From Candidatus Poribacteria bacterium (GTDB taxonomy: Bacteria > Poribacteria > WGA-4E > JAJDTR01), in contig CBDCTK010000002.1 in NCBI GenBank assembly GCA_965222225.1, forward strand, positions 5,536,001 through 5,600,000: a stretch of DNA of 64,000 nucleotides, in the 5' to 3' direction. Below the pieces are notes generated by a model. It ran no database searches and was not told the origin of the DNA. It worked only from the letters and a program-made list of their open reading frames with translations. This document shows positions 1 through 64,000 of this stretch, in pieces (position 1 is the stretch's first letter; each line of letters starts with the position of its first letter). A program made the position numbers and the translations under genes.

Positions 1-365
1 GCGTTCTTGTTCTTTCCTGAGGCAATCAAGGTTGCATGACCTCCCATTTCCGGAGTTGCCACATCAACGGATGGGCATTCAGTTTGAATGGCACGAACAT
101 CGTCCATAGTCAGGTAGTGGTCCGTTGGATTACGAATCCATCTGTTCCCTTTGCGGATCCAATCATTGCGATATACCCCGAAGACACTTGGGCCGCCAAC
201 TTTCTCAACTTCCCATAACAACAAGGCCTTTGCGCCAGATCCAAATGATATCATTCCAATGATGCCTGCAATGCCGATGATGATGCCTAGCATTGTCAGG
301 AATGTACGCATTTTGTTGACTATTAATGTCGAAAAAGCCGTAATGACACATTCTATGAGTTTCAT
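1..365 (-). CDS. ABC transporter permease, MacB/FtsX family (N-terminal part; runs off the window edge)
   Basis: Manual translation from ATG at 365: MKLIECVITAFSTLIVNKMRTFLTMLGIIIGIAGIIGMISFGSGAK. This is the typical R-x-x-LT-x-LGI-x-IG start of MacB-like permeases. Not in the ORF track because it is truncated. Confidence 0.85.
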   Translation of the reverse strand, partial: MKLIECVITAFSTLIVNKMRTFLTMLGIIIGIAGIIGMISFGSGAKALLLWEVEKVGGPSVFGVYRNDWIRKGNRWIRNPTDHYLTMDDVRAIQTECPSVDVATPEMGGHATLIASGKNKN

Positions 366-554
366 CGCAAGTTCTTTTTTCTTGTCAGTGCAGACTTGGT
401 GTGCTAGAATACCAACCACGCCTTCAAACGAGATTTACGTCATCTAACGCAGGCGTCCATTTTCTTTTACGGCATACACCAAATCCTACCTAATCAGACG
501 TACAAGCCGTTCTCGACGTTTAGAGAGCAATCCCACTCTTAAGGTGACGAGAAA

Positions 555-2570
555 TTGTCAACATGGCATGCCTCAGAAGCAGTGGATGCAGTTCTTTTGT
601 CTTGGTCTTTTTCCGAACGGCCCACAGAAATCAAACGTCATAGAGCTACACTTGAAGGACTTACTCGTGGTGGTAAATGTGCGTGGATTCGCCTAACTTC
701 GTCATTTACGGAAACGCGGTTTCGGTTAACCTCGGTTGAACACACTTTCCCTGCGTCGGTAAGAAACGAGACAATACGGCAAGAACTGATACAGTGGCAT
801 TCGTTCCAGAATATTTGCTTGGATCGAATTTACCTTGTTGCTCAAGAGCACGTCAAGGAAACGTGTTACGATATTACGGATTATATCAAGCGTTGCTTGA
901 CTGGAGATCTTTCCATTGCAGATCGGTTAAGGGGACGTACAATCTTTGGGCTGCGTCAAATCGAGACTGATGCGTATGACTTACTGAGTAGCCTGGGCTC
1001 CAGTGGAGTGATTAAACATGCCTTGAGGCCATACATTCATGAATTTGGCGAGTTCATCGGGAACACGATACTCGGTTTCTGTTGTCAACTTCCGTCGTTT
1101 TTGTCACCTCTTAATACTCCCGCGTTGACAGTTCCTTGGAGCCCGGATTTAAGACCATATTTTCAATCAATCTGGGGCGAAAGACTTACTGAACACTTGC
1201 CGCTGATTTTTTACGGCGCGCATGGTACAGCGGCGATTCGTAGCGCATTTTGGGACGGTTTGACTCAGCAGTATTCAAAGGTTTGGATTGATGGATTTTG
1301 GCAATTTTGTCACCGATTACGCGTGCAGTATGCAGTTGAGATTCCCGCAAGTGAACAATCACTCGAATTTGATGTCGGAACAATTCTAAAGTATTCAGAC
1401 GGAGCAATCTTTATTGGTCCAAAGGAAAATGCGAATTCGAGCAATAGCCAAGATGCGAAGGAGAAATCGAGAACAGCAAGCCACGAAAGATTGTGCGTTT
1501 CGGACTTGACCCCGTTCCCCATTGATACCCCCAAGCGATTTTTGATTGCGAAGTGCATTGCAAGCCAGGCGGGCACGCGAACTTCGCGGATCGTTAGTAT
1601 CTGGAGGTCGAAACCCCCAACTACGGCGCAGTACGCTTTTGACCGGGTATTGGGCTTTAACTCTTGGATGGCAAATGAGAGTGAAAACACGGACGAGAAA
1701 GACTCCAAGTGCGAAGAGAAGCATGCCTCGCGAAATTTCGTTTCTCAGAGTTTTCCCCCGAAACAAGCAAGGAATCTCGTTACAAGATCCGCATGTTCTA
1801 TAGGGGAGCCTCAACGCTCGGTATTGATAATCTCGCCGCTGCAGAGTTTATGGTCTCGAACCGATGAGCGCGAATGGCGTGAAATAACAAGTTCATGGGC
1901 GTGGTTATGTCAAACTGTCTGGAATTTGGGTTATGATTTTGATATAGCTACAGAAAGTGATTGTGTTAATGCGAAATTCAACAAGAGTAGCCGTTCGATA
2001 CGCGTAAATACCGGTTCCTACCGAGTGGTTCTGATTCCAAGCTGCACCTCGCTCCAAGAATACACGGTAAGCCTGTTAACAGGCGTTATTGCGGGACGTG
2101 GTAAGTTAATCGCAGTCGATCCGGTTCCATATCTATTCAATAGCAAGCTAGAACTTGACACACATCCGCTTGAGTTACTTCTCTACCATCAACGTGCCTC
2201 TCTTTTGCGGGGTACTGTCGCTGAAAAAACAGAAACTCTCAAGCAGTTATTGCGAAAGTGGGTCAAACCTGTACTCCGAGTTTACGCGAAGCCTGACAAC
2301 ATTCTTACCAGCGCAATTCGGTTTCAACATCGTCGAACAGAAGCATTCGACCTATTTTACCTTTTCAATGCTACTCAATCCTCAGTCGAAACCTTGATTG
2401 AAATTCGGGGAGAATCAGAGGAAGTTGAAGAATGGGGAGCAACAAGCGGTGAAAAAAGTGATATAGACTTTTGGCACGCTGACGGAAACACCTACCTTAA
2501 CCGTTCGTTCGATTGCTGGCAAAGCAGGTTGGTGACGACTCGGAGGAAAGTAACACAACCACTGTCGTAA
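555..2570 (+). CDS. Hypothetical protein, divergent GH106 alpha-L-rhamnosidase-like
   Basis: 671-aa ORF. Segments FIGNTILGF...PWSPDL..YF...G..L.EHLPLIF and GYDFD...YRVVLIP resemble GH106-like proteins, but the acidic DEP-like motif reads QLP. Confidence 0.45.
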   Translation: MSTWHASEAVDAVLLSWSFSERPTEIKRHRATLEGLTRGGKCAWIRLTSSFTETRFRLTSVEHTFPASVRNETIRQELIQWHSFQNICLDRIYLVAQEHVKETCYDITDYIKRCLTGDLSIADRLRGRTIFGLRQIETDAYDLLSSLGSSGVIKHALRPYIHEFGEFIGNTILGFCCQLPSFLSPLNTPALTVPWSPDLRPYFQSIWGERLTEHLPLIFYGAHGTAAIRSAFWDGLTQQYSKVWIDGFWQFCHRLRVQYAVEIPASEQSLEFDVGTILKYSDGAIFIGPKENANSSNSQDAKEKSRTASHERLCVSDLTPFPIDTPKRFLIAKCIASQAGTRTSRIVSIWRSKPPTTAQYAFDRVLGFNSWMANESENTDEKDSKCEEKHASRNFVSQSFPPKQARNLVTRSACSIGEPQRSVLIISPLQSLWSRTDEREWREITSSWAWLCQTVWNLGYDFDIATESDCVNAKFNKSSRSIRVNTGSYRVVLIPSCTSLQEYTVSLLTGVIAGRGKLIAVDPVPYLFNSKLELDTHPLELLLYHQRASLLRGTVAEKTETLKQLLRKWVKPVLRVYAKPDNILTSAIRFQHRRTEAFDLFYLFNATQSSVETLIEIRGESEEVEEWGATSGEKSDIDFWHADGNTYLNRSFDCWQSRLVTTRRKVTQPLS

Positions 2571-2647
2571 GCAGGATTCAGGACATGCTTATTTCCGCAG
2601 GTGCTTTCGCCCAAAGACTAGCCTAATGGTTTGGAAAGGAGATTTGA

Positions 2648-3847
2648 ATGAGAAAACGTATCGGTGTGTTGACGGGCGGTGGAGATACAAGTGCTCTTAA
2701 TGCGACACTCAAAGGAATCGCTCTGAAAGCTGAGGAACTAGGGTTTGAGCTTATCGGATTGATGGAGGGATGGAAGGGAGTTCTGAAAGGCGGACGCTAC
2801 TTTCTTCTCACACCTGACCTGATTGACGAAAATTATGGAGGAACAATATTAAAGAGTTCGCGTACGAATTTGATTGCTGCCAATAGGCTTGACGAAGCAA
2901 TTGAAAACCTCAAAACACTCAGGATTGAGGGGCTTATTCCCATCGGTGGCGACGATACTATAACCGTCAGTGTAGAGTTGTCAAAGCAGTTCATTATGGC
3001 ATCCGTGACAAAAACCATCGACAATGATGTCGGGCTCAATCCACCAGAGGGAAGTTCGGTCAATTATTCAAAGATGTTTAACTACTTCTGCCCCGGTTTT
3101 CCTACAGCGGCGAGTCGATTGATTCAGTATGTCCAGGATCTCCGCACTACGGCGTATTCGCATAATAGAATTTTCTTCGTCGAGGCGATGGGACGGGATG
3201 CCGGTTGGCTTACGCTCGCCTCCGCTTATGGGTACGCAGATCTGATTGTGGTGCCGGAAATACCTTATGAACCCGATCGCCTCGCCGAAGCTATTAGGCG
3301 CAAGCATAAAGAGAAGGAGAATGTAATCGTCGTTGTATCCGAAGGAATCCGTAACCAAAAAGGTGAACTGATGATTACCTCAAAGAAAGAACTTGACGCT
3401 TTTGGTCATACTCGACCGGGTGGGTGCTCGGAAATCATAGCGGAAGCGATGAGACTGAGGCTCTCAAAAGAATTCCCAAGTGCAACCTTTCGCCACGTCA
3501 TACTAGGGTACCTTCAGAGATGTGGTTCCCCGATACCACTTGATCGGGACTGTGCGATAAAGGCAGGAGAGTTGGCTGTCAGGGCGCTTGGTGAGGGACA
3601 ACTCAACGGGATCTCAACGATTATGCGCACCGAGACCGGCATTGAGCCTGTACTTTACCCCATGGATCAGGTGATTAAGCGTGACGAAAACAACAAAGTG
3701 ATACCACGGAGCTTAGACTTGCGTTTCTACGATGTAGAGAACTACCAAATCTCACCCGCGGGCACGGGATATTTCAGACCTATTTTCGGCGATCTTCCTA
3801 GATTTCAGACACACGAACTGGGCTCAACCAAATTTGGAGAAATTTGA
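2648..3847 (+). CDS. pfkA: 6-phosphofructokinase, probably PPi-dependent
   Basis: Motifs IGVLTGGGD, GGTILKSSR, IGGDDT, KTIDND, VEAMGRDAGW, LGYLQR. RBS AAGGAG upstream. Confidence 0.92.
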   Translation: MRKRIGVLTGGGDTSALNATLKGIALKAEELGFELIGLMEGWKGVLKGGRYFLLTPDLIDENYGGTILKSSRTNLIAANRLDEAIENLKTLRIEGLIPIGGDDTITVSVELSKQFIMASVTKTIDNDVGLNPPEGSSVNYSKMFNYFCPGFPTAASRLIQYVQDLRTTAYSHNRIFFVEAMGRDAGWLTLASAYGYADLIVVPEIPYEPDRLAEAIRRKHKEKENVIVVVSEGIRNQKGELMITSKKELDAFGHTRPGGCSEIIAEAMRLRLSKEFPSATFRHVILGYLQRCGSPIPLDRDCAIKAGELAVRALGEGQLNGISTIMRTETGIEPVLYPMDQVIKRDENNKVIPRSLDLRFYDVENYQISPAGTGYFRPIFGDLPRFQTHELGSTKFGEI

Positions 3848-4326
3848 GCAACAGGCAGCGCAAAGTAAGGCAACGAGCATGTCAAACCAGATTGTGCGTT
3901 CTTTGGATTCAGGCGGTGCTTGAATGGAATCTTTTAGGAAATCGTGTCATTGATGCACTCCCCAACCCTCCAATCTTGATCTTTTGGTTGCGATCGTGAA
4001 GAATTCGACAACCGAGTCCGCAGATTCGTCACATTGCAAAAGTCTCGACCAACGAAGGTTTAAGGAGATACGTCGTTTGAGATGTCCCAAGTGTTGTGGT
4101 AACTTATAAATGCTCAAGGATCAAACAGCGTTCTGCTTGGAGTGCGAATGAGACAACCACAAGCCGATATAACTACCAGAGCAAACTGCCCATGTTCGCA
4201 TCTCTGGGTTCTGGATACTGATGAAGTTGCCGATTTAGTGCATTGGACGTGCGTCTGCTGTAATGAACGACGAGAATTTCACATGGCAGTAATGTATCAA
4301 TGCCCGTGAAGAGATAGATAACCGCG

Positions 4327-5439
4327 ATGTTCAAGACATTTGTCGAAGTGATTACCTTGATTGCTTCCTTCTTGATCCAACATTGTCTATATAGCAAATT
4401 CCTGCCTGTCGGATTTAATCCTCAGCGCATCCTCGTTATCAAGTTGGATCACCTCGGCGACGTACTTCTCGCCACGCCCGTATTCTCGAATCTGAGGCGT
4501 GCCTACCCAGCCGCCAATATTCACGCCCTAGTTGGAGAATGGGGAGAGGTTGGCTTGAGGAACCATCCCGATGTAGACAAGATCCTCCGATACAACGCGC
4601 GTTTCTTCCGCAGACTTGGAAATCCCAAGTCTCAATGTAAAGCGCTTACTGTTCTATCTTTGCTCCGTCAACCAAAATACGATCTTGTCATTAATCTGCG
4701 CGGGGATTGGTTTACGGCGCTTTTTGCCCTTATGAAGCCGACCCGCTGTCGATTGGACTATGCTTGGCTGCAAGTAGCAAATAAACTTGGACTTGCTCGA
4801 TTCACCGGATTACATCAGCTTGAACGCAACCTCGATCTCTTGCGAATGGCGAAAATTCCGACATCCTGCAAACTCCCTGCTTTTCATACCACCGACGACG
4901 ATCGGAAATGGGTGGATGACTTCTTGCGCGAATCGGAAATTCTCCCGAATCGCCCACTTATTATAATACATCCGGGTTCTCCTATTTCCCTTAAACGCTG
5001 GCGGACAGAGCGTTTCGCAGCTATAGCGGATTGGTTGATTAAACAAAACAATGCCCAAATCTTTTTTGTTGGTACTCGTGATGAAGCGCATATCATTTCT
5101 ACTGTTCAAAGACAGATGCACGGAAAATCCATTAACCTCGCTGGAGCAACCACGGTGTCACAGCTCGCTGAGTTGTTGAAGCGTTGTCATCTATTCCTTG
5201 GAAATGACAGTGGCCCAATGCATGTCGCCGCTGCCGTTGGGACGAAAACCATTGGGTTATATGGCCCAGGAAATCCGGCACGTTTTGGCCCAATAGGGCC
5301 GAACTGCTTCGCAGTTCGGCGTCAGCTACACTGTCCTCCATGCATGGGCACGGTTTGTAAATTCGGTGGCGAAGGGTGTATGAAAGACATTCGGACTGAG
5401 GATATAATTCAAACAATTCAAGCGATTCATGCGATATGA
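4327..5439 (+). CDS. Glycosyltransferase family 9 (LPS heptosyltransferase-like)
   Basis: Motifs ILVIKLDHLGDVLL, HPGS...KRW, NLAGAT, GNDSGPMHVAAAVG. Confidence 0.92.
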   Translation: MFKTFVEVITLIASFLIQHCLYSKFLPVGFNPQRILVIKLDHLGDVLLATPVFSNLRRAYPAANIHALVGEWGEVGLRNHPDVDKILRYNARFFRRLGNPKSQCKALTVLSLLRQPKYDLVINLRGDWFTALFALMKPTRCRLDYAWLQVANKLGLARFTGLHQLERNLDLLRMAKIPTSCKLPAFHTTDDDRKWVDDFLRESEILPNRPLIIIHPGSPISLKRWRTERFAAIADWLIKQNNAQIFFVGTRDEAHIISTVQRQMHGKSINLAGATTVSQLAELLKRCHLFLGNDSGPMHVAAAVGTKTIGLYGPGNPARFGPIGPNCFAVRRQLHCPPCMGTVCKFGGEGCMKDIRTEDIIQTIQAIHAI

Positions 5440-5539
5440 TTTAGTTTGTCCGTGCAACGGCTTACCTTTTTGGCATTCCCGAATGAATATGAACTGCTTT
5501 TGTAGACAGTGAATTACAGAATTGTCTGCCGAGATATTT

Positions 5540-5557
5540 TTGCACCATTTGGTGCAA
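5540..5557. promoter_or_regulatory. Palindromic upstream activator-like site (NtrC-box-like)
   Basis: TTGCACCA-TT-TGGTGCAA, a perfect 8-bp inverted repeat about 100 bp upstream of a sigma-54 promoter. Confidence 0.55.
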
Positions 5558-5652
5558 TTTAACTGGCAAGTTTTAACCTGTTTCGTGCAATGTCAACAAA
5601 CCCTCGTGATGGCTAAACAAAGAAACTGCGCTGTTGAAAGGATTCCAGCGTA

Positions 5653-5667
5653 TGGCATATTAATTGC
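5653..5667 (+). promoter_or_regulatory. Sigma-54 (-24/-12) promoter
   Basis: TGGCAT-ATTAA-TTGC matches TGGCAC-N5-TTGC, about 100 bp upstream of the 5765 start. Confidence 0.7.
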
Positions 5668-5764
5668 GTGATGCGAGCTAGTAATTCAGAAGTTTCGCCA
5701 TACAATTGTTTAGATTATTTAAGCGTTTTACAAACCACAAATCCCAAATTCTGGAGGAAAACAA

Positions 5765-7243
5765 ATGAGTGCTAAAAGAACTTCCGGCGCATTTATGACC
5801 TCCTTGGTGCTCCACCTTGTCATTGCGTTTGTTGCTGGCTTATACCTTGTAAGCCAAACGCAACAGTTTAAAGATTTGGTGGGAGCAGATGTGCTCAAAG
5901 CCAAGGATCCGCCGAAACCGAAAGTACGTAAGCCTGTCGTCAAACCCGTGATTAAACCAACAGTGCCCACGACGAACACTGTGGTGGTTGAACAAGTTCA
6001 AATTCAGCCGAGGGTCACAACAGCTTTCGCCGCCCGTTCGAATTTCAAGACGCAATCTGTACTGGAATTTTCAAACAAAGTGGTTAAGGTTGATGCGCCG
6101 ATAAACCCGAATGTTCCAAGGGTCGTGTCTCCCAATGCACCTGTACCGCAGGCTGTTACACATGCTGACCTTCCGGTTTCAGATGCTCCCGGGGCGTTAG
6201 CTTTCTCCGCACCGGTGGCAAATGCTCCTTCTGCCGGTCCCGCCAACATTGGTCGAGGTATCGCCGGTGCAATTGTACAAGTCAAGGTTGCGTTTGACCG
6301 TCCGCCCGGTCTAGCCATGGTTGCCACTGTTGGTGCGGCGCCCGACGCCTTGGGTGATGTTGTGGAAAACATCACGCTTGGTAATACCGAGGTTCCACCG
6401 CTGCCTAGAGGTGAGCCGGGAGGAACAGTTATCGGTAAAGGACGCGATATCCGCGGCGTGTTGCGTTTTACTCGAATCCGTCACAATATTTCTGACTGGT
6501 GGGCAGATTCTTCCTCGTTGAATGCCTTAACCAAGTGGATTAACGAGCGAACGAAAATCAAAGCCGACATGAACGTTGAAGGCGGGGCATTGAAGTTGAC
6601 TGATGCTAATTTGCATAGAAGCCCGATACTTTTCATGACGGGACACGATCCTGCCTTGGTACGTTCACATAATTTGCTTGGCCGTCAATATGGTGGTGGA
6701 CGAATGGATAGTCGTCTCACCGAGACAGAATCAGCCGCTATGCGCAGGTACCTCGTGGAAAAAGGTGGCTTTCTGGTCTTTGACGACTGCGGTGTGAATG
6801 CGCCTGCCCAGGCAATGATTCGGTTGTTCCTTGCTCAAATGCGATATGTCATGCCCGAATATCAGGTCGAGCGGATTCCCAACGACCATGAAGTTTACGA
6901 CAACTTCTACGAAATGGGTGGACCTCCGGTTGGTTTTGATATCTTCTGGTGGGGAACGAGACCACAAAGAAGAAACTTCCTTGAAGGTATATCGGTCGGC
7001 GATAAGTTGTCAGTTATCACTGTCCGGCGCGACTATATGTGCGCTATGGAATCGGTCAGTTTGCCGACCCGTTCAGTCCACTATTCGCCGGGTGTTTATC
7101 GTTTCATGACCAACGTTGTTGTGTACTCGTTGACCCATGGCGACATATCCGACTATGACAATTACATTCCAGAGGACCTTTTGGCGAAAAAGGCGTTGCC
7201 TACAAGCGCACCACAATCAGCCAGGATTGGCGCTCTCGAATAA
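5765..7243 (+). CDS. DUF4159-domain protein with N-terminal anchor and Pro/Val-rich linker
   Basis: N-terminal TM SLVLHLVIAFV, Pro-rich linker, then PILFMTGH, RRYLVEKGGFLVFDDC and NVVVYSLT typical of DUF4159. Confidence 0.75.
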   Translation: MSAKRTSGAFMTSLVLHLVIAFVAGLYLVSQTQQFKDLVGADVLKAKDPPKPKVRKPVVKPVIKPTVPTTNTVVVEQVQIQPRVTTAFAARSNFKTQSVLEFSNKVVKVDAPINPNVPRVVSPNAPVPQAVTHADLPVSDAPGALAFSAPVANAPSAGPANIGRGIAGAIVQVKVAFDRPPGLAMVATVGAAPDALGDVVENITLGNTEVPPLPRGEPGGTVIGKGRDIRGVLRFTRIRHNISDWWADSSSLNALTKWINERTKIKADMNVEGGALKLTDANLHRSPILFMTGHDPALVRSHNLLGRQYGGGRMDSRLTETESAAMRRYLVEKGGFLVFDDCGVNAPAQAMIRLFLAQMRYVMPEYQVERIPNDHEVYDNFYEMGGPPVGFDIFWWGTRPQRRNFLEGISVGDKLSVITVRRDYMCAMESVSLPTRSVHYSPGVYRFMTNVVVYSLTHGDISDYDNYIPEDLLAKKALPTSAPQSARIGALE

Positions 7244-7268
7244 TCTGTGGTAAATCTTAGTAACTTCC

Positions 7269-7310
7269 GCATAGAAAAAGCAGCCACATTGCTGGCTGCT
7301 TTTTCTATGC
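7269..7310. terminator. Bidirectional intrinsic terminator
   Basis: Perfect 18-bp inverted repeat GCATAGAAAAAGCAGCCA / TGGCTGCTTTTTCTATGC with a 6-nt loop, between convergent genes. Confidence 0.85.
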
Positions 7311-7386
7311 GTGTCAGAATTTGGCTCTTCTACCTGAATGAATTGGATCTGCGCGTGGGTCCGCATCGGTGTATCCGCCTGACCTG

Positions 7387-8244
7387 CTACTCCTTTCGTG
7401 TCTTGACGGCGTTCTTTGCTTCAGTCGCAAGTCTTCCCGCTTGTTTCGCCAGTCGTTTCGTCTCCGTAATCTGTCTCATAATCGCACGGTTTGACCAAGA
7501 AACGCCAGTCACGTAGCGAATTTCTTTTTCGTCTGTGACTGTTGCGTCCAGCGCCTCGGCACCCAAATAAATCTGCAATCCGCTGTCTGCTGTATGGCGC
7601 ACTCCCACGTTCACGCCTCTTCCATCGGTCTCAAGGCATAGGGTCAATTCTCCCTTCGCGAAACGTGGTTGGAAATCCTTGCTAATGCCGAGAAAGACAC
7701 CGTTTAATACCTTGCCGATACCGAGGTTCTCGCTGAATCGGTTGATCCCGATTCCAATATGTCCCGAAATCTGATGTACACGCGGCAAATTGAAGATTTT
7801 GCTGATAGCAAGAAATGCTGACTTTCGCTTGTACTGCGTCGGATTAATCAGCTCTTGTTTAATCTCATCTCCAATGTTTTCAACGCCAACTGCCACGTTT
7901 GGCACTTTCCCTTCCTCGCTAAACAGCAGCACCTTGAGATTTGCCATCAGAAAACTCTTTTGATTGAGCCCTACGCTGGTCATTCCGACCTCAACCCGAT
8001 CGAAAAAACCGAAATTTAGTCGGATTGCCACTTCCTCGCGTGGAATCCCAGCCCTGTTCAGGAAAGCGAAATTTGTACCCACATCAATGTTCCCATGTTC
8101 AATGACCGCACCAGTTGGAATATTCATTAGTCCACTATCGCGGAAGTATGGTGTAGCTAATGGCGGAGAACACAGGGAAAATAGCACAAGCAAACAACAA
8201 CATTGGGATAATCGACAATAGTTTCTAGGATATGTTATCATCAC
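7387..8244 (-). CDS. YjbH-like putative outer-membrane protein
   Basis: Signal peptide, then SGLMNIPTG, FGFFDRVEVG, NLKVLL..E...PNVAVG; amphipathic beta-strand pattern. Confidence 0.6.
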   Translation of the reverse strand: MMITYPRNYCRLSQCCCLLVLFSLCSPPLATPYFRDSGLMNIPTGAVIEHGNIDVGTNFAFLNRAGIPREEVAIRLNFGFFDRVEVGMTSVGLNQKSFLMANLKVLLFSEEGKVPNVAVGVENIGDEIKQELINPTQYKRKSAFLAISKIFNLPRVHQISGHIGIGINRFSENLGIGKVLNGVFLGISKDFQPRFAKGELTLCLETDGRGVNVGVRHTADSGLQIYLGAEALDATVTDEKEIRYVTGVSWSNRAIMRQITETKRLAKQAGRLATEAKNAVKTRKE

Positions 8245-8921
8245 ATTTTCTCTCGGATTTCAACCCCTGATGTAGTGCCAATAATTGCCTTGTCGGCTCG
8301 ACTGACAAATAGTCCATTTTCGACAACACCAGGGAGATTGTTGAGTTGTAACTCAATTTGTGCGGGTTGCCGAATCATATCAAAGCGGCAGTCCAGAATG
8401 TAATTGCCGTTATCGCTGAGAAAAGGTTTTTCACCACTATACCGCATTGTCGATTTCCCACAAATGTTGTTGATTGCTGTTTGCGTGGCTTCCCATCCAA
8501 ATTGCAGAACTTCCACAGGCAGCGCAAATGTCGTTCCCAGCACGGACACTAATTTACTCTCATCCGCCACAATGACGAGCCGTTTGGACGCATGGGCGAT
8601 TATTTTCTCTCGTACTAAGGCGCCACCGCCTCCTTTAATCAGATTCAGGCTAGGGTCAATTTCGTCGGCGCCGTCAATGGTCAAGTCAATCACAGGGCGT
8701 TCCGCGAGCGTTGAGAGTGGAATTCCCTGCTTGGCGGAAATCGTTTCCGTCTGCTTTGATGTCGCAATTCCAGTGATATTCAATCCATCTCGTACCTTTT
8801 CCCCCAATGCGAGTAGAACATAATAAACTGTTGAGCCCGTACCTAGCCCCACAATTGCCCCAGGTTGTATCTCTTCAACAGCTTTCTCTGCCGCCATTTG
8901 TTTGAACCGTTCTTTATCCAT
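8241..8921 (-). CDS. rpiA: Ribose-5-phosphate isomerase A
   Basis: Motifs GLGTGST, DGADE, KGGGGAL.REK, PGVVENGLF. Confidence 0.97.
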   Translation of the reverse strand: MDKERFKQMAAEKAVEEIQPGAIVGLGTGSTVYYVLLALGEKVRDGLNITGIATSKQTETISAKQGIPLSTLAERPVIDLTIDGADEIDPSLNLIKGGGGALVREKIIAHASKRLVIVADESKLVSVLGTTFALPVEVLQFGWEATQTAINNICGKSTMRYSGEKPFLSDNGNYILDCRFDMIRQPAQIELQLNNLPGVVENGLFVSRADKAIIGTTSGVEIREKM

Positions 8922-9170
8922 GCCGTATCCTTAATGAGTGTCTGTAAATCGTAATTCAACAGTTTACCAAAGATGGGGTAGTCCATCAATAAGGAAAAGG
9001 TTTCCAATTTGAATGTTGGGACAGGACGTGGTAAAATAGATGATTAAATCTGAGGCACAATGAGTTACTGTCCCATTCAGCCCCGTATATACAGGGAATC
9101 CAAGATTTAGGCTATAGAACATAAGTGTTATCAATACCGTTCTCTGTGAAACATACCGATCTGGTGAGTT

Positions 9171-10634
9171 ATGAAGAATGTTCTTGTCGTTGATGACGAT
9201 GAAAAAATCTGCTGGGCTTTTGAGCAATTCTTAGAAAGTGAAGGCTTTTTTCCGAGCATTGCCAACAATGCCGAGGAAGGTCTACGGAAAATTCAAGCTG
9301 AACAGCCGGATGTCATTTTTCTTGATGTTCGACTGCCGGGCATGAGCGGGTTGGATGCGCTTGAACAGATTAAAGAACTTCAATCAAATGCTGTCGTTGT
9401 CATCATGACAGCCTATGACGATGTCGAGACAACAATAGAGGCGATGCGCTTACAAGCATTTGATTTCTTGCCCAAACCAATTGACCTTGATGCAGTAAAA
9501 GCGGTGCTAAATAGAGCATCCAAGACGCAAGCTGAACGTCGCAAAATCGCAGATGGAACCACAAGCGACGTAGCATCTTCTGTAGATCCATCGGTTGACA
9601 GAGCAGGGGGGCAGGGGCACCGTTTGGTTGGAAAAAGCGAGCAGATGCGAGAGACGTACAAGCTAATTGGCGTCATGGCGAGCAACACAATCACCGTGCT
9701 TATTGAAGGGGATACAGGCACTGGAAAAGAACTCGTAGCACAAGCCATTCATGCCAATAGCTCTCGCAAAGATGGCCCCTTCATTTCAGTCAATTGTGGT
9801 GCGCTTCCCGACGAGCTTCTTGAAAGTGAACTGTTTGGCTACGAAGCCGGTGCTTTCACGGGCGCAAAGGCAAAAGGCAAACCCGGACGGTTTGAGCTTG
9901 CCGATGGGGGAACATTATTTCTCGACGAAGTGAGTAATATGAGCCCGGCATTGCAAATCAAACTGCAGCGTGCTTTGCAGGAACAGGAGATTGAAAGATT
10001 AGGAGGGACAAGAACATTAAAGACCAACGTGCGGGTTCTCGCTGCGACCAACCAAGACCTTGCCGAGATGGCCAGGCTGGGCCTATTTCGACAAGATCTT
10101 TACTATCGTTTCAAGCGACTGGCGGTTCATCTGCCGCCTTTGCGGGAGCGCACCGAAGACATTACCTTACTTGTAGATCATTTTCTGAATCTTATAAGTG
10201 CCGAACTAGGAAAGACAATTACAGGTGTCTCGGATGATTGCCTAGGACTTCTGGCGAGATATAATTGGCCCGGGAACGTGCGGGAGTTGGAAAACGCGCT
10301 CAAAAGTGCAGCGGTACTTTCACGATCTGATGTGATACTTCCAGAACATCTCCCACCGGATATTGTGAATTATGAACGCAAATCCGAATTGAACCAAGCC
10401 CAATTGGAACAGTCGCTTGAATCCATTCTGCAAGCCACGGTCAAAGAGGCATTGTCGCAAGAACGGGAGATGTTATACGACGAAGTTATAAACGCCGTAG
10501 ACTCTGCGCTTATCCGCTTGACTATTAACAAATTTGGCCAAAATCAGACGGAAACGGCGAAATTGCTTGGGATTAGCCGCACAACACTTGCACAGAGGAT
10601 AAAAAAGTTGGGGCTTGACCTCGGAAATTCATGA
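9171..10634 (+). CDS. Sigma-54-dependent response regulator (NtrC/AtoC family)
   Basis: REC domain (VVDDD, LDVRLPG), Walker A GDTGTGKE, GAFTGA, LFLDE, WPGNVREL, C-terminal Fis-type HTH. Confidence 0.95.
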   Translation: MKNVLVVDDDEKICWAFEQFLESEGFFPSIANNAEEGLRKIQAEQPDVIFLDVRLPGMSGLDALEQIKELQSNAVVVIMTAYDDVETTIEAMRLQAFDFLPKPIDLDAVKAVLNRASKTQAERRKIADGTTSDVASSVDPSVDRAGGQGHRLVGKSEQMRETYKLIGVMASNTITVLIEGDTGTGKELVAQAIHANSSRKDGPFISVNCGALPDELLESELFGYEAGAFTGAKAKGKPGRFELADGGTLFLDEVSNMSPALQIKLQRALQEQEIERLGGTRTLKTNVRVLAATNQDLAEMARLGLFRQDLYYRFKRLAVHLPPLRERTEDITLLVDHFLNLISAELGKTITGVSDDCLGLLARYNWPGNVRELENALKSAAVLSRSDVILPEHLPPDIVNYERKSELNQAQLEQSLESILQATVKEALSQEREMLYDEVINAVDSALIRLTINKFGQNQTETAKLLGISRTTLAQRIKKLGLDLGNS

Positions 10635-10664
10635 GGTGTACGAAGTGTAGAACTAACTCGGTTA

Positions 10665-10859
10665 AATCCTTGTTTGAAAATCTATTTGAATAGTACCATA
10701 TAGCCAAAAGCTCCTACCCTACATGAAATCTGCAGTAATCAAATCTCCGATTTCCCATAATATTTTCAAAGCTTGCAGCAATCGACGTAAAAGACATAAA
10801 AAAGCCCACTTTTCAAACGACCAGATGGATTTGCCACCCGTTAATCAAACAGGTTCTAA
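10665..10859. mobile_element. Possible IS5-like MITE remnant
   Basis: Left CCTTGTTTGAAAA and right TCAAACAGGTTCTAA form imperfect inverted ends. A similar end, TTAGAGCTTGTTTGAA, occurs at about 38567. Confidence 0.35.
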
Positions 10860-10992
10860 GCATCCGACTTTTGTGTTTCGATAAGTAATCGCCTCAGGAC
10901 AAAACTAGCTACGCCTAAAGAATTGACTAACTCCAGTAATCCGTACACCCATCATTTTCGGAAAACCTGCCTGCCCGTTATGGAGCATTCTC

Positions 10993-12750
10993 ATGTCATT
11001 AGTTCGTTTAGATCACATAACTAAATCGTATGACCCCTATCTAATACTAGACGATGTATCTGTGGCAATTGAGCGAGGTGACAGGATTGGACTAATTGGC
11101 AAGAATGGTAGCGGGAAGACAACACTTATCGAAATCATCGCTGGCATAATCCAAGAATTCAAAGGATCGGTTTTTACTTCAAGGGGATTGCGAATCGGAT
11201 ATCTGAGCCAAGAACCGAATCTCAATCCAACCTGTACGCTACGCCAAGAAGTTCTCAAGGTTTTCCGAAATCAACAAAACCTTGAGGATGAAATGCTACA
11301 ACTGAGCGAAAGAATGGAACACGAAGAGAATCCGGAGCTTATAGACGAATACGCGAACTTACAGGAACAACACGAACGCATGGGGGGTTACGATTACGAG
11401 CATCAGATTAGCCGGACGCTCAGTGGTTTGGGTTTTGGGGCCAATGATTTTCATTTGAAAACTCGTATGTTGAGTGGTGGGCAGAAGAGTCGTGCGGCGT
11501 TGGCGAAGCTGCTTCTCGAAAAACCGGATCTTCTTCTACTTGATGAACCAACGAATCATTTGGACATAAAAGCAATCGAATGGTTGGAGAACTTCCTGAA
11601 TTCGGAATACGACGGCGCTGTTTTGATTGTTTCTCACGATCGCTATTTCCTAGACCGAGTCGCGCGGAAGATTTGGGAATTGGACGACCATCGAATTAAG
11701 TTGTATCGAGGAAATTACACCAAATATCTTGAAATCAAGTGCTTGGAAGTTCTGGAACAGGAACGCAATTATGCGAATCAGCAACGTTTTATCGCCCACG
11801 AAGAGGAGTTCATACAGCGGAATATCGCCGGACAGCGCACGCGCGAGGCACAAGGTCGACAGAAGTTGCTCAATAGAATCGAACGGGTCGAAAAACCTGG
11901 CCATAATCTCCGGTCGATGGGCATCCGCTTCACGCCGGATACACGTGGCGGAGATGACATTTTGCAATGTCGAGATTTGGAAATGCGATACGGGGATAAA
12001 ATGGTGTTTCGGAATTTGAATATTGAAGTTTATCGCCGAGATGTCGTTGGAATTATTGGGCCTAACGGTGCAGGGAAAACCACGCTTTTCCGTTTGATTC
12101 TTGGGGGATTTGAACCGACGGACGGTCAGCTGAAGATTGGAGCCAACCTGCATTTCGGATACTATGACCAGGAACTTAAGGGGCTCAACCTTGGAAACGA
12201 GATTCTTGACGAAATTTGGGAACTACGTCCAAAGCACACACAGGAAGAAATCCGAAACTTTCTTGGACGTTTTCTGTTCTCTGGCGATGAAGTGTTTAAA
12301 CAGATTCGCCGCCTGAGCGGAGGTGAACAAAGCCGCATCATGCTTGCGAAGCTGCTGCTGGAAAACGCAAATGTGCTCTTGCTTGATGAACCAACAAATC
12401 ATCTGGACATACCTTCCTGCGAAGCGCTTGAAAAAGCACTAAGTGAATATCCTGCCACAACCTTTATCATTTCCCATGACCGGTATTTGCTGAACAAGCT
12501 TGCCACGAAACTATTGGTTTTTGAGGACGGCACTGCAAATCTGTTTGTCGGAACGTATGCGGAGTATGAAAACCATTTACGCGAAGAAAATCAGCTGACA
12601 ATAAAGAATCAGTTGAAACCACGGAATGCGCAGAAAGGAACAGGGGTACAGAAGGGAAAAAACGAAAGGGTACGTACCGCCTCAACATCAAGAAAATCCT
12701 CTAAATCAAAGCGGCGAAAGATAAAGGCAGAAAGGTTGGTTGATGTGTGA
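10993..12750 (+). CDS. ABC-F family ATP-binding protein
   Basis: Two ABC domains (GKNGSGKT/LSGGQ/LLLDEPTNHLD and GPNGAGKT/LSGGE/LLLDEPTNHLD), no TM segments. Confidence 0.95.
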   Translation: MSLVRLDHITKSYDPYLILDDVSVAIERGDRIGLIGKNGSGKTTLIEIIAGIIQEFKGSVFTSRGLRIGYLSQEPNLNPTCTLRQEVLKVFRNQQNLEDEMLQLSERMEHEENPELIDEYANLQEQHERMGGYDYEHQISRTLSGLGFGANDFHLKTRMLSGGQKSRAALAKLLLEKPDLLLLDEPTNHLDIKAIEWLENFLNSEYDGAVLIVSHDRYFLDRVARKIWELDDHRIKLYRGNYTKYLEIKCLEVLEQERNYANQQRFIAHEEEFIQRNIAGQRTREAQGRQKLLNRIERVEKPGHNLRSMGIRFTPDTRGGDDILQCRDLEMRYGDKMVFRNLNIEVYRRDVVGIIGPNGAGKTTLFRLILGGFEPTDGQLKIGANLHFGYYDQELKGLNLGNEILDEIWELRPKHTQEEIRNFLGRFLFSGDEVFKQIRRLSGGEQSRIMLAKLLLENANVLLLDEPTNHLDIPSCEALEKALSEYPATTFIISHDRYLLNKLATKLLVFEDGTANLFVGTYAEYENHLREENQLTIKNQLKPRNAQKGTGVQKGKNERVRTASTSRKSSKSKRRKIKAERLVDV

Positions 12751-13107
12751 GAAGGTCGTAGAATAGTCCCAAATAGGATTTTGTCTGTTCACAGCCATCT
12801 GTGGAGTCCGCAAATACGCACGAAGTGGTTACGAGTGAGAGATTCCGGCTACTGCAGTTGGACGAAGAGTTATCCTACATGCGTAAGGTAATTCGCCCAT
12901 AGGACCTCGCTTCAAGACTAGATACGACGCAATATGAACCCCGCTTGTATGCCTTCCCATCCGAGGGTAGACACCGATTTGCACGTAATGCTTTTACTTA
13001 GAAGGTTAGCGTAACGCTGAGGAAAAAGAGCTATGTGATGAACTGATTTCTATGGCTCCGAACATTATGCACGAATCGAATTAAGACTTTGTCGGCGTGG
13101 AGAATGA

Positions 13108-14408
13108 CTAGTACAATTTGATTAAGATGGCAATCAGCCCTATTATGATGATTACCATCACCCACAAAATTGCTTTGTAGATTTGGGACAAGGCAGAAGA
13201 CGTATGTTCTTCAATCAGTTCCCGCATTTTCTGTGATATAGCTTGTGATATAGATTTCATCTCCCCTTCCAAGCGTTCCAAACGTTTTTCAGTTCTGAGG
13301 CCCACATCGTTGATGTCGTCTAAGGTCATTTCATAAAGTCCATCAGAATCTAGAAACCATTCGGGGTGTTTTTGTTGAAGCGCTTCGCATTTCGAGTCGA
13401 ATAACCGGTATACTGCCCCAATTCATCATTAGAATCTCGCTGATATTCCCAACAGCACTCCCTTAGTTCATCCCGGAGATCTTCTCTGGTATAGGGGTAG
13501 TCACTTGCTAGTGCGGCATTGAGAAATCCCTCTTTGTCCTCTTCGTACGCTTTTCTTATTGCGTCCGGTGTGATCCGACCGGGTATTTTGCTATTATCTT
13601 GTAATAGACTGCGTAGGGCAAAGCGACAACTGCGGAAATATGTAATTTCATACTCTTCATAGACTGATTCATCTACATCCCACCTTTTTATCAATGCAGG
13701 TATATTCATATCATCAGGGGCTTGTGGAATATCCACTTCTCCGTATGGGGCGAGTAAGTCCCCAAATTGCGACAACACGCGTGCCGACTGCGCATTGACC
13801 GGGAGAATTTCAAACAATTTCCAAGCAGCTTTAAATGTGCTATCGAACGGGGTTATCCAGTCGAACTCATAGAGTTTCCTTCGATTCCGGTACGATGATG
13901 GACAAAGGCTCTGATTTGAACTGCTGCAGTCTACTGCATTGAACCATTGCTCGTCTGTTAACTCGTCAAAAGGTTCTTGTCTATCGTACAAGAGGGTTAA
14001 CAAACAATGGTCAATGGATTCGTTTGAGAGGAGAAAAACTAACATCTCGAGATTGTCATCGAATGACTGAAGGAGTCCTCTTAAAATCTCAGAATCTTTA
14101 TCAATCCAACGGACCAGTAACCCGCGTCCAACTGAGGGCCCTGCCAACACTGCCTGCTTGATTGTCTTATCGCTGTTTCTAAAAAGGTTCATTGCATCGT
14201 CATCAAACAGTGTTGCATACAATGCCAAACCGAGATTTATTACAGGTTCATCGCGCTTAATCAACACATCTGCAATGTCCCGATGAGCGCCGCCAAAAAT
14301 TCTAAAGTTAGGCTTCTGTTCTCTTAACCACTCGAATACGGTGTCTGGAGATGCATGAGTGAGTCGGTACACTTCAAAATGATTTTCAAATATGAGATCT
14401 TTTTTCAT
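13108..14408 (-). pseudogene. Hypothetical protein with C-terminal TM, split by one frameshift near 13402
   Basis: Shifting frame at ggttattcgac gives FDSKCEALQQKHPEWFLDSDGLYE, which runs in frame into the 73-aa ORF (MTLDDI...). This joins ORFs 13350-14408 and 13108-13329. Confidence 0.6.
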
Positions 14409-14733
14409 GATACTAGGTTAGAGAATTGAGCTCTTCGTTGAGTAGGCGATTTGACAATCGAGAATAGCCTCGCACGGGCATTTGGTTGCGGCGATCGGAC
14501 TTGAAAATTTGGACCTTGACAAATGCTCTCATAAATTATCACCATTGTCAAGCAAAAGCATAGCCATCGCTAGATGCCCTAGGATGGCTAGTGCGTCTCT
14601 CCCCCAATATCGCTTCCTCACATCACAATTTCAATTGACGTTGTCAGAATAGACTAAGTTATTTTCGACAAGGAGAATAGTCGTTTGATCGCGGACTTTC
14701 ATCAAAAGCGTTCTGCTGTCTGCCTTAGCTCTA

Positions 14734-17128
14734 TTATAATCTGTTCTTGGCGCACTGTATTACCGTGATCTCTTGCTCGGCATATCCGTCTGCGCCCACG
14801 ACAAGGCGATAGATTCTTGGGGAAAATCCTTGGAAAATCGCTTTTCCACTTAGATCTGTGACGAGCCGAAGTGTCCCATCTAGGGCTATTGTCGCGTTGG
14901 TAAGCGATTTCCCTAATGCCCGGTCAATGATGCAAACTTCAAGCCGTGTTTGTGGTAGGTTGGCTTCCCGAAAGAACTTACATGTACCGAGAAAGATGGA
15001 GTAGGCCTCCTCCACAATTCGCGCGTGGGAACCTGCGATTTCGAAGGCAGAGTGATTGATTGACCGAATCTCTAACGTTAATGCAATTTTATTTGTAGAC
15101 CGTATCTCGGGCGAATCCGGATCCTGCAAGGTTTCATTTGACGTTTTGCTATCACCGAGAACAAGATATTCGAGAATAGATTGAACATAACGCGCTGCAA
15201 CCTGATTACCGGGATAGTGCGTTGCGACTACCGATGGACCATGGTTAGTCCGATTGCCATGATCGATCCGCAGATAGTATCCATTTTCCTTAATTGCATT
15301 TAATGCCGCAACGCGTTTGGAGACCGCGATTTTTTGGTCTTCTTTGCGAATAAGATACACCCTTGCGCCAGCAATTTTTAGCATTTCACTCAACGCATTG
15401 ACTACAGCAAGATTGACTTGCGCCGTCCCCGGAGGCGTTCCTCGTTCAGTCCCACCGTACCGAGCGTCGAGAACGAAGACCTGTCCAACGAGTGATTCCT
15501 CACAGATTGGATGCAAACCCGGATGAATAACCAACGCCCGGTTTGGCAAAACTTCTTCCTTCATTTGGAGATTGTAATAACCGGCTTTTGACACTAAGAG
15601 TGACGTCTCTCCCGGGGACACGTGATTGTAGAAAAAATGCCCATTGGAATCGGTCGCTGTAATTCTTTCTTCACCTTTCATCAGTCGTATTGTGGCGTCC
15701 CCAAGCGCGCTTCCAGTTGCATTTCGGACCCTACCTTGGATAATTCCGCCTTGGATTTCCCAAAACCGACCGAGATTGTTTCCTGCTTATCTTTGTAAAC
15801 TACCTTGACCTGCGCAGTGCTGGGCTCTCGTATCGCCGGATCTCCATGGAGATAGAATCGGGCGATACCATTTTTAGACAACTGAACCGTTTCAGTCGAC
15901 CTCCCTACCGTTGTTTGAGCATGAATTAGTTCATCGTTCGCAATTGGCTGGTCGTCACTATCATATGCGGCAACGGTGATACCCACATAGCTCTCACCAT
16001 CAGGCGGTATTGATTTTGCCCACGTGCTTACTTGTAATTGTGCTGCGGGTGGCGCAATCTTAAACCACTGCGTTGTAGGCAAGTTGTGATTGCCGTAATA
16101 GTTGACGAGGCATGTCTCAATCCAATGCACACCATTAGACAGTGGTTCTGTGGGTGTGGCCACAATCAAGTCACTATCTCGAAGGTATCGGTGTTGTACA
16201 ACAACCCCATCAAGTTTGACGCGAATGGAGTCGGAAAACACCTGCTGTCGTTTAATAATCCATGCGCCGCGTGTATGGATGCCATCCGAAATACTTATTT
16301 CGATTTTGGGAGTCTTGTGTTCCGTGGTGGATTCCGGGGCAGGTGCCTGCAAAATTCCCTGTGGAAATCCAGCCGCGACATAACGCACAATCCCCAAGAA
16401 ATAGCCGTATGCCTCACGACGGTTGTACGATTTTTTTCGCAGACGTCTCTCCTCTTCTGGGTTAGAATAGAATGATGCTTCGCAAACCACCGCAGGGGCT
16501 TTTGTCAACCGCAGAACACCAAAACCTGACGGGTACCATAAGCTGGTCAGAATAAAGCCCGGTGGCAGCAAGTTGTGGCAGTCGTAGCGCTTCAGAAACG
16601 CCTTGTTGAATGTATCGAGCAAGGTCAAGGCTGGTGGGTGAATCATCCGCATCACGATGATACCACGTGGACGCATAGTTAGTCGTGGGAACGTCAATAG
16701 AATTGTGATGAATCGAGATGAAGAAATCTACCTCGTGCAGGTTCGCTATCTCGCTGCGTTCCGTGATACTTACGTAGGAGTCATCTGTTCGTGTCATTAC
16801 CACAATAGCTCCAGCTTGAGACAGAAAATCTCGAAGATAGAGCGCGGACTCGCAGATTCACCTCCGCTTCACGGAGTCCCGTTGGGCCTCGCTTATACTC
16901 CGACAGGTGCCCTTGTCCACCATGCCCAGGATCGAGACAAATCTTGGTGCCTTGAAGATACCGGGCGTAAGGCGGAATGCCAAATTCCACCTTTGGTAGT
17001 TCATGCCAATTGTTCTGCTTGTGTCCGCAACCGGCATTGGCAATAAGTGCGATTGATACAGCCAAGGCAAAACGCCAGAGATAATCCGGCGGTAAGAAAA
17101 CATTCAAATTGAAACGTAGTTTGCTCAT
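14734..17128 (-). pseudogene. N-acetylmuramoyl-L-alanine amidase lipoprotein (two Amidase_3-like domains), frameshifted into four ORFs
   Basis: Lipobox ANAGC; ICLDPGHGG...EAEVNL (17128-16781); TRTDDSYV..ERSEIAN..FISIHHNS (16803-16462); LRLTKAPAVVCEASFYSN (16697-15681); second degenerate domain VLDARYGG (15681-14734). Confidence 0.75.
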
Positions 17129-17336
17129 GGTAAATTGTTCTGCTATCTCTAGAATTAATCATCAAGCTCCGCGATGCATGTCACACAAATCGGTTGTTAA
17201 GAAAATCAAGGCATTCGCCATAACATGGCAAGAACCGATGACTTTATGGACAATCTTCCTGTGAACGTTCTATTCTGTTGCAGAACCTGGGCGCGGGCGT
17301 TTTACATTAGAACGTAAATCTGTACAAAACATTTCA

Positions 17337-19808
17337 ATGGTTCGCTATTTCATCTCAATCTTTTTGATTTCTAGTTCACTGATTGCCTACGAAATTGCGC
17401 TGATGCGCCTACTTTCGATTGGCCAATGGCACCACTTTGCGCACATGATTATTAGTCTCGCGCTGCTCGGATTCGGTGCAAGTGGCAGTGTGATTGCAAT
17501 TGCCCAACACTGGCTAATGCGTCGGTTCCACGCTGTATACACAGTTTCCGGACTCATGTGCGCGATTAGCCTTGTATGCTGCTTTGCACTAAATCAGTAC
17601 GTTCCTTTCAATCCATTTATGGTGATTTGGCATCCGATACAGCTATTGTTCCTCGTGGCGCGGTATTTGATTCTTGCAATACCATTCTTTTTTGGCGCGG
17701 CATGCATAGGTATGGCGTTGTTGCAGTTCAATAGCGAAGTCAATCGTCTATATTTTTTTGACCTACTCGGCTCGGGTATCGGCGCACTTGGGGCTATATT
17801 GGTAATGTATCTTGTTTCTCCTGTTCAAATCTTGACCGTTGTTTCGGCAATCGGTTTCTGCGGTGTCATAGTTGCAAATGTTGGGAGTCGTTGGAAACCG
17901 TTATCGCTAATTGTAGCCATCGTAGTCGGGTTCATCAGTTACTTGGCCGTCAAACCGATTGAGATTAAAATCTCACCTTACAAGGGGTTGAGTAGTACAC
18001 TCAACTTCCCGGATGCCGAGATTTTAAGCGATCGGCATAGTCCGCTCGGGACATTGCACGTAGTGCGCAGCAACTCCATTCGCGCAGTGCCAGGGCTAAG
18101 TATCCACTCGGAGCATTTGATACCTCCGCAGCTCGGATTATTCACGGACGCTGACGCAATGACAGCAATTACTAATTTTGACGGAGACATTTCCGAGTTG
18201 GCTTTTCTGGATGATATAGTCTCGGCGGTGGCGTACCACCTACTTGACAAGCCGCGCGTGTTAATACTAGGGGCAGGCGGTGGTAGTGATGTGTTGAATG
18301 CGCTGTATCACAACGCAACTTCGGTTGATGCGGTCGAGTTGAATCCACAGATAGTTGATTTGATGGTTCACCAATACCGAGATTTCTCCGGGAACATTTT
18401 CGGCTCAGCCGCCTCCTATCAGGTAAATGTTCATATTGCTGAAGCGCGAGGATTTGTCCGATCAACGCGCGAGAAGTACGATCTTATCCAAATTGCGATG
18501 TTGGATTCGGTCAGCGCTGCTGCGTCAGGGACGCATTCCTTGAATGAGAACTATCTTTACACTATTGAGACAATTGAGGAATTTGTTCAACATCTGACGC
18601 CAGGTGGCATATTGTCAATTACACGTTGGCTCAAATCACCACCACGCGACATGATAAAGCTGTTTGCCACCGCCGTTGAGGCACTCGAACAAATCGACGG
18701 CGCTGTACCGGCTAATCAGCTTGCATTAATCCGGGAGTGGCGTACCGGCACACTATTAATCAAGAGGGAGCAATTCAAACCGTTCGAGAAAGAGGCAATA
18801 CAGGCTTTCTGCCAGCGACGTTCTTTCGACCTTGCCTACTATCCGCAGATGGTCGCATCAGAAGCAAACCGCTATAATCAGTTGCCTGAACCGATTTATT
18901 TCATCGCTGCACAAGCACTAATGTTCGGTAATCGAGAACAATTTTATAATGATTATCCTTTCCAGATTCGTCCTGCGACCAATGATTGCCCATATTTCTT
19001 CCAGTTTTTGCGTCTTGGTAAGTTGGCTCAGATAATTCGCACAATCGGAAGAAATGCTATCCCATTCATTGAATGGGGATATTTGCTCCTAATTGCGATG
19101 TTAATCCAAGCGGTTGTCGCCGGATTGATTGTCATCTTTTTACCACTCCTCTTCCTACGCAAACAACCTATGTTTCTAACGACTTGTGACAATTATAGTG
19201 CATCAAACAATCAGGCATCTAGTCTCTCCACTGGCAGACAAGGCGCATCGAAGTGGCGGGTATGTAGTTATTTCCTCAGCTTGGGTATCGGATTCATGTT
19301 GATTGAGATGGCATTTATCCAAAAATTTCTCCTGTTACTCTCGTACCCGACTTTTGCAGTTGCTGTAGTGCTATGTGCATTTCTTGTCTTCGCAGGATTG
19401 GGTAGTTTCTGCTGTCCACATGTGTCGCGAATTAGCCAGAAATTCCGCTTGCATGATGCCATTCCTACGGTCATCATCATATTATCATTGATTGCCTTTG
19501 CTTACCTGTTGCTACTTTCGCCTATTGTCGACCATTTCATTGCAAGTCCAGATTCGCTGAAGATTGTTGTTTCTGTTGCACTGATTGCACCGTTGGCTTT
19601 CTTCATGGGAATGCCGTTTCCATTGGGAATAGAACAGCTAAGAAGGAATCAGCCGGACCTCATCGCTTGGGCGTGGGGCATTAACGGTTACGCCTCGGTA
19701 GTGGGTGCAATTCTTGCCATATGCCTTGCCATCGCACTCGGATTTAATGCTGTAATTCTGATAGCAATCGCAGTTTATATCGCTGGAGCACGGTTTGCTC
19801 CATCATAA
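17337..19808 (+). CDS. Membrane-bound spermidine-synthase-like SAM-dependent transferase
   Basis: TM blocks flank a SAM domain VLILGAGGGSD..VDAVELNP..EARGFV..YDLI; C-terminal GMPFPLG and AWAWGING. Confidence 0.85.
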   Translation: MVRYFISIFLISSSLIAYEIALMRLLSIGQWHHFAHMIISLALLGFGASGSVIAIAQHWLMRRFHAVYTVSGLMCAISLVCCFALNQYVPFNPFMVIWHPIQLLFLVARYLILAIPFFFGAACIGMALLQFNSEVNRLYFFDLLGSGIGALGAILVMYLVSPVQILTVVSAIGFCGVIVANVGSRWKPLSLIVAIVVGFISYLAVKPIEIKISPYKGLSSTLNFPDAEILSDRHSPLGTLHVVRSNSIRAVPGLSIHSEHLIPPQLGLFTDADAMTAITNFDGDISELAFLDDIVSAVAYHLLDKPRVLILGAGGGSDVLNALYHNATSVDAVELNPQIVDLMVHQYRDFSGNIFGSAASYQVNVHIAEARGFVRSTREKYDLIQIAMLDSVSAAASGTHSLNENYLYTIETIEEFVQHLTPGGILSITRWLKSPPRDMIKLFATAVEALEQIDGAVPANQLALIREWRTGTLLIKREQFKPFEKEAIQAFCQRRSFDLAYYPQMVASEANRYNQLPEPIYFIAAQALMFGNREQFYNDYPFQIRPATNDCPYFFQFLRLGKLAQIIRTIGRNAIPFIEWGYLLLIAMLIQAVVAGLIVIFLPLLFLRKQPMFLTTCDNYSASNNQASSLSTGRQGASKWRVCSYFLSLGIGFMLIEMAFIQKFLLLLSYPTFAVAVVLCAFLVFAGLGSFCCPHVSRISQKFRLHDAIPTVIIILSLIAFAYLLLLSPIVDHFIASPDSLKIVVSVALIAPLAFFMGMPFPLGIEQLRRNQPDLIAWAWGINGYASVVGAILAICLAIALGFNAVILIAIAVYIAGARFAPS

Positions 19809-19898
19809 GAAAATAGCATTCGCTTAGCTGGCAGTGTAGGATGCTGAGCCTGAAGAGAAGAATTGAGGTGCGAATTACTCTTTCCACAATTCCAACTC

Positions 19899-19927
19899 TT
19901 GACTTCGATCTTGAAGTGTTGTAGAAT
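19899..19927 (+). promoter_or_regulatory. Sigma-70 promoter
   Basis: TTGACT-N17-TAGAAT. Confidence 0.6.
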
Positions 19928-19996
19928 TAAGGATCACGGCTGCCGATTGGCGGAATGAGCAACCGGTTGCGTTTGGACAGTTAGCTTGAATACACT

Positions 19997-20473
19997 TTGT
20001 TTCGCCAAAGAAAGACTCTTGGGACTCGGTCTACTGTGCCGAGCGGGACAGGTCGAAGGATGACAGAAGAGCTTGATACCGCTTCTCACGCGAAAAAAAA
20101 AATCGGTTCAAAAATTGTCGTAGGACTACTAGTAGTTGCCCTCATAATCATGATTATCTCGTTCGCCTTGCAATGGTATATCATTCGAGAGCTATTCAGT
20201 TTTACAACAGACATCGTGGAGCGTCAATTGGTACAACAAGCTCCGGAAGGTGTTGAAGACATAGAGATACGGAAAACATTCGCGCGAGTTCGAAAAGCAT
20301 TGCTACATATGCCTCTGAGTTATTTGCGGGGAGATATCAACCTGAAGAAAGTCAAAAGCGCGGCATATTACGCATTGAAAGCAAGCGAGGATAAAGAGTG
20401 GACTTCGGAAGAGGTCAACACTATGCTGAAGATGATGAATGCTGCTGTAGGATTCAAGAGGGAGGTCAAGTAG
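19997..20473 (+). CDS. Hypothetical single-TM protein (start probably at the internal MTEELD)
   Basis: ORF with one hydrophobic helix, directly upstream of the methyltransferase. Confidence 0.65.
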   Translation: MFRQRKTLGTRSTVPSGTGRRMTEELDTASHAKKKIGSKIVVGLLVVALIIMIISFALQWYIIRELFSFTTDIVERQLVQQAPEGVEDIEIRKTFARVRKALLHMPLSYLRGDINLKKVKSAAYYALKASEDKEWTSEEVNTMLKMMNAAVGFKREVK

Positions 20474-20481
20474 CAGCCGTC

Positions 20482-21246
20482 ATGTCAGAGTTGGCAAACC
20501 CGTATGAGAATTTCGCCTATGCCTATGATCAGATGATGACTAACGTGGATTATGTCCGTTGGGCAAACTATATTGATGCTATCTTCAGACAATGTGAATT
20601 TCTACCACGTAAAATCTTGGATCTCGCTTGTGGAACAGGTGCACTAACGACGTTGCTGGCAACGCACAATTACGAAATGTGGGGAATGGATCGCGCCGAG
20701 GGCATGTTGTCGGTCGCCCGCCGAAAAGCAGAACACCAGGGATTAGAAATCCAGTTTAGACGGGGCGACATGCTTGACTTCAATTTGAACCAGCGGTTCG
20801 ATGCTGTTTTATGTACGTATGATAGTATCAACTACGCGGTTAATGAGGAAGAACTTTTGAATGTATTCAAATGCGTTTCAGACCATCTGGAACCATCAGG
20901 CTTGTTCATCTTCGACGTTACAACTGAGCGAAATATCACCCAACATTTCCATTCGCAGACATTCGCCGAGAATACGGAAAACTACTCATACATCTGGAAA
21001 AACATCTATTCCTATCGTGATAAGACGTGCCACACTGCCCTCACCTTCTTTATCCGCGAAGGTGAGTTTTTTCGCCGATTTGAAGAGGTTCATGTCCAAA
21101 AAATGTTTGAGGTTAGCACCGTGAAGAAGATCCTCAATGATGCCGGTTACAAAATGCTTTGTGCCTACGACATGTTCACCTTTAATCGGTGGAATCGTCA
21201 TTCAGATCGAATTAACTTCACCGCGCGAAGAATGGATTCAGCTTGA
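20482..21246 (+). CDS. Class I SAM-dependent methyltransferase
   Basis: FAYAYDQMM..VDY..W, ILDLACGTG, DSINY, GLFIFDV. Start placed at MSELAN inside ORF 20398-21246. Confidence 0.9.
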   Translation: MSELANPYENFAYAYDQMMTNVDYVRWANYIDAIFRQCEFLPRKILDLACGTGALTTLLATHNYEMWGMDRAEGMLSVARRKAEHQGLEIQFRRGDMLDFNLNQRFDAVLCTYDSINYAVNEEELLNVFKCVSDHLEPSGLFIFDVTTERNITQHFHSQTFAENTENYSYIWKNIYSYRDKTCHTALTFFIREGEFFRRFEEVHVQKMFEVSTVKKILNDAGYKMLCAYDMFTFNRWNRHSDRINFTARRMDSA

Positions 21247-21407
21247 GATCCAGCATGTAATAAAGGAATTCCTGCCTTTCCTCTTCTTAGCTTGTTGAGT
21301 CTTACCCCACCCTCGGGTTTCAGTAATCTTCGGTTGCAGATCGACTGATTGTGTTGCGGTTCTTTCGCGCCCGAGCCTGTTCCTGCACTATAAGAACTCT
21401 GTCGCAC

Positions 21408-21467
21408 GGGATTTACTATCGCGCTCCTTATTCACTCGCTTGATCATTATACACTTGTTTGATCCCC
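21408..21467 (-). repeat. Covarying GA-hairpin repeat, one full plus one partial copy
   Basis: GGGATTTA-CTATCGC-GC-TC-CT-TATTC-AC-TC-GC-TTGATC followed by AT-TATAC-AC-TT-GT-TTGATCCC. Confidence 0.8.
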
Positions 21468-21491
21468 AAAATCAGATGTGTTTGCCTCCGG

Positions 21492-21538
21492 TGTGGATAA
21501 GATAACTTGTTGACAATTATTTTCCCTTTTTGTATACT
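21492..21538 (+). promoter_or_regulatory. Sigma-70 promoter with an adjacent DnaA box
   Basis: TTGACA(21510)-N17-TATACT; TGTGGATAA (reverse complement of TTATCCACA) at 21492-21500. Confidence 0.65.
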
Positions 21539-21628
21539 TAATTAAAGGTCGGTGATACTTCTGGAATTTAGGTAAAAATTTAATATAAATCGAGATCATC
21601 CTGCTCTACACACTTCTGAATCGAGAAA

Positions 21629-22672
21629 ATGGCGAAAAAGAAGAATCGGTCAGCAAATATTGCGCGGAAACGGACGAAGCGGAAACAGGAACAGAAGTCT
21701 CGGCGCAAATACTTGGCAATTCAGAAACAGCGTAGACTGCATGGCGAGAAGTCTGATGAGGAGCGTCTACATGAGATGATCTTGCGAAGTCGTTTGTTGG
21801 TAGACGAACCTGAACTCCGTGCGATAACCTTTGACACGAACCTTATGAGAGAGCGTGTGTTGGAGGTGCTAGAATCGGAATCCCTGAACGTGGAGGAAGC
21901 TATTGATATCGACAGATCTGGGGATGATACACTAGACGAGATTGAAGATGAGGACGAGGTTGTCGGCGAACAGTTTCGACAGGAAATACTGCCACACTTT
22001 CTTACACCGGAGTTTCTTCACAAGATTACTCATGCACTAACCGCTTGTGAGACTCGCTTGAACCGTACAGGGCAACAAAGGAGAGCAGAAATCGCTCTCG
22101 TAGCGAGATCTATTTTTGAACTTGCCGATCCCCAAGTCCTCGTTTTCCATCCGCTCGTTCTGGGAGTTACCCTTAGAACGCTTGAATACTTGCTCAATCA
22201 ACCAGGGCAACTGTCCGAGAATGAACAGCGCGATTTTGTCCAAGAAGTGATTTCCGACATACACAATCTTGGCGCTACCGAAGAGGATACTGAACTTCAG
22301 GATGGCGAGATTGATGGAGCAGACATAGCTGATTCTGATGTCGTGGTGGATCTGGATGATAAGATAGAGAAAGAGGTATTTGTGCCCGATATATCCTCCG
22401 AAGAATTACCCGCAAGAGCACTCTACCAGAACTCCGACACATTGAGTACCCGTCAGGTTATTGAAGCGTGGGATGGTTACAGGCTGGTCAACGATACAAC
22501 TGAGCAGGTTGAGTTCGTACAGCCAGACCTTAAACGGTATATTACACTAACTTCTAGCAGGCTTTTGCTACAATGTTCCTCTATGACAGATTTAGAAGTC
22601 GCAATGACAGAAGTGGAAAAACAGTGTAAACCAGAGTTAATTTATTTGGCAAAAACTCTGGTAGAAGATTAA
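21629..22672 (+). CDS. Hypothetical protein (basic N-terminus, acidic body)
   Basis: 347-aa ORF downstream of a consensus promoter; no recognisable domain. Confidence 0.75.
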   Translation: MAKKKNRSANIARKRTKRKQEQKSRRKYLAIQKQRRLHGEKSDEERLHEMILRSRLLVDEPELRAITFDTNLMRERVLEVLESESLNVEEAIDIDRSGDDTLDEIEDEDEVVGEQFRQEILPHFLTPEFLHKITHALTACETRLNRTGQQRRAEIALVARSIFELADPQVLVFHPLVLGVTLRTLEYLLNQPGQLSENEQRDFVQEVISDIHNLGATEEDTELQDGEIDGADIADSDVVVDLDDKIEKEVFVPDISSEELPARALYQNSDTLSTRQVIEAWDGYRLVNDTTEQVEFVQPDLKRYITLTSSRLLLQCSSMTDLEVAMTEVEKQCKPELIYLAKTLVED

Positions 22673-22753
22673 AAAGCGTGGGATTCAGGTAATCGGCATG
22701 GTATACTAAGATTTTTCGCATGCGGCTTATGCAGAAACAAAGGAGGTGATTTT

Positions 22754-22861
22754 ATGGCACATAGCAAAAGTGGGCAAGTCAGACGAAGAACGCAGATTCG
22801 CCACACTCAAAAGCGGCGTTTGAAAAGGAAAAAACTGACGCTAAAGCAGAAATTGCAGTGA
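22754..22861 (+). CDS. Small basic protein, 35 aa
   Basis: Strong RBS AGGAGGTG just upstream of the ATG; MAHSKSGQVRRRTQIRHTQKRRLKRKKLTLKQKLQ. Confidence 0.65.
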   Translation: MAHSKSGQVRRRTQIRHTQKRRLKRKKLTLKQKLQ

Positions 22862-22893
22862 CCAAACTAGATTCAGGTATTCCGTGCGGCGGG

Positions 22894-23706
22894 TCAAGGA
22901 CTGGCGTTATCCTCAAGTCTGTATTTTTCGAATTGAGTAAAGGCGGACGTACCTAGACGAACGGATTTTCCTCCTAAGGATTTAACGTATCCAAGCCTCA
23001 TGAGGCTGATAATCTCGACAGAGGCGGGTAAATTAAAAATATACCGTACGCACTGGCGATCTTTTTGGCGTTCAAGCGGCGCACTTACAAGCTGGGTGCC
23101 AATGTGGAGGGCTGTCGCCGCCAACAGCAGGTTTTGAATCATCGCTCCCATGCCAATCCACATCCAGCGGGCTGCTCCCTCTCCGGGTGGACGCCTGTTG
23201 GTATTCATCAGAACCAAAATTAGTAGCGGTGACGTCCGCACCAAGTTCGAGATTTCCTTTGCGGGCATCTTTCCCGCTCCTAATTGTCCCAAGATGCCGA
23301 GGTGTTTGGCGTTCTTCAGCAGGGGACCAAGCATAGTCGGATCCTTTGACAAGATTTGAGGGAGGCTAACATGATCGGCGAGCAAGACACCATCACGGGT
23401 TTCCTCCCATTCCTCATTGGTTAACCGCATCCAGCGGTGATTGTCATCAAGGAATTTGGTATCCTTGAACTGTTCAGCGACGCATTTTTCCGTTAGATTA
23501 GCAAGTGCGATTTTCCCTTCTATTTCCCGGATTATCAATAACTCCCACGGTTGAACGTTAAACGGTGAAGGCGCCCATCGAGCCGCTTCTAGTAATCGAT
23601 CGAGATCCTCAGGCCGAATTTGCCTATCTTGAAATTGACCTCGGTGACTCCGACGTGAAGCAATAGCGTCAAAGAGATTCATTTCGGGCAGCTCCCTATC
23701 TTCCAT
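22894..23706 (-). CDS. Nitroreductase family protein
   Basis: AIASRRSHR, LLEAARWAPSPFNVQPW, GAMIQNLLLAATAL. Confidence 0.9.
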   Translation of the reverse strand: MEDRELPEMNLFDAIASRRSHRGQFQDRQIRPEDLDRLLEAARWAPSPFNVQPWELLIIREIEGKIALANLTEKCVAEQFKDTKFLDDNHRWMRLTNEEWEETRDGVLLADHVSLPQILSKDPTMLGPLLKNAKHLGILGQLGAGKMPAKEISNLVRTSPLLILVLMNTNRRPPGEGAARWMWIGMGAMIQNLLLAATALHIGTQLVSAPLERQKDRQCVRYIFNLPASVEIISLMRLGYVKSLGGKSVRLGTSAFTQFEKYRLEDNASP

Positions 23707-23939
23707 TGTTACACCTCTTTCTATCCTTGGTTAAACGTTAAGCCCTCTCAGTTCAGCGGTTTTCCGTCGGAAAACACAACTCTTGAGATCCTCTGAATCG
23801 GGAAGCCGAGATAGAACACGAGGTTTTAGTGGCGGAACATCGCGCGAGCAATCTTTGCTTTGCAAAGATAACCTCCCCTCTATAATTGATGTATGTTTCT
23901 TTGGACGACAGTGCAAAGGTGCGCCCTGCGCCCAAAGGG

Positions 23940-25550
23940 TTAGTACCAGAGCGCTGACCCCTGAGATGCCCCTAGTAGCATCCCCGAATCGGGATCCTTC
24001 ATAATCATCTTTCTACTGCCGCCGGTCCCACCTCGTGCTACCACGTGTCCCCATCGTTCCAATTCTTTAACGGTTTCATCGGCGAAACGTCCATCCAACC
24101 TTAGTATAAAAGGTTGCCCGACTTGCGACGGAGAGGCACCGGGAAAACTAATCCAGGCAGGCGTGTCTACTGCATGTGCCGGAGGCATTCCAAAGTCAAT
24201 CGCGTTAGTGATAGCTTGAAAATTCAATTGCGGCTGCATAAACCCGCCGGGAGTGTTTCCAATAAAGAACACTTCGTCGCTGCTGCAAACAATGTACGTA
24301 TTTAGGGTGTGCATTGTGCGCTTTCCGGGTTTAAGCTGATTGGGATGTCCATCATCAAACGCGAAACCTTGCGCATATCCAATCCTGTCATTCAAGACGA
24401 TTCCGGTACCATCAACCACCAGCCCGGATCCAAAATGGCTTGACAGGCTAATGATAAAAGACACGGCGTTGCCATCCTTATCAGCGACGGCAAAAGATGT
24501 CGTGTCACCATTACGATAGATGTCCCCAGCCGTGGGCACGGTACTCGCTTGGTTCGGATGAATTGCCTCCCGACGCTTCTCAGCGAACGATTTTGATAAT
24601 AGGACTCCTAGAGGGACATCCTCGAAATCCGGATCCCCGGAATACGCCAACCGATCCGCGAACGCCAATTTCTTAGCTTCAACCATGTGGTGTAGGTGAG
24701 CGGCGCTACCAAATTCCATCGCGGCAACATCATATCCCTCAAGAATATTCAGTTCTTCAAGAACAATGTGACCTTGTGAGGGTAAAGTCGTTTGGTAGAC
24801 GGTATACCCTCGATAATCTGTTTGAATCGGTTCATAAACGTCCGATGTGTGATTTTCAAAATCGTACATCGTAAACAATCCGCCATTTGCTTCGGAACAG
24901 GCGACGATCGCTTGAGCGATTTCACCTTTATAAAAGGCTTCCCGTCCTCCCTCGGCAACGAGACGGAGGCTTCTTCCCAAGTCGCGGTTCACCAATACAC
25001 CCGCGCGCTTTGAAAGCACTTCGTCCTTGCAAAAGACCTTCGCAGTATTAGGAAACTTCCTGAGTTTACCATCTGCAGCCAAAGATTTGCGGTCTCCGGC
25101 TTTCATCAACAGCCCCTCTTCCGCAAACTCAATTGCGGGCTGAAGGAGCTCCTTCAACGGCATTGTTCCGAAACGCTCAAGCACTTCTACATAAGCATCA
25201 ACTGCGCCCGGAACAGAGGCAGAATGAATGCCGTCCTCCGCCATGTGCGTCCTGCCTTGCTTTTTGTAGTAGTCTACCGAGGCAGCGTAAGGCGTCCTGC
25301 CACTTCCGTTGATTCCAGTCACTTTTTTCGATTTGCCATCGTAGACTAGAATGAACGCATCTCCACCAAGTCCGCTACGACCAAGCCCAATGACGTTTAG
25401 TGTGGCTGCAGTGGCGACTGAGGCGTCAACAGCATTGCCTCCCTCTTGTAACACTTTCAGCCCTACTAGAGAAGCCTGTGGAAATTCCGTGACAACAACG
25501 CCATTTTTGGCTACACACAGCTCGTTCTGCCAGTTGACCGCAAAGTCCAT
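23940..25550 (-). CDS. ggt: Gamma-glutamyltransferase family protein
   Basis: GGNAVDA, SGLGGD, VPGAV, catalytic DTTSF, FGSG, KPGKR, GNTPGG. Confidence 0.92.
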   Translation of the reverse strand: MDFAVNWQNELCVAKNGVVVTEFPQASLVGLKVLQEGGNAVDASVATAATLNVIGLGRSGLGGDAFILVYDGKSKKVTGINGSGRTPYAASVDYYKKQGRTHMAEDGIHSASVPGAVDAYVEVLERFGTMPLKELLQPAIEFAEEGLLMKAGDRKSLAADGKLRKFPNTAKVFCKDEVLSKRAGVLVNRDLGRSLRLVAEGGREAFYKGEIAQAIVACSEANGGLFTMYDFENHTSDVYEPIQTDYRGYTVYQTTLPSQGHIVLEELNILEGYDVAAMEFGSAAHLHHMVEAKKLAFADRLAYSGDPDFEDVPLGVLLSKSFAEKRREAIHPNQASTVPTAGDIYRNGDTTSFAVADKDGNAVSFIISLSSHFGSGLVVDGTGIVLNDRIGYAQGFAFDDGHPNQLKPGKRTMHTLNTYIVCSSDEVFFIGNTPGGFMQPQLNFQAITNAIDFGMPPAHAVDTPAWISFPGASPSQVGQPFILRLDGRFADETVKELERWGHVVARGGTGGSRKMIMKDPDSGMLLGASQGSALWY

Positions 25551-25876
25551 AATCGTCTCCTAATAAGTGGGTTGTTTGTCAATCTCGTGAATCCTCGCTC
25601 ATATTTTACCCAAAGGATACCTGAGAACAACACGTAGTACAAGTATTTATTGTATAAAGGATTAGAAAGTTCAGACTTAGCACTGAAGGAGAATGAAACA
25701 GCGTGATTCGCCGGTCCGAAGAATTTACATCTCCTTACAGGAGAATTTCACCGCGGATTTGCTTGACACCATAAAAATCCTAATAATATACTACTCATGA
25801 AATAACATAATCAAACCCAAGAGAGAATCTATAATCCTAATCCGTTATAAACCCGTGTTGCCCACTGTAGGAGATT

Positions 25877-26260
25877 GTGACATCAACACACATTTCGGTC
25901 ATTAGAAAAGGTAGAATAATGAAACAGACAGTCGTTCAACGTGGCTGCCTTCGTGGTGAGATTCGCTACCATGCAAGAGCAAAGCCCGTAACTTCGCACA
26001 TCTGCCACTGCGAGAATTGCCGCCGTGCGAGCGGTGGGCTGGCTATCGTTCTCCTACGGAGATTTGAGTTCATCAAGCGGCAACCATCACGCTATCGCTA
26101 CTGTCGAAAAGATGCGGCTTGGGCAGAACGCAGTTTCTGCGGTCAATGCGGTACGCAACTTGCCTATGACAGCGAGGACGCCGACAGTATCGACGTTACA
26201 ACTGTTACCTTGGACGAACCCGATACCTATCCGCCCGAGTCCCATGAGTGGGTGTCATAA
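25877..26260 (+). CDS. GFA (glutathione-dependent formaldehyde-activating) family protein; start probably at 25919
   Basis: GCLRGEIRY, CHCENCRR, RSFCGQCGT. The first Cys motif is degenerate. Confidence 0.8.
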   Translation: MTSTHISVIRKGRIMKQTVVQRGCLRGEIRYHARAKPVTSHICHCENCRRASGGLAIVLLRRFEFIKRQPSRYRYCRKDAAWAERSFCGQCGTQLAYDSEDADSIDVTTVTLDEPDTYPPESHEWVS

Positions 26261-26337
26261 AAGCCGTCATGGTTGGAACTATGGTCGCTAGATGATTTTG
26301 CATCAGAGTGAATTGGAGTTGAAAGGAACCCAAAAGT

Positions 26338-27189
26338 ATGCCTGAAGGTCCCGAGATTGAGCGCCTCCGAGACGAGTTGCTAATTCTTGAAAACAAGCGT
26401 TTACAGGGAGTCAGTTTTACTCCATCGGCTTTGAAATACCAACGCTATCAAGAGCAACAAGATAGGTTAGCTTTGATCCGCGGAAAAATACTTGAAAAAC
26501 TTGAACGCCGAGGTAAATTCCTAATATGGTGGTTTGAGAGTTTGCCGGTGTTGAATCATTTCGGCATGACTGGAGAGTGGGCCGTCGAATCAGCGAAAGA
26601 ACCGTCAACTTCAATTCCCTCAAAATACGCAAAAGTGATTTTGGATTTTGGTGGCGGCATTCGAGCAATCTTTGAGGACATGCGAAATTTCGGGCGGTTT
26701 CAGGTTTATAGTTCCGAACAAGACATGCTTGAAGGCGTTCCCAGGCTGAAAACCCTCGGTATCCATGGTTTGCAAGAACATTTCCCTCAAAAGCAATTCG
26801 AGCAATTCTTGGATCTGTCCATCAATCGGAACAAGCCGCTAGGAGAAGCGCTAACCTCTTCTAGCGTAGTCTCAGACATCGGCAACATGTATAAATCGGA
26901 GATATTATTTGTAGCGAAACTGAATCCAAACGCAACTGCAAATCAACTATCATCCACAGAAAAAAGACGTTTGGGACGGGCAATCAGTCTCGTCCTAAAG
27001 CGAGCATATGAGGCTGACGGGGTTACAGTGGAGAAGGTTCAATCTTCCTCCGGTGAACAGTCCCACGACGTACACTACGTCTATGGAAAAAAGGGTCGTC
27101 CGTGTTCTTCTTGCAAGTCGCCGATTGAACGATTCATTCAGAAACGGGGATCGACATATTTCTGTCCGAAGTGCCAAGCGCTCAAATAA
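26338..27189 (+). CDS. Fpg/Nei family DNA glycosylase/AP lyase
   Basis: N-terminal PEGPE, RRGKFL, HFGMTG, DMRNFG, IGNMYKSE, C-terminal zinc finger CSSC...CPKC. Confidence 0.9.
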   Translation: MPEGPEIERLRDELLILENKRLQGVSFTPSALKYQRYQEQQDRLALIRGKILEKLERRGKFLIWWFESLPVLNHFGMTGEWAVESAKEPSTSIPSKYAKVILDFGGGIRAIFEDMRNFGRFQVYSSEQDMLEGVPRLKTLGIHGLQEHFPQKQFEQFLDLSINRNKPLGEALTSSSVVSDIGNMYKSEILFVAKLNPNATANQLSSTEKRRLGRAISLVLKRAYEADGVTVEKVQSSSGEQSHDVHYVYGKKGRPCSSCKSPIERFIQKRGSTYFCPKCQALK

Positions 27190-27390
27190 CCCTCCTATCG
27201 TTTCCGGCTTAGCTTTTACACTACGCGGGCGGGAAGTGTAGCGGGATTGTTGCACCAACTACTGTTGTTGATCTTGATAGCCGGGACATGCTACAATAAC
27301 GGTGTCTTGACGGGTTTCCTAAAGGGATTAGATGGAGAATACCATTACTCTAAAATGACAATGCATAACTGGCAAATGGCGTGAATTGAA

Positions 27391-27415
27391 GTCGCGATTC
27401 GGAGATCGCTCCTAC
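27391..27415. repeat. GTAG-type REP-like palindrome
   Basis: GTCGCGATTCGGAGATCGCTCCTAC; a close copy lies at 43726-43750 and degenerate copies at about 31821, 31861 and 35239. Confidence 0.6.
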
Positions 27416-27831
27416 CGGGTGCTACACCGTGTAACCGCTAGGCCTAACGAAATAATTGTTTCACTCTATGCACTGTAATTCAAACGAAATGGTATTACCA
27501 AGGTTTTTGATGCTCTGTACACTCGTGACCCATGCCATGAGAATTGGCTTACAGCCGTCATTCAATAGAATTGAGAAAGGTATAACCTCAAGGCGTGCGC
27601 GTTTAACCGCTTCCCTTTCACTTGGCACTCCACTAGCCGCAAAGTCAAAACGCATAAGTAGTGTTGGAGGGAGATTCTTATCCTGATAGTCTGGGCGGCG
27701 ATGCCTTGAACGAAGGGGGCGCCCACGTGATTCGTCAATTACTGCCAGAATACACACCTCAGGACACTTGATGGATCCGGATCGCTACAAAGTGCTTAAT
27801 TCCCAATTTCCCAATCATAAGGAGATTCGAA

Positions 27832-28605
27832 ATGCTTACCGCCGCTGAAATTGAATCTTACCATGAAGATGGCTACCTCAAAGTTGAGCAACTCTTTACG
27901 CCGGAAGAAACGGAGGAACTTGGCTCCGAGATGATTCGCATCATCAATGAGTGGGGGGAGGAACGGATTGGATGGCCGGGACCGTGGCGCAGCCAATATC
28001 TGGTTGATGAGGAACAGCAAACAACCAAGGTAGTATTCATGCACAACCCTCATTTCTACTCTGCGGTTTGGGGGCGTGTGATTTTCCACCCGCGTTTGGT
28101 TGGCGCCGTGCAAGATTTTATCGGCCGAGATGTTCAATGGCACCACACGGTTCTACACGGCAAGGCGCCAGAAAAGGGCACTCCCTTTCCGATGCATCAG
28201 GATTATCCATTCTACCCTCACGACGGGTTGAAATTTGTCGACTGTCTAGTTCACTTGGATGATACCCCGGCTGAAAGTGGTCCATTACGGGTTGTCCCGG
28301 GCAGCCACAAAAATGGCCCTCTCAAACACATCACAGGACCAGACACCGCGCCTCACCTACCTACGGACAAATACCATCCTGATTTCATACCGTCGGTTGC
28401 AATTCCTGCGAAGGCAGGCGATGTCATTTTTTTCAGCTACTGCCTTGTTCATTGGTCCGAAGTAAATAGGACGAATGAGTGGCGTAGATCTGTTCGGTTT
28501 GGTTACCATAAGCCGGAAATGCGGCCAGTGGGGCGCCCCCCGGAGGAAGTGTACAACAATATTATAGTTGGTGGATTCAGAGCGAACCCTTCGGCAATGG
28601 GTTAG
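27832..28605 (+). CDS. Phytanoyl-CoA dioxygenase (PhyH) family protein
   Basis: YHEDGYL, HQD motif, LDDTPAESGPLRVVPGSH, AGDVIFF...HWS, R.S. Confidence 0.92.
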   Translation: MLTAAEIESYHEDGYLKVEQLFTPEETEELGSEMIRIINEWGEERIGWPGPWRSQYLVDEEQQTTKVVFMHNPHFYSAVWGRVIFHPRLVGAVQDFIGRDVQWHHTVLHGKAPEKGTPFPMHQDYPFYPHDGLKFVDCLVHLDDTPAESGPLRVVPGSHKNGPLKHITGPDTAPHLPTDKYHPDFIPSVAIPAKAGDVIFFSYCLVHWSEVNRTNEWRRSVRFGYHKPEMRPVGRPPEEVYNNIIVGGFRANPSAMG

Positions 28606-28977
28606 GGGGTTGTCGTCCCGCTAGGAACCGATTTGAAAATTCTAGGTGCGGCCTGGAGAACTCGTTTTGCAGCCTTGAAAAATTTCATACTATTCATACC
28701 AAAAGGGTGTTTTCAAAAGAGACAGAAAATCGGTAAAACCCTTGCTATGACTGGCTTAAGAAGCGTTTTGACATTAAAGCTATTGGAATGTTGGTATGAA
28801 ATTCTGGTATGACCCTGTAGTTGCCCAAAACAATTTCAAATCTCACGCTAACGCTACTTATCAAAAGAGAAGGCGACTTTTCAAGCGGGCGAGTTTTAGC
28901 TCAACTTTGTACATTTAATGGTTTATTCGCTAAGAGAATAAGATATGAGGCATGCGTATTTTAGTAATTGTCTGAAT

Positions 28978-29052
28978 GGGATCTCTATCGCGCGGGATTA
29001 GCTATCGCACTCACTATCCACTCGTTTGATCCTTATTCAGTCGCTTGATCCC
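28978..29052 (-). repeat. Covarying GA-hairpin repeat cluster (partial + full + partial)
   Basis: GGGATCTCTATCGCGC / GGGATTAGCTATCGC-AC-TC-AC-TATCC-AC-TC-GT-TTGATC / CT-TATTC-AG-TC-GC-TTGATCCC. Confidence 0.85.
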
Positions 29053-29179
29053 GACCTTCAGGGGTTGCAAAGCATGTTTCTTGTGTCGGCCCCATAGGCA
29101 TTAGACACTTAGCGAAAAAGCCATTTAAGTTGAGTGGCAGGATAATTATACCATATAATTTTAGCGAGTAAATCACTAG

Positions 29180-30456
29180 GTTCCACTTTGTTCGGAGCAG
29201 TCTGCTTACCTTCCTTATTGTCCTGGCAATGTCATGGATGTCTTCCTCACTCAGAAACTGGGTTGTCCACTGTTGGTTAACGGCAGGTCTGGCATATCCG
29301 ACAACCATCCAGTTGTATACTTTCTGGGCGTTTGGAGCGGTGTTCTCGTCGTATGATACAGGATTCGCATCAGGAGATCGAACGGAATACGGGAGTTGCC
29401 GAAAGGCCGCTGGTTGCGGATTGCCTCGTGAGAAAGGAAGACGGGCCTCCCAAAAAAGTGTGGAGTGCACGAAATCCCCTCCGCGCGAATCGCCATCGCA
29501 AAATCATCCGGAGTAAAAGGAGCGTTATCCGTCACCCGCATGGCATAGAGCCAGTACGTGTGCTTGCACCCGCCGAGTATGCGCTGCAGCACAACATAGG
29601 GATTCTTGGACAGCTCTCTCAGAAGATTTCCCCGTGCCCGTCGCAGAGCCACGGTGTTCCTCATTTTGTGCACTTGGGCTAAGGCGACAGCACCGCTCAA
29701 CTCGTTCATCCGATAGTTCGGTGCGAAGATGACATACGTTGGTTGCTCCTCCAGAGAGCGATCCCACCGCTTGTCCATGAAGAGTTTCCCTCGAATACCA
29801 TAGTCATCGTTAGTCATCGTTGTTTGTAATGGTAATTCCGCCGCCGGCGCAGGAGATGTACTTGGATTGTTTGGAGGCTAAAGCAGGCGATGTCGCCTAT
29901 TGTACCAACTAGCCGTCCGTTGTACTCACTCAGGTGTGCCTGTGAACAGTCCTCAATGACTGCCAGGTTGTGTCGTCTAGCAATTTGCATAATGGCGTTC
30001 CATATCGCAAGGGTTGCCGAAGACATGTACCGCCATAATGGCTCTTGTTTTGTGCGTAATCTTGCGCTCAATATCCGGCGGATGCATATTGAATGTGTCT
30101 CGCTGGACATCGCAAAAGATGGGAATTGCCGTTTGCGCCAGGATGGGGATGACGCTACCGATGTCCGTAACGGGACCGACGATAATTTCATCTCCGGGCG
30201 AAGGATTCAACATCCCGGTGGCGATGTGCAGGCTGGCAGTACCGGAGGAGCTTGCTATGCCGTTTTTTGCGCCGTGAATCTCGGCAAATTCATGTTCAAA
30301 CTGCTCAACCTTCGTCCTGCCGAACCGACTCATCACTCCTGAATCAATAACGTCGGTGAGTTCCCGCAGTTCCTCTTTTCCAAACTTGTTTCCGTCCGGG
30401 AGCGGAATTTTACGAACCGGCGTTCCATCATCTATTGCCAGTTTTTCTTTTGATAT
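29180..30456 (-). pseudogene. DegT/DnrJ/EryC1/StrS aminotransferase pseudogene
   Basis: Fragments in several frames: [52 protein letters not shown]. The in-frame start appears as ATA (I-SKEKLAIDDGTPVR) at 30456. The 3' end is approximate. Confidence 0.8.
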
Positions 30457-31017
30457 GCGGCACTTTCCCTTTATCCAACTTTGCAGGTGACCAGTGTTGA
30501 GGCACTTGATGCTCCGTAAAAATCTGCATTTCCCGCAGCGAGAAATCGTGTACTAGGTGAAGGCAGATACTGGCTGCGGACGCACTTTAAGACCATTGAC
30601 CAGCGAGCCATGTAGACTATTAAATTATGCCAAAACTGACGCAGATAGATGTTTCAAATTCAGTAGGAAGCGGGTTCCAAGAAAATGAGGCCAGAGAAAG
30701 GCATAAATGTTTGATGTTCCGCAAACACACTACCTGGACGGTTTTGTTTCTGGCTGCTTGTGGGAATTGATTCGTTGTTCTTGGCAGGATTTTGAAAGAT
30801 TCTAGAATTACGGTGTGTTGGTGATGTTGCGTAATTCTGTTTCACTCAAGTTAAGGGCGGTAGGCAGACAAGCGAGACGTTGAAATTGGTATCAACTTTC
30901 AATAGGAATAACTATGGTGAATTTTCGAGATGCCGTGAGTGGGAAGATAAGAGATGCAAGGCCCATCCACTCTGAATCGGTATACACGCCCGTGTTTTCT
31001 TTCCAAATCGTTAGACT

Positions 31018-31746
31018 TTAATGTCCGCCAACCTCGCCGACCTCAATATCGATTTCGTCTCGATTCCGGATTCGCTCGACCAAACCGTCGCGAATGTCGA
31101 CAATTCGATCGGAGACATCAAGCATCTTCAGGTCATGAGTTGCCGAGATAACGGTGACGCCTTTTCCGCGGTTGAGGTCCCTAATCAGATCGATGATTTC
31201 GCGACCTGTAATTGTATCGAGGTTCGCTGTTGGTTCATCTGCTAAAATGATGGTCGGATCGTTAGCGAATGCCCGTGCAATGGCGACGCGCTGACGTTGT
31301 CCACCAGATAGCTCGTCGGGCCGGTGATGAATGCGGTCTGCTAGTCCAACCAGATTCAGCAGTTCCTCTCCCTTTTTGCTGCGTTCCTTTGTTGACAGTC
31401 CAGCAAAAATCATTGGCAAAGTCACGTTTTCCAACGCACTCATCACTGGCAGCAGATTGTAACTTTGGAAAATGTACCCGACTCTGTGGCAGCGAAACCA
31501 AGCAATCTGGGAGCGTGAGAGTTGAGACATGTCCTGTCCATCAATGTATACCCTGCCTCCAGTGGGGCCATCCAAAGCGCCAATCATGTTGAAGAGGGTT
31601 GACTTACCGGAACCGGAGGGGCCCATCAGCGAAATATACTCCCCACGCGCAATCTCAATGTTGATTCCGTCAAGCGCGCGAACTATATTATTACCCATGC
31701 GGTACTCTTTAACGACATCTTCGGTTTTCACGACAGTTTCTGCCAT
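31018..31746 (-). CDS. ABC transporter ATP-binding protein (LolD/MacB type)
   Basis: GPSGSGKST, GYIFQSYNL, LSGGQRQR, ILADEPTANLD. Confidence 0.95.
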   Translation of the reverse strand: MAETVVKTEDVVKEYRMGNNIVRALDGINIEIARGEYISLMGPSGSGKSTLFNMIGALDGPTGGRVYIDGQDMSQLSRSQIAWFRCHRVGYIFQSYNLLPVMSALENVTLPMIFAGLSTKERSKKGEELLNLVGLADRIHHRPDELSGGQRQRVAIARAFANDPTIILADEPTANLDTITGREIIDLIRDLNRGKGVTVISATHDLKMLDVSDRIVDIRDGLVERIRNRDEIDIEVGEVGGH

Positions 31747-31799
31747 TCATGTTTCTCCTTGGGTTGTTTTGGCTCATCAACCCTAGACCACAATATATT

Positions 31800-32060
31800 T
31801 AGGACTTGCGCAGCACCAAGGATTGCGTTCGGAGATTGTTTCTATAGTGGGTGCGAGGAAGTCGCGTTCGGGAGAAGGATCTCTATCGCACTCCCTATTC
31901 GGTCGTTTAATCCCCTACAGAAGACGTGCAATGAAGGGATTCCAATGGGAACTCTATCGCAGTCGCTGTTCGCTCCTTTGATCCCTAACTATAGGATTTT
32001 CTATCGCCTTCGCTATCCGCTCAGTTGATCGCCACTACGGACCGAACAACGTAAGTCCTA
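31800..32060. mobile_element. MITE-like shell containing REP remnants and three GA-hairpin repeats
   Basis: Terminal inverted repeats TAGGACTTGCG / CGTAAGTCCTA (10/11 match). A lone matching end, TGCGCAAGTCCTA, occurs at about 51385. Confidence 0.5.
31877..32030 (-). repeat. Three full copies of the covarying GA-hairpin repeat
   Basis: AC-TC-CC-TATTC-GG-TC-GT, AG-TC-GC-TGTTC-GC-TC-CT and CT-TC-GC-TATCC-GC-TC-AG, each between CTATCGC and TTRATC. Confidence 0.88.
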
Positions 32061-32115
32061 CTGTGTAAAATTCTTAGTTGAAATGACTATAACGATGCAT
32101 GTCGGTATCCCGAAT

Positions 32116-32793
32116 CTACACTTCTGTGCGCATCGCTTCGGCAGGGGGAAGTTGTGCGGCACGCCATGCCGGGAAAGCCGCGCCGATAATCGATAGAACC
32201 ATACCGAGCAGGCAACCAAGCACGATAATCACAATGATACCAAGCTGGACAGGTGCATCTTCGGGGTTCGCGGGCAGCAGAGGGAAGTAAAAGAAGAGAT
32301 CGAGTCCGTGGTTCTTGAGTCCTAGAAGGATTGACCCGAGGGTCCCAATTAGTGCACCGATAAGCGCTCCGGACAAGCCCTGGAAGCCAGACTCCAACAG
32401 GAACAACCGTACGACAAAGCGATCCAAAGCGCCCAAGCACTTCATTGTGCCAATCTCTTGAACGCGTTCGGTAACCGCCATAAGCATGGAGTTCGCAATT
32501 CCCACTACGCAGACAATCAGCGACATGATAATCAACCAGATATCTTTTGTAGAAATACCTTGTTCTTGTTCCTCTCCAAGGCTTGTAATCTGTTCGGTTC
32601 TGCCACTCTCCTGCATCGCCAAATCGATTTCGTTGTTAGTCCAAACGGAAACCAAGAACGCAATCCCCAGCGTAATACCCGCGGTCGTGATGATGGAGCG
32701 CCCAAATCGAATCTTCAAACTTTGAAAACTGATGCGCACCGATTCGCCAAATGGGAGTTCGATCTGTTGTTCAATGTGCGTCGGTCTTTCCAA
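32116..32793 (-). CDS. Short FtsX-like ABC permease
   Basis: RSIITTAGITLGIAF, GIANSMLMAVTERVQEIGTMKCLGA, PAWRAAQLPPAEAMR. Confidence 0.9.
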   Translation of the reverse strand: MERPTHIEQQIELPFGESVRISFQSLKIRFGRSIITTAGITLGIAFLVSVWTNNEIDLAMQESGRTEQITSLGEEQEQGISTKDIWLIIMSLIVCVVGIANSMLMAVTERVQEIGTMKCLGALDRFVVRLFLLESGFQGLSGALIGALIGTLGSILLGLKNHGLDLFFYFPLLPANPEDAPVQLGIIVIIVLGCLLGMVLSIIGAAFPAWRAAQLPPAEAMRTEV

Positions 32794-33335
32794 ATTCTAT
32801 TCCTCCAGATTCATGGACATGGACGATGTTGTCATTTCGTTATGTGTAGGGATGCTTTGTTTTTCTTCGAGACTTGTAATCTGTTTGGTACTGCCACTCC
32901 CAATTGATGATAGATTTATATCATTTTATCATGTTATACGAATGAAGTCAAGGTTTGGAGATTGGCGTGAACATGGATTGAATTCCATTCACGTCGGAGT
33001 TGTGGGGCATTGATTTTCCTAGATGGATGCGATTGGCATGATAACCACATATTCAGAAATTTCTCAACCGACTGAAACTCTCCCACAGTCAACTGGCACA
33101 GAATACTCCCGATTTTTACGCTTGTCAACGAAAAAGTTGCGATTGTGGCTTTACGATGAAGATTGGAACGCTATATGGATGTCTCTAACAACAAGGAACC
33201 TTCGCTTGTTTCCGGTGCTATGCTGTGCTATCATTACATCAGATTAGATTGAGAGTCCCAAGGCTTCATACTTGATTCTCAACAATGCCGTATGCGAGTC
33301 TGAAACCAATTGGACAAAGGTAGAGGAGAATAGCG

Positions 33336-34790
33336 ATGTATCCGAAACAGTATTCGGGTCCCAACGAGGAGATGTTGGAAGCACAAGCGAGGGTCTGCAC
33401 TGGTCCCCATCAAACGCGTCCTTTGGGGGCGAAACCCACAGATACGATACAACCGGATGCAATCCTCAACGCCGTCCTGAAGTCTGTGAGAGGTGGACTA
33501 CCACCCGATCAAGCGGTTTCAGAAGCACAAATGGGAGCGTTCTTCGCGGCGATGACGATTCGGAAATACTTCCCGGCGGAGACGCAGTGGAACGCTCGCG
33601 AAATTGAGGCGTTTGAGAGGTTCAGAATCCAGCTTGAGACAGAACTCCCCGAAGAGATACTGTTTATCATGAACCCCGATCGTAGATATACGCCATTGAC
33701 TATCGAAGAGGAGATTGTTGTCAGGGCGTCGGAGAAGATTCTGAGGGGAAAACATCTGAGTTACAGTGAAACGCGTGCGATGGGAGAAGCTGTTCTTAGT
33801 GATAACGTGAAACCAGCATTGAAGGCAGCCGCACTGATTGGGCAACGGATGAATCGTGAAACTTACGACGAGGTGCGTGGATACCTGGATGCGTTTTTAG
33901 GTCCAGAAGAGGTACAGCAGGTTTCGGTGGATTCGCTGACGCATTTCGGAGAGCCGTTTGATGGGGCAACCCGCTATTTCCGACCAACGCTTTTTGTGGC
34001 TGCCGTGCGCGCTTCTCTTGGCGATGCGTCGGTATTGCACGGTGTTGATGAGATGCCGCCGAAAAGCGGAGTTACGGAAGAAGGAATCTTGCGAGTGCTC
34101 GGCGCCCGGACAGACCTCAGTCTTGACAGGGCGAAGGCGTTGATTGAGGATAAGACTGTCCGCTTTGCATACGTAAGCCAACGAGAATATTCTCCAGCGG
34201 CTTACAGTATTCGTGAGCTGCGGGTGCACATCAAGAAGCGTCCACCTTGGGCGGCAACAGAAAAGGCACAGCAACTGTTCAAGTCACTCAGCGCAAACTA
34301 TTTCGTCATCGGCTATTACCATCCCGGCTACGAAGAACCTTTGCTGAATCTCGCGTGGGAGCGCGGATTTCAAGCCGCACTCGCCGTAAGGGGAGAGGAG
34401 GGGACAAGCCACTACGCCTTGCGATTGGGCAAGCCATCCACGGAAGATTTTATGGCGGTCAATTACTCGCAAGGATTTCGGAAAATTGGTGGGCAGCGTG
34501 AGGATTTCACGCTTGATGTCAATCCTCAGACTTTTGGATTCAACTATGAGCGGAACCCGCGAATGGATTCAGTAAGTCCTGAAACCTTTGCGGAAGCCGG
34601 ATTAGCGGCGTTGTCCGGAGAGAAGGGGCATGTTTATGATCGAATCGTGCTTAATGCCGCGATGACCGATTATTTATTGGGCATCTGCCCCAATGCAGAA
34701 CAAGCTCTCCAACGAACGAAACGCGCCATCAATAGCGGCCGTGCTTTGGCACACATACACGCTTATATTGAGAAGTCCAAATTGGTTTGA
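33336..34790 (+). CDS. Anthranilate phosphoribosyltransferase-like protein (TrpD/YbiB-related)
   Basis: EAQMGAFFAAM, GEPFDGATR, VLHGVDEMPPKSGVT, RPPWAATEK, GYYHPGY, RGEEG, VLNAA. Confidence 0.75.
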   Translation: MYPKQYSGPNEEMLEAQARVCTGPHQTRPLGAKPTDTIQPDAILNAVLKSVRGGLPPDQAVSEAQMGAFFAAMTIRKYFPAETQWNAREIEAFERFRIQLETELPEEILFIMNPDRRYTPLTIEEEIVVRASEKILRGKHLSYSETRAMGEAVLSDNVKPALKAAALIGQRMNRETYDEVRGYLDAFLGPEEVQQVSVDSLTHFGEPFDGATRYFRPTLFVAAVRASLGDASVLHGVDEMPPKSGVTEEGILRVLGARTDLSLDRAKALIEDKTVRFAYVSQREYSPAAYSIRELRVHIKKRPPWAATEKAQQLFKSLSANYFVIGYYHPGYEEPLLNLAWERGFQAALAVRGEEGTSHYALRLGKPSTEDFMAVNYSQGFRKIGGQREDFTLDVNPQTFGFNYERNPRMDSVSPETFAEAGLAALSGEKGHVYDRIVLNAAMTDYLLGICPNAEQALQRTKRAINSGRALAHIHAYIEKSKLV

Positions 34791-34852
34791 AGCGCATTAG
34801 CCGTGATTTCTTTCTCAAAATCAACGGCTCCGGATTTAGCGATGATTGAAGT

Positions 34853-35161
34853 TCATCTTGAGTGCGGCTGGTTCGACGTGTCTTCCGCCACGGTATTGGC
34901 GATTTCGTAGATGACTTCGTCAGCTTTGACGTAACCTAGACGCCACGCAAGTTGCTCTTTAGCGAATTTGTCCGTTTTCAGTTTTTCGACTTGGGTTTTC
35001 AGAAGATCGCGTTCTACCGCAAGATCTTTCAGTTCATCCTGCGAACGCCCTTGAAGTTGCCGAGCTTCTTGCCAATCCTGATATTCCTCTGAGAGGTTTA
35101 GTATGCTTGTAGCTAGAAGCGGAACTGCAAGAACGCACAGGACATATTGAAATATACGCAT
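34853..35161 (-). CDS. ftsB: Septum formation initiator (FtsB/DivIC family)
   Basis: TM helix plus coiled coil, EQLAWRLGYVKADE; directly downstream of eno, the usual gene order. Start placed at MRIFQY. Confidence 0.75.
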   Translation of the reverse strand: MRIFQYVLCVLAVPLLATSILNLSEEYQDWQEARQLQGRSQDELKDLAVERDLLKTQVEKLKTDKFAKEQLAWRLGYVKADEVIYEIANTVAEDTSNQPHSR

Positions 35162-35251
35162 GGTTTTCTTTCCTTTGACAGTTGTAGAGTAATTTTGCGG
35201 GCTATATGCTAGTTGTAGGTCGTACACAACAAAATGAGGTCTCGATTGAGA

Positions 35252-35289
35252 GGGGATCTCTATCGTAGTCGCTGTTCGCTTCCTAGATC
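35252..35289 (-). repeat. Covarying GA-hairpin repeat, degenerate copy
   Basis: GGGATCTCTATCGT-AG-TC-GC-TGTTC-GC-TTCCTAGATC. Confidence 0.75.
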
Positions 35290-35334
35290 TTACCGGATTC
35301 CCTATATTTCTAAATCTACGATTATTTCGGCATT

Positions 35335-36627
<1,293 letters not shown>

Positions 36628-36829
36628 TCAATCCTCCACATACAGATTTTAGCGAATTTTGAATTAGTCAACTAGATGGTTTATGCGACGTGCTGCTCGC
36701 GCGGATTGACCACTTCATCGGTCAAAGGCTTGGATTTGGCAATCCTATCCGAGCGGAAAACACAATTATGAGTGTCTCGCATCCGGCCGACCATTACAGA
36801 TTTTAGTGAATCTTGAGGTAGTACCTTTC

Positions 36830-37525
36830 TCATTCCTCAATCACAAACTCAAAGAGGAGATACGAACTCGCTAGAAACACAAAGCCGTAGATGACCAACA
36901 TCGAAATCCAAAATTTCTCCTCAAGCCCTCCCGTCGTCAGTAGTGATACGGTACATTTCGCCCCAGCCATGATGACAGGAAATATCAATGGTAGCAGGAT
37001 GACGGACAAAAGGCTTTCCTTACCATGCGTACTGGTAGAAATGCCCGAAATCGTCACACCAACCGCGCAGAAGCCGAGCGTACCCACAATGAGCACGCCG
37101 ATTAGTTTTATTAATGTCCCTAGCGTCAGCATATCCAGTGCGTCCAAAAATTGAAGTGCGACCGGTGTTATTACCGCCTCCAAAACAGCGAGGAGGATTA
37201 GATTACTCACAACTTTGGACAGATAGAGATTGCTCGGATCGACGCCCGTTAATCTAACTCCGTGTAACGCCCCATTTGCACGTTCAACATCAAAAGATCT
37301 GTTCAACAAGATAATCCCCGCGAAGGCAAAAGCCGCCCATAATACACTTGCAGCGAGTTTTCCTCGATCTTCAACGTCCTGGGGGAAGATGGGCCCGAAT
37401 GCAAGACTAAAGATTAGCACTACAAGCACGCTGAAAACGAAGATTAGAACCAAAGTGTCCTTCGTGCGAATGAAGAGCGCAACATCTTTGCGAACTAGCC
37501 AACCGATTTGACGAAATCCGTTCAT
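36830..37525 (-). CDS. ccmB: Heme exporter protein B
   Basis: RSFDVERANGAL.G..L, LYLSKVVSN, LLSVILLPLIFPV; overlaps ccmA. Confidence 0.88.
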   Translation of the reverse strand: MNGFRQIGWLVRKDVALFIRTKDTLVLIFVFSVLVVLIFSLAFGPIFPQDVEDRGKLAASVLWAAFAFAGIILLNRSFDVERANGALHGVRLTGVDPSNLYLSKVVSNLILLAVLEAVITPVALQFLDALDMLTLGTLIKLIGVLIVGTLGFCAVGVTISGISTSTHGKESLLSVILLPLIFPVIMAGAKCTVSLLTTGGLEEKFWISMLVIYGFVFLASSYLLFEFVIEE

Positions 37526-38262
37526 ATCATTTGATGTTGTTTCAGGCTCTGTTCATACCGGAGGGACAATTCATCGACCGCTATTTCATCTCTATCGGCG
37601 ATTGTGTCAAGCCGCGCATTCAACAAAAAGAGATAACGTGAGCCTGCGAGATAACCCAATTGTGTCTCGTGTGTTGTCAGCACAATTCCTTTGCCCTGTG
37701 CACGCTCGTGGTGAATTCGTTCCAACACAAATTGCTTCGCGGCGACATCAAGTCCGGAAAAGGGTTCATCGAGAAACAGAAGTGTCGGGTCATGGATGAG
37801 GGCTTTTGCGATCATGAATCTCTGAATCATGCCTCGCGAAAAGATTTCCATCCGCTCGTGCGCAAATTGTGTCAGCCCAACCTCATCAAGGAGGGTAACA
37901 ATCCGCCGCTCTAATGAATCGACGGCATATAATTTCCCAAAAAACCTGAGATTTTCGTAGGGAGTCAATTCAAGATAGGCAAGTGGTTCGTGGACAACTA
38001 CTCCGAGCGATGGACGAACACGTAAAGAATTTTCAAGAGCGTTTGCGCCAGCTATTTGTAGATTCCCAGATTCGGGTTTGATTAGCGTTGAAAGAATCTT
38101 GATGAGGGTCGTTTTTCCTGCTCCATTGGGCCCAAGAATCGACACAACCTCGCCGGGCTGAACATTGATATCTACATCGTTCAGAACCGTGCGATGACCA
38201 AAGCGCTTTGTTATATTGGTGGCTTGAAGCAACATATCAGACGGACGGAACAGGACGGGCAA
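37522..38262 (-). CDS. ccmA: Heme ABC exporter ATP-binding protein
   Basis: GPNGAGKTT, LTPYENLRFF, FSRGMIQR, FLDEPFSGLD; adjacent to ccmB. Confidence 0.85.
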   Translation of the reverse strand: MPVLFRPSDMLLQATNITKRFGHRTVLNDVDINVQPGEVVSILGPNGAGKTTLIKILSTLIKPESGNLQIAGANALENSLRVRPSLGVVVHEPLAYLELTPYENLRFFGKLYAVDSLERRIVTLLDEVGLTQFAHERMEIFSRGMIQRFMIAKALIHDPTLLFLDEPFSGLDVAAKQFVLERIHHERAQGKGIVLTTHETQLGYLAGSRYLFLLNARLDTIADRDEIAVDELSLRYEQSLKQHQMI

Positions 38263-38660
38263 CTTGATTGGGTTGAAATGGGTATTGTCAGGTACGAACT
38301 GTAGGCTGAATCAGTAAAACAGAAGCGTAACGGACGCAGTCATATCTTCACTGCCTAGATACGCCATGCCCTGTCTGTTGGGTTGGCACAAGTCTGTTAT
38401 TGTGTGCCCAGATAGACCTAATTGCTCTATCAATCCGAGGGCAATCGTGTGAGTTGTATATTAATACGATTTTTTTGGGTAGGGGTTACGGGGAGGCACA
38501 ATCTTTGGGAGGCAGAAAGGCGCGAAGAATGATTAACAAACGTTATTTTTATATTACGAAATAGCATTAGAGCTTGTTTGAATAATCGGTAACAGAGCCA
38601 GCTTTTTGTCATTTGAAGAGAGGTTTTTCATGTTTTTGCAGTTTCCTGCTATATACTGTC

Positions 38661-38699
38661 AGGATTTCTATCGCACTCACTATTCGTTCGCTTGATCCC
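38661..38699 (-). repeat. Covarying GA-hairpin repeat, full copy
   Basis: AGGATTTCTATCGC-AC-TC-AC-TATTC-GT-TC-GC-TTGATCCC. Confidence 0.88.
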
Positions 38700-38720
38700 A
38701 CGCTGGGGCTTTTAGAGGCT

Positions 38721-38741
38721 GGTGCGCAGTGCGCACCCTAC
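38721..38741. repeat. GTAG-type REP-like palindrome
   Basis: GGTGCGCA-G-TGCGCACC-CTAC; a related copy lies at about 53913-53933. Confidence 0.55.
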
Positions 38742-38802
38742 AAGAAATGGAGCGCGGATTCCGCCCTGATTTGATGATAGAAAAGGGATTACCGTGGGAG
38801 TT

Positions 38803-40467
38803 CTATCGAACTCGGTGTTCACTTAACCTCACTAGCGCCTCCGCCGCGAAGAGTTTCATATCACTACTTTCGTTGTTGCCGATAATATCAATTAGGATAG
38901 GCTCTGCACGCTTTACGCCCAACTCTCCCAGGGCTATTGCGGCTCTCGGTGTGTAGTCGCCGTCGCGTTGGGCGAGAATGTCCATCAAATAGGGAATGCC
39001 GCGTTCATCTCCCAACTTTGCTAACGCTTTAGCGGCATCGATTCGTACCATCTCACTCATTAACATATGCATTTCGTCCAAAGGGGTAGAATCCGCGAAG
39101 TAGTCACCGTCATTGCTAAAAGCGTTTATCAGGGCCGGGATAGCACGCATGTCTCCCATTGCGCCCAATGTTCGGGCGGCATTCGCCCTTACAGTATTAT
39201 TATAACGACCGTTGAGACAACCAATCAATACGGGGAGCGCCCGCTTATCTCCATTCTCTCCCAGCTTGACTGCGGCACGAATTCCGAGATAGGACGCGGC
39301 GAAGGAAGCGTGGGCTTCTAACATGTCATTTTCTCCCATCTGCGGCAAGATGTACAGCGGTTTTACCTCCTTCCAGGCATTCTCGAGACCGTCTATCAAG
39401 GCGTCAACGCCACGCTCAATCCCCGCTTCCGCTAACGCCGCGGTGGCACGCCTTTGCGCCGCATTACCGTCATCGTTGAGGATGTCTATCAAGACGGAGA
39501 CGCCGCGCTCTTCCCCCAATCTTGCCAATGCTAGTGCAGCACGCACTCGGTCGTACGTAAGACTGTCGTTGAGAACGTCAATCAGAGCAGGGACCGCTCT
39601 CGCATCACCTAATTCTCCCAACGCTTCTACGATCCAGCGCGATGCGCCCTCTTCATCATCACGGAGGTACTTTATCAAGAATGGAGCAGCACTCTTGGCT
39701 TTCAACTTTCCCAACACTCCTGCAACTTGCCCCCGCACGGGAACGTCACTTTCATAAAAAACTCGTATCAAAGCAGGAACTGTCGACTCGCCTGCCAACT
39801 TTTCCAGTGCGTCGGTAACACTCATCAAGAACCACAGATTACGCATCCCACCAAGTTTTACAGAGGGGGCTATCTCGCTTAAAACATCTATCAATGGAGG
39901 GACAGCTTTCTTGTCCCCCAAATTTCCCAGCGTTTCAGCAGCGACGGATCGAACATCTTGGTCATTATTTTTCAAAGCGCCTCGCACTATCTCTAATAGT
40001 AACTCGGGAGAAATTACTTCGCTCAACTTATAATATCTGTAATACTCTTTGAATGCGTCGCTGGTTCGCCCACTTGGGGCGAGCACTTTCACTAACATGG
40101 CACGCCCAACCGGTTTTTCCGGGTATTCCTGAATAAAGCTATCAATCAATTTCAGGGCTCTCTCACGTTCTCCATCTTTGAGGTACGCACTTCCTACGGT
40201 TAGCAGCCTCTCCAACATGGCATACCCAATCGATTTCGCTGGGTATTCTTGAATGTAGCCATCGATCAGATCAAAAGCTCGCTCATAATCGCCCACCTTT
40301 AGAAAAGCATCTGTTTTCTCTTCTAATTCTGATTTCCCAGAACCATAGCTTGGAAGAATCGCCTGAAGACAAATAAGTGCGACCGCCACCCCAAGGCTTA
40401 TTATCGTAGTATTCAATCGCCTCATTCTGTGTTTCTTTACTTGTTGGGTATTAGGAATCACATTCAC
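38803..40467 (-). CDS. HEAT-repeat (PBS-lyase-like) protein with N-terminal signal or TM and TPR-like helices
   Basis: Repeated VR..AA..LG.LGD..AVP.LI..L units. Confidence 0.88.
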   Translation of the reverse strand: MNVIPNTQQVKKHRMRRLNTTIISLGVAVALICLQAILPSYGSGKSELEEKTDAFLKVGDYERAFDLIDGYIQEYPAKSIGYAMLERLLTVGSAYLKDGERERALKLIDSFIQEYPEKPVGRAMLVKVLAPSGRTSDAFKEYYRYYKLSEVISPELLLEIVRGALKNNDQDVRSVAAETLGNLGDKKAVPPLIDVLSEIAPSVKLGGMRNLWFLMSVTDALEKLAGESTVPALIRVFYESDVPVRGQVAGVLGKLKAKSAAPFLIKYLRDDEEGASRWIVEALGELGDARAVPALIDVLNDSLTYDRVRAALALARLGEERGVSVLIDILNDDGNAAQRRATAALAEAGIERGVDALIDGLENAWKEVKPLYILPQMGENDMLEAHASFAASYLGIRAAVKLGENGDKRALPVLIGCLNGRYNNTVRANAARTLGAMGDMRAIPALINAFSNDGDYFADSTPLDEMHMLMSEMVRIDAAKALAKLGDERGIPYLMDILAQRDGDYTPRAAIALGELGVKRAEPILIDIIGNNESSDMKLFAAEALVRLSEHRVR

Positions 40468-40691
40468 CCCTCAAATTTTGAAGTGATTGCTGCTCTCTAA
40501 ACATAATCAGACTCAATTAGCCGAAGTAGCTTGTATGTACATTTATCTTCGCTCGGAACGCGATTTTTTTTATTTCATAAGAAAACAGCCTGAAATCATG
40601 GTGCGGATTTCAGGCTGTCTAAGGTCAGAACCGGAACTGAAGATTCGGTTACGTTTTAATGGATTCGAAGGACCGGACCTGCGAACTCAGG

Positions 40692-41588
40692 TTACATCAT
40701 CTTTTTGAGAATTGCCGCACCTTGTTCCTTGGTAACCCCTAGATTCCGATGGGCAAGAGGACCACCTTCGCTAAGAACGGGCTCAGCACCATCCAAAGAA
40801 GCACGGCTTGTGTCGTAATAAAATAACCCGGTGGGAATTTCGTCGCCCCATTGCATTGAGTGCTCAATGGCAGCTTTCCAATCTGTGGGATCGTGTCCCG
40901 AATCTTCAAGTTTGGTGACGGTCTGTTTGAAAAACGCGAACGTGTCGTCCTTATTGTAGGTAATGCACGGGCTAAAGACATCAACCAAAGCAAACCCTTT
41001 GTGTTCCAAGCCCCTATACATCAGTTCAGCGAGATGCTTCGTGTCTCCACTAAATCCTCTGGCAACATAGGTCGCACCCGTCACAATTGCCATCGCCAAG
41101 GGGTTGACGGGGCCCTCAAGGCTACCAAACGGGGTACTCTTGGTCTTCTTACCGATTCTGCTGGTAGGAGAAACCTGGCCCGTGGTCAAGCCATAGATTT
41201 GATTGTTCATAACAATATACAGCAAGTCGACGTTGCGTCGCATTGTATGAACAAAATGGTTTCCACCAATACCATAACCGTCGCCATCGCCGCCGGTAGC
41301 AATCACTGTCAATTCATGGTTGGCGAGTTTGACTCCTGTCGCCACCGGCAACGACCGTCCATGAAGGGTATGCATCCCGTAGGTATTGATATACCCCGGT
41401 AGGTTTGAAGAACACCCGATACCGCTAACCGTGACAAATTCATGGGGTTCACGTCCCAATTTTGCGCACGCCAACTCAAGCGCCCTGAGGACGCCGAAAT
41501 CGCCACATCCCGGACACCAATCGGGTGCTACATCTCCTTTGAAATCCTTGGCTGTAGGGGCTGCTTTAATGGGTCTATCCGATGCCAT
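40692..41588 (-). CDS. korB: 2-oxoacid:ferredoxin oxidoreductase beta subunit
   Basis: WCPGCGDF, SGIGCS, HGR, TPP motif GGDGD...NNQIYGLTTGQ, SPC. Confidence 0.95.
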   Translation of the reverse strand: MASDRPIKAAPTAKDFKGDVAPDWCPGCGDFGVLRALELACAKLGREPHEFVTVSGIGCSSNLPGYINTYGMHTLHGRSLPVATGVKLANHELTVIATGGDGDGYGIGGNHFVHTMRRNVDLLYIVMNNQIYGLTTGQVSPTSRIGKKTKSTPFGSLEGPVNPLAMAIVTGATYVARGFSGDTKHLAELMYRGLEHKGFALVDVFSPCITYNKDDTFAFFKQTVTKLEDSGHDPTDWKAAIEHSMQWGDEIPTGLFYYDTSRASLDGAEPVLSEGGPLAHRNLGVTKEQGAAILKKMM

Positions 41589-41606
41589 GTTGTCCTCCTT
41601 GCTTAT

Positions 41607-43385
41607 TTAGACTACAATCTCTTGATATGGGACATACAAGTCAGTTTTGCCGGCCACCTGCTCTTTGACCCCATCCACGATATGGTGCGGCATAAACGGT
41701 TCACCATCGTACTTGCGAATGTGGCCGTCAGCATCAAAACCGGTTTCACTGCGCAGATAACGCGCGAATTGCCCCGTATAGTTGTTTTCTACCATGATTG
41801 TCCGCTTGGCTGTCGAGAGCGCCTGTGTGATTTCTTCCACATGCAGAGGAACAATCCATTTTATCGCGAGTTGATTCGTAGGAATACCTTCCTGAGTTAG
41901 GATGCTTGCAGCCTCCTGAATTACACCTTTAGTGGTACCCCAACCGATGAGGGTAACCTCCGCATCTTCGGGGCCTTCCAATTCAGGCGGGGCGATTAGA
42001 GAGACGACGGGTTCCATTTTCCGCTGACGTTTCTCGACCATCGCGCGGCGTATATGCGGATTCGTGAACTCGTCGCTGATTAACCCTCCGTCTTCATCGT
42101 GTTCATCTGTCGCAACGACATGTAGATGTCCCGGCGTACCGGGCAATGCCCGCGGGGAGATTCCGTTCTCCGTAAGCTTGTAGCGCAAATACGTTTCTCC
42201 GGTGTTATCGGGTTCGGTGATTAGCTCGCCACGGTCGATTGGTTGTTCCCAATTGATGTCATCCGGATCGACAGTCGCGAACCCCTCCGACACTGAAAGA
42301 TCAGTGATAACAAGACCGGGGCACTGGAACTTGTCGACCAAATTGAACAACTCCGGGATTGTGTTAAAGCAATCCAATATATCGGTTACCGCGACGATAA
42401 TCTTTGGAAAATCCCCTTGACTGGCACCCAACATCTGCCATAAATCGCCTTGCTCTGTCTTCGTCGGAACACCAGTTGATGGGCCTGCGCGTTGGACGTT
42501 AATGGCTACCATTGGTATTTCCATCATTCCCGCGCTGCCAATCGCTTCAGTCATAAGCGCAAAGCCGCCACCGGAAGTGGCACACATGGCACGACAACCG
42601 GCATGAGCGGCACCAATCACCATATTGATGACGCCAATCTCATCTTCGACTTGTCTAACCATGATTCCCAAATCGTTCGCATTTTCAGCCATCCAGTGAA
42701 GAACACCGGTAGAGGGGCTCATAGGATAGGCGCAGTAAAAATTGACACCTGCTGCAGCACCACCCATGGCGAGCGCCTCGTTGCCACCAACTTGGGCAAG
42801 GGGTTTGTCTTTCTGCGGGAGCGAGGTAGAATAGGGAACGAAATGCTTGACCGCATAGTCATACGCGGCGCGAGCTACATCAACGTTTTCGTCAACGACA
42901 GCTTGTCCTTTTCGCTTAAATTGGAGCGTTAGGATTTCCTCTAGAAATTTGAACTCCAGACCGAGAAGATGGAGAATAGCCGCAACCGCCACGGTGTTCT
43001 GGACCAACTTATTTCGACTGTTGTTGCTAAGCTCCTTTACCGGCATTGGACACAGTTGAAGTCCTTCAGAAACTATTCCGGGCTTGATAGTATCACTGTT
43101 AAAAATCGCTGTTCCGCCCGGCACAACATGCTGAAGGTGGCGATCCATGGTGTCTTGGTTCAAACAGAACAACAGATCAATCTTATCTCCATGGCTTGTG
43201 ACCGGTTCTGTGCTGATTCGCGTGGTCAGAAAAATGTGACCGCCACGGATGATAGACTGATAGGAATTGTAAGAAAAAAACTGGAGACCGCGACGTGCAC
43301 AGATTCTAGCGAGAATGTTGCCAGGGGTAGCGATTCCCTGCCCAGCGGCCCCGCCGATAGCAATCGCGAAGTCAAATTTCGCCAT
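41607..43385 (-). CDS. korA: 2-oxoacid:ferredoxin oxidoreductase alpha subunit (gamma-alpha fusion)
   Basis: GGAAGQGI, IRGGH, YPMSPST, QVEDEI, TSGGGFALM, QRAGPSTGVPTKTEQGD. Confidence 0.95.
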   Translation of the reverse strand: MAKFDFAIAIGGAAGQGIATPGNILARICARRGLQFFSYNSYQSIIRGGHIFLTTRISTEPVTSHGDKIDLLFCLNQDTMDRHLQHVVPGGTAIFNSDTIKPGIVSEGLQLCPMPVKELSNNSRNKLVQNTVAVAAILHLLGLEFKFLEEILTLQFKRKGQAVVDENVDVARAAYDYAVKHFVPYSTSLPQKDKPLAQVGGNEALAMGGAAAGVNFYCAYPMSPSTGVLHWMAENANDLGIMVRQVEDEIGVINMVIGAAHAGCRAMCATSGGGFALMTEAIGSAGMMEIPMVAINVQRAGPSTGVPTKTEQGDLWQMLGASQGDFPKIIVAVTDILDCFNTIPELFNLVDKFQCPGLVITDLSVSEGFATVDPDDINWEQPIDRGELITEPDNTGETYLRYKLTENGISPRALPGTPGHLHVVATDEHDEDGGLISDEFTNPHIRRAMVEKRQRKMEPVVSLIAPPELEGPEDAEVTLIGWGTTKGVIQEAASILTQEGIPTNQLAIKWIVPLHVEEITQALSTAKRTIMVENNYTGQFARYLRSETGFDADGHIRKYDGEPFMPHHIVDGVKEQVAGKTDLYVPYQEIVV

Positions 43386-43725
43386 CTTTTGTCCTTTCTT
43401 GCCAATATACTCCCACTTTGGTCTTAAATGAACATATCATTATTTAGCATAAAACGACGAATTTATTCAGGTTGCCGTTATTGTTTAAGTCACTGGTCAG
43501 ATATGTTTTGATGGTTGGGTGATACCGGTTGGTGGGAAACTTGGCAACACTTAGCTATAAGGATAACACATCTACATTAGGATTTCAACTGAATTCTGTA
43601 TTTTTAAGCGCATTCGCATCTGGTCATTTGTTGTAGAGGCGGCTCTGCGTTGTTCAAGACCGGATGTGCTATGATTACGAGAAGAGGGGAAATCGAGGAT
43701 TTGACAATCGTCGATTTCAGAAGAA

Positions 43726-43750
43726 GTTGCGATTTTGAGATCGCTCCTAC
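43726..43750. repeat. GTAG-type REP-like palindrome
   Basis: GTTGCGATTTTGAGATCGCTCCTAC, matching 27391-27415. Confidence 0.6.
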
Positions 43751-43799
43751 AGGATAGCGGAACATTCTCGTTGGTCCAAAACTACATAGAAATCAAATC

Positions 43800-44402
43800 T
43801 TACAACTGATTCAATGCACTTTCCGCCTTGAGCGTTCCAATCTGTTTTAATGCATACACAGCGTGTTGACGAACTCGCTCGGATTCATCGCGCAAAACTT
43901 CCGTTAGCATGGGGATGGCGTCGTACGCGGATTCCCCGAGACGAGCGAGTGCAATAACCACATTTACGCGAACCTCTACATCTTCGTCGCGTAAGGCTTG
44001 GGTCAATGCAGGAACCGCGGCGACAGCGGAACTACGCATTATTCCCAGTGCCCTCGCAGCGTTTTCGCGAACAGGTTGATACGAATCTCCGAGGGCTTGA
44101 ATCAATGCCGGCACCGCAGCTTCACCTAGCCTGCCGAGTGCGTCGGCGGCATTGAGACCCCGATGCTTTATCTCATCTCCCATCGCCTCGATTAACTCGG
44201 GAATAGCGGGGGCACCAATCCGAGCAAGTGCGTCAGCGGCGCCATCGCACACATCCCAGATATCGTATCCAAGCGCTTCTATCAGCGCGGGTACAGCGGG
44301 GGCACCGATTTCAACCAAAGCAGAAGCCGCGGCATCTTGGATCTCATCATCTTCATCGCCTAATTCTTCGATTAGCTCATCTATATCGTGATTTTGTTCC
44401 AT
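43800..44402 (-). CDS. HEAT-repeat protein
   Basis: Tandem AA.AL..IG.PAVPALI.AL.D repeats. Confidence 0.9.
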   Translation of the reverse strand: MEQNHDIDELIEELGDEDDEIQDAAASALVEIGAPAVPALIEALGYDIWDVCDGAADALARIGAPAIPELIEAMGDEIKHRGLNAADALGRLGEAAVPALIQALGDSYQPVRENAARALGIMRSSAVAAVPALTQALRDEDVEVRVNVVIALARLGESAYDAIPMLTEVLRDESERVRQHAVYALKQIGTLKAESALNQL

Positions 44403-44407
44403 TACTG

Positions 44408-45811
44408 CTAATTCGTTCTCCGAGTTTTCTCAAGAATGGTGTTAAGCCGATCCACTTGCTCTTTGCGCAAGCGGTTATATACCCGCTCCGAAATCTCTTT
44501 TTTCTCATACATTTGGTCGAGGCGCGTAACCATTTCAAGTCGTGAAATTCGTGCATGTTCAAGGTCATCGGAATCGAGTTTGTTCAGCCAACTCGCATCG
44601 GGAGCGGTTTGAGGTTCGTCCGGCTTGGCGGTTTGCGCCCCGCTGGAGCGCACCATGAAGATTGCCGCGACCAAGAAGCCACTGGCACACGCCGCAGCAA
44701 ATGCGATTAGGGCAATCATCTTGGCGTTTGCGGGTTGGCTTAGGCTCAGCCCCGCATTCCTCCCCGCCGATGTGACCGGGGCAACCTTGAAATTAAGCAG
44801 GGCGGTCTTGCCGATAGGCAACGGTTTGGCGGGATTGATGGCGTAAATGATGTACGTCGTTTCGTGAATCTGTTCTCGACGACCAGCGCCCAAAATAGGG
44901 GATTGAGGCGTGAGCGGTAATCCCTCGGTGATGAAGACATAGAGCTGGTCGGTATCAAAGGAGAGCGCGCGCGACAGATCCAAACCGGAATTCTCAATGT
45001 GCATGATGTAGGAGAAGCCGGAACCGAATTTTCCCGGCGGCAGCGGTTGTTTGGATATCAGCTTGTTCGATTCTAGGGCAAGATCTTTGCTTATCATAGA
45101 GTCAATCTGGAGACCTTCATAACCGATTGGCAGGTTCAGATACATTCCCACGGATTGGCTGTTGACCGTTGTCCGGAACTCCATTTCGCTCGTATTTTCG
45201 AATTGAATGAGTTCCATTATCGATACAGCGCCATCGGGCGCATGGTCCGGCGGGGGCGGTGCGATGATAATCGTGTGCCCGCGAACTTTCACCACTGAAT
45301 GGTCATCGGTGAAATTCCCAATTTCGATGTCCACATTGGACTCTGGTACCCAAGTCGACAACACCAGATCGGTTTCCACGTGTTCCTTATCTTCGTGGAT
45401 GGTCGAAACGCCATAGTACGTTTCCATGCCGAATGGCAGGTTATCGAAGCTGTATGAGCCATCGCTCGTCGTTATTGTTTCACGCTGCTGCGTCTCCGCA
45501 CCTTGGTGAATCGTTAACGTGACCTTCTGGTCTACAAGCGGTTTATTGCTTTGCCTATCAATTACTTTCCCTTTTATGGTGCCCGTTGCGTTTTGTGCTG
45601 TAGCAGGCGAGAGAAAGACGAGATAGGTGGCTGCAAAGCAAGATACCAAGAGGATGAATCGCGAAAAATGCAATCCATGGGGCGCGGCGGGTGTTTGGCA
45701 GTTTGGCAATTGTGGAGTCCAGACGATTTGCATTATTGATTTAGCTTTCACCCTTTGTCCTTCTATATCTTTCGATTTCTTCTTCAACCGAAATCGTTCC
45801 AGGCGATTCAA
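44408..45811 (-). CDS. Ccm-associated membrane protein with carboxypeptidase-regulatory-like (beta-sandwich) domain; start probably near 45734
   Basis: GTIKGKVID...T.SDGSYSFDNL, C-terminal TM, and LDQMYEKKEISERVYNRLR (CcmI-like helix motif). Confidence 0.65.
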   Translation of the reverse strand: MNRLERFRLKKKSKDIEGQRVKAKSIMQIVWTPQLPNCQTPAAPHGLHFSRFILLVSCFAATYLVFLSPATAQNATGTIKGKVIDRQSNKPLVDQKVTLTIHQGAETQQRETITTSDGSYSFDNLPFGMETYYGVSTIHEDKEHVETDLVLSTWVPESNVDIEIGNFTDDHSVVKVRGHTIIIAPPPPDHAPDGAVSIMELIQFENTSEMEFRTTVNSQSVGMYLNLPIGYEGLQIDSMISKDLALESNKLISKQPLPPGKFGSGFSYIMHIENSGLDLSRALSFDTDQLYVFITEGLPLTPQSPILGAGRREQIHETTYIIYAINPAKPLPIGKTALLNFKVAPVTSAGRNAGLSLSQPANAKMIALIAFAAACASGFLVAAIFMVRSSGAQTAKPDEPQTAPDASWLNKLDSDDLEHARISRLEMVTRLDQMYEKKEISERVYNRLRKEQVDRLNTILEKTRRTN

Positions 45812-46118
45812 TCTGTGTCACAACTGCCGCAGTCTCATTGAGGAGTTGTTTCCTCAATGTTTGATAGTCTTGTTCGGACAGTTTGCCAACCTCGTAATCT
45901 TCATCAAGGTCCACGAGTGCAGAAAAACTGCGCTCACGTTCGTGGAACAACTGCTGTATGTTGGATTCGACGGCATCCATTTCGGGTGCAGTGTGTCCCC
46001 TAAATCGTAAGGGTAGACCAAGGTAAACTATCAGAGGGATTCCAAGTAGCAAAATCCACAAAATAATCAAAAACATCGCGATTAACTCCTTGGACAGAGC
46101 AGGCAGAGAGCCATCCAA
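45741..46118 (-). CDS. CcmI-like N-terminal domain protein
   Basis: TM followed by LVDLDEDYEVGKLSEQDYQTLR, within the ccm cluster. Confidence 0.7.
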   Translation of the reverse strand: MDGSLPALSKELIAMFLIILWILLLGIPLIVYLGLPLRFRGHTAPEMDAVESNIQQLFHERERSFSALVDLDEDYEVGKLSEQDYQTLRKQLLNETAAVVTQIESPGTISVEEEIERYRRTKGES

Positions 46119-46139
46119 ATAAACCCCTAAGTCTACTTA

Positions 46140-46691
46140 TTATCGCCCCTGCTTAAGGCTTTCGAGTTCGGCTTCAATTTGTTTTTGCACGTTCTCGGAT
46201 ACAGCCGTGCTTTTTCCCGGGGGCTCAGGTTGCGTGGTTATTGAGGAACGCATTTTCGATTTGATTACAAGAAAAATGACTACACCAATCAAGACGATTA
46301 TAATGACGGGCATTATGTAGGCGACAAGGTTGAAACCGGTGGGCGGCATGAGGGCAGAGAACTGTGTGCCATATTTGGTGATGTATTCATTGCGAATCTG
46401 TTCAACACTACTGCCGGCTAGAAGACGATTGCGAAAATCAGCCTCAATCTGCCGGGCTGTTCCACACACACACTGTTGGATTGTCTCCCTTGTACATCCA
46501 CAGTAACAGTATACACTCGTCTTCAACTGTTCTAGCTGGGTGTCAATGGCTGGCTGTACGCCGCCACTTGTTTCGTTAGCAGATACGACCCAAGAACTGG
46601 CGCCGAGGGTTAATCCAAATACAAGAGCTATGCGTAGGAGTTGGAGTGAGGTCATCTTAGCTCGACTTTGTACATTTGAGTGAGATAACAA
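46140..46691 (-). CDS. ccmH: Cytochrome c biogenesis protein CcmH-like
   Basis: Signal peptide, CYCGC...C.C, G.S.EQI...Y..KYG, PP.TGFNLVAY.MP, TM. Confidence 0.75.
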   Translation of the reverse strand: MLSHSNVQSRAKMTSLQLLRIALVFGLTLGASSWVVSANETSGGVQPAIDTQLEQLKTSVYCYCGCTRETIQQCVCGTARQIEADFRNRLLAGSSVEQIRNEYITKYGTQFSALMPPTGFNLVAYIMPVIIIVLIGVVIFLVIKSKMRSSITTQPEPPGKSTAVSENVQKQIEAELESLKQGR

Positions 46692-46799
46692 ACGGTGTCA
46701 ATTGAACGTTCAAGAAAAGCGGGGAGATTTTAACCATCTGGTCTTTTTGGTTGACCATTGAAAAAGTCGGCGGCGGTTTCTGATATTGTGCAACCTGTC

Positions 46800-46994
46800 G
46801 GAATCTCTATCGCACTCACTACTTTAGGATTTACTATGGGACTTCTATCGCGGTCACTATCCGTTCCCTTGATCCTTCGTTATCCACTCAGTTGATCGTT
46901 CGTTTGATCCCGCGCTGGGGCTCTAATGTAAACAACTCGCTGGTGCTAGACACCGAAGATTTCTATCGCACTCGTTATTCACTCCCTTGATCTC
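46800..46994 (-). repeat. Largest GA-hairpin repeat cluster (two full and three partial copies)
   Basis: CTATCGC-AC-TC-AC-TA (partial); GG-TC-AC-TATCC-GT-TC-CC-TTGATC; CT-TC-GT-TATCC-AC-TC-AG-TTGATC; GT-TC-GT-TTGATCCC; AC-TC-GT-TATTC-AC-TC-CC-TTGATC. Confidence 0.88.
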
Positions 46995-47074
46995 TGCTGG
47001 AGCGGAAGGTTAAGCGCTTCAACCTTAGCGTAAAACCGATGGATTTTCAAACGAGGTCTCAATTTGTGAATCGG

Positions 47075-49096
47075 TTACGATTCAAGTTCTTTCATCTGAT
47101 GCTTTTCAGCTAGGGCAACAACCCCACCAATCATCATAACGCCGACACCAATCCAAACGAGATTGATGAGAGGATTGTGGTAAACTTGAAGAGGAACGAG
47201 TTGCCCCGACCGCACAAAGGAGGGCACGTCTTCCGGCAGCGGCCCCAAAGCAATATAGATATCGTTCAATCCGAATTGTCGGATGGCTGATTCTATCGTA
47301 TCTTGTTCGCCTTGTCCCGCTCTATCGTAGAAACCACGCGCCGGACGCATGGTAGCAATCTTCTCGCCCCCTTTTTCAACGGCGATAACAACCCCACCGC
47401 GCGAGTGATTTGAGTGCCTTTCCAGAAAAGCGTCCTCCATCGTCAGGGTGTATTGTCCGACATCCATTGACTCTCCGAGTTTCAGACTCTTTGATTCCAA
47501 CAGGAAGTAGCCTTTGGACCCCATTATTCCGATGTACAGAATAACGATTCCAATGTGGACGATATAGCCGCCGTATCGTCGCTTATTGCGTTGAATGAGG
47601 CGCGAAAGCCCGTGAAAGAGAGAGGTTTCTCCACGCTTGGCCCTTAATTTTGCGCCGCGATAGAACTCGTCAAAGATGGCTACGCAAGCGAATACACCGC
47701 CAAAGGCGCACAGTACAGAATAAACCGGTGTCGTGTGTCCTCTAAACGCAAGATAGCCCCACATTATTGCACCGCCGATCAATCCAAAGAGAATCGGTTT
47801 GGCGAACATTCGCTTGAAATTGCTCGGGGTCAATTTTTTCCATGAAATGATTGGGCCGGCACCCGTCAAGAAGAGAAGCAGTAGACCGGGAATGATAACA
47901 ACTTTATTGAAGAATGCTTCCGGTACGGCGGATTTATTTCCCGTAACTCCTTCCGTGATGATGGGCCACAGCGTCCCCCAAAGGATAATCAGCGTCAATC
48001 CTACAAACATCCAGTTGTTAAGGAGGAACGCACTTTCGCGGGAGAGAATTGATTCGAGGCGGTTTGGACTTTTTAGGTCGTTCCACCGGTAGTAAATCAA
48101 CCAGGCAACGCCAAGGCAGGAAAACGCAATAAATCCCAAGAAATAGCCACCAATATCCGACTGTGCAAACGCATGCACAGAGGAAATTACCCCGCTGCGC
48201 GTGATGAACGTCCCCAACAGGGTGAACTCAAACGCCAGCGTAATCAGGACGATATTCCAGAGTTTGAGCATATTCCGTTTTTCTTGGATCATTACGGAAT
48301 GAAGATAGGCAGTGCTCAGCAGCCATGGCATAAAGGAGGCGTTTTCGACCGGATCCCACGCCCAGTAGCCGCCCCAACCGAGTTCGCGATACGCCCAATT
48401 TCCACCTAGCGTGATGCCGACCGTGAGAACCAGCCATGAGGCTATCACCCAACGCCGTGAGCGAAAGATCCAGTTGCTGCCGGTTTCTCCAGCTGCCAAG
48501 GCTCCAACCGCGTATGCAAACGGCACCGTCAAACTAACAAAGCCGATATAAAGGGACGGGGGATGAAACGCCATGCTGGGGGTTTGCAGCAACGGGTTCA
48601 TTCCCGCGCCATCGGGGAGCGCCGCGCCGTTTGGGAAACGTGCTAGCGGATTGTACACTCCCTCAATTAGACCAGTGACGAGGATTATGAAGAAGAGTTG
48701 AACGGTTGAGATGGGGACCAGAGCGTAATCACCGAGCCGGTCTTTTGCTCGACGATTTTGCCAAGTGACCAGCGCTCCGAACAGTGTGAGAAGCCAGAGC
48801 CAGAACAGCAGGGAACCGGACATTCGTCCCCATAGCGCAGTAATCTTATACATCAAGGGTTGATCGTGGCTTGAGACCTCGGCGACGTATTTCATTGAAA
48901 AATCATCGGTCACAAAGCCGTAGATCAGCGCTCCAGTAGCCAAACTAATCAGAAGAAACGTGGCAACCACGCCGTTACGTCCGCTAATAATGGCGCCGGA
49001 ACTCCTATAGCGCAAGCCTGTACAAAGCAGGACAATTGCCCATAAACAGGAGAACACCGATAGCCATATCGCGGCGTGACCTATTTCCGCTACCAT
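47075..49096 (-). CDS. ccmF: Heme lyase CcmF
   Basis: GSLLFW, GMNPLLQ, HPP.LY.G, WAYRELGWGGYWAWDPVENASFMPWL, TRSG..SSVHAF. Confidence 0.97.
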   Translation of the reverse strand: MVAEIGHAAIWLSVFSCLWAIVLLCTGLRYRSSGAIISGRNGVVATFLLISLATGALIYGFVTDDFSMKYVAEVSSHDQPLMYKITALWGRMSGSLLFWLWLLTLFGALVTWQNRRAKDRLGDYALVPISTVQLFFIILVTGLIEGVYNPLARFPNGAALPDGAGMNPLLQTPSMAFHPPSLYIGFVSLTVPFAYAVGALAAGETGSNWIFRSRRWVIASWLVLTVGITLGGNWAYRELGWGGYWAWDPVENASFMPWLLSTAYLHSVMIQEKRNMLKLWNIVLITLAFEFTLLGTFITRSGVISSVHAFAQSDIGGYFLGFIAFSCLGVAWLIYYRWNDLKSPNRLESILSRESAFLLNNWMFVGLTLIILWGTLWPIITEGVTGNKSAVPEAFFNKVVIIPGLLLLFLTGAGPIISWKKLTPSNFKRMFAKPILFGLIGGAIMWGYLAFRGHTTPVYSVLCAFGGVFACVAIFDEFYRGAKLRAKRGETSLFHGLSRLIQRNKRRYGGYIVHIGIVILYIGIMGSKGYFLLESKSLKLGESMDVGQYTLTMEDAFLERHSNHSRGGVVIAVEKGGEKIATMRPARGFYDRAGQGEQDTIESAIRQFGLNDIYIALGPLPEDVPSFVRSGQLVPLQVYHNPLINLVWIGVGVMMIGGVVALAEKHQMKELES

Positions 49097-49124
49097 ACCT
49101 TACTCCCTCACTACGCACCGCTTG

Positions 49125-49550
49125 TCAATAATCGGCGGTGCCTCCCGCGTTTTCAGCGGCTTCATACTTGGAGGCGCACTTCGTTGTCAATTTTGAGGCG
49201 GTTATGAGGTTGCGCTCTGCGTCGTATTTCCCTTCAACAAAGACATTTCCGCCCTCTTTGAAGTTGTCGGGTTTGAGTTTCGAGTAGATTACATTGACTG
49301 TCGATTCCCTCTGACGGTCGCGTATGGCGAAGGTTAGCTCAAACTCCGCCGCATCCCATTTCGGACTTCCTTCCAAGATGAGTCCATCTACTTGAACGCC
49401 TTTATTATCGACCGAGGCGGCATTAGCGACCAACTGATCAGGGGTGTAATGTCGAATACTGGTGTTTCTGATACCTGCAACAACCAGGAACGCCATCGCA
49501 GAAGCCAGTATGACGCTTGCGGCAATGATTTTGGTTCTTTGACGTCGCAT
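49125..49550 (-). CDS. ccmE: Heme chaperone CcmE, CxxxY variant
   Basis: N-terminal anchor, PDNFKEG..V.VEG, KCASKY. Confidence 0.9.
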   Translation of the reverse strand: MRRQRTKIIAASVILASAMAFLVVAGIRNTSIRHYTPDQLVANAASVDNKGVQVDGLILEGSPKWDAAEFELTFAIRDRQRESTVNVIYSKLKPDNFKEGGNVFVEGKYDAERNLITASKLTTKCASKYEAAENAGGTADY

Positions 49551-49840
49551 TTCGATACTCCTTGTGTTTGTACGAGCTCGCGCTCAAGGTTGCACTTGCC
49601 TAAATATTACCTTGATTTCATCGGGAATACAAACGAAAATCCCGTTGCGGCGATGGATTGGCTCGGGATCTTGCCCGCTGACCACGATTTCCCGTGAGTG
49701 TTCGTGAGTGTTAAGGATTAGATTCTACCACATCTTACACGAAATGGTGAGAAGTAAGAGAGGGAAATCAGTGATTTCACGATTACCAATCCGGTCAAAC
49801 AGGAGTGCAAAAGAGAGTAACCGAGTTTTCCAAGAAAAAA

Positions 49841-49877
49841 GGGATCTCTATCGCACTCCCTATTTGGTCGCTTGATC
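49841..49877 (-). repeat. Covarying GA-hairpin repeat, full copy
   Basis: GGGATCTCTATCGC-AC-TC-CC-TATTT-GG-TC-GC-TTGATC. Confidence 0.88.
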
Positions 49878-49974
49878 GGTTTCGTCCACGAAAGCAAATC
49901 AATGGCTTGATAACTGTCAATCCCTATAGCTTCCAGGATCAGGTGCGATTGCTCTTAGCGCTTCAGGAATCACC

Positions 49975-50003
49975 TTGACAGGGATTTCGCAGCAAAGTAC
50001 AAT
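49975..50003 (+). promoter_or_regulatory. Sigma-70 promoter
   Basis: TTGACA-N17-TACAAT, about 60 bp upstream of 50066. Confidence 0.7.
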
Positions 50004-50065
50004 ATACGAATGGGTCTCCACGTTTTGTTGGCATTTCAGGACAGAGGAGCAAGGAGGACGTTCTC

Positions 50066-51307
50066 ATGAAAAGGCAGACATTTCATCCTAAACCCACTTT
50101 CTTCGCCACGCCCCTGATAATTCTATGCTTGATAGGTTTTACCCTCCCTAATAGTTATGGGGCATCCAAGCGCATCGCGGTTTTGTATTTTAAAGATTAT
50201 AGCCAGTTCGATTCGCCAACCGGCTGCGGCTGCATCCCGGGCGTCATCGGCGAAATTTTCAGTGGCAAAAAACGGTTGTGGAATCTTGAAGCAGGGTTTA
50301 CGGGTTTGTTGAATCGAAGACTTAAGGCGACGGAGGTATATGAGCCCATCCCGCAAGATGAGATTCTTGATGCAATGAAGCATTTGGGATTCTCTCGCAA
50401 GGATGTAAGAAAGAACGCCGAGGTGCGAAAATTGCTTGCCGAGCAGTTAAAAGCCGAGGCACTTGTAGTGGGCAGCGTCCGCAAATTCGGTCAAGAGCGA
50501 GCACGTGCAAATGCCTCTCGCTCGTTGCAACAGGGAAGTAGACAAGGTGGAGTAGCCAGCAGCTATCTAACAGGTGTACAGGTGTTGGGTTACGTCTATA
50601 CAGCGCGTATTAAGCTGGAAATGCAGTTCTATGGCGCGTCCGGCAAAGAGGTGGCTACGCCCGAGGTTTCCGCGAGCAGACGACATCAACTCGGCGGGGC
50701 ACAAATTGCGGCGTTCCAAGTCATTGCGACGGAGGAAGGGACGGAACTTAACTTTGGGCAGTCACCTCGTGCGGACAGGAAGTTTCGCCCTATCGTTCGT
50801 CCGGGAGAGGTAAGCAGCATAGCCTTCGGCACTCCACAGTATGATCAGACGCTACTCGGTATGGTGACAGACGACGTATTGTTAAAGGTGGTGAAAAAAC
50901 TGCGCCTGCATGTTGGTCCTGCATTTATCTTACCGTCGGAAGTCGCGGCGCTGGAAAAAAGGAACAACGGAGCGCGCGGCGAGTTGAAGTCTTCATCGGG
51001 TCCCATCACCGGAACGATTATCCATATAGACGCAAAAGATCAGAAGAACGCTTATATCAATGTTGGTTCCGCGATGGGCGTCCAAGTCCAACAGCAGTTA
51101 ATCGTTTATGCGAAGGGAGAGCCGTTAACGGATCCGGATACAGGCGATGTGATAGATTATCTTCCTGTCAAGGTAGGTAAAATCGAAGTTGCCGAGGTGC
51201 GAAACGATCGTGTGTCCAGAGTAAATATCATTGAGGGATTCGGCGAAGTTAAAATTGGGCACAGGGTTCGAGGAAGCACGGTCGCACTACCAAAAAACGG
51301 CGAGTAA
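50066..51307 (+). CDS. Secreted CsgG/FlgT-like protein
   Basis: Signal peptide, KRIAVLYF..., ALVVGSVRKFG, C-terminal YINVGS..GV...G.PLTDPDTG.V resembling FlgT_C. Confidence 0.65.
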   Translation: MKRQTFHPKPTFFATPLIILCLIGFTLPNSYGASKRIAVLYFKDYSQFDSPTGCGCIPGVIGEIFSGKKRLWNLEAGFTGLLNRRLKATEVYEPIPQDEILDAMKHLGFSRKDVRKNAEVRKLLAEQLKAEALVVGSVRKFGQERARANASRSLQQGSRQGGVASSYLTGVQVLGYVYTARIKLEMQFYGASGKEVATPEVSASRRHQLGGAQIAAFQVIATEEGTELNFGQSPRADRKFRPIVRPGEVSSIAFGTPQYDQTLLGMVTDDVLLKVVKKLRLHVGPAFILPSEVAALEKRNNGARGELKSSSGPITGTIIHIDAKDQKNAYINVGSAMGVQVQQQLIVYAKGEPLTDPDTGDVIDYLPVKVGKIEVAEVRNDRVSRVNIIEGFGEVKIGHRVRGSTVALPKNGE

Positions 51308-51501
51308 CTGAGCGTGCGGTCTGGATTTGGCAATCCAGACCGAGCAGTACGAGGGGTCGCCGAACAGAGAAGCGTAATGTGAATTGCGCAAGTCCTATCC
51401 AAGTCCTAATCTAGGTTAAAACAGACTTCCATTTCTAGCGTATTCGACGTTTTTCTCGATTCAAGTTTTCCGCAACTCCGAATGGGAGTGGAACGCCATC
51501 T

Positions 51502-52461
51502 ATGGACAACGACCCAATGATGATATTTGCTGGCAGCGGCAGCCAGCAACTCACCCAAAAAATCTGTCGGTATCTCCGTGTATCTACCGGGAAAAATGAG
51601 GTCATCCAATTCTCCGACGGAAACACGTTCGTCCGCGTCCTTGAGAACGTTCGAGGTCGGCACGTCTATATCGTCCAATCCACCATATTTCCCACGAACG
51701 ACAACTTCATGGAACTCCTCTTCTGGATCGATGCCCTGAAGCGTGCGAGCGCCGAGTCTGTGACGGCAGTGATTCCGTATCTTAGCTATGCGAAGGGAGA
51801 CAAGAAGGATGAACCGCGCGTCTCGATTCGGGCGCGAGTCTGTGCGGATGCGATTGAGGTGGCTGGCGCCGATCGCGTTGTGACGATGGATTTACACGCA
51901 GCTCAGATTCAGGGGTTCTTCCGGATTCCGGTCGACAATCTCTATGCTCAACGTGTGCTTTGCCAAGAGATTGAGGAGATGAATTTAAGGGATATTGTCA
52001 TCGTTGCACCGGACACTGGATTCGCAAAGGATGCGAGGCGCTATGCCTCCTATCTGCGCACGTCCGTCGCCATCGCGGACAAACGGCGCCCGGGACACAA
52101 CGAGAAGGCGGAAATCTTGGAGATTATCGGCGAAGTCAGCGGCAAAACAGCAGTGGTTGTCGACGATTTCACCATTTCCGGCGGGACGTTGGTGAATGTG
52201 TCAACGGAGTTAATGGATCGGGGTGCAAAGGAGGTCTATGCAGTCGTTTCTCATGGGGTGTTCGCCGAGCAGGCGGCGCAGAAGATTGATGATAGCCCTA
52301 TCACACGACTCCTCGCCACAGACACGGTCGAGAATCATCCGAATTCGCTGCCGAAAAAGATTCAGTTTGTCTCCGTTGCTCCCCTGTTTGGGGAGGCTAT
52401 TCGGCGCATCCACAATCGAGAAAGCATCAGCGCAATGTTCCCGGACAGCAACAATCTCTAA
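51502..52461 (+). CDS. prs: Ribose-phosphate pyrophosphokinase
   Basis: FSDG, VRG..VYIVQS, VIPYLSYA, MDLHAAQIQGFF, VVDDFTISGGTL, HGVF. Confidence 0.95.
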   Translation: MDNDPMMIFAGSGSQQLTQKICRYLRVSTGKNEVIQFSDGNTFVRVLENVRGRHVYIVQSTIFPTNDNFMELLFWIDALKRASAESVTAVIPYLSYAKGDKKDEPRVSIRARVCADAIEVAGADRVVTMDLHAAQIQGFFRIPVDNLYAQRVLCQEIEEMNLRDIVIVAPDTGFAKDARRYASYLRTSVAIADKRRPGHNEKAEILEIIGEVSGKTAVVVDDFTISGGTLVNVSTELMDRGAKEVYAVVSHGVFAEQAAQKIDDSPITRLLATDTVENHPNSLPKKIQFVSVAPLFGEAIRRIHNRESISAMFPDSNNL

Positions 52462-53762
52462 GCACGCGAGGTTGTGCGCATTTCAAACTCTTTCTCATCG
52501 GCGAAAACCATGAGATCGAAGAAGGTCTGGATGTCTGTGCGACTTGGATCGAGTTTGTTGATCAACTTGGTGAAGAACGCGCGATGCCTTTCGGTTTCCG
52601 GACGGTGATTTATCATCTCGCCATTGAAGGCAGCGATTTCGTCTGAAGTCTTCGGCGCTCGTGCCTGTACCCAATCTATTACATCGTTGTCACCGGGCAG
52701 GTGCTTGATAAGGTGGAGAAACTCCTGCGGGGTGACGCCGATAAACTGAAGTACCTGCCTATCGTGTCCGGAATCCTCGCCGTACCAGTAGTCGCCGATT
52801 GAGTCGGTGTCGAGCGCCTTGGCTTTGTCAAGTGTACGCGCCAAGCCAGCGATGCCCGCAACCTCCGTGTTGTACGGGCTGCGGGGCGCATGCCGAGCGA
52901 GATCGATGATGCCAAAAGCGCGTTCATCGTCAAGGTCTTGAAGTTCCGCCCATGTTGAAATGTCGGTACGATTCGGATCGACCTCACGGATTCGGGACTC
53001 TAGGTAAGCCTTCGCTTCCGCGTCCTCCGCCCCCCGATTCACCATAGCGTGATTAAAGTCATCAATTTTTTTCGGTTGGACGCGGCTCTGCTCCAACACC
53101 CATTCCCCCAATTCACAATCGTTGGGATTCTTGGCAGCCGCCTCCTGGAAGTCGTTCGCCGACACTTCTAGGAACTCCAATATGATGCGGTCCTGTCCGG
53201 AATCCTCCCCATATTGATATTTGCCGTTCTTTCCGGCTTGCACGGCGCGCGCTTTATCCGCCATTCGCGCGACCCCGAAGATTCCCGCTACGTCTTTTGA
53301 GCGTGGACTGCGAGGCGGTTTCTTCGTCAAATTCTTCTGCCAAAAATTCCCCCAATCGTCCAATTCGATCGACTGAAAAATGGTCTTGATGTCGGTTCTT
53401 CCCGGCGCGTATTTGGAAATGCGGTCTTTCACACGCTGCTTGTATTCCTCCGTCTCGGGTAGGCGTTCCAATTCGGTTTGATTGAATTGGTGGATTGCTT
53501 CTTGCGAAATACCGCTTCTCTCGACAATCCATTTGTTTAAGGACTGGTCATCATGCTCGTCCGCCGCTTCGGCGAACTCTTCGGCAGAGATGCCGAGAAG
53601 CGCCAGGATTTTACGGTCCAATCCTGAGTTTTCACCGTAAAGAAATTCCCCACGTGTCTCATCGTTGTGTGCTCTAGCTTTGTCAGTCATTCGTGCAGCC
53701 CCAACAATACCCCCAATGCCGAGGTTCGATGGGCGACGTGGCGGCTGTCGTGTCAGGTCCAT
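52458..53762 (-). CDS. Protein with three tandem DUF5069 domains
   Basis: Three repeats of DL...PPRSP....GI.G.AR..DKA.A...G..G.Y.YGE.SG.D...L.FLG. Confidence 0.85.
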   Translation of the reverse strand: MDLTRQPPRRPSNLGIGGIVGAARMTDKARAHNDETRGEFLYGENSGLDRKILALLGISAEEFAEAADEHDDQSLNKWIVERSGISQEAIHQFNQTELERLPETEEYKQRVKDRISKYAPGRTDIKTIFQSIELDDWGNFWQKNLTKKPPRSPRSKDVAGIFGVARMADKARAVQAGKNGKYQYGEDSGQDRIILEFLEVSANDFQEAAAKNPNDCELGEWVLEQSRVQPKKIDDFNHAMVNRGAEDAEAKAYLESRIREVDPNRTDISTWAELQDLDDERAFGIIDLARHAPRSPYNTEVAGIAGLARTLDKAKALDTDSIGDYWYGEDSGHDRQVLQFIGVTPQEFLHLIKHLPGDNDVIDWVQARAPKTSDEIAAFNGEMINHRPETERHRAFFTKLINKLDPSRTDIQTFFDLMVFADEKEFEMRTTSRA

Positions 53763-54213
53763 GAAGTGTTTTCCTTTCCATTTAGAGAGGTTGTTTTTTC
53801 AAGTACGAGTGAATTTGAAGACCTTGATTCTATAATACTCTGAAGACGGGAGTCGGTGCAAGAGAATAGGGAGTGTTACGGGGCAATCGCGTCTGTTTTG
53901 GGGTGTGAGGTTGGTTGCCAGTGCACACCCTACAAGAAGTGGTGCATAGATTTCATATTGTTATGATGGTCGCGGATTCTCTAGAATCAGGTGCGATTGC
54001 CCGGATGTTTTGGAGCGAATCTCTTGACGCCGTGTGGAGATAATGCTAGCATTGAGGTTTGCAGGTTTGTACAAATCTTTCAATTGAAAGACTTCCAATT
54101 GCCAACTCTCTTTAGAATTTGCACTCAAAACTAAAGCACCATGAAACTTGATTGTTGCTAGGTTCAAACTCGGACCGAATTGAAGTTGAACCAACAAAAT
54201 TAGGAGGCCTGGA

Positions 54214-54694
54214 ATAGCATATAGTAACGTACCCATTGGAACATCCAACCCCACCTGCTTTGTGACTTTGGTTGATCAATCCGCTTCAATGAGCGAATAT
54301 TGGGGCTCCGGCACTACGAAAGCAGAAGGGGCTACACGCGCCGTAAATCGTGTGATTGAGGAGCTTGTTTTGGCGTGTCGAGCGGGAGAAAATGTAAAGG
54401 CCCGATGTTACGTCTCTGTTATTGGCTACGGCGGCTTCGGCGAGCGGGTCGATTGCGTCGTTGATGGCATGATATCAGAGGTTGCTTCAGCACTTATTGC
54501 TGTCAAGAAAGTCAAGAAGCGCATCCTCAACGGGGCAGGAGGGGTTATTGAGGTTGACGTGGAATCCCAGCACTGGAAAGCACAAACGAACACTCACCGG
54601 CCATACGGGACAAGTGTTCGGCGTCACGTTTAGCCCAGATGGGACAACGCTTGCTAGCGCGAGTGCCGATAGAACCATCCGTCTGTGGCACTAG
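54214..54694 (+). pseudogene. TerY-like vWA N-terminus joined out of frame to a terminal WD40 repeat
   Basis: RBS AGGAGG, then ATA-AYSNVPIGTSNPTCFVTLVDQSASM (MIDAS DxSxS). After about 54560 another frame reads WNPSTGKHKRTLTGHTGQVFGVTFSPDGTTLASASADRTIRLWH*. Confidence 0.7.
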
Positions 54695-54845
54695 ACCCCT
54701 GACACATTTCTTGTATTGCTGAGTTCTTGTAAATAAAAAGATAGCCAAATACTTCCGTTGGATGCTGAGTAAATTCAGGTTCGTCCACGAAACATTCTCC
54801 TTTTTTGCTTCCGACTCTTCTTTGCGGAATAACTCTAATGACGGT

Positions 54846-56759
54846 TTAAGGTTGATTGAGCTCTTCAACTACCCTCCTGATTTCTTTTGCTATATCAGTA
54901 AAGGCTTCATCTTGATTCTCCCATTTCGTCACAGGTAGCACATTCTTAGGTAACGCCTGAAGTTTTCCAAATGGCGCTTCCTTCCAATCCACTGGGCGGA
55001 GAATTATGGGAATCACACGAGCGTCTCCAGCGGAGTGTCGTTTCAATGCTAGGTCCATCTCAACATCAGAACAATAATCAGATGCAATGAAGTCAGAACT
55101 GATAAGCAAAAGAATAATGTGCGCGGTTTTCAAATGTTCATGAATCTCCCCTTCCCATTCTCTACCACCCGTTATCTTCCGATAGTGCCAATCTTCAATG
55201 GCTCCCTGTCGTCTCAAAATAGAAAGATGGTTCTCAAGCTGTTCGCGTAGTCCCTCATCTTTATGGGAGTAGGAATAAAAGACCTCAATACCATTCGACT
55301 GTGATTTTGCACTCATCAGATATTCTCTCTTTGCAATCATTTGAAGGAAGGAATCCGGTTGCAATTGATTGTACGGATTATCATGTATCTCCCGCATTCT
55401 ACGGATTGCGTCTCCTATATGTTTACCATGACGATAGCATAGGTCCCAGATTTTCTCAATTTTTTCTTGATCGTTCGCACCGGGTACATAGTCAATGAAA
55501 CCAGCTAACTCACCAAGCATCTCGCGATAAAAGGTTTCAAGATTGAACGACGCGAATTTGTTGGCCAGACGTACATAATCAATAAGTGTTGTTCTAACTT
55601 TATCTTCTTTGATTTCATTCATGATGAAATCTGATGTGTAAATGCCATCTTCGTCTACATCATCTAATTTCGAACCATAGGCCGCAAATCTTCTGTCAAT
55701 ACATTGGGAACAACCTCCACAGTGCGTTGCTTGACCAAGATGCTGAAATGTCTGACTGCAGGATACAGTACTCGTTATCAGGTCTTTTCGACCTAGCTCG
55801 GCTAGGCGATTAAAGATGTCTGTTTTGGTTTTCCACAAGAAGGGAGTCGTAATCTTGATTTTCGAATCTTCAATTACCGAAAACAGATTTTCGAGAAGAA
55901 CAATTGTTCTTGGATGGGTTGTACGACTCGCTCTTGCATTAATTTGGTCTTGCCGTTTGGGAAAGTTAATTGAAGTAACTCCGTTTTCGTAGACAAAAAT
56001 CTCACGCTGTTGTAGGACACATGACAAAGCGTAGCCAATGGATGTGTATAAAAAAGCGCGGGTCCGCTGCGATTCCTCTTTGGCTCGAATCCTGCGTAAA
56101 CTGCAATGAAATTTATAGTGGCGAATTCGATTTGGATAGAATCTACATAATGCTTTAATTAACTGACGTTGCGTTTTTATGGTTTTCGGCTGCCCGGATT
56201 GGTGGCTAATCAACCAGAGTTGGTCGGAAGAGTGTTCAAGCTGCTCTACAACGCCGACCAGCGAATCCAGCCCGCCTGAATAGAGAATGACCTTAGTATT
56301 TGGCAGTGGTTCAATCACGCACGTTTCATCATCAAACAGACCCGTCTGGGGCGTGGAATGCCCGGGTTGGAAAGTAAAGTGATACGCTTTATCGCCTGAC
56401 ATGAACAACAGGGCTTCTTTGAGTTTTTCTTTAACTTCCGGCGTATTCCAGAAGTCATAATCTCGAACCTTTACTACAAAGTGAAATGACCGTGCCCAGC
56501 TATGGAACTCTAGGCTACTGTTGTGCCCACGAAAAATCCGTCGATCTGCGCAATAGACGTAAGCCGCAATCTCTAACAAATCAAGGATGCGCTTGGGAAG
56601 ATAAAATACGTCACGAATAAAATCGGGAAGTGCGAGTTTAACATTGGAATTTGGCGAAACTAATTCTCTATATTCGAGAATAATAGGTTCAATATTAGCC
56701 CATTGCTTAGGCAAATCCGCCCCGTTACATAATACAATTTGCGGAGAGGTGTTTTTCAT
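54846..56759 (-). CDS. QatC-like QueC-family (7-cyano-7-deazaguanine synthase-like) protein fused to a C-terminal TIR domain
   Basis: PP-loop SGGLDS, ESQRTRAFLY, ENGVTSIN, RTTHP, PFLWKTK, SC...HCGGCSQCIDRR. TIR from about 55290 to the end: VFYSYSHKD...LLLISSDFIASDYCSDVE...VIPIIL. Confidence 0.88.
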   Translation of the reverse strand: MKNTSPQIVLCNGADLPKQWANIEPIILEYRELVSPNSNVKLALPDFIRDVFYLPKRILDLLEIAAYVYCADRRIFRGHNSSLEFHSWARSFHFVVKVRDYDFWNTPEVKEKLKEALLFMSGDKAYHFTFQPGHSTPQTGLFDDETCVIEPLPNTKVILYSGGLDSLVGVVEQLEHSSDQLWLISHQSGQPKTIKTQRQLIKALCRFYPNRIRHYKFHCSLRRIRAKEESQRTRAFLYTSIGYALSCVLQQREIFVYENGVTSINFPKRQDQINARASRTTHPRTIVLLENLFSVIEDSKIKITTPFLWKTKTDIFNRLAELGRKDLITSTVSCSQTFQHLGQATHCGGCSQCIDRRFAAYGSKLDDVDEDGIYTSDFIMNEIKEDKVRTTLIDYVRLANKFASFNLETFYREMLGELAGFIDYVPGANDQEKIEKIWDLCYRHGKHIGDAIRRMREIHDNPYNQLQPDSFLQMIAKREYLMSAKSQSNGIEVFYSYSHKDEGLREQLENHLSILRRQGAIEDWHYRKITGGREWEGEIHEHLKTAHIILLLISSDFIASDYCSDVEMDLALKRHSAGDARVIPIILRPVDWKEAPFGKLQALPKNVLPVTKWENQDEAFTDIAKEIRRVVEELNQP

Positions 56760-57541
56760 TCCTTATCTCCCTCTCGCTGTAACGCATCACGCATCTTCCC
56801 AAGGGCAATATGTAGAAAGCCTTTAACTGACTTTTGGCTGGGGGCCCCATCTCGTGCGTTTTTGTTAAACCAACCTGCTGCAAAAGACTGCGTAATCTTC
56901 GATGTTTCAAAAGCATGTCGGGAAATCGTATTGACATGGTCTTCTAGGTGCTGACCGAACTCAATTCGATCATCAATGCTTCGTAAAGCCGCCGAAGCTT
57001 CTCTAGCGAGAAAATATTCTAAGTACCGCTGTGTAAACTTAGCGAAAAAAAGACGAGACAACTCACAGAATCCAGCACCATCTCCGGCTTTGCGCCATAC
57101 TTCAAACGGATCTTCGACCGAATTGAAAAGATTCCCCATTGTTGGTTGATTTTGGTCGTACCAACCGGATATGGCATCGCCTGCAGCCTTCTGCGCAATC
57201 TCCCCGTATTCAAACGAATCCATTTTGGGGTCAACATACTCACTAACCGCTTTTGCAAAGGCAAGTGGTGTTGGATTATCGGGTAACTCGACCCCAGTTT
57301 CTGAAAGCGACATTTGGGGGTTATTTTCACGAGAGGCAACGGCCAGATTAACTAAGAATTGGAACGTACTCAATAGGCCATCATCCTGCGCGAGGTGGCG
57401 AAACCGATCTCGTACGTTATGAATTGTCTTTTGAGCAATATCCGCAACTTCAGCCTCAGATACACTCATTCCTGCGATCTGGTCAACAATATCTCTCCAT
57501 TTTTCCGATGTAGGAAGAATTCCTATTCGTTCATGTCCCAT
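56756..57541 (-). CDS. Hypothetical helical protein, QatB-like partner of the QueC-TIR protein
   Basis: 261 aa starting MGHERIG; its stop overlaps the QueC-TIR start (ATGA at 56756-56759). The QatB analogy is positional inference. Confidence 0.7.
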   Translation of the reverse strand: MGHERIGILPTSEKWRDIVDQIAGMSVSEAEVADIAQKTIHNVRDRFRHLAQDDGLLSTFQFLVNLAVASRENNPQMSLSETGVELPDNPTPLAFAKAVSEYVDPKMDSFEYGEIAQKAAGDAISGWYDQNQPTMGNLFNSVEDPFEVWRKAGDGAGFCELSRLFFAKFTQRYLEYFLAREASAALRSIDDRIEFGQHLEDHVNTISRHAFETSKITQSFAAGWFNKNARDGAPSQKSVKGFLHIALGKMRDALQREGDKE

Positions 57542-57898
57542 CGTTTGATTCCTGTAGTTAGGGCGATTCCGTTATGTATATTATAATAGATGATTCCGAT
57601 TGCTTTTAAGTGTAACGGTCGCACACAATGGCGTAGAAGGGGAAACGTCATTGCTTGCGAACTCAATGGGTGCATTCAATGCGCGGAACAACCCCTCAAT
57701 GATTTCACTATCAGAGTATAGTGGTGAAACCATAACGCTGTCAATCAATTTGACGTAACATCGTCGGTAATCAACCATCAATCAACGATGATGCCCAATT
57801 CGTAATAGACCACAGATCTTTCTCATGCTAGTATAGAATCAGCCATGGTAGCTGTCTACACTCGCGGAGTCGGACGCCGAACATTTCTTCCGTTGAGT

Positions 57899-57928
57899 TT
57901 GCAATAACTGCCTAAATTATGCTATAAT
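57899..57928 (+). promoter_or_regulatory. Extended -10 sigma-70 promoter of smpB
   Basis: TTGCAA-N18 and TGcTATAAT, ending 6 nt before the ATG. Confidence 0.65.
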
Positions 57929-57934
57929 CTTTGC

Positions 57935-58396
57935 ATGAAGAAAGCCTCTGCTAACGATTCCGCAAAAGTTATAACCGTCAATCGGAAAGCGCGGTACGAC
58001 TACCACTTGCATGACCGCTATGAAGCTGGAATAGCGCTGCAAGGGACAGAGGTCAAGTCGATACGCGCGGGAAGATTGAATTTAGCAGATAGTTATGCGC
58101 GCATCCGCGATGGTGAGGTTTTCCTATTTGACGCTCATATTAGCCCCTATGAACAGGGCAACAGCGAGAACCATGAGCCGAAGCGGCAGCGCAAGTTACT
58201 GCTGCATCGCCGTGAGATTAGGAAGATTGAAAGTAAGATTCGGTCGGCAGGTATGACGGTTGTGCCGACAAGAGCGTATTTCAATAACGGCAAAGTAAAA
58301 CTTGAAATCGCAATCGCATCTAGCAAACACTCTTACGATAAGCGTGATGTCATTGAAAGAGAGGAAGCGCGTCGCGCTATCCGTTCTCATCTCTAA
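57935..58396 (+). CDS. smpB: SsrA-binding protein
   Basis: NRKARYDY, EAGIALQGTEVKSIR, RKLLLHRREI, YDKR. Confidence 0.98.
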   Translation: MKKASANDSAKVITVNRKARYDYHLHDRYEAGIALQGTEVKSIRAGRLNLADSYARIRDGEVFLFDAHISPYEQGNSENHEPKRQRKLLLHRREIRKIESKIRSAGMTVVPTRAYFNNGKVKLEIAIASSKHSYDKRDVIEREEARRAIRSHL

Positions 58397-58460
58397 ATGA
58401 CAAAGTGTTCAGCCCGTGCGCCCGCATGGACAAACGTCAGTCTATCATTAAGAACAAATT

Positions 58461-58814
58461 GGGGGTGAAAAGGTTTCGACGTGAGTCAATGAGATAAGAG
58501 TTGCATGCCGAGGTTTCCGCAGGCCTCGTTAAACAGGCGGAAAAAACTTAACTGCTGATTACGAACAGTTAGCTCTAGCTGCTTAAAGCAGCTACGCTCG
58601 GCTAGCTTGCGGCCCGTCGAGTTAGTCGAGCGCCAAACAACGGGCTCGGCAGCTTGTTTGTTCTTAAGGGACAAGTTGCGAGAAAATACTTGAGATAGCC
58701 TGCACGAATCTTGCATAAGGGAGTCGTTACGGTGAAGCACCAAAACTTATGCTAAGCATGTAGTAGCTTTTATTGAACTGCTCTCGGACACGGGTTCGAT
58801 TCCCGTCACCTCCA
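58461..58814 (+). ncRNA. ssrA: tmRNA, tag peptide ADYEQLALAA*
   Basis: 5' GGGGGTG pairs with 3' CACCTCC-A; T-arm GGTTCGATTCC; tag ORF gct gat tac gaa cag tta gct cta gct gct taa at 58554-58586; follows smpB. CCA is not encoded (reads TCA). Confidence 0.95.
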
Positions 58815-58842
58815 TCAGATTTTTGGATCCAATCCCACCACG

Positions 58843-58885
58843 AGGTGCAATTGTCGATTGACACGGTTGACGATTGCACCTTTTT
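58843..58885 (+). terminator. Intrinsic terminator after ssrA
   Basis: AGGTGCAATTGTCGATTG / CGGTTGACGATTGCACCT stem (with G-U pairs) followed by a T run. Confidence 0.75.
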
Positions 58886-59020
58886 CGTAATTACTCTTCA
58901 AATCTAGTATTCGCGTATCACCTGCCTGACTAAACGACCTACCAATAAACGGCAATATTCTTGTAGCTTCCAACTCGTCTATACGACGGATTCACATCAT
59001 ATAGCAAGGAGAGACCGAAA

Positions 59021-59692
59021 GTGCAAACACTAGACAGAGCAAAACTGATAGTAAGAGCTCAAGTCAGCGATCTGCTGACAAAGTTGGAGGACGGGCAAAA
59101 AACTCGGCAACTGGTGCTGGAGGAGGTGCGCGACGATATCCGGGGGATAAAGTCACTCGTCGTCAACGCCATTGCTGGTCTTAAACTGATTGAGCGCCAA
59201 ATTGAAGAAACTGATGCCGAAGCGGAAAAATGGGATGCTAGGGCAGCAATTGCCTTGGAAAAATCCGAAGAGGATTTGGCTCGTCGTGCGCTTGCCCGTA
59301 AGAATGAGCTAACACGAAAAGTGGAACGCTATCGCGAGCAGCTTACTGCGCAACGGGCTACTATTGATACACTTAAATCAAGTCTGAAATCACTGGAATC
59401 AAAATTAGAGGAAATGCGTTTCGACGCGGCGCGAATGGATGTCCAAGAGAAGCTATCCCGACGATCTGCGCTCGGAACGACCTCTGCGAGCGATTATGTC
59501 ATTGGTGACAGCGCCTTTGACGCTTATGATCGTATGGTTGAACAGGTGCGAGACTTAGAAGCACATGTCGAGGCGTTCGATGAATTGATGCAAGGCGATA
59601 AACTGGAACAGGAGTTCCATGCATTGGAACGTAAGAATGAGGTCGATAAGGATTTAGCGGCTCTAAAGTCCAAACTCTCGGCGGGCGAGTAA
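59021..59692 (+). CDS. pspA: PspA/IM30 family protein (divergent paralogue)
   Basis: L.KLED, W...A.IAL....EDLARRALARK, AFDAYDRM.E.V..LEA, LEQEF..LE, L.ALK.KL. Confidence 0.88.
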   Translation: MQTLDRAKLIVRAQVSDLLTKLEDGQKTRQLVLEEVRDDIRGIKSLVVNAIAGLKLIERQIEETDAEAEKWDARAAIALEKSEEDLARRALARKNELTRKVERYREQLTAQRATIDTLKSSLKSLESKLEEMRFDAARMDVQEKLSRRSALGTTSASDYVIGDSAFDAYDRMVEQVRDLEAHVEAFDELMQGDKLEQEFHALERKNEVDKDLAALKSKLSAGE

Positions 59693-59755
59693 TTCACGGC
59701 TGCAGTAGGAGTACCGGGTAGAGAAATGTACTATTGACATCAAACCAGATTTTTG

Positions 59756-59784
59756 TTGAAATTCCATCCCAGTCGCGTTACAAT
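59756..59784 (+). promoter_or_regulatory. Sigma-70 promoter
   Basis: TTGAAA-N17-TACAAT upstream of 59898. Confidence 0.5.
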
Positions 59785-59897
59785 TCAACGCAGTTTCGGG
59801 TTACCAGTAAGGTAGTCGTAAAATCTTGCGCGACAACTCGTCTGATTGTAAACTCAGTCGGGTTTAATTCTATCAGGGAATTACAAGGAGAGTAACC

Positions 59898-60386
59898 ATG
59901 GTTGAAGTCGACGTAGCATTCATCTCTTTTGACCAGCATGTGGGCACGCCAATTGTCGTGCTGAAGGATAAAGCAGCCGAAGCCAAGCGGATGTTGCTCA
60001 TTTGGATCGGTTCACCGGAAGCCGCCGCCATTCAGTCAAAAATCAAGGGCGAGGAGGCTACGCGCCCGATGACACACGATTTGATGAAGAATCTAATTGA
60101 AAATCTTCAGGGGGAGATAGCTTCTGTCTGTGTCCACTCCGTGGAAGACGGAACCTATTTCGGGCAAGTTACGCTTCATGTGGATGGACAGACGATTGAT
60201 ATTGATGCCCGTCCAAGCGATGCCATCGCGCTTGCATTGCGGTTTGAAGCCCCAATCTACGTTGCCGAGGAGGTCATTGAAGAGCATGGCCTCTCCGAGG
60301 ACGATTTGAAAGAGGCGCAACAGGAGCAGACGAAGAGTGTTTTAGAAAACTTAGATGATGAGACGTTGGGCGAGTTTACAGTCTAA
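59898..60386 (+). CDS. Bifunctional nuclease family protein (DUF151)
   Basis: PIVVLK, IWIG..EA.AI, RPMTHDL, IDARPSDAIALALR..APIYV. Confidence 0.92.
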   Translation: MVEVDVAFISFDQHVGTPIVVLKDKAAEAKRMLLIWIGSPEAAAIQSKIKGEEATRPMTHDLMKNLIENLQGEIASVCVHSVEDGTYFGQVTLHVDGQTIDIDARPSDAIALALRFEAPIYVAEEVIEEHGLSEDDLKEAQQEQTKSVLENLDDETLGEFTV

Positions 60387-60413
60387 CTACCAAATCCGAG
60401 AGAGTAACCACCC

Positions 60414-61073
60414 ATGCCAATCTTTGAAAAAATCAGTCGAATTCTCAAATCAAATATCAATGATCTACTAGATCGGGTCGAGGACCCGGAAAAGATCTTG
60501 AATCAGTTGCTTGAGGATATGCGTCATGAGTTCAAAGAAGCAAAAGTGCAGGTGGTTGCGGCAATCCGCGATGGGAATCGGCTTGAAGCTCAATACAAGG
60601 AGAATCTGGAAAGCGCCGAGAATTGGGAAAAGCGAGCTATCGTGTTCATTGAGAATGGCGATGATGTACGCGCGAAAGAAGCGCTGCGCCGCAAGAAATC
60701 CTTTAGTGAATCGGCTGATAATTACCGAGATCAACTTGAATCCCAGCGGGAAAGTATTGCTGTTCTCAAGGACGGGTTGGCAACGTTGCAGGAGAAGATT
60801 GAGGAAGCAGAGCAGAAACGCGCCATTCTGATTGCCCGCGCGAAGCGAGCAGAGGCCGAAAAAAACATCCAAGAAACAGTAGCAGGCATCGCGGAATCAA
60901 GTGCAGCCGATGCCTTCGATCGGATTCAGGACCGCGTGGCTGAAACCGAAGCACACGCCGAGGCGTATCGCGAATTGCGGAATCTTGGCGCGGATGATTC
61001 TGTTTTTGAACCAAATCCGAACGACGAAATTGAGGATGAACTCGCCAAACTGAAAGCGAAGCTGAAAAAGTAG
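60414..61073 (+). CDS. pspA: PspA/IM30 family protein
   Basis: IF.KISRILKSNINDLLDRVEDPEKIL.Q...DM, W..RA, AKEAL.RK, AFDRI, DELAKLKAKL. Confidence 0.93.
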   Translation: MPIFEKISRILKSNINDLLDRVEDPEKILNQLLEDMRHEFKEAKVQVVAAIRDGNRLEAQYKENLESAENWEKRAIVFIENGDDVRAKEALRRKKSFSESADNYRDQLESQRESIAVLKDGLATLQEKIEEAEQKRAILIARAKRAEAEKNIQETVAGIAESSAADAFDRIQDRVAETEAHAEAYRELRNLGADDSVFEPNPNDEIEDELAKLKAKLKK

Positions 61074-61124
61074 ACCGCTGCCGTAGAGTCCGTTTTAATC
61101 CGGATTTGGTTTAAGGATTCGACA

Positions 61125-61298
61125 ATGCGACTATTTAGGAAATCCATCATCGTTGTGCTAATTTTAGGGCTTGCGCTTATCGCAGTAAAGTTAGTTTTGC
61201 CTATCGCCATTTGGGTATTTCAATTCGCTTTCACGGTGCTCGCCCTTATCGCAATTGGAATCGCGATTGTGTATCTCTATCACAAACTCCGCGCGTAA
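61125..61298 (+). CDS. Small two-TM membrane protein, 57 aa
   Basis: AAGGA RBS; MRLFRKSIIVVLILGLALIAVKLVLPIAIWVFQFAFTVLALIAIGIAIVYLYHKLRA. Below the ORF-track cutoff. Confidence 0.7.
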   Translation: MRLFRKSIIVVLILGLALIAVKLVLPIAIWVFQFAFTVLALIAIGIAIVYLYHKLRA

Positions 61299-61334
61299 CC
61301 TACTTCCAAGGGGATTTTTTAGCCTTAGCTACCA

Positions 61335-62792
61335 ATGAATCAGAAAAACATTGAAGCACCCGTATCAAACGACATGGCGCTTAACTATCACCTCATGCAT
61401 CCCGGCGGCGATAGTGCGCCCGGTGATCCCAACGCCGCATTCTATCTGGATGGCACGTATCACCTACACTATATCTTGAGACAGACGTGGCAGGGCGAGC
61501 GGTCGTTCTGCTTTGTCCATGTCACCAGTCCGGACATGCTACACTGGACGTGGCAGGCAACAAAGCTCCAGCCGTCTTTCACGGGTCACGGCATGTTCAG
61601 CGGCACCGGTTTCATCACAAAGGAGGGACAGCCTGCCACCATCTACCACGGTCAAGCCTCCCAGCGGAATCATATCGCTCTTGCCAATGGTAGAACCTTA
61701 TCCGCGTGGGAAAAGCCGTTTCCGGTCGAACCGAAGACAGCCGATGGAGCAGATGCGGAAATGCATCACTGGGATCCCGATTGCTTCCTCATCGGCGACA
61801 CCTACTACGCCATCTCCGGCGGCAGACACCAACCGCTCAGTAAGTCACAAGATTTGCGGAATTGGAGCTATGTCGGCGATTTCCTGAAGCACGAGTTGCC
61901 GGATTCAGCAATTGGCGAAGACATTTCTTGCCCCAATTTTTTCCGTCTCGGAGACAAGTGGGTGTTGCTGTGTATCAGCCATCCGTTCGGGTGCCGCTAC
62001 TACATTGGCGATTGGGACGTGGAGAACGAGCAGTTCGTTCCCGAAACACACGGGCGGATGAATTGGCGGCGTCCTGACCAATCCATTTACGAAACGGAAT
62101 ACCGGGACTACTTTGCGCCGGAAAGCGTGCTTACTCCAGATGGACGCCGGGTCATGTGGGCGTGGCTTGTTACCCTCAATGATGAGATTTCCCAAAGGAC
62201 AATTCAGTCTCTGCCGCGTGAACTGAGTTTGGCAGAAGATAATAGCCTGGGTATCCGCCCTCTGCGCGAACTCGAAACGCTCCGCTATGATCGAACTATT
62301 CTCAGAAATCTCGCGGTGACGCCGCCAGAACGCTCACATAGTAGCACTGCCACCGCGCGCATTGCCAATCTTGAGGGCGACGCTCTTGAGTTGAGAATTA
62401 CGATTGACAGAGAGCAGGCGGTGCGCAAGCGGTTCGGTTTCCGACTCTTTGCCAACGAAGATCACGAAGGGTTGCCAATTCTGATTCACCCGGAGACGGC
62501 GACTCTGCGCGTCGGAACGACCGAGGCTCCGTTCGCGGTAGCCGATCTTCCCGAAGGCGAAGACGTTGAGTTGCGCATCTTTATTGACAAATACCTTGTC
62601 GAGGTTTTTGCCAATCATCGGCAAGCTGTCGTGGGCGCCCACATGGATTATCACTCTGCCAACGGTCTGAACGCCTACACCTACGGCGACCCGACAACGA
62701 TTCGGCAGATCGAAATCTGGAAACTGAAGTCTACGAATCAGGGATTTTTCGAGGCGCGAGAAAATCGCATCTGGGCGCCAGACACCGAGTAA
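61335..62792 (+). CDS. Glycoside hydrolase family 32 protein
   Basis: [51 protein letters not shown]. Confidence 0.88.
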
Positions 62793-62820
62793 AATCCAAA
62801 AAGACCTACCCGTGCCAGCT

Positions 62821-62993
62821 CTGCCCAACATCGTCATTATTCTCACCGACGATCTCGGTTACGGCGACCTATCCTGCCAAGGACATCCACTCTTCGAACA
62901 CCCAATCTAGATCGGCTTGCAACGGAAGGACAGCGGTGGACGAGTTTCTACGCCTCTAGCCCACTCTGCAATTCGAGCCGATCAAACGACTGA
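62821..62993 (+). pseudogene. Truncated sulfatase N-terminal fragment
   Basis: [23 protein letters not shown], a frameshift, then [29 protein letters not shown], ending at a GA-hairpin repeat. Confidence 0.75.
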
Positions 62994-63016
62994 ATAGGGA
63001 GTGCGATAGAATTGCC
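62980..63016 (+). repeat. Covarying GA-hairpin repeat in the opposite orientation
   Basis: GATCAA-AC-GA-CT-GAATA-GG-GA-GT-GCGATAG-AATTGCC. Confidence 0.85.
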
Positions 63017-63094
63017 TGCGGGAAACAGGTGGGCATGTATCACATCTGCCTGGACATTAACAGATTTGTAGTTTTGTTTATCAGTCCACTTGCG

Positions 63095-63118
63095 GGTCGG
63101 GCTAGAAGCCCGACCTAC
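63095..63118. repeat. GTAG-type REP-like palindrome
   Basis: GGTCGGGCT-AGA-AGCCCGACC-TAC. Confidence 0.6.
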
Positions 63119-63212
63119 AGGAATGGGGCGCAACTTGGGTTAGATAACAATCTGCTGGATTTGTCTATCCGGCAGGAGCCTTTTGACCTTAGATTTGTCT
63201 TGGATGTTGATT

Positions 63213-64000
63213 ATGTCTCAACCCAACGTTGTTTTTGTTTTGACGGATGATCAGGGCTACGGAGATCTTTCGTGTCTCGGGAATCCCGTGCTGCGCACAC
63301 CGTCATTGATCGCTTTCATGACGAGAGTGTGCGTTTCACGGATTTCCACGTCGCCCCGATGTGCACCCCGACCCGCGGCGAGCTGCTGACCGGACGCGAT
63401 GCGTTGTACAATGGAGCAACGTTCGTCTGTTTGGGACGTACTTTGTTGCGCAGCAATCTCCCCCCGGTGGCGGATATCTTTGCCGTGAACGGTTATCACA
63501 CGGGGCACTTCGGAAAATGGCATTTGGGTGACAACTATCCCTACAGACCTCAGGATCGAGGTTTCCACGAAACCGTGTATCATCCCGCGTGGGGAATTAC
63601 GTCCGCTCCCGACTACTTTGGGAATGATTACTTTGACGACCACTATCGTCATCGGGACGAAATCAAGCAGTATCGTGGTTACTGCACGGATGTGTGGTTC
63701 GAGCAGGCTATAGCTTGGATGAGGCGGTGTCATCAGCAAGGGAATCCCTTCTTCACGTATATTGCGACCAATGCCCCGCATGGACCGCTGTGGGTACCGA
63801 ATCAATACAGGCAGCCGTACCTTGGTGAGGTCAATCGGAACGAGGCAAGCTTCTTCGGGATGGTTGCGAACATTGACGAGAACATGGAGCGTCTCGAATC
63901 ATTTCTGAAGGAGACAGGATTGCGCGAGAATACCATCCTGATTTTCATGACGGACAACGGCACCGCCACAGGCGAGAATGTGTTCAATGCGGGAATGCGC
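63213..64000 (+). pseudogene. Arylsulfatase with a frameshift near 63305 (runs off the window edge)
   Basis: MSQPNVVFVLTDDQGYGD...RTP, then a shifted frame with IDRFHDES...CTPTR (formylglycine motif), GHFGKWHLG, NAPHGP, FMTDNG. Confidence 0.8.

What the first reader, a model, noticed from the sequence alone, without database searches (positions are those of the whole stretch)
21408..63016. Dispersed ~38-nt element with a covarying tandem-GA hairpin at 8 loci
SEEN: about 16 full or partial copies at 21408, 28978, 31877, 35252, 38661/38785, 46800, 49841 and 62980. Purine-strand consensus: GGGATCAA-NN-GA-NN-GRATA-N'N'-GA-N'N'-GCGATAGAGATCCC. The scaffold is nearly fixed while the four dinucleotides vary (AC/GT, AG/CT, CT/AG, GG/CC, GC/GC, CC/GG, GT/AC). 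My hand count over 11 scoreable copies (44 pairs) gives 36 Watson-Crick pairs, 6 G-T wobbles (all valid only on the purine-rich strand) and 2 mismatches. The terminal GGGATC/GATCCC can close an outer helix. ESTABLISHED: 5'-GA/AG-5' tandems form sheared pairs in RNA and ssDNA, and GNRNA pentaloops act as protein-binding loops (e.g. lambda boxB). INFERENCE: this is a strand-specific structured RNA or ssDNA motif under selection for shape. It is not a plain REP palindrome or CRISPR repeat, and I do not recognise the family.
Basis: partly seen in the sequence, partly recalled or inferred. Interest (0 to 1): 0.92.

Follow-up and report, generated by a model that had tools for sequence, protein, structure and literature searches.

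The report
Tiny self-nesting mobile hairpin repeat
This is a 36-38-base non-coding DNA element that folds into a small hairpin, is present about a thousand times in this sponge-symbiont genome and inserts into other hairpin repeats and into copies of itself, so it is among the smallest mobile DNAs seen, and its mobilising enzyme is still unknown.

Summary
The window has 11 full copies. The genome has 588 exact and 1020 near matches.

The four stem pairs covary strongly and independently. Of 4080 pairs, 3431 are Watson-Crick, 445 are G-T and 69 are A-C. On 126 copies from 14 genomes, 93.5% of cells are paired against 62.6% when shuffled. Rfam has no match.

I read it as mobile single-stranded-DNA hairpin DNA, not an RNA gene:
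- 918 of 1017 chromosomal copies are intergenic, with no bias toward the transcribed strand.
- Orientation follows local GC skew.
- 141 copies sit precisely inside another copy as a net 36-nt insertion without target duplication.
- Copies also split two other REP families and CRISPR repeats.
- Orthologous spacers in sister species lack them.

The element is abundant only in two Poribacteria genera.

No cognate enzyme was established. The flanking of Y1 HUH transposase genes is explained by insertion into their own REPs.

This scan found the same family before in other Poribacteria genomes (e1-1444823, e1-1213256, e1-1539490). I found no published description.

The parts
21408..21445 (-). Full copy (purine strand on -). 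It is nested in a host copy whose halves are 21394-21407 and 21446-21467.
   Evidence: Intergenic between ORFs 20398-21246(+) and 21629-22672(+).
28978..29052 (-). Host copy (28978-28993 plus 29032-29052) split by a full inner copy at 28994-29031. The inner copy sits exactly after the host's GA at positions 20-21.
31875..32030 (-). Three full copies in direct orientation (31875-31912, 31946-31983, 31993-32030) in one 370-nt spacer.
   Evidence: The orthologous spacer is 86-121 nt with no copy in 3 sister species.
35252..35289 (-). Diverged full copy (3 scaffold mismatches).
   Evidence: E 2.3e-5. Contigs of two independent public runs span it (records 17 and 27).
38660..38697 (-). Full copy abutting a GCCCC-type hairpin REP remnant and a GTAG-tagged REP at 38698-38744.
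38785..38830 (-). Degenerate or partial copy (tail and eroded hairpin).
   Evidence: Read directly from the sequence; the covariance model does not find it at E<=1.
46800..46992 (-). Multiply nested stack (46800-46911, with a full copy at 46837-46874) and a second full copy at 46955-46992.
   Evidence: The orthologous spacer is 14-25 nt with no copy in 6 sister species.
49840..49877 (-). Full copy.
62980..63017 (+). Full copy in the opposite orientation (purine strand on +).

Best explanation
The element is a very small, non-autonomous mobile DNA module. The module reads GA-TCAA-NN-GA-NN-GRATA-NN-GA-NN-GCGATAG-(N)ARATCCC on the purine strand, with a net gain of 36 nt per insertion. Its recognisable feature is a single-stranded hairpin on the purine strand: four free-to-vary Watson-Crick or G-T pairs interrupted by a tandem G-A/A-G step and closed by a G...A-bounded pentaloop. 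A trans-acting enzyme probably reads the shape plus the fixed flanks, cuts the module out or copies it, and joins it without target duplication. The join falls 3' of a GA, or inside a GC, that lies in the loop or 3' arm of another DNA hairpin. Only copies that still fold keep multiplying, which yields the combinatorial, compensated stems. What is shown: hairpin covariation, strand asymmetry, intergenic location, precise nested insertions, presence/absence between species and lineage restriction. What is inferred: the single-stranded DNA intermediate and the kind of enzyme. A Y1 HUH transposase of the IS200/RAYT superfamily is the leading candidate (my odds about 0.35), but none was tied to the element.
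For: - Covariation: paired columns carry 0.42-1.18 bits of mutual information, unpaired variable columns at most 0.22, and the shuffle maximum is 0.018.
- Across genomes: on 126 distinct copies from 14 genomes, 93.5% of 504 cells pair (shuffled 62.6 +/- 1.6, 0 of 500 shuffles as high). The covariation score is 0.974 against 0.348, and all slid controls are <=0.21.
- Strand asymmetry: G-T 445 against A-C 69. The ratio is the same whether the purine strand lies on the C-rich strand (308:47) or the G-rich strand (137:22), so replication-linked mutation bias does not explain it.
- Location: 918 of 1017 chromosomal copies are intergenic, while ORFs cover 79% of the chromosome. Between co-directional genes, 290 copies have the pyrimidine strand in sense and 324 the purine strand.
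- Orientation follows local GC skew (311:173 where skew is positive, 143:390 where negative) and not local gene orientation.
- Mobility, self-nesting: 141 of 1020 copies (host rebuilt with <=1 mismatch; 211 with <=2) lie inside another copy. The commonest net length is 36 nt, there is no target duplication, and in the examples printed the host halves still pair.
- Insertion sites in the host: after position 21 (25 copies), 14 (20), 2 (16), and in the GC at 24-25 (about 53; 71 exact head+GATCAA junctions). None of the classes listed lies after the GA at 9-10 in the 5' arm.
- Nesting orientation: 137 same-strand against 18 opposite-strand. The 12 opposite-strand cases printed (of 18) lie at or next to that GC.
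- Other hosts: empty against filled copies of two other REP families, 66 against 13 and 25 against 35. The element also sits in CRISPR repeats.
- Species differences: sister species have short, copy-free orthologous spacers.
- Distribution: 594-1279 copies in all 10 genomes of the genus, 195-218 in all 4 genomes of one other genus, at most 19 in 7 further genomes, and 0 in the remaining 155 of 176.
- Independent data: depth spikes at copy-bearing bins in four public runs from four studies, and contigs span one copy.
Against: - No cognate enzyme was found. The subclass-1.2 Y1 gene P0001 is flanked by inverted copies. In genera without the element, however, the same gene family is flanked by a different REP, and in this genome the element sits inside that REP. 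The flanking is therefore secondary.
- Full-length relatives of the flanked Y1 fragment P0002 have no copy within 1.5 kb in 6 sister genomes.
- No Y1 class is present in all element-bearing genomes.
- Nearest-neighbour models rate the hairpin as marginal: mean -0.64 kcal/mol as DNA and -2.39 as RNA.
- The purine (folding) strand lies mostly on the C-rich strand (701 of 1017). Under the usual skew convention that strand is not the lagging-strand template that IS608-type elements use. The skew in this genome is patchy and the origin of replication is unknown.
- No exact empty/filled pair in unique DNA was obtained, because sister species are too diverged in their spacers.
Confidence: 0.7

Rival explanations
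1. The element is a structured RNA motif. It would be transcribed as part of mRNAs or as small RNAs and act through its tandem-GA hairpin as a protein-binding, stabilising or terminating element.
For: - G-U-type wobbles are tolerated on one strand only.
- The purine strand folds better with RNA parameters (-2.39 against -0.88 kcal/mol; better in 884 of 1020 copies).
- Contigs from RNA libraries cover the region, but they show neither strand nor level.
Against: - There is no orientation bias relative to flanking co-directional genes (290 against 324), so about half the copies would be transcribed as the non-folding strand.
- Orientation follows GC skew rather than transcription.
- Rfam has no match even at E<=10.
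- Precise nested insertions destroy host copies.
- Copies are gained and lost between sister species.
Confidence: 0.08
2. The copies spread without a dedicated enzyme. Template switching or microhomology-mediated copy choice at stalled forks would copy one hairpin unit into another hairpin, and arm-to-arm correction in the extruded hairpin would keep the stems paired.
For: - The junctions always share 2 nt between module and target: GA on the left, or G on the left plus C on the right.
- Targets are other hairpins.
- No cognate gene was found.
Against: - The inserted length and ends are very uniform (36 nt; classes of 34-38 are the minority).
- About 20 scaffold positions, including unpaired flanks, are 90-99% fixed (inflated by the search pattern).
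- The element is confined to two genera, although hairpin repeats are common across the phylum.
Confidence: 0.12
3. The element is a host-serving double-stranded DNA site, such as a binding site for a nucleoid, gyrase, methylase or partition protein, dispersed and maintained for chromosome function.
For: - Copies are intergenic and orientation correlates with GC skew, as for some chromosome-architecture motifs.
- The element contains GATC.
Against: - Covarying inverted positions with a G-T/A-C asymmetry make no sense for a duplex site.
- Copy content differs between sister species at orthologous spacers.
- Copies insert into and disrupt each other and CRISPR repeats.
- The element was not found in most of the phylum searched.
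Confidence: 0.05

Closest known systems
REP / REPIN elements with RAYT (TnpA-REP, Y1 HUH) transposases, including GTAG- and CGTC-tagged REPs (PMC3733652, abstract and passages read; PMC6006769, passages; PMC3116915, passages)
   Same: Both are 20-40-nt intergenic hairpin repeats present in hundreds to thousands of copies, with the stem maintained by compensation. Both occur in clusters, are restricted to lineages and turn over between related species.
   Different: There is no GT[AG]G or CGTC tag at the hairpin foot. The stem is only four standard pairs around a tandem G-A step. Units are mostly single or in direct orientation (292 same-orientation against 97 inverted neighbour pairs), not inverted doublets. 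The single unit is itself the inserting module. No RAYT gene is consistently flanked by it.
Small dispersed repeats SDR4-6 of Nostocaceae (Elhai et al. 2008, Genome Res 18:1484). The paper is not held. I know it only from recall and from passages in PMC4390886 and PMC5861425.
   Same: Both are very small mobile modules found nested in other repeats. SDR5 is reported to insert precisely between nucleotides 3 and 4 of GCGATCGC (PMC4390886 passage). This resembles the precise GA^ / G^C insertions here, many of them in a GCGA context.
   Different: The phylum differs: Poribacteria, and this genome has no photosynthetic reaction-centre gene and no HIP1 excess. The unit is 36-38 nt against the 21-27 nt I recall for SDRs. 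Sequence relatedness could not be tested. The PMC5861425 passage says no SDR-like repeat was found outside Nostocaceae among HIP1-rich cyanobacteria.
IS200/IS605-family single-strand transposition (IS608, ISDra2) and its gene-less derivatives (background passages in PMC6006769)
   Same: Both use hairpin-dependent recognition, insert 3' of a short fixed sequence without target duplication, are strand-specific and show orientation linked to replication direction.
   Different: This element has one hairpin instead of two subterminal ones, and the target is only 2 nt plus a structural context. It carries no tnpA. The folding strand lies mostly on the C-rich strand, opposite to the IS608 expectation under the usual skew convention.
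Integron attC sites
   Same: Both are recombination substrates defined by single-strand hairpin shape with unpaired or mismatched bases rather than by sequence, and both are strand-specific.
   Different: attC sites are 57-141 nt (recalled), carry R''/R' boxes that are not present here, and lie in cassette arrays beside intI. None of that applies. A multi-copy tyrosine-recombinase module exists in this genome, but it fits the element's distribution only loosely.

Membership tests
REP / REPIN-RAYT | Short imperfect palindrome, extragenic, high copy number | tested here: met
   1020 copies; 918 of 1017 chromosomal copies intergenic. Hairpin supported by covariation.
REP / REPIN-RAYT | Conserved GT[AG]G (or CGTC) tetranucleotide at the foot of the hairpin | tested here: not met
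   The column profile shows GATCAA 5' and GCGATAG 3' of the hairpin. GTAG occurs only in a minor tail variant, TCTTGTAG.
REP / REPIN-RAYT | Copies flank the cognate RAYT gene in inverted orientation (REPtron) | tested here: inconclusive
   2 of 5 Y1 hits in this genome are flanked in inverted orientation; the background is 15 of 4312 ORFs. The P0001 flanking is explained by insertion into that gene's own GCCCC-type REP. P0002's full-length relatives are not flanked, 0 of 6.
REP / REPIN-RAYT | Mobile unit is an inverted doublet (REPIN) | tested here: not met
   Neighbour pairs within 1 kb: 292 in the same orientation, 97 inverted. 491 of 702 clusters are single units. Single units nest.
IS200/IS605-type single-strand transposition (how it works, not membership) | Insertion 3' of a short fixed sequence, no target-site duplication | tested here: met
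   Nested insertions are net 36 nt after a host GA (positions 2, 14, 21) or within the GC at 24-25, with no duplication.
IS200/IS605-type single-strand transposition (how it works, not membership) | Active strand lies on the lagging-strand template | tested here: inconclusive
   Orientation tracks GC skew at about 69%. It is the pyrimidine strand, however, that lies on the G-rich strand. The skew is patchy and the origin unknown.
IS200/IS605 insertion sequence | Carries tnpA (Y1) between two subterminal hairpins | tested here: not met
   The unit is 36-38 nt with one hairpin and no coding capacity.
Small dispersed repeats (SDR) of Nostocaceae | Sequence identity with SDR1-8 and occurrence in heterocyst-forming cyanobacteria | not testable with these tools
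   The paper is not held. The host is not a cyanobacterium. Record titles of related genomes read Candidatus Poribacteria.
Any Rfam RNA family | Match to a curated covariance model | tested here: not met
   The only match at gathering threshold in the window is tmRNA. There are 0 matches at E<=10 over 31800-32100, which holds three copies.
CRISPR repeat | Regularly spaced identical repeats separated by unique spacers next to cas genes | tested here: not met
   Copies are dispersed and their stems differ. The one cas1-linked array in the genome has a different 37-nt repeat, which the element has invaded.

The most novel reading that the evidence does not exclude
The 36-nt unit is a new class of mobile DNA. 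It would be a minimal single-hairpin 'module' recognised purely by a sheared-G-A-containing shape. It would be moved by an enzyme that is not a classical RAYT, such as an orphan IS200-like subclass-1.2 Y1 protein, a tyrosine recombinase acting on folded single strands, or host replication machinery. It would home to the loops and 3' arms of other DNA hairpins, including CRISPR repeats, making it a parasite of other repeats and possibly an inactivator of CRISPR arrays.
Probability: 0.25. Interest if true: 0.85.

Novelty: new variant of a known kind. Interest (0 to 1): 0.6.

Why it matters
How REP-like and SDR-like micro-repeats move is still largely unsolved. This family offers unusually clean evidence. 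There are about a thousand copies per genome with a fixed scaffold and freely covarying stems, which act as a natural mutational scan of what the recognising machinery needs. There are also hundreds of nested insertions that give the junction rule: net 36 nt, 2 nt shared with the target, only in loops or 3' arms, and mostly on the same strand. Together these make the mechanism testable with oligonucleotides and a handful of candidate proteins. The elements also inflate intergenic spacers, from 14-25 nt to 384 nt at one locus. They break CRISPR repeats, and they cause short-read assemblies of these uncultured sponge symbionts to fragment at every copy.

Tried and rejected
- Cyanobacterial origin and HIP1 link: rejected. 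No Photo_RC gene was found, and GCGATCGC occurs 117 times against 85 expected.
- Subclass-1.2 Y1 (P0001) as cognate transposase by flanking: not upheld.
- Subclass-2.4-like RAYT (P0002) as cognate: not upheld. 0 of 6 full-length homologues have a copy within 1.5 kb.
- Class-2.2-like RAYT in the second genus: flanked in one genome only, and not present in this genome.
- Tyrosine recombinase plus unknown 340-aa gene module (5 copies, elements around 4 of them): the phyletic fit is imperfect. It is missing with this query from two element-rich genomes and present in one genome without the element.
- Outer helix GGGATC/GATCCC: 62% paired, no covariation.
- Exact empty sites from sister species: the spacers are too diverged for base-level junctions.
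- Insertion polymorphism from public runs: only Logan contigs were laid, and they break at the repeats, so nothing can be said about polymorphism, transcript strand or ends.
- Viral contigs: 0 matches.
- Elhai 2008 could not be read.
- Protein Atlas look-up of P0001: only confirmed IS200-like clusters.


Full report
**1. Observation**

Chance expectation is 0.01, and 0 of 100 shuffles reach 11. A covariance model built from 126 copies, run with filters off, finds the same 11 full copies and nothing else at E<=1. All 11 lie between long ORFs. The additional 'partial copies' are mostly the two halves of host copies split by another copy (21394-21467, 28978-29052, 46800-46911). One eroded copy lies at 38785-38830.

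Over the 11 full copies I count 35 Watson-Crick, 7 G-T and 2 other pairs of 44.

**2. Genome-wide picture**

The window lies in a 5.70-Mb, 2-contig genome with 50% G+C. The pattern occurs 588 times exactly and 1020 times with up to 2 mismatches.

The purine-strand profile is GATCAA-VB-GA-VY-GRATA-RB-GA-VB-GCGATAG, followed by a 7-8-nt tail (N)ARATCCC. The scaffold conservation is partly imposed by the search pattern.

The four proposed pairs give the following counts over 4080 cells:

| Pair type | Observed | Shuffled |
|---|---|---|
| Watson-Crick | 3431 | 1549 |
| G-T | 445 | 829 |
| A-C | 69 | 513 |
| other | 135 | 1189 |

Mutual information is 0.78, 0.98, 1.18 and 0.42 bits for the four pairs. 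It is at most 0.22 between any unpaired variable columns, and the shuffle maximum is 0.018. The stems are therefore combinatorial and not a few subfamilies: 241 distinct stem combinations occur.

I also aligned 126 distinct copies taken from the window and from loci of 14 genomes:
- 93.5% of 504 cells pair, against 62.6 +/- 1.6 when shuffled (0 of 500 shuffles as high).
- All four pairs change on both sides (180 cells).
- The covariation score is 0.974 against 0.348, and all slid controls are <=0.21.
- The outer GGGATC/GATCCC helix pairs in only 62% of cells and shows no covariation.

**3. Which strand, and RNA or DNA**

G-T exceeds A-C 6.4-fold. The ratio is the same whether the purine strand sits on the locally C-rich strand (308:47) or the G-rich strand (137:22). 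Replication-linked mutation bias therefore does not explain it, and the purine strand is the one that folds.

The positions next to the G-A steps are restricted:
- A is 5' of GA in 4 and 9 of 1017 copies (the two arms).
- T is 3' of GA in 6 and 9 of 1017.
- G-GA-C occurs in 2 of 1017.
- The pair closing the loop is Y-R in about 99% of copies.

This fits what I recall of the sequence-context preferences of sheared tandem G-A pairs and G-A-closed mini-loops. The strong stacking of GA-AG steps in DNA is described in PMC8163305 (passages read). The context rules are recalled and not checked.

Nearest-neighbour models rate the hairpin as weak. As RNA the mean is -2.39 kcal/mol for the purine strand against -0.88 for the pyrimidine strand. 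As DNA it is -0.64 against -0.36.

Several results argue against an RNA function:
- 918 of 1017 chromosomal copies are intergenic. Between co-directional genes, 290 have the pyrimidine strand in sense and 324 the purine strand.
- Orientation follows local GC skew instead: 311:173 in positive-skew neighbourhoods and 143:390 in negative ones. It does not follow local gene orientation.
- Rfam has no match at gathering thresholds, where the only hit is tmRNA at 58461-58817. It has none at E<=10 over three copies.

**4. The unit is a mobile insertion module**

Removing 32-41 nt at each copy and asking whether the joined flanks rebuild another copy gives 141 nested copies (host rebuilt with <=1 mismatch) and 211 (<=2 mismatches) of 1020. 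The commonest net insertion is 36 nt.

The inner unit sits at these places in the host:
- after the host's GA at positions 20-21 (25 copies);
- after G13-A14 of the loop (20 copies);
- after G1-A2 (16 copies);
- inside the GC at positions 24-25 (about 53 copies; 71 exact head+GATCAA junctions);
- none of the classes listed lies after the GA at 9-10 in the 5' arm.

In the GA classes the inserted piece is TCAA...ATCCC. In the GC class it is ATCAA...ATCC. In effect a 38-nt module GATCAA...ATCCC always shares 2 nt with its target, and there is no target duplication. In the examples printed, the host halves on either side of the insert still pair with each other, so these are insertions into intact hosts and not chimeras.

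Same-strand nesting outnumbers opposite-strand nesting 137 to 18. The 12 opposite cases printed (of 18) lie at or next to that GC.

The element also splits other repeats:
- the loop of a GTAG-tagged REP (66 empty, 13 filled);
- the 3' arm of a GCCCC-loop-GGGGC REP (25 empty, 35 filled);
- the 3' arm of the hairpin in CRISPR repeats, on either strand. cas1 lies next to that array.

Neighbouring copies are mostly in direct orientation (292 against 97 pairs within 1 kb). One locus holds a head-to-tail stack with a 38-nt period.

**5. Turnover and distribution**

Orthologous spacers differ between species of the genus:
- The 384-nt spacer at 46691-47075 is 14-25 nt and copy-free in six sister genomes.
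- The 370-nt spacer with three copies is 86-121 nt and copy-free in three.
- Some spacers that are empty here hold copies elsewhere.

Among 176 genomes of the phylum, with up to 1 mismatch allowed:
- all 10 genomes of this genus hold 594-1279 copies;
- all 4 genomes of one genus in another family hold 195-218;
- one further genome holds 19 and six hold 1-4;
- the other 155 hold none.

Viral contigs gave 0 matches. This also agrees with earlier notes of this scan on the host.

Twenty public runs from 10 studies hold the region. In four runs from four studies, word depth rises 10-50-fold in the bins that hold copies, assembly contigs stop at the copies, and two contigs span the diverged copy at 35260. 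The copies are therefore not an assembly artefact. These contigs cannot show polymorphism, transcript strand or transcript ends.

**6. Search for the enzyme**

Five Y1_Tnp (PF01797) hits exist in the genome.

P0001 is 157 aa. It has DHIH, WQ and YIKNQEAHH motifs, scores over the NCBIfam IS200 cut-off and is related to ISDra2/IS608 structures. It matches subclass 1.2 of Quentin et al. 2018, which that paper lists as having no associated REP (PMC6006769, table and passages).
- It is flanked by inverted copies. In sister genomes, 11 of 14 such loci have a copy within about 500 bp.
- In genera without the element, the same gene family is flanked by inverted copies of a different repeat, AGCCCC-loop-GGGGC-GACATGT..TATAG, in 5 of 6 loci.
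- In this genome that repeat also flanks P0001, and the element sits inside it. The association therefore follows from target preference.

In passing, this indicates that subclass-1.2 genes do have a REP of their own in this order.

P0002 is a 73-aa fragment of a subclass-2.4-like RAYT and is also flanked. Its six full-length relatives (193-225 aa, one with an internal stop) in sister genomes have no copy within 1.5 kb.

Other candidates also failed:
- A class-2.2-like RAYT is flanked in one genome of the second genus but has no counterpart here.
- A five-copy module of a tyrosine recombinase plus an unknown 340-aa protein has copies around four of its five instances, 18 of 19 in one orientation. 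Part of that is inherited by duplication, and the module's distribution fits the element only loosely.

As a background rate, 97 of 4312 ORFs have a copy within 300 nt on both sides, 15 of them in the inverted arrangement. No enzyme is established.

**7. Interpretation**

The best-supported reading is a minimal, non-autonomous mobile DNA module. A single-strand hairpin on its purine strand, together with its fixed flanks, would be read by a trans-acting enzyme. The module would be joined, without duplication, at GA or GC in the loops or 3' arms of other hairpins. Copies that lose the fold stop multiplying, so the standing population shows compensated, freely assorted stems.

The features resemble IS200/IS605-type single-strand transposition: a short target, no duplication, strand specificity and a link to replication direction.

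One result does not fit. The folding strand lies mostly on the C-rich strand (701 of 1017), which is not the expected lagging-strand template. One possible reason, which is inference only, is that copies whose folding strand is exposed on the lagging-strand template are excised or deleted more often, so that survivors lie the other way. The patchy skew of this genome also weakens the test.

**8. Novelty**

I found no paper that links Poribacteria with REP, REPIN, RAYT, MITE or dispersed repeats:
- The search 'Poribacteria' plus 'palindrom' found 31 papers. To judge from their titles and abstract openings, the 12 listed deal with other topics, several with CRISPR or defence.
- In a six-term search, none of the 12 top papers contains 'Poribacteria'.

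The closest described things are REP/REPIN-RAYT systems and the SDRs of Nostocaceae, whose paper I could not read.

Earlier notes of this scan on other Poribacteria genomes describe what is evidently the same family:
- e1-1444823: 34-37-base 'GATAG' mini-element;
- e1-1213256: 37-base self-nesting unit;
- e1-1539490: 36-base modules.

I saw these notes, after my own nesting analysis, and they agree with it.

- the genome-wide census and covariation statistics;
- the strand-asymmetry control;
- the G-A context restrictions;
- the junction rule with its 2-nt sharing and the GC hotspot used on both strands;
- the GC-skew link;
- the two-genus distribution;
- the invasion of CRISPR repeats;
- the negative result on Y1 association.

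Noticed in passing
G000:C2:2705500-2708000 (locus L011); cas1 at C2:2703012-2703836: This is a CRISPR array with a 37-nt repeat (GTAGCAACCATTGCC[CG]CGATGAAAAG[CG]GGACTGAAAG) and a 72-76-nt period. The element has heavily invaded it, inserting in the 3' arm of the repeat hairpin on either strand. That explains the '19-copy alternating cluster'.
   Followed up: partly
L011:1633-1864, 1870-2104, 2771-2936: A roughly 200-nt composite recurs 3-4 times inside CRISPR repeats. It consists of two inverted copies of the element around a conserved ~130-nt core. Each instance is bounded by the 12-nt direct repeat CCCGAYGAAAAG. It could be a MITE-like unit that uses the element as its ends, or two separate strand-specific hits; I cannot tell which.
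   Followed up: no
Loci L026-L030 (genera without the element) and L007:1690-2290: IS200-like subclass-1.2 Y1 genes are listed in PMC6006769 as having no REP. In 5 of 6 loci here they are flanked by inverted copies of a hairpin repeat, AGCCCC-loop-GGGGC-GACATGT..TATAG. This looks like a REPtron arrangement for that subclass.
   Followed up: partly
window 38698-38744, and many genome sites: A two-hairpin composite recurs across the genome and is a preferred landing site for the element. It consists of a GTAG-tagged REP (GTAGGGTGCGCACTGCGCACC) followed by AGCCTCTAAAAGCCCCAGCGGGGC...TAG.
   Followed up: partly
G000:C2:458898-461202, 1313884-1316178, 3334486-3336533, 3989320-3991387, 4161168-4163606: A two-gene module occurs in five diverged copies (76-90% protein identity). 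It consists of an unknown 340-aa protein with no Pfam match and a 315-aa tyrosine recombinase (Phage_integrase). One copy carries a stop codon. Its distribution across the order is patchy.
   Followed up: partly
G000:C2:1578264-1578672 (locus L010): A head-to-tail stack of units has a 38-nt period. Their tail is TCTTGTAG instead of ARATCCC, which places a GTAG directly before the next unit's GATCAA.
   Followed up: no
window 58461-58817 (+): A tmRNA gene (Rfam RF00023, 207 bits; ARAGORN tag peptide ADYEQLALAA).
   Followed up: no
window 1-21000: The first third of the window has no copy of the element, while the rest has 11. Genome-wide density also varies strongly, from 5 to 69 copies per 200-kb bin (the short last bin holds 6).
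   Followed up: no
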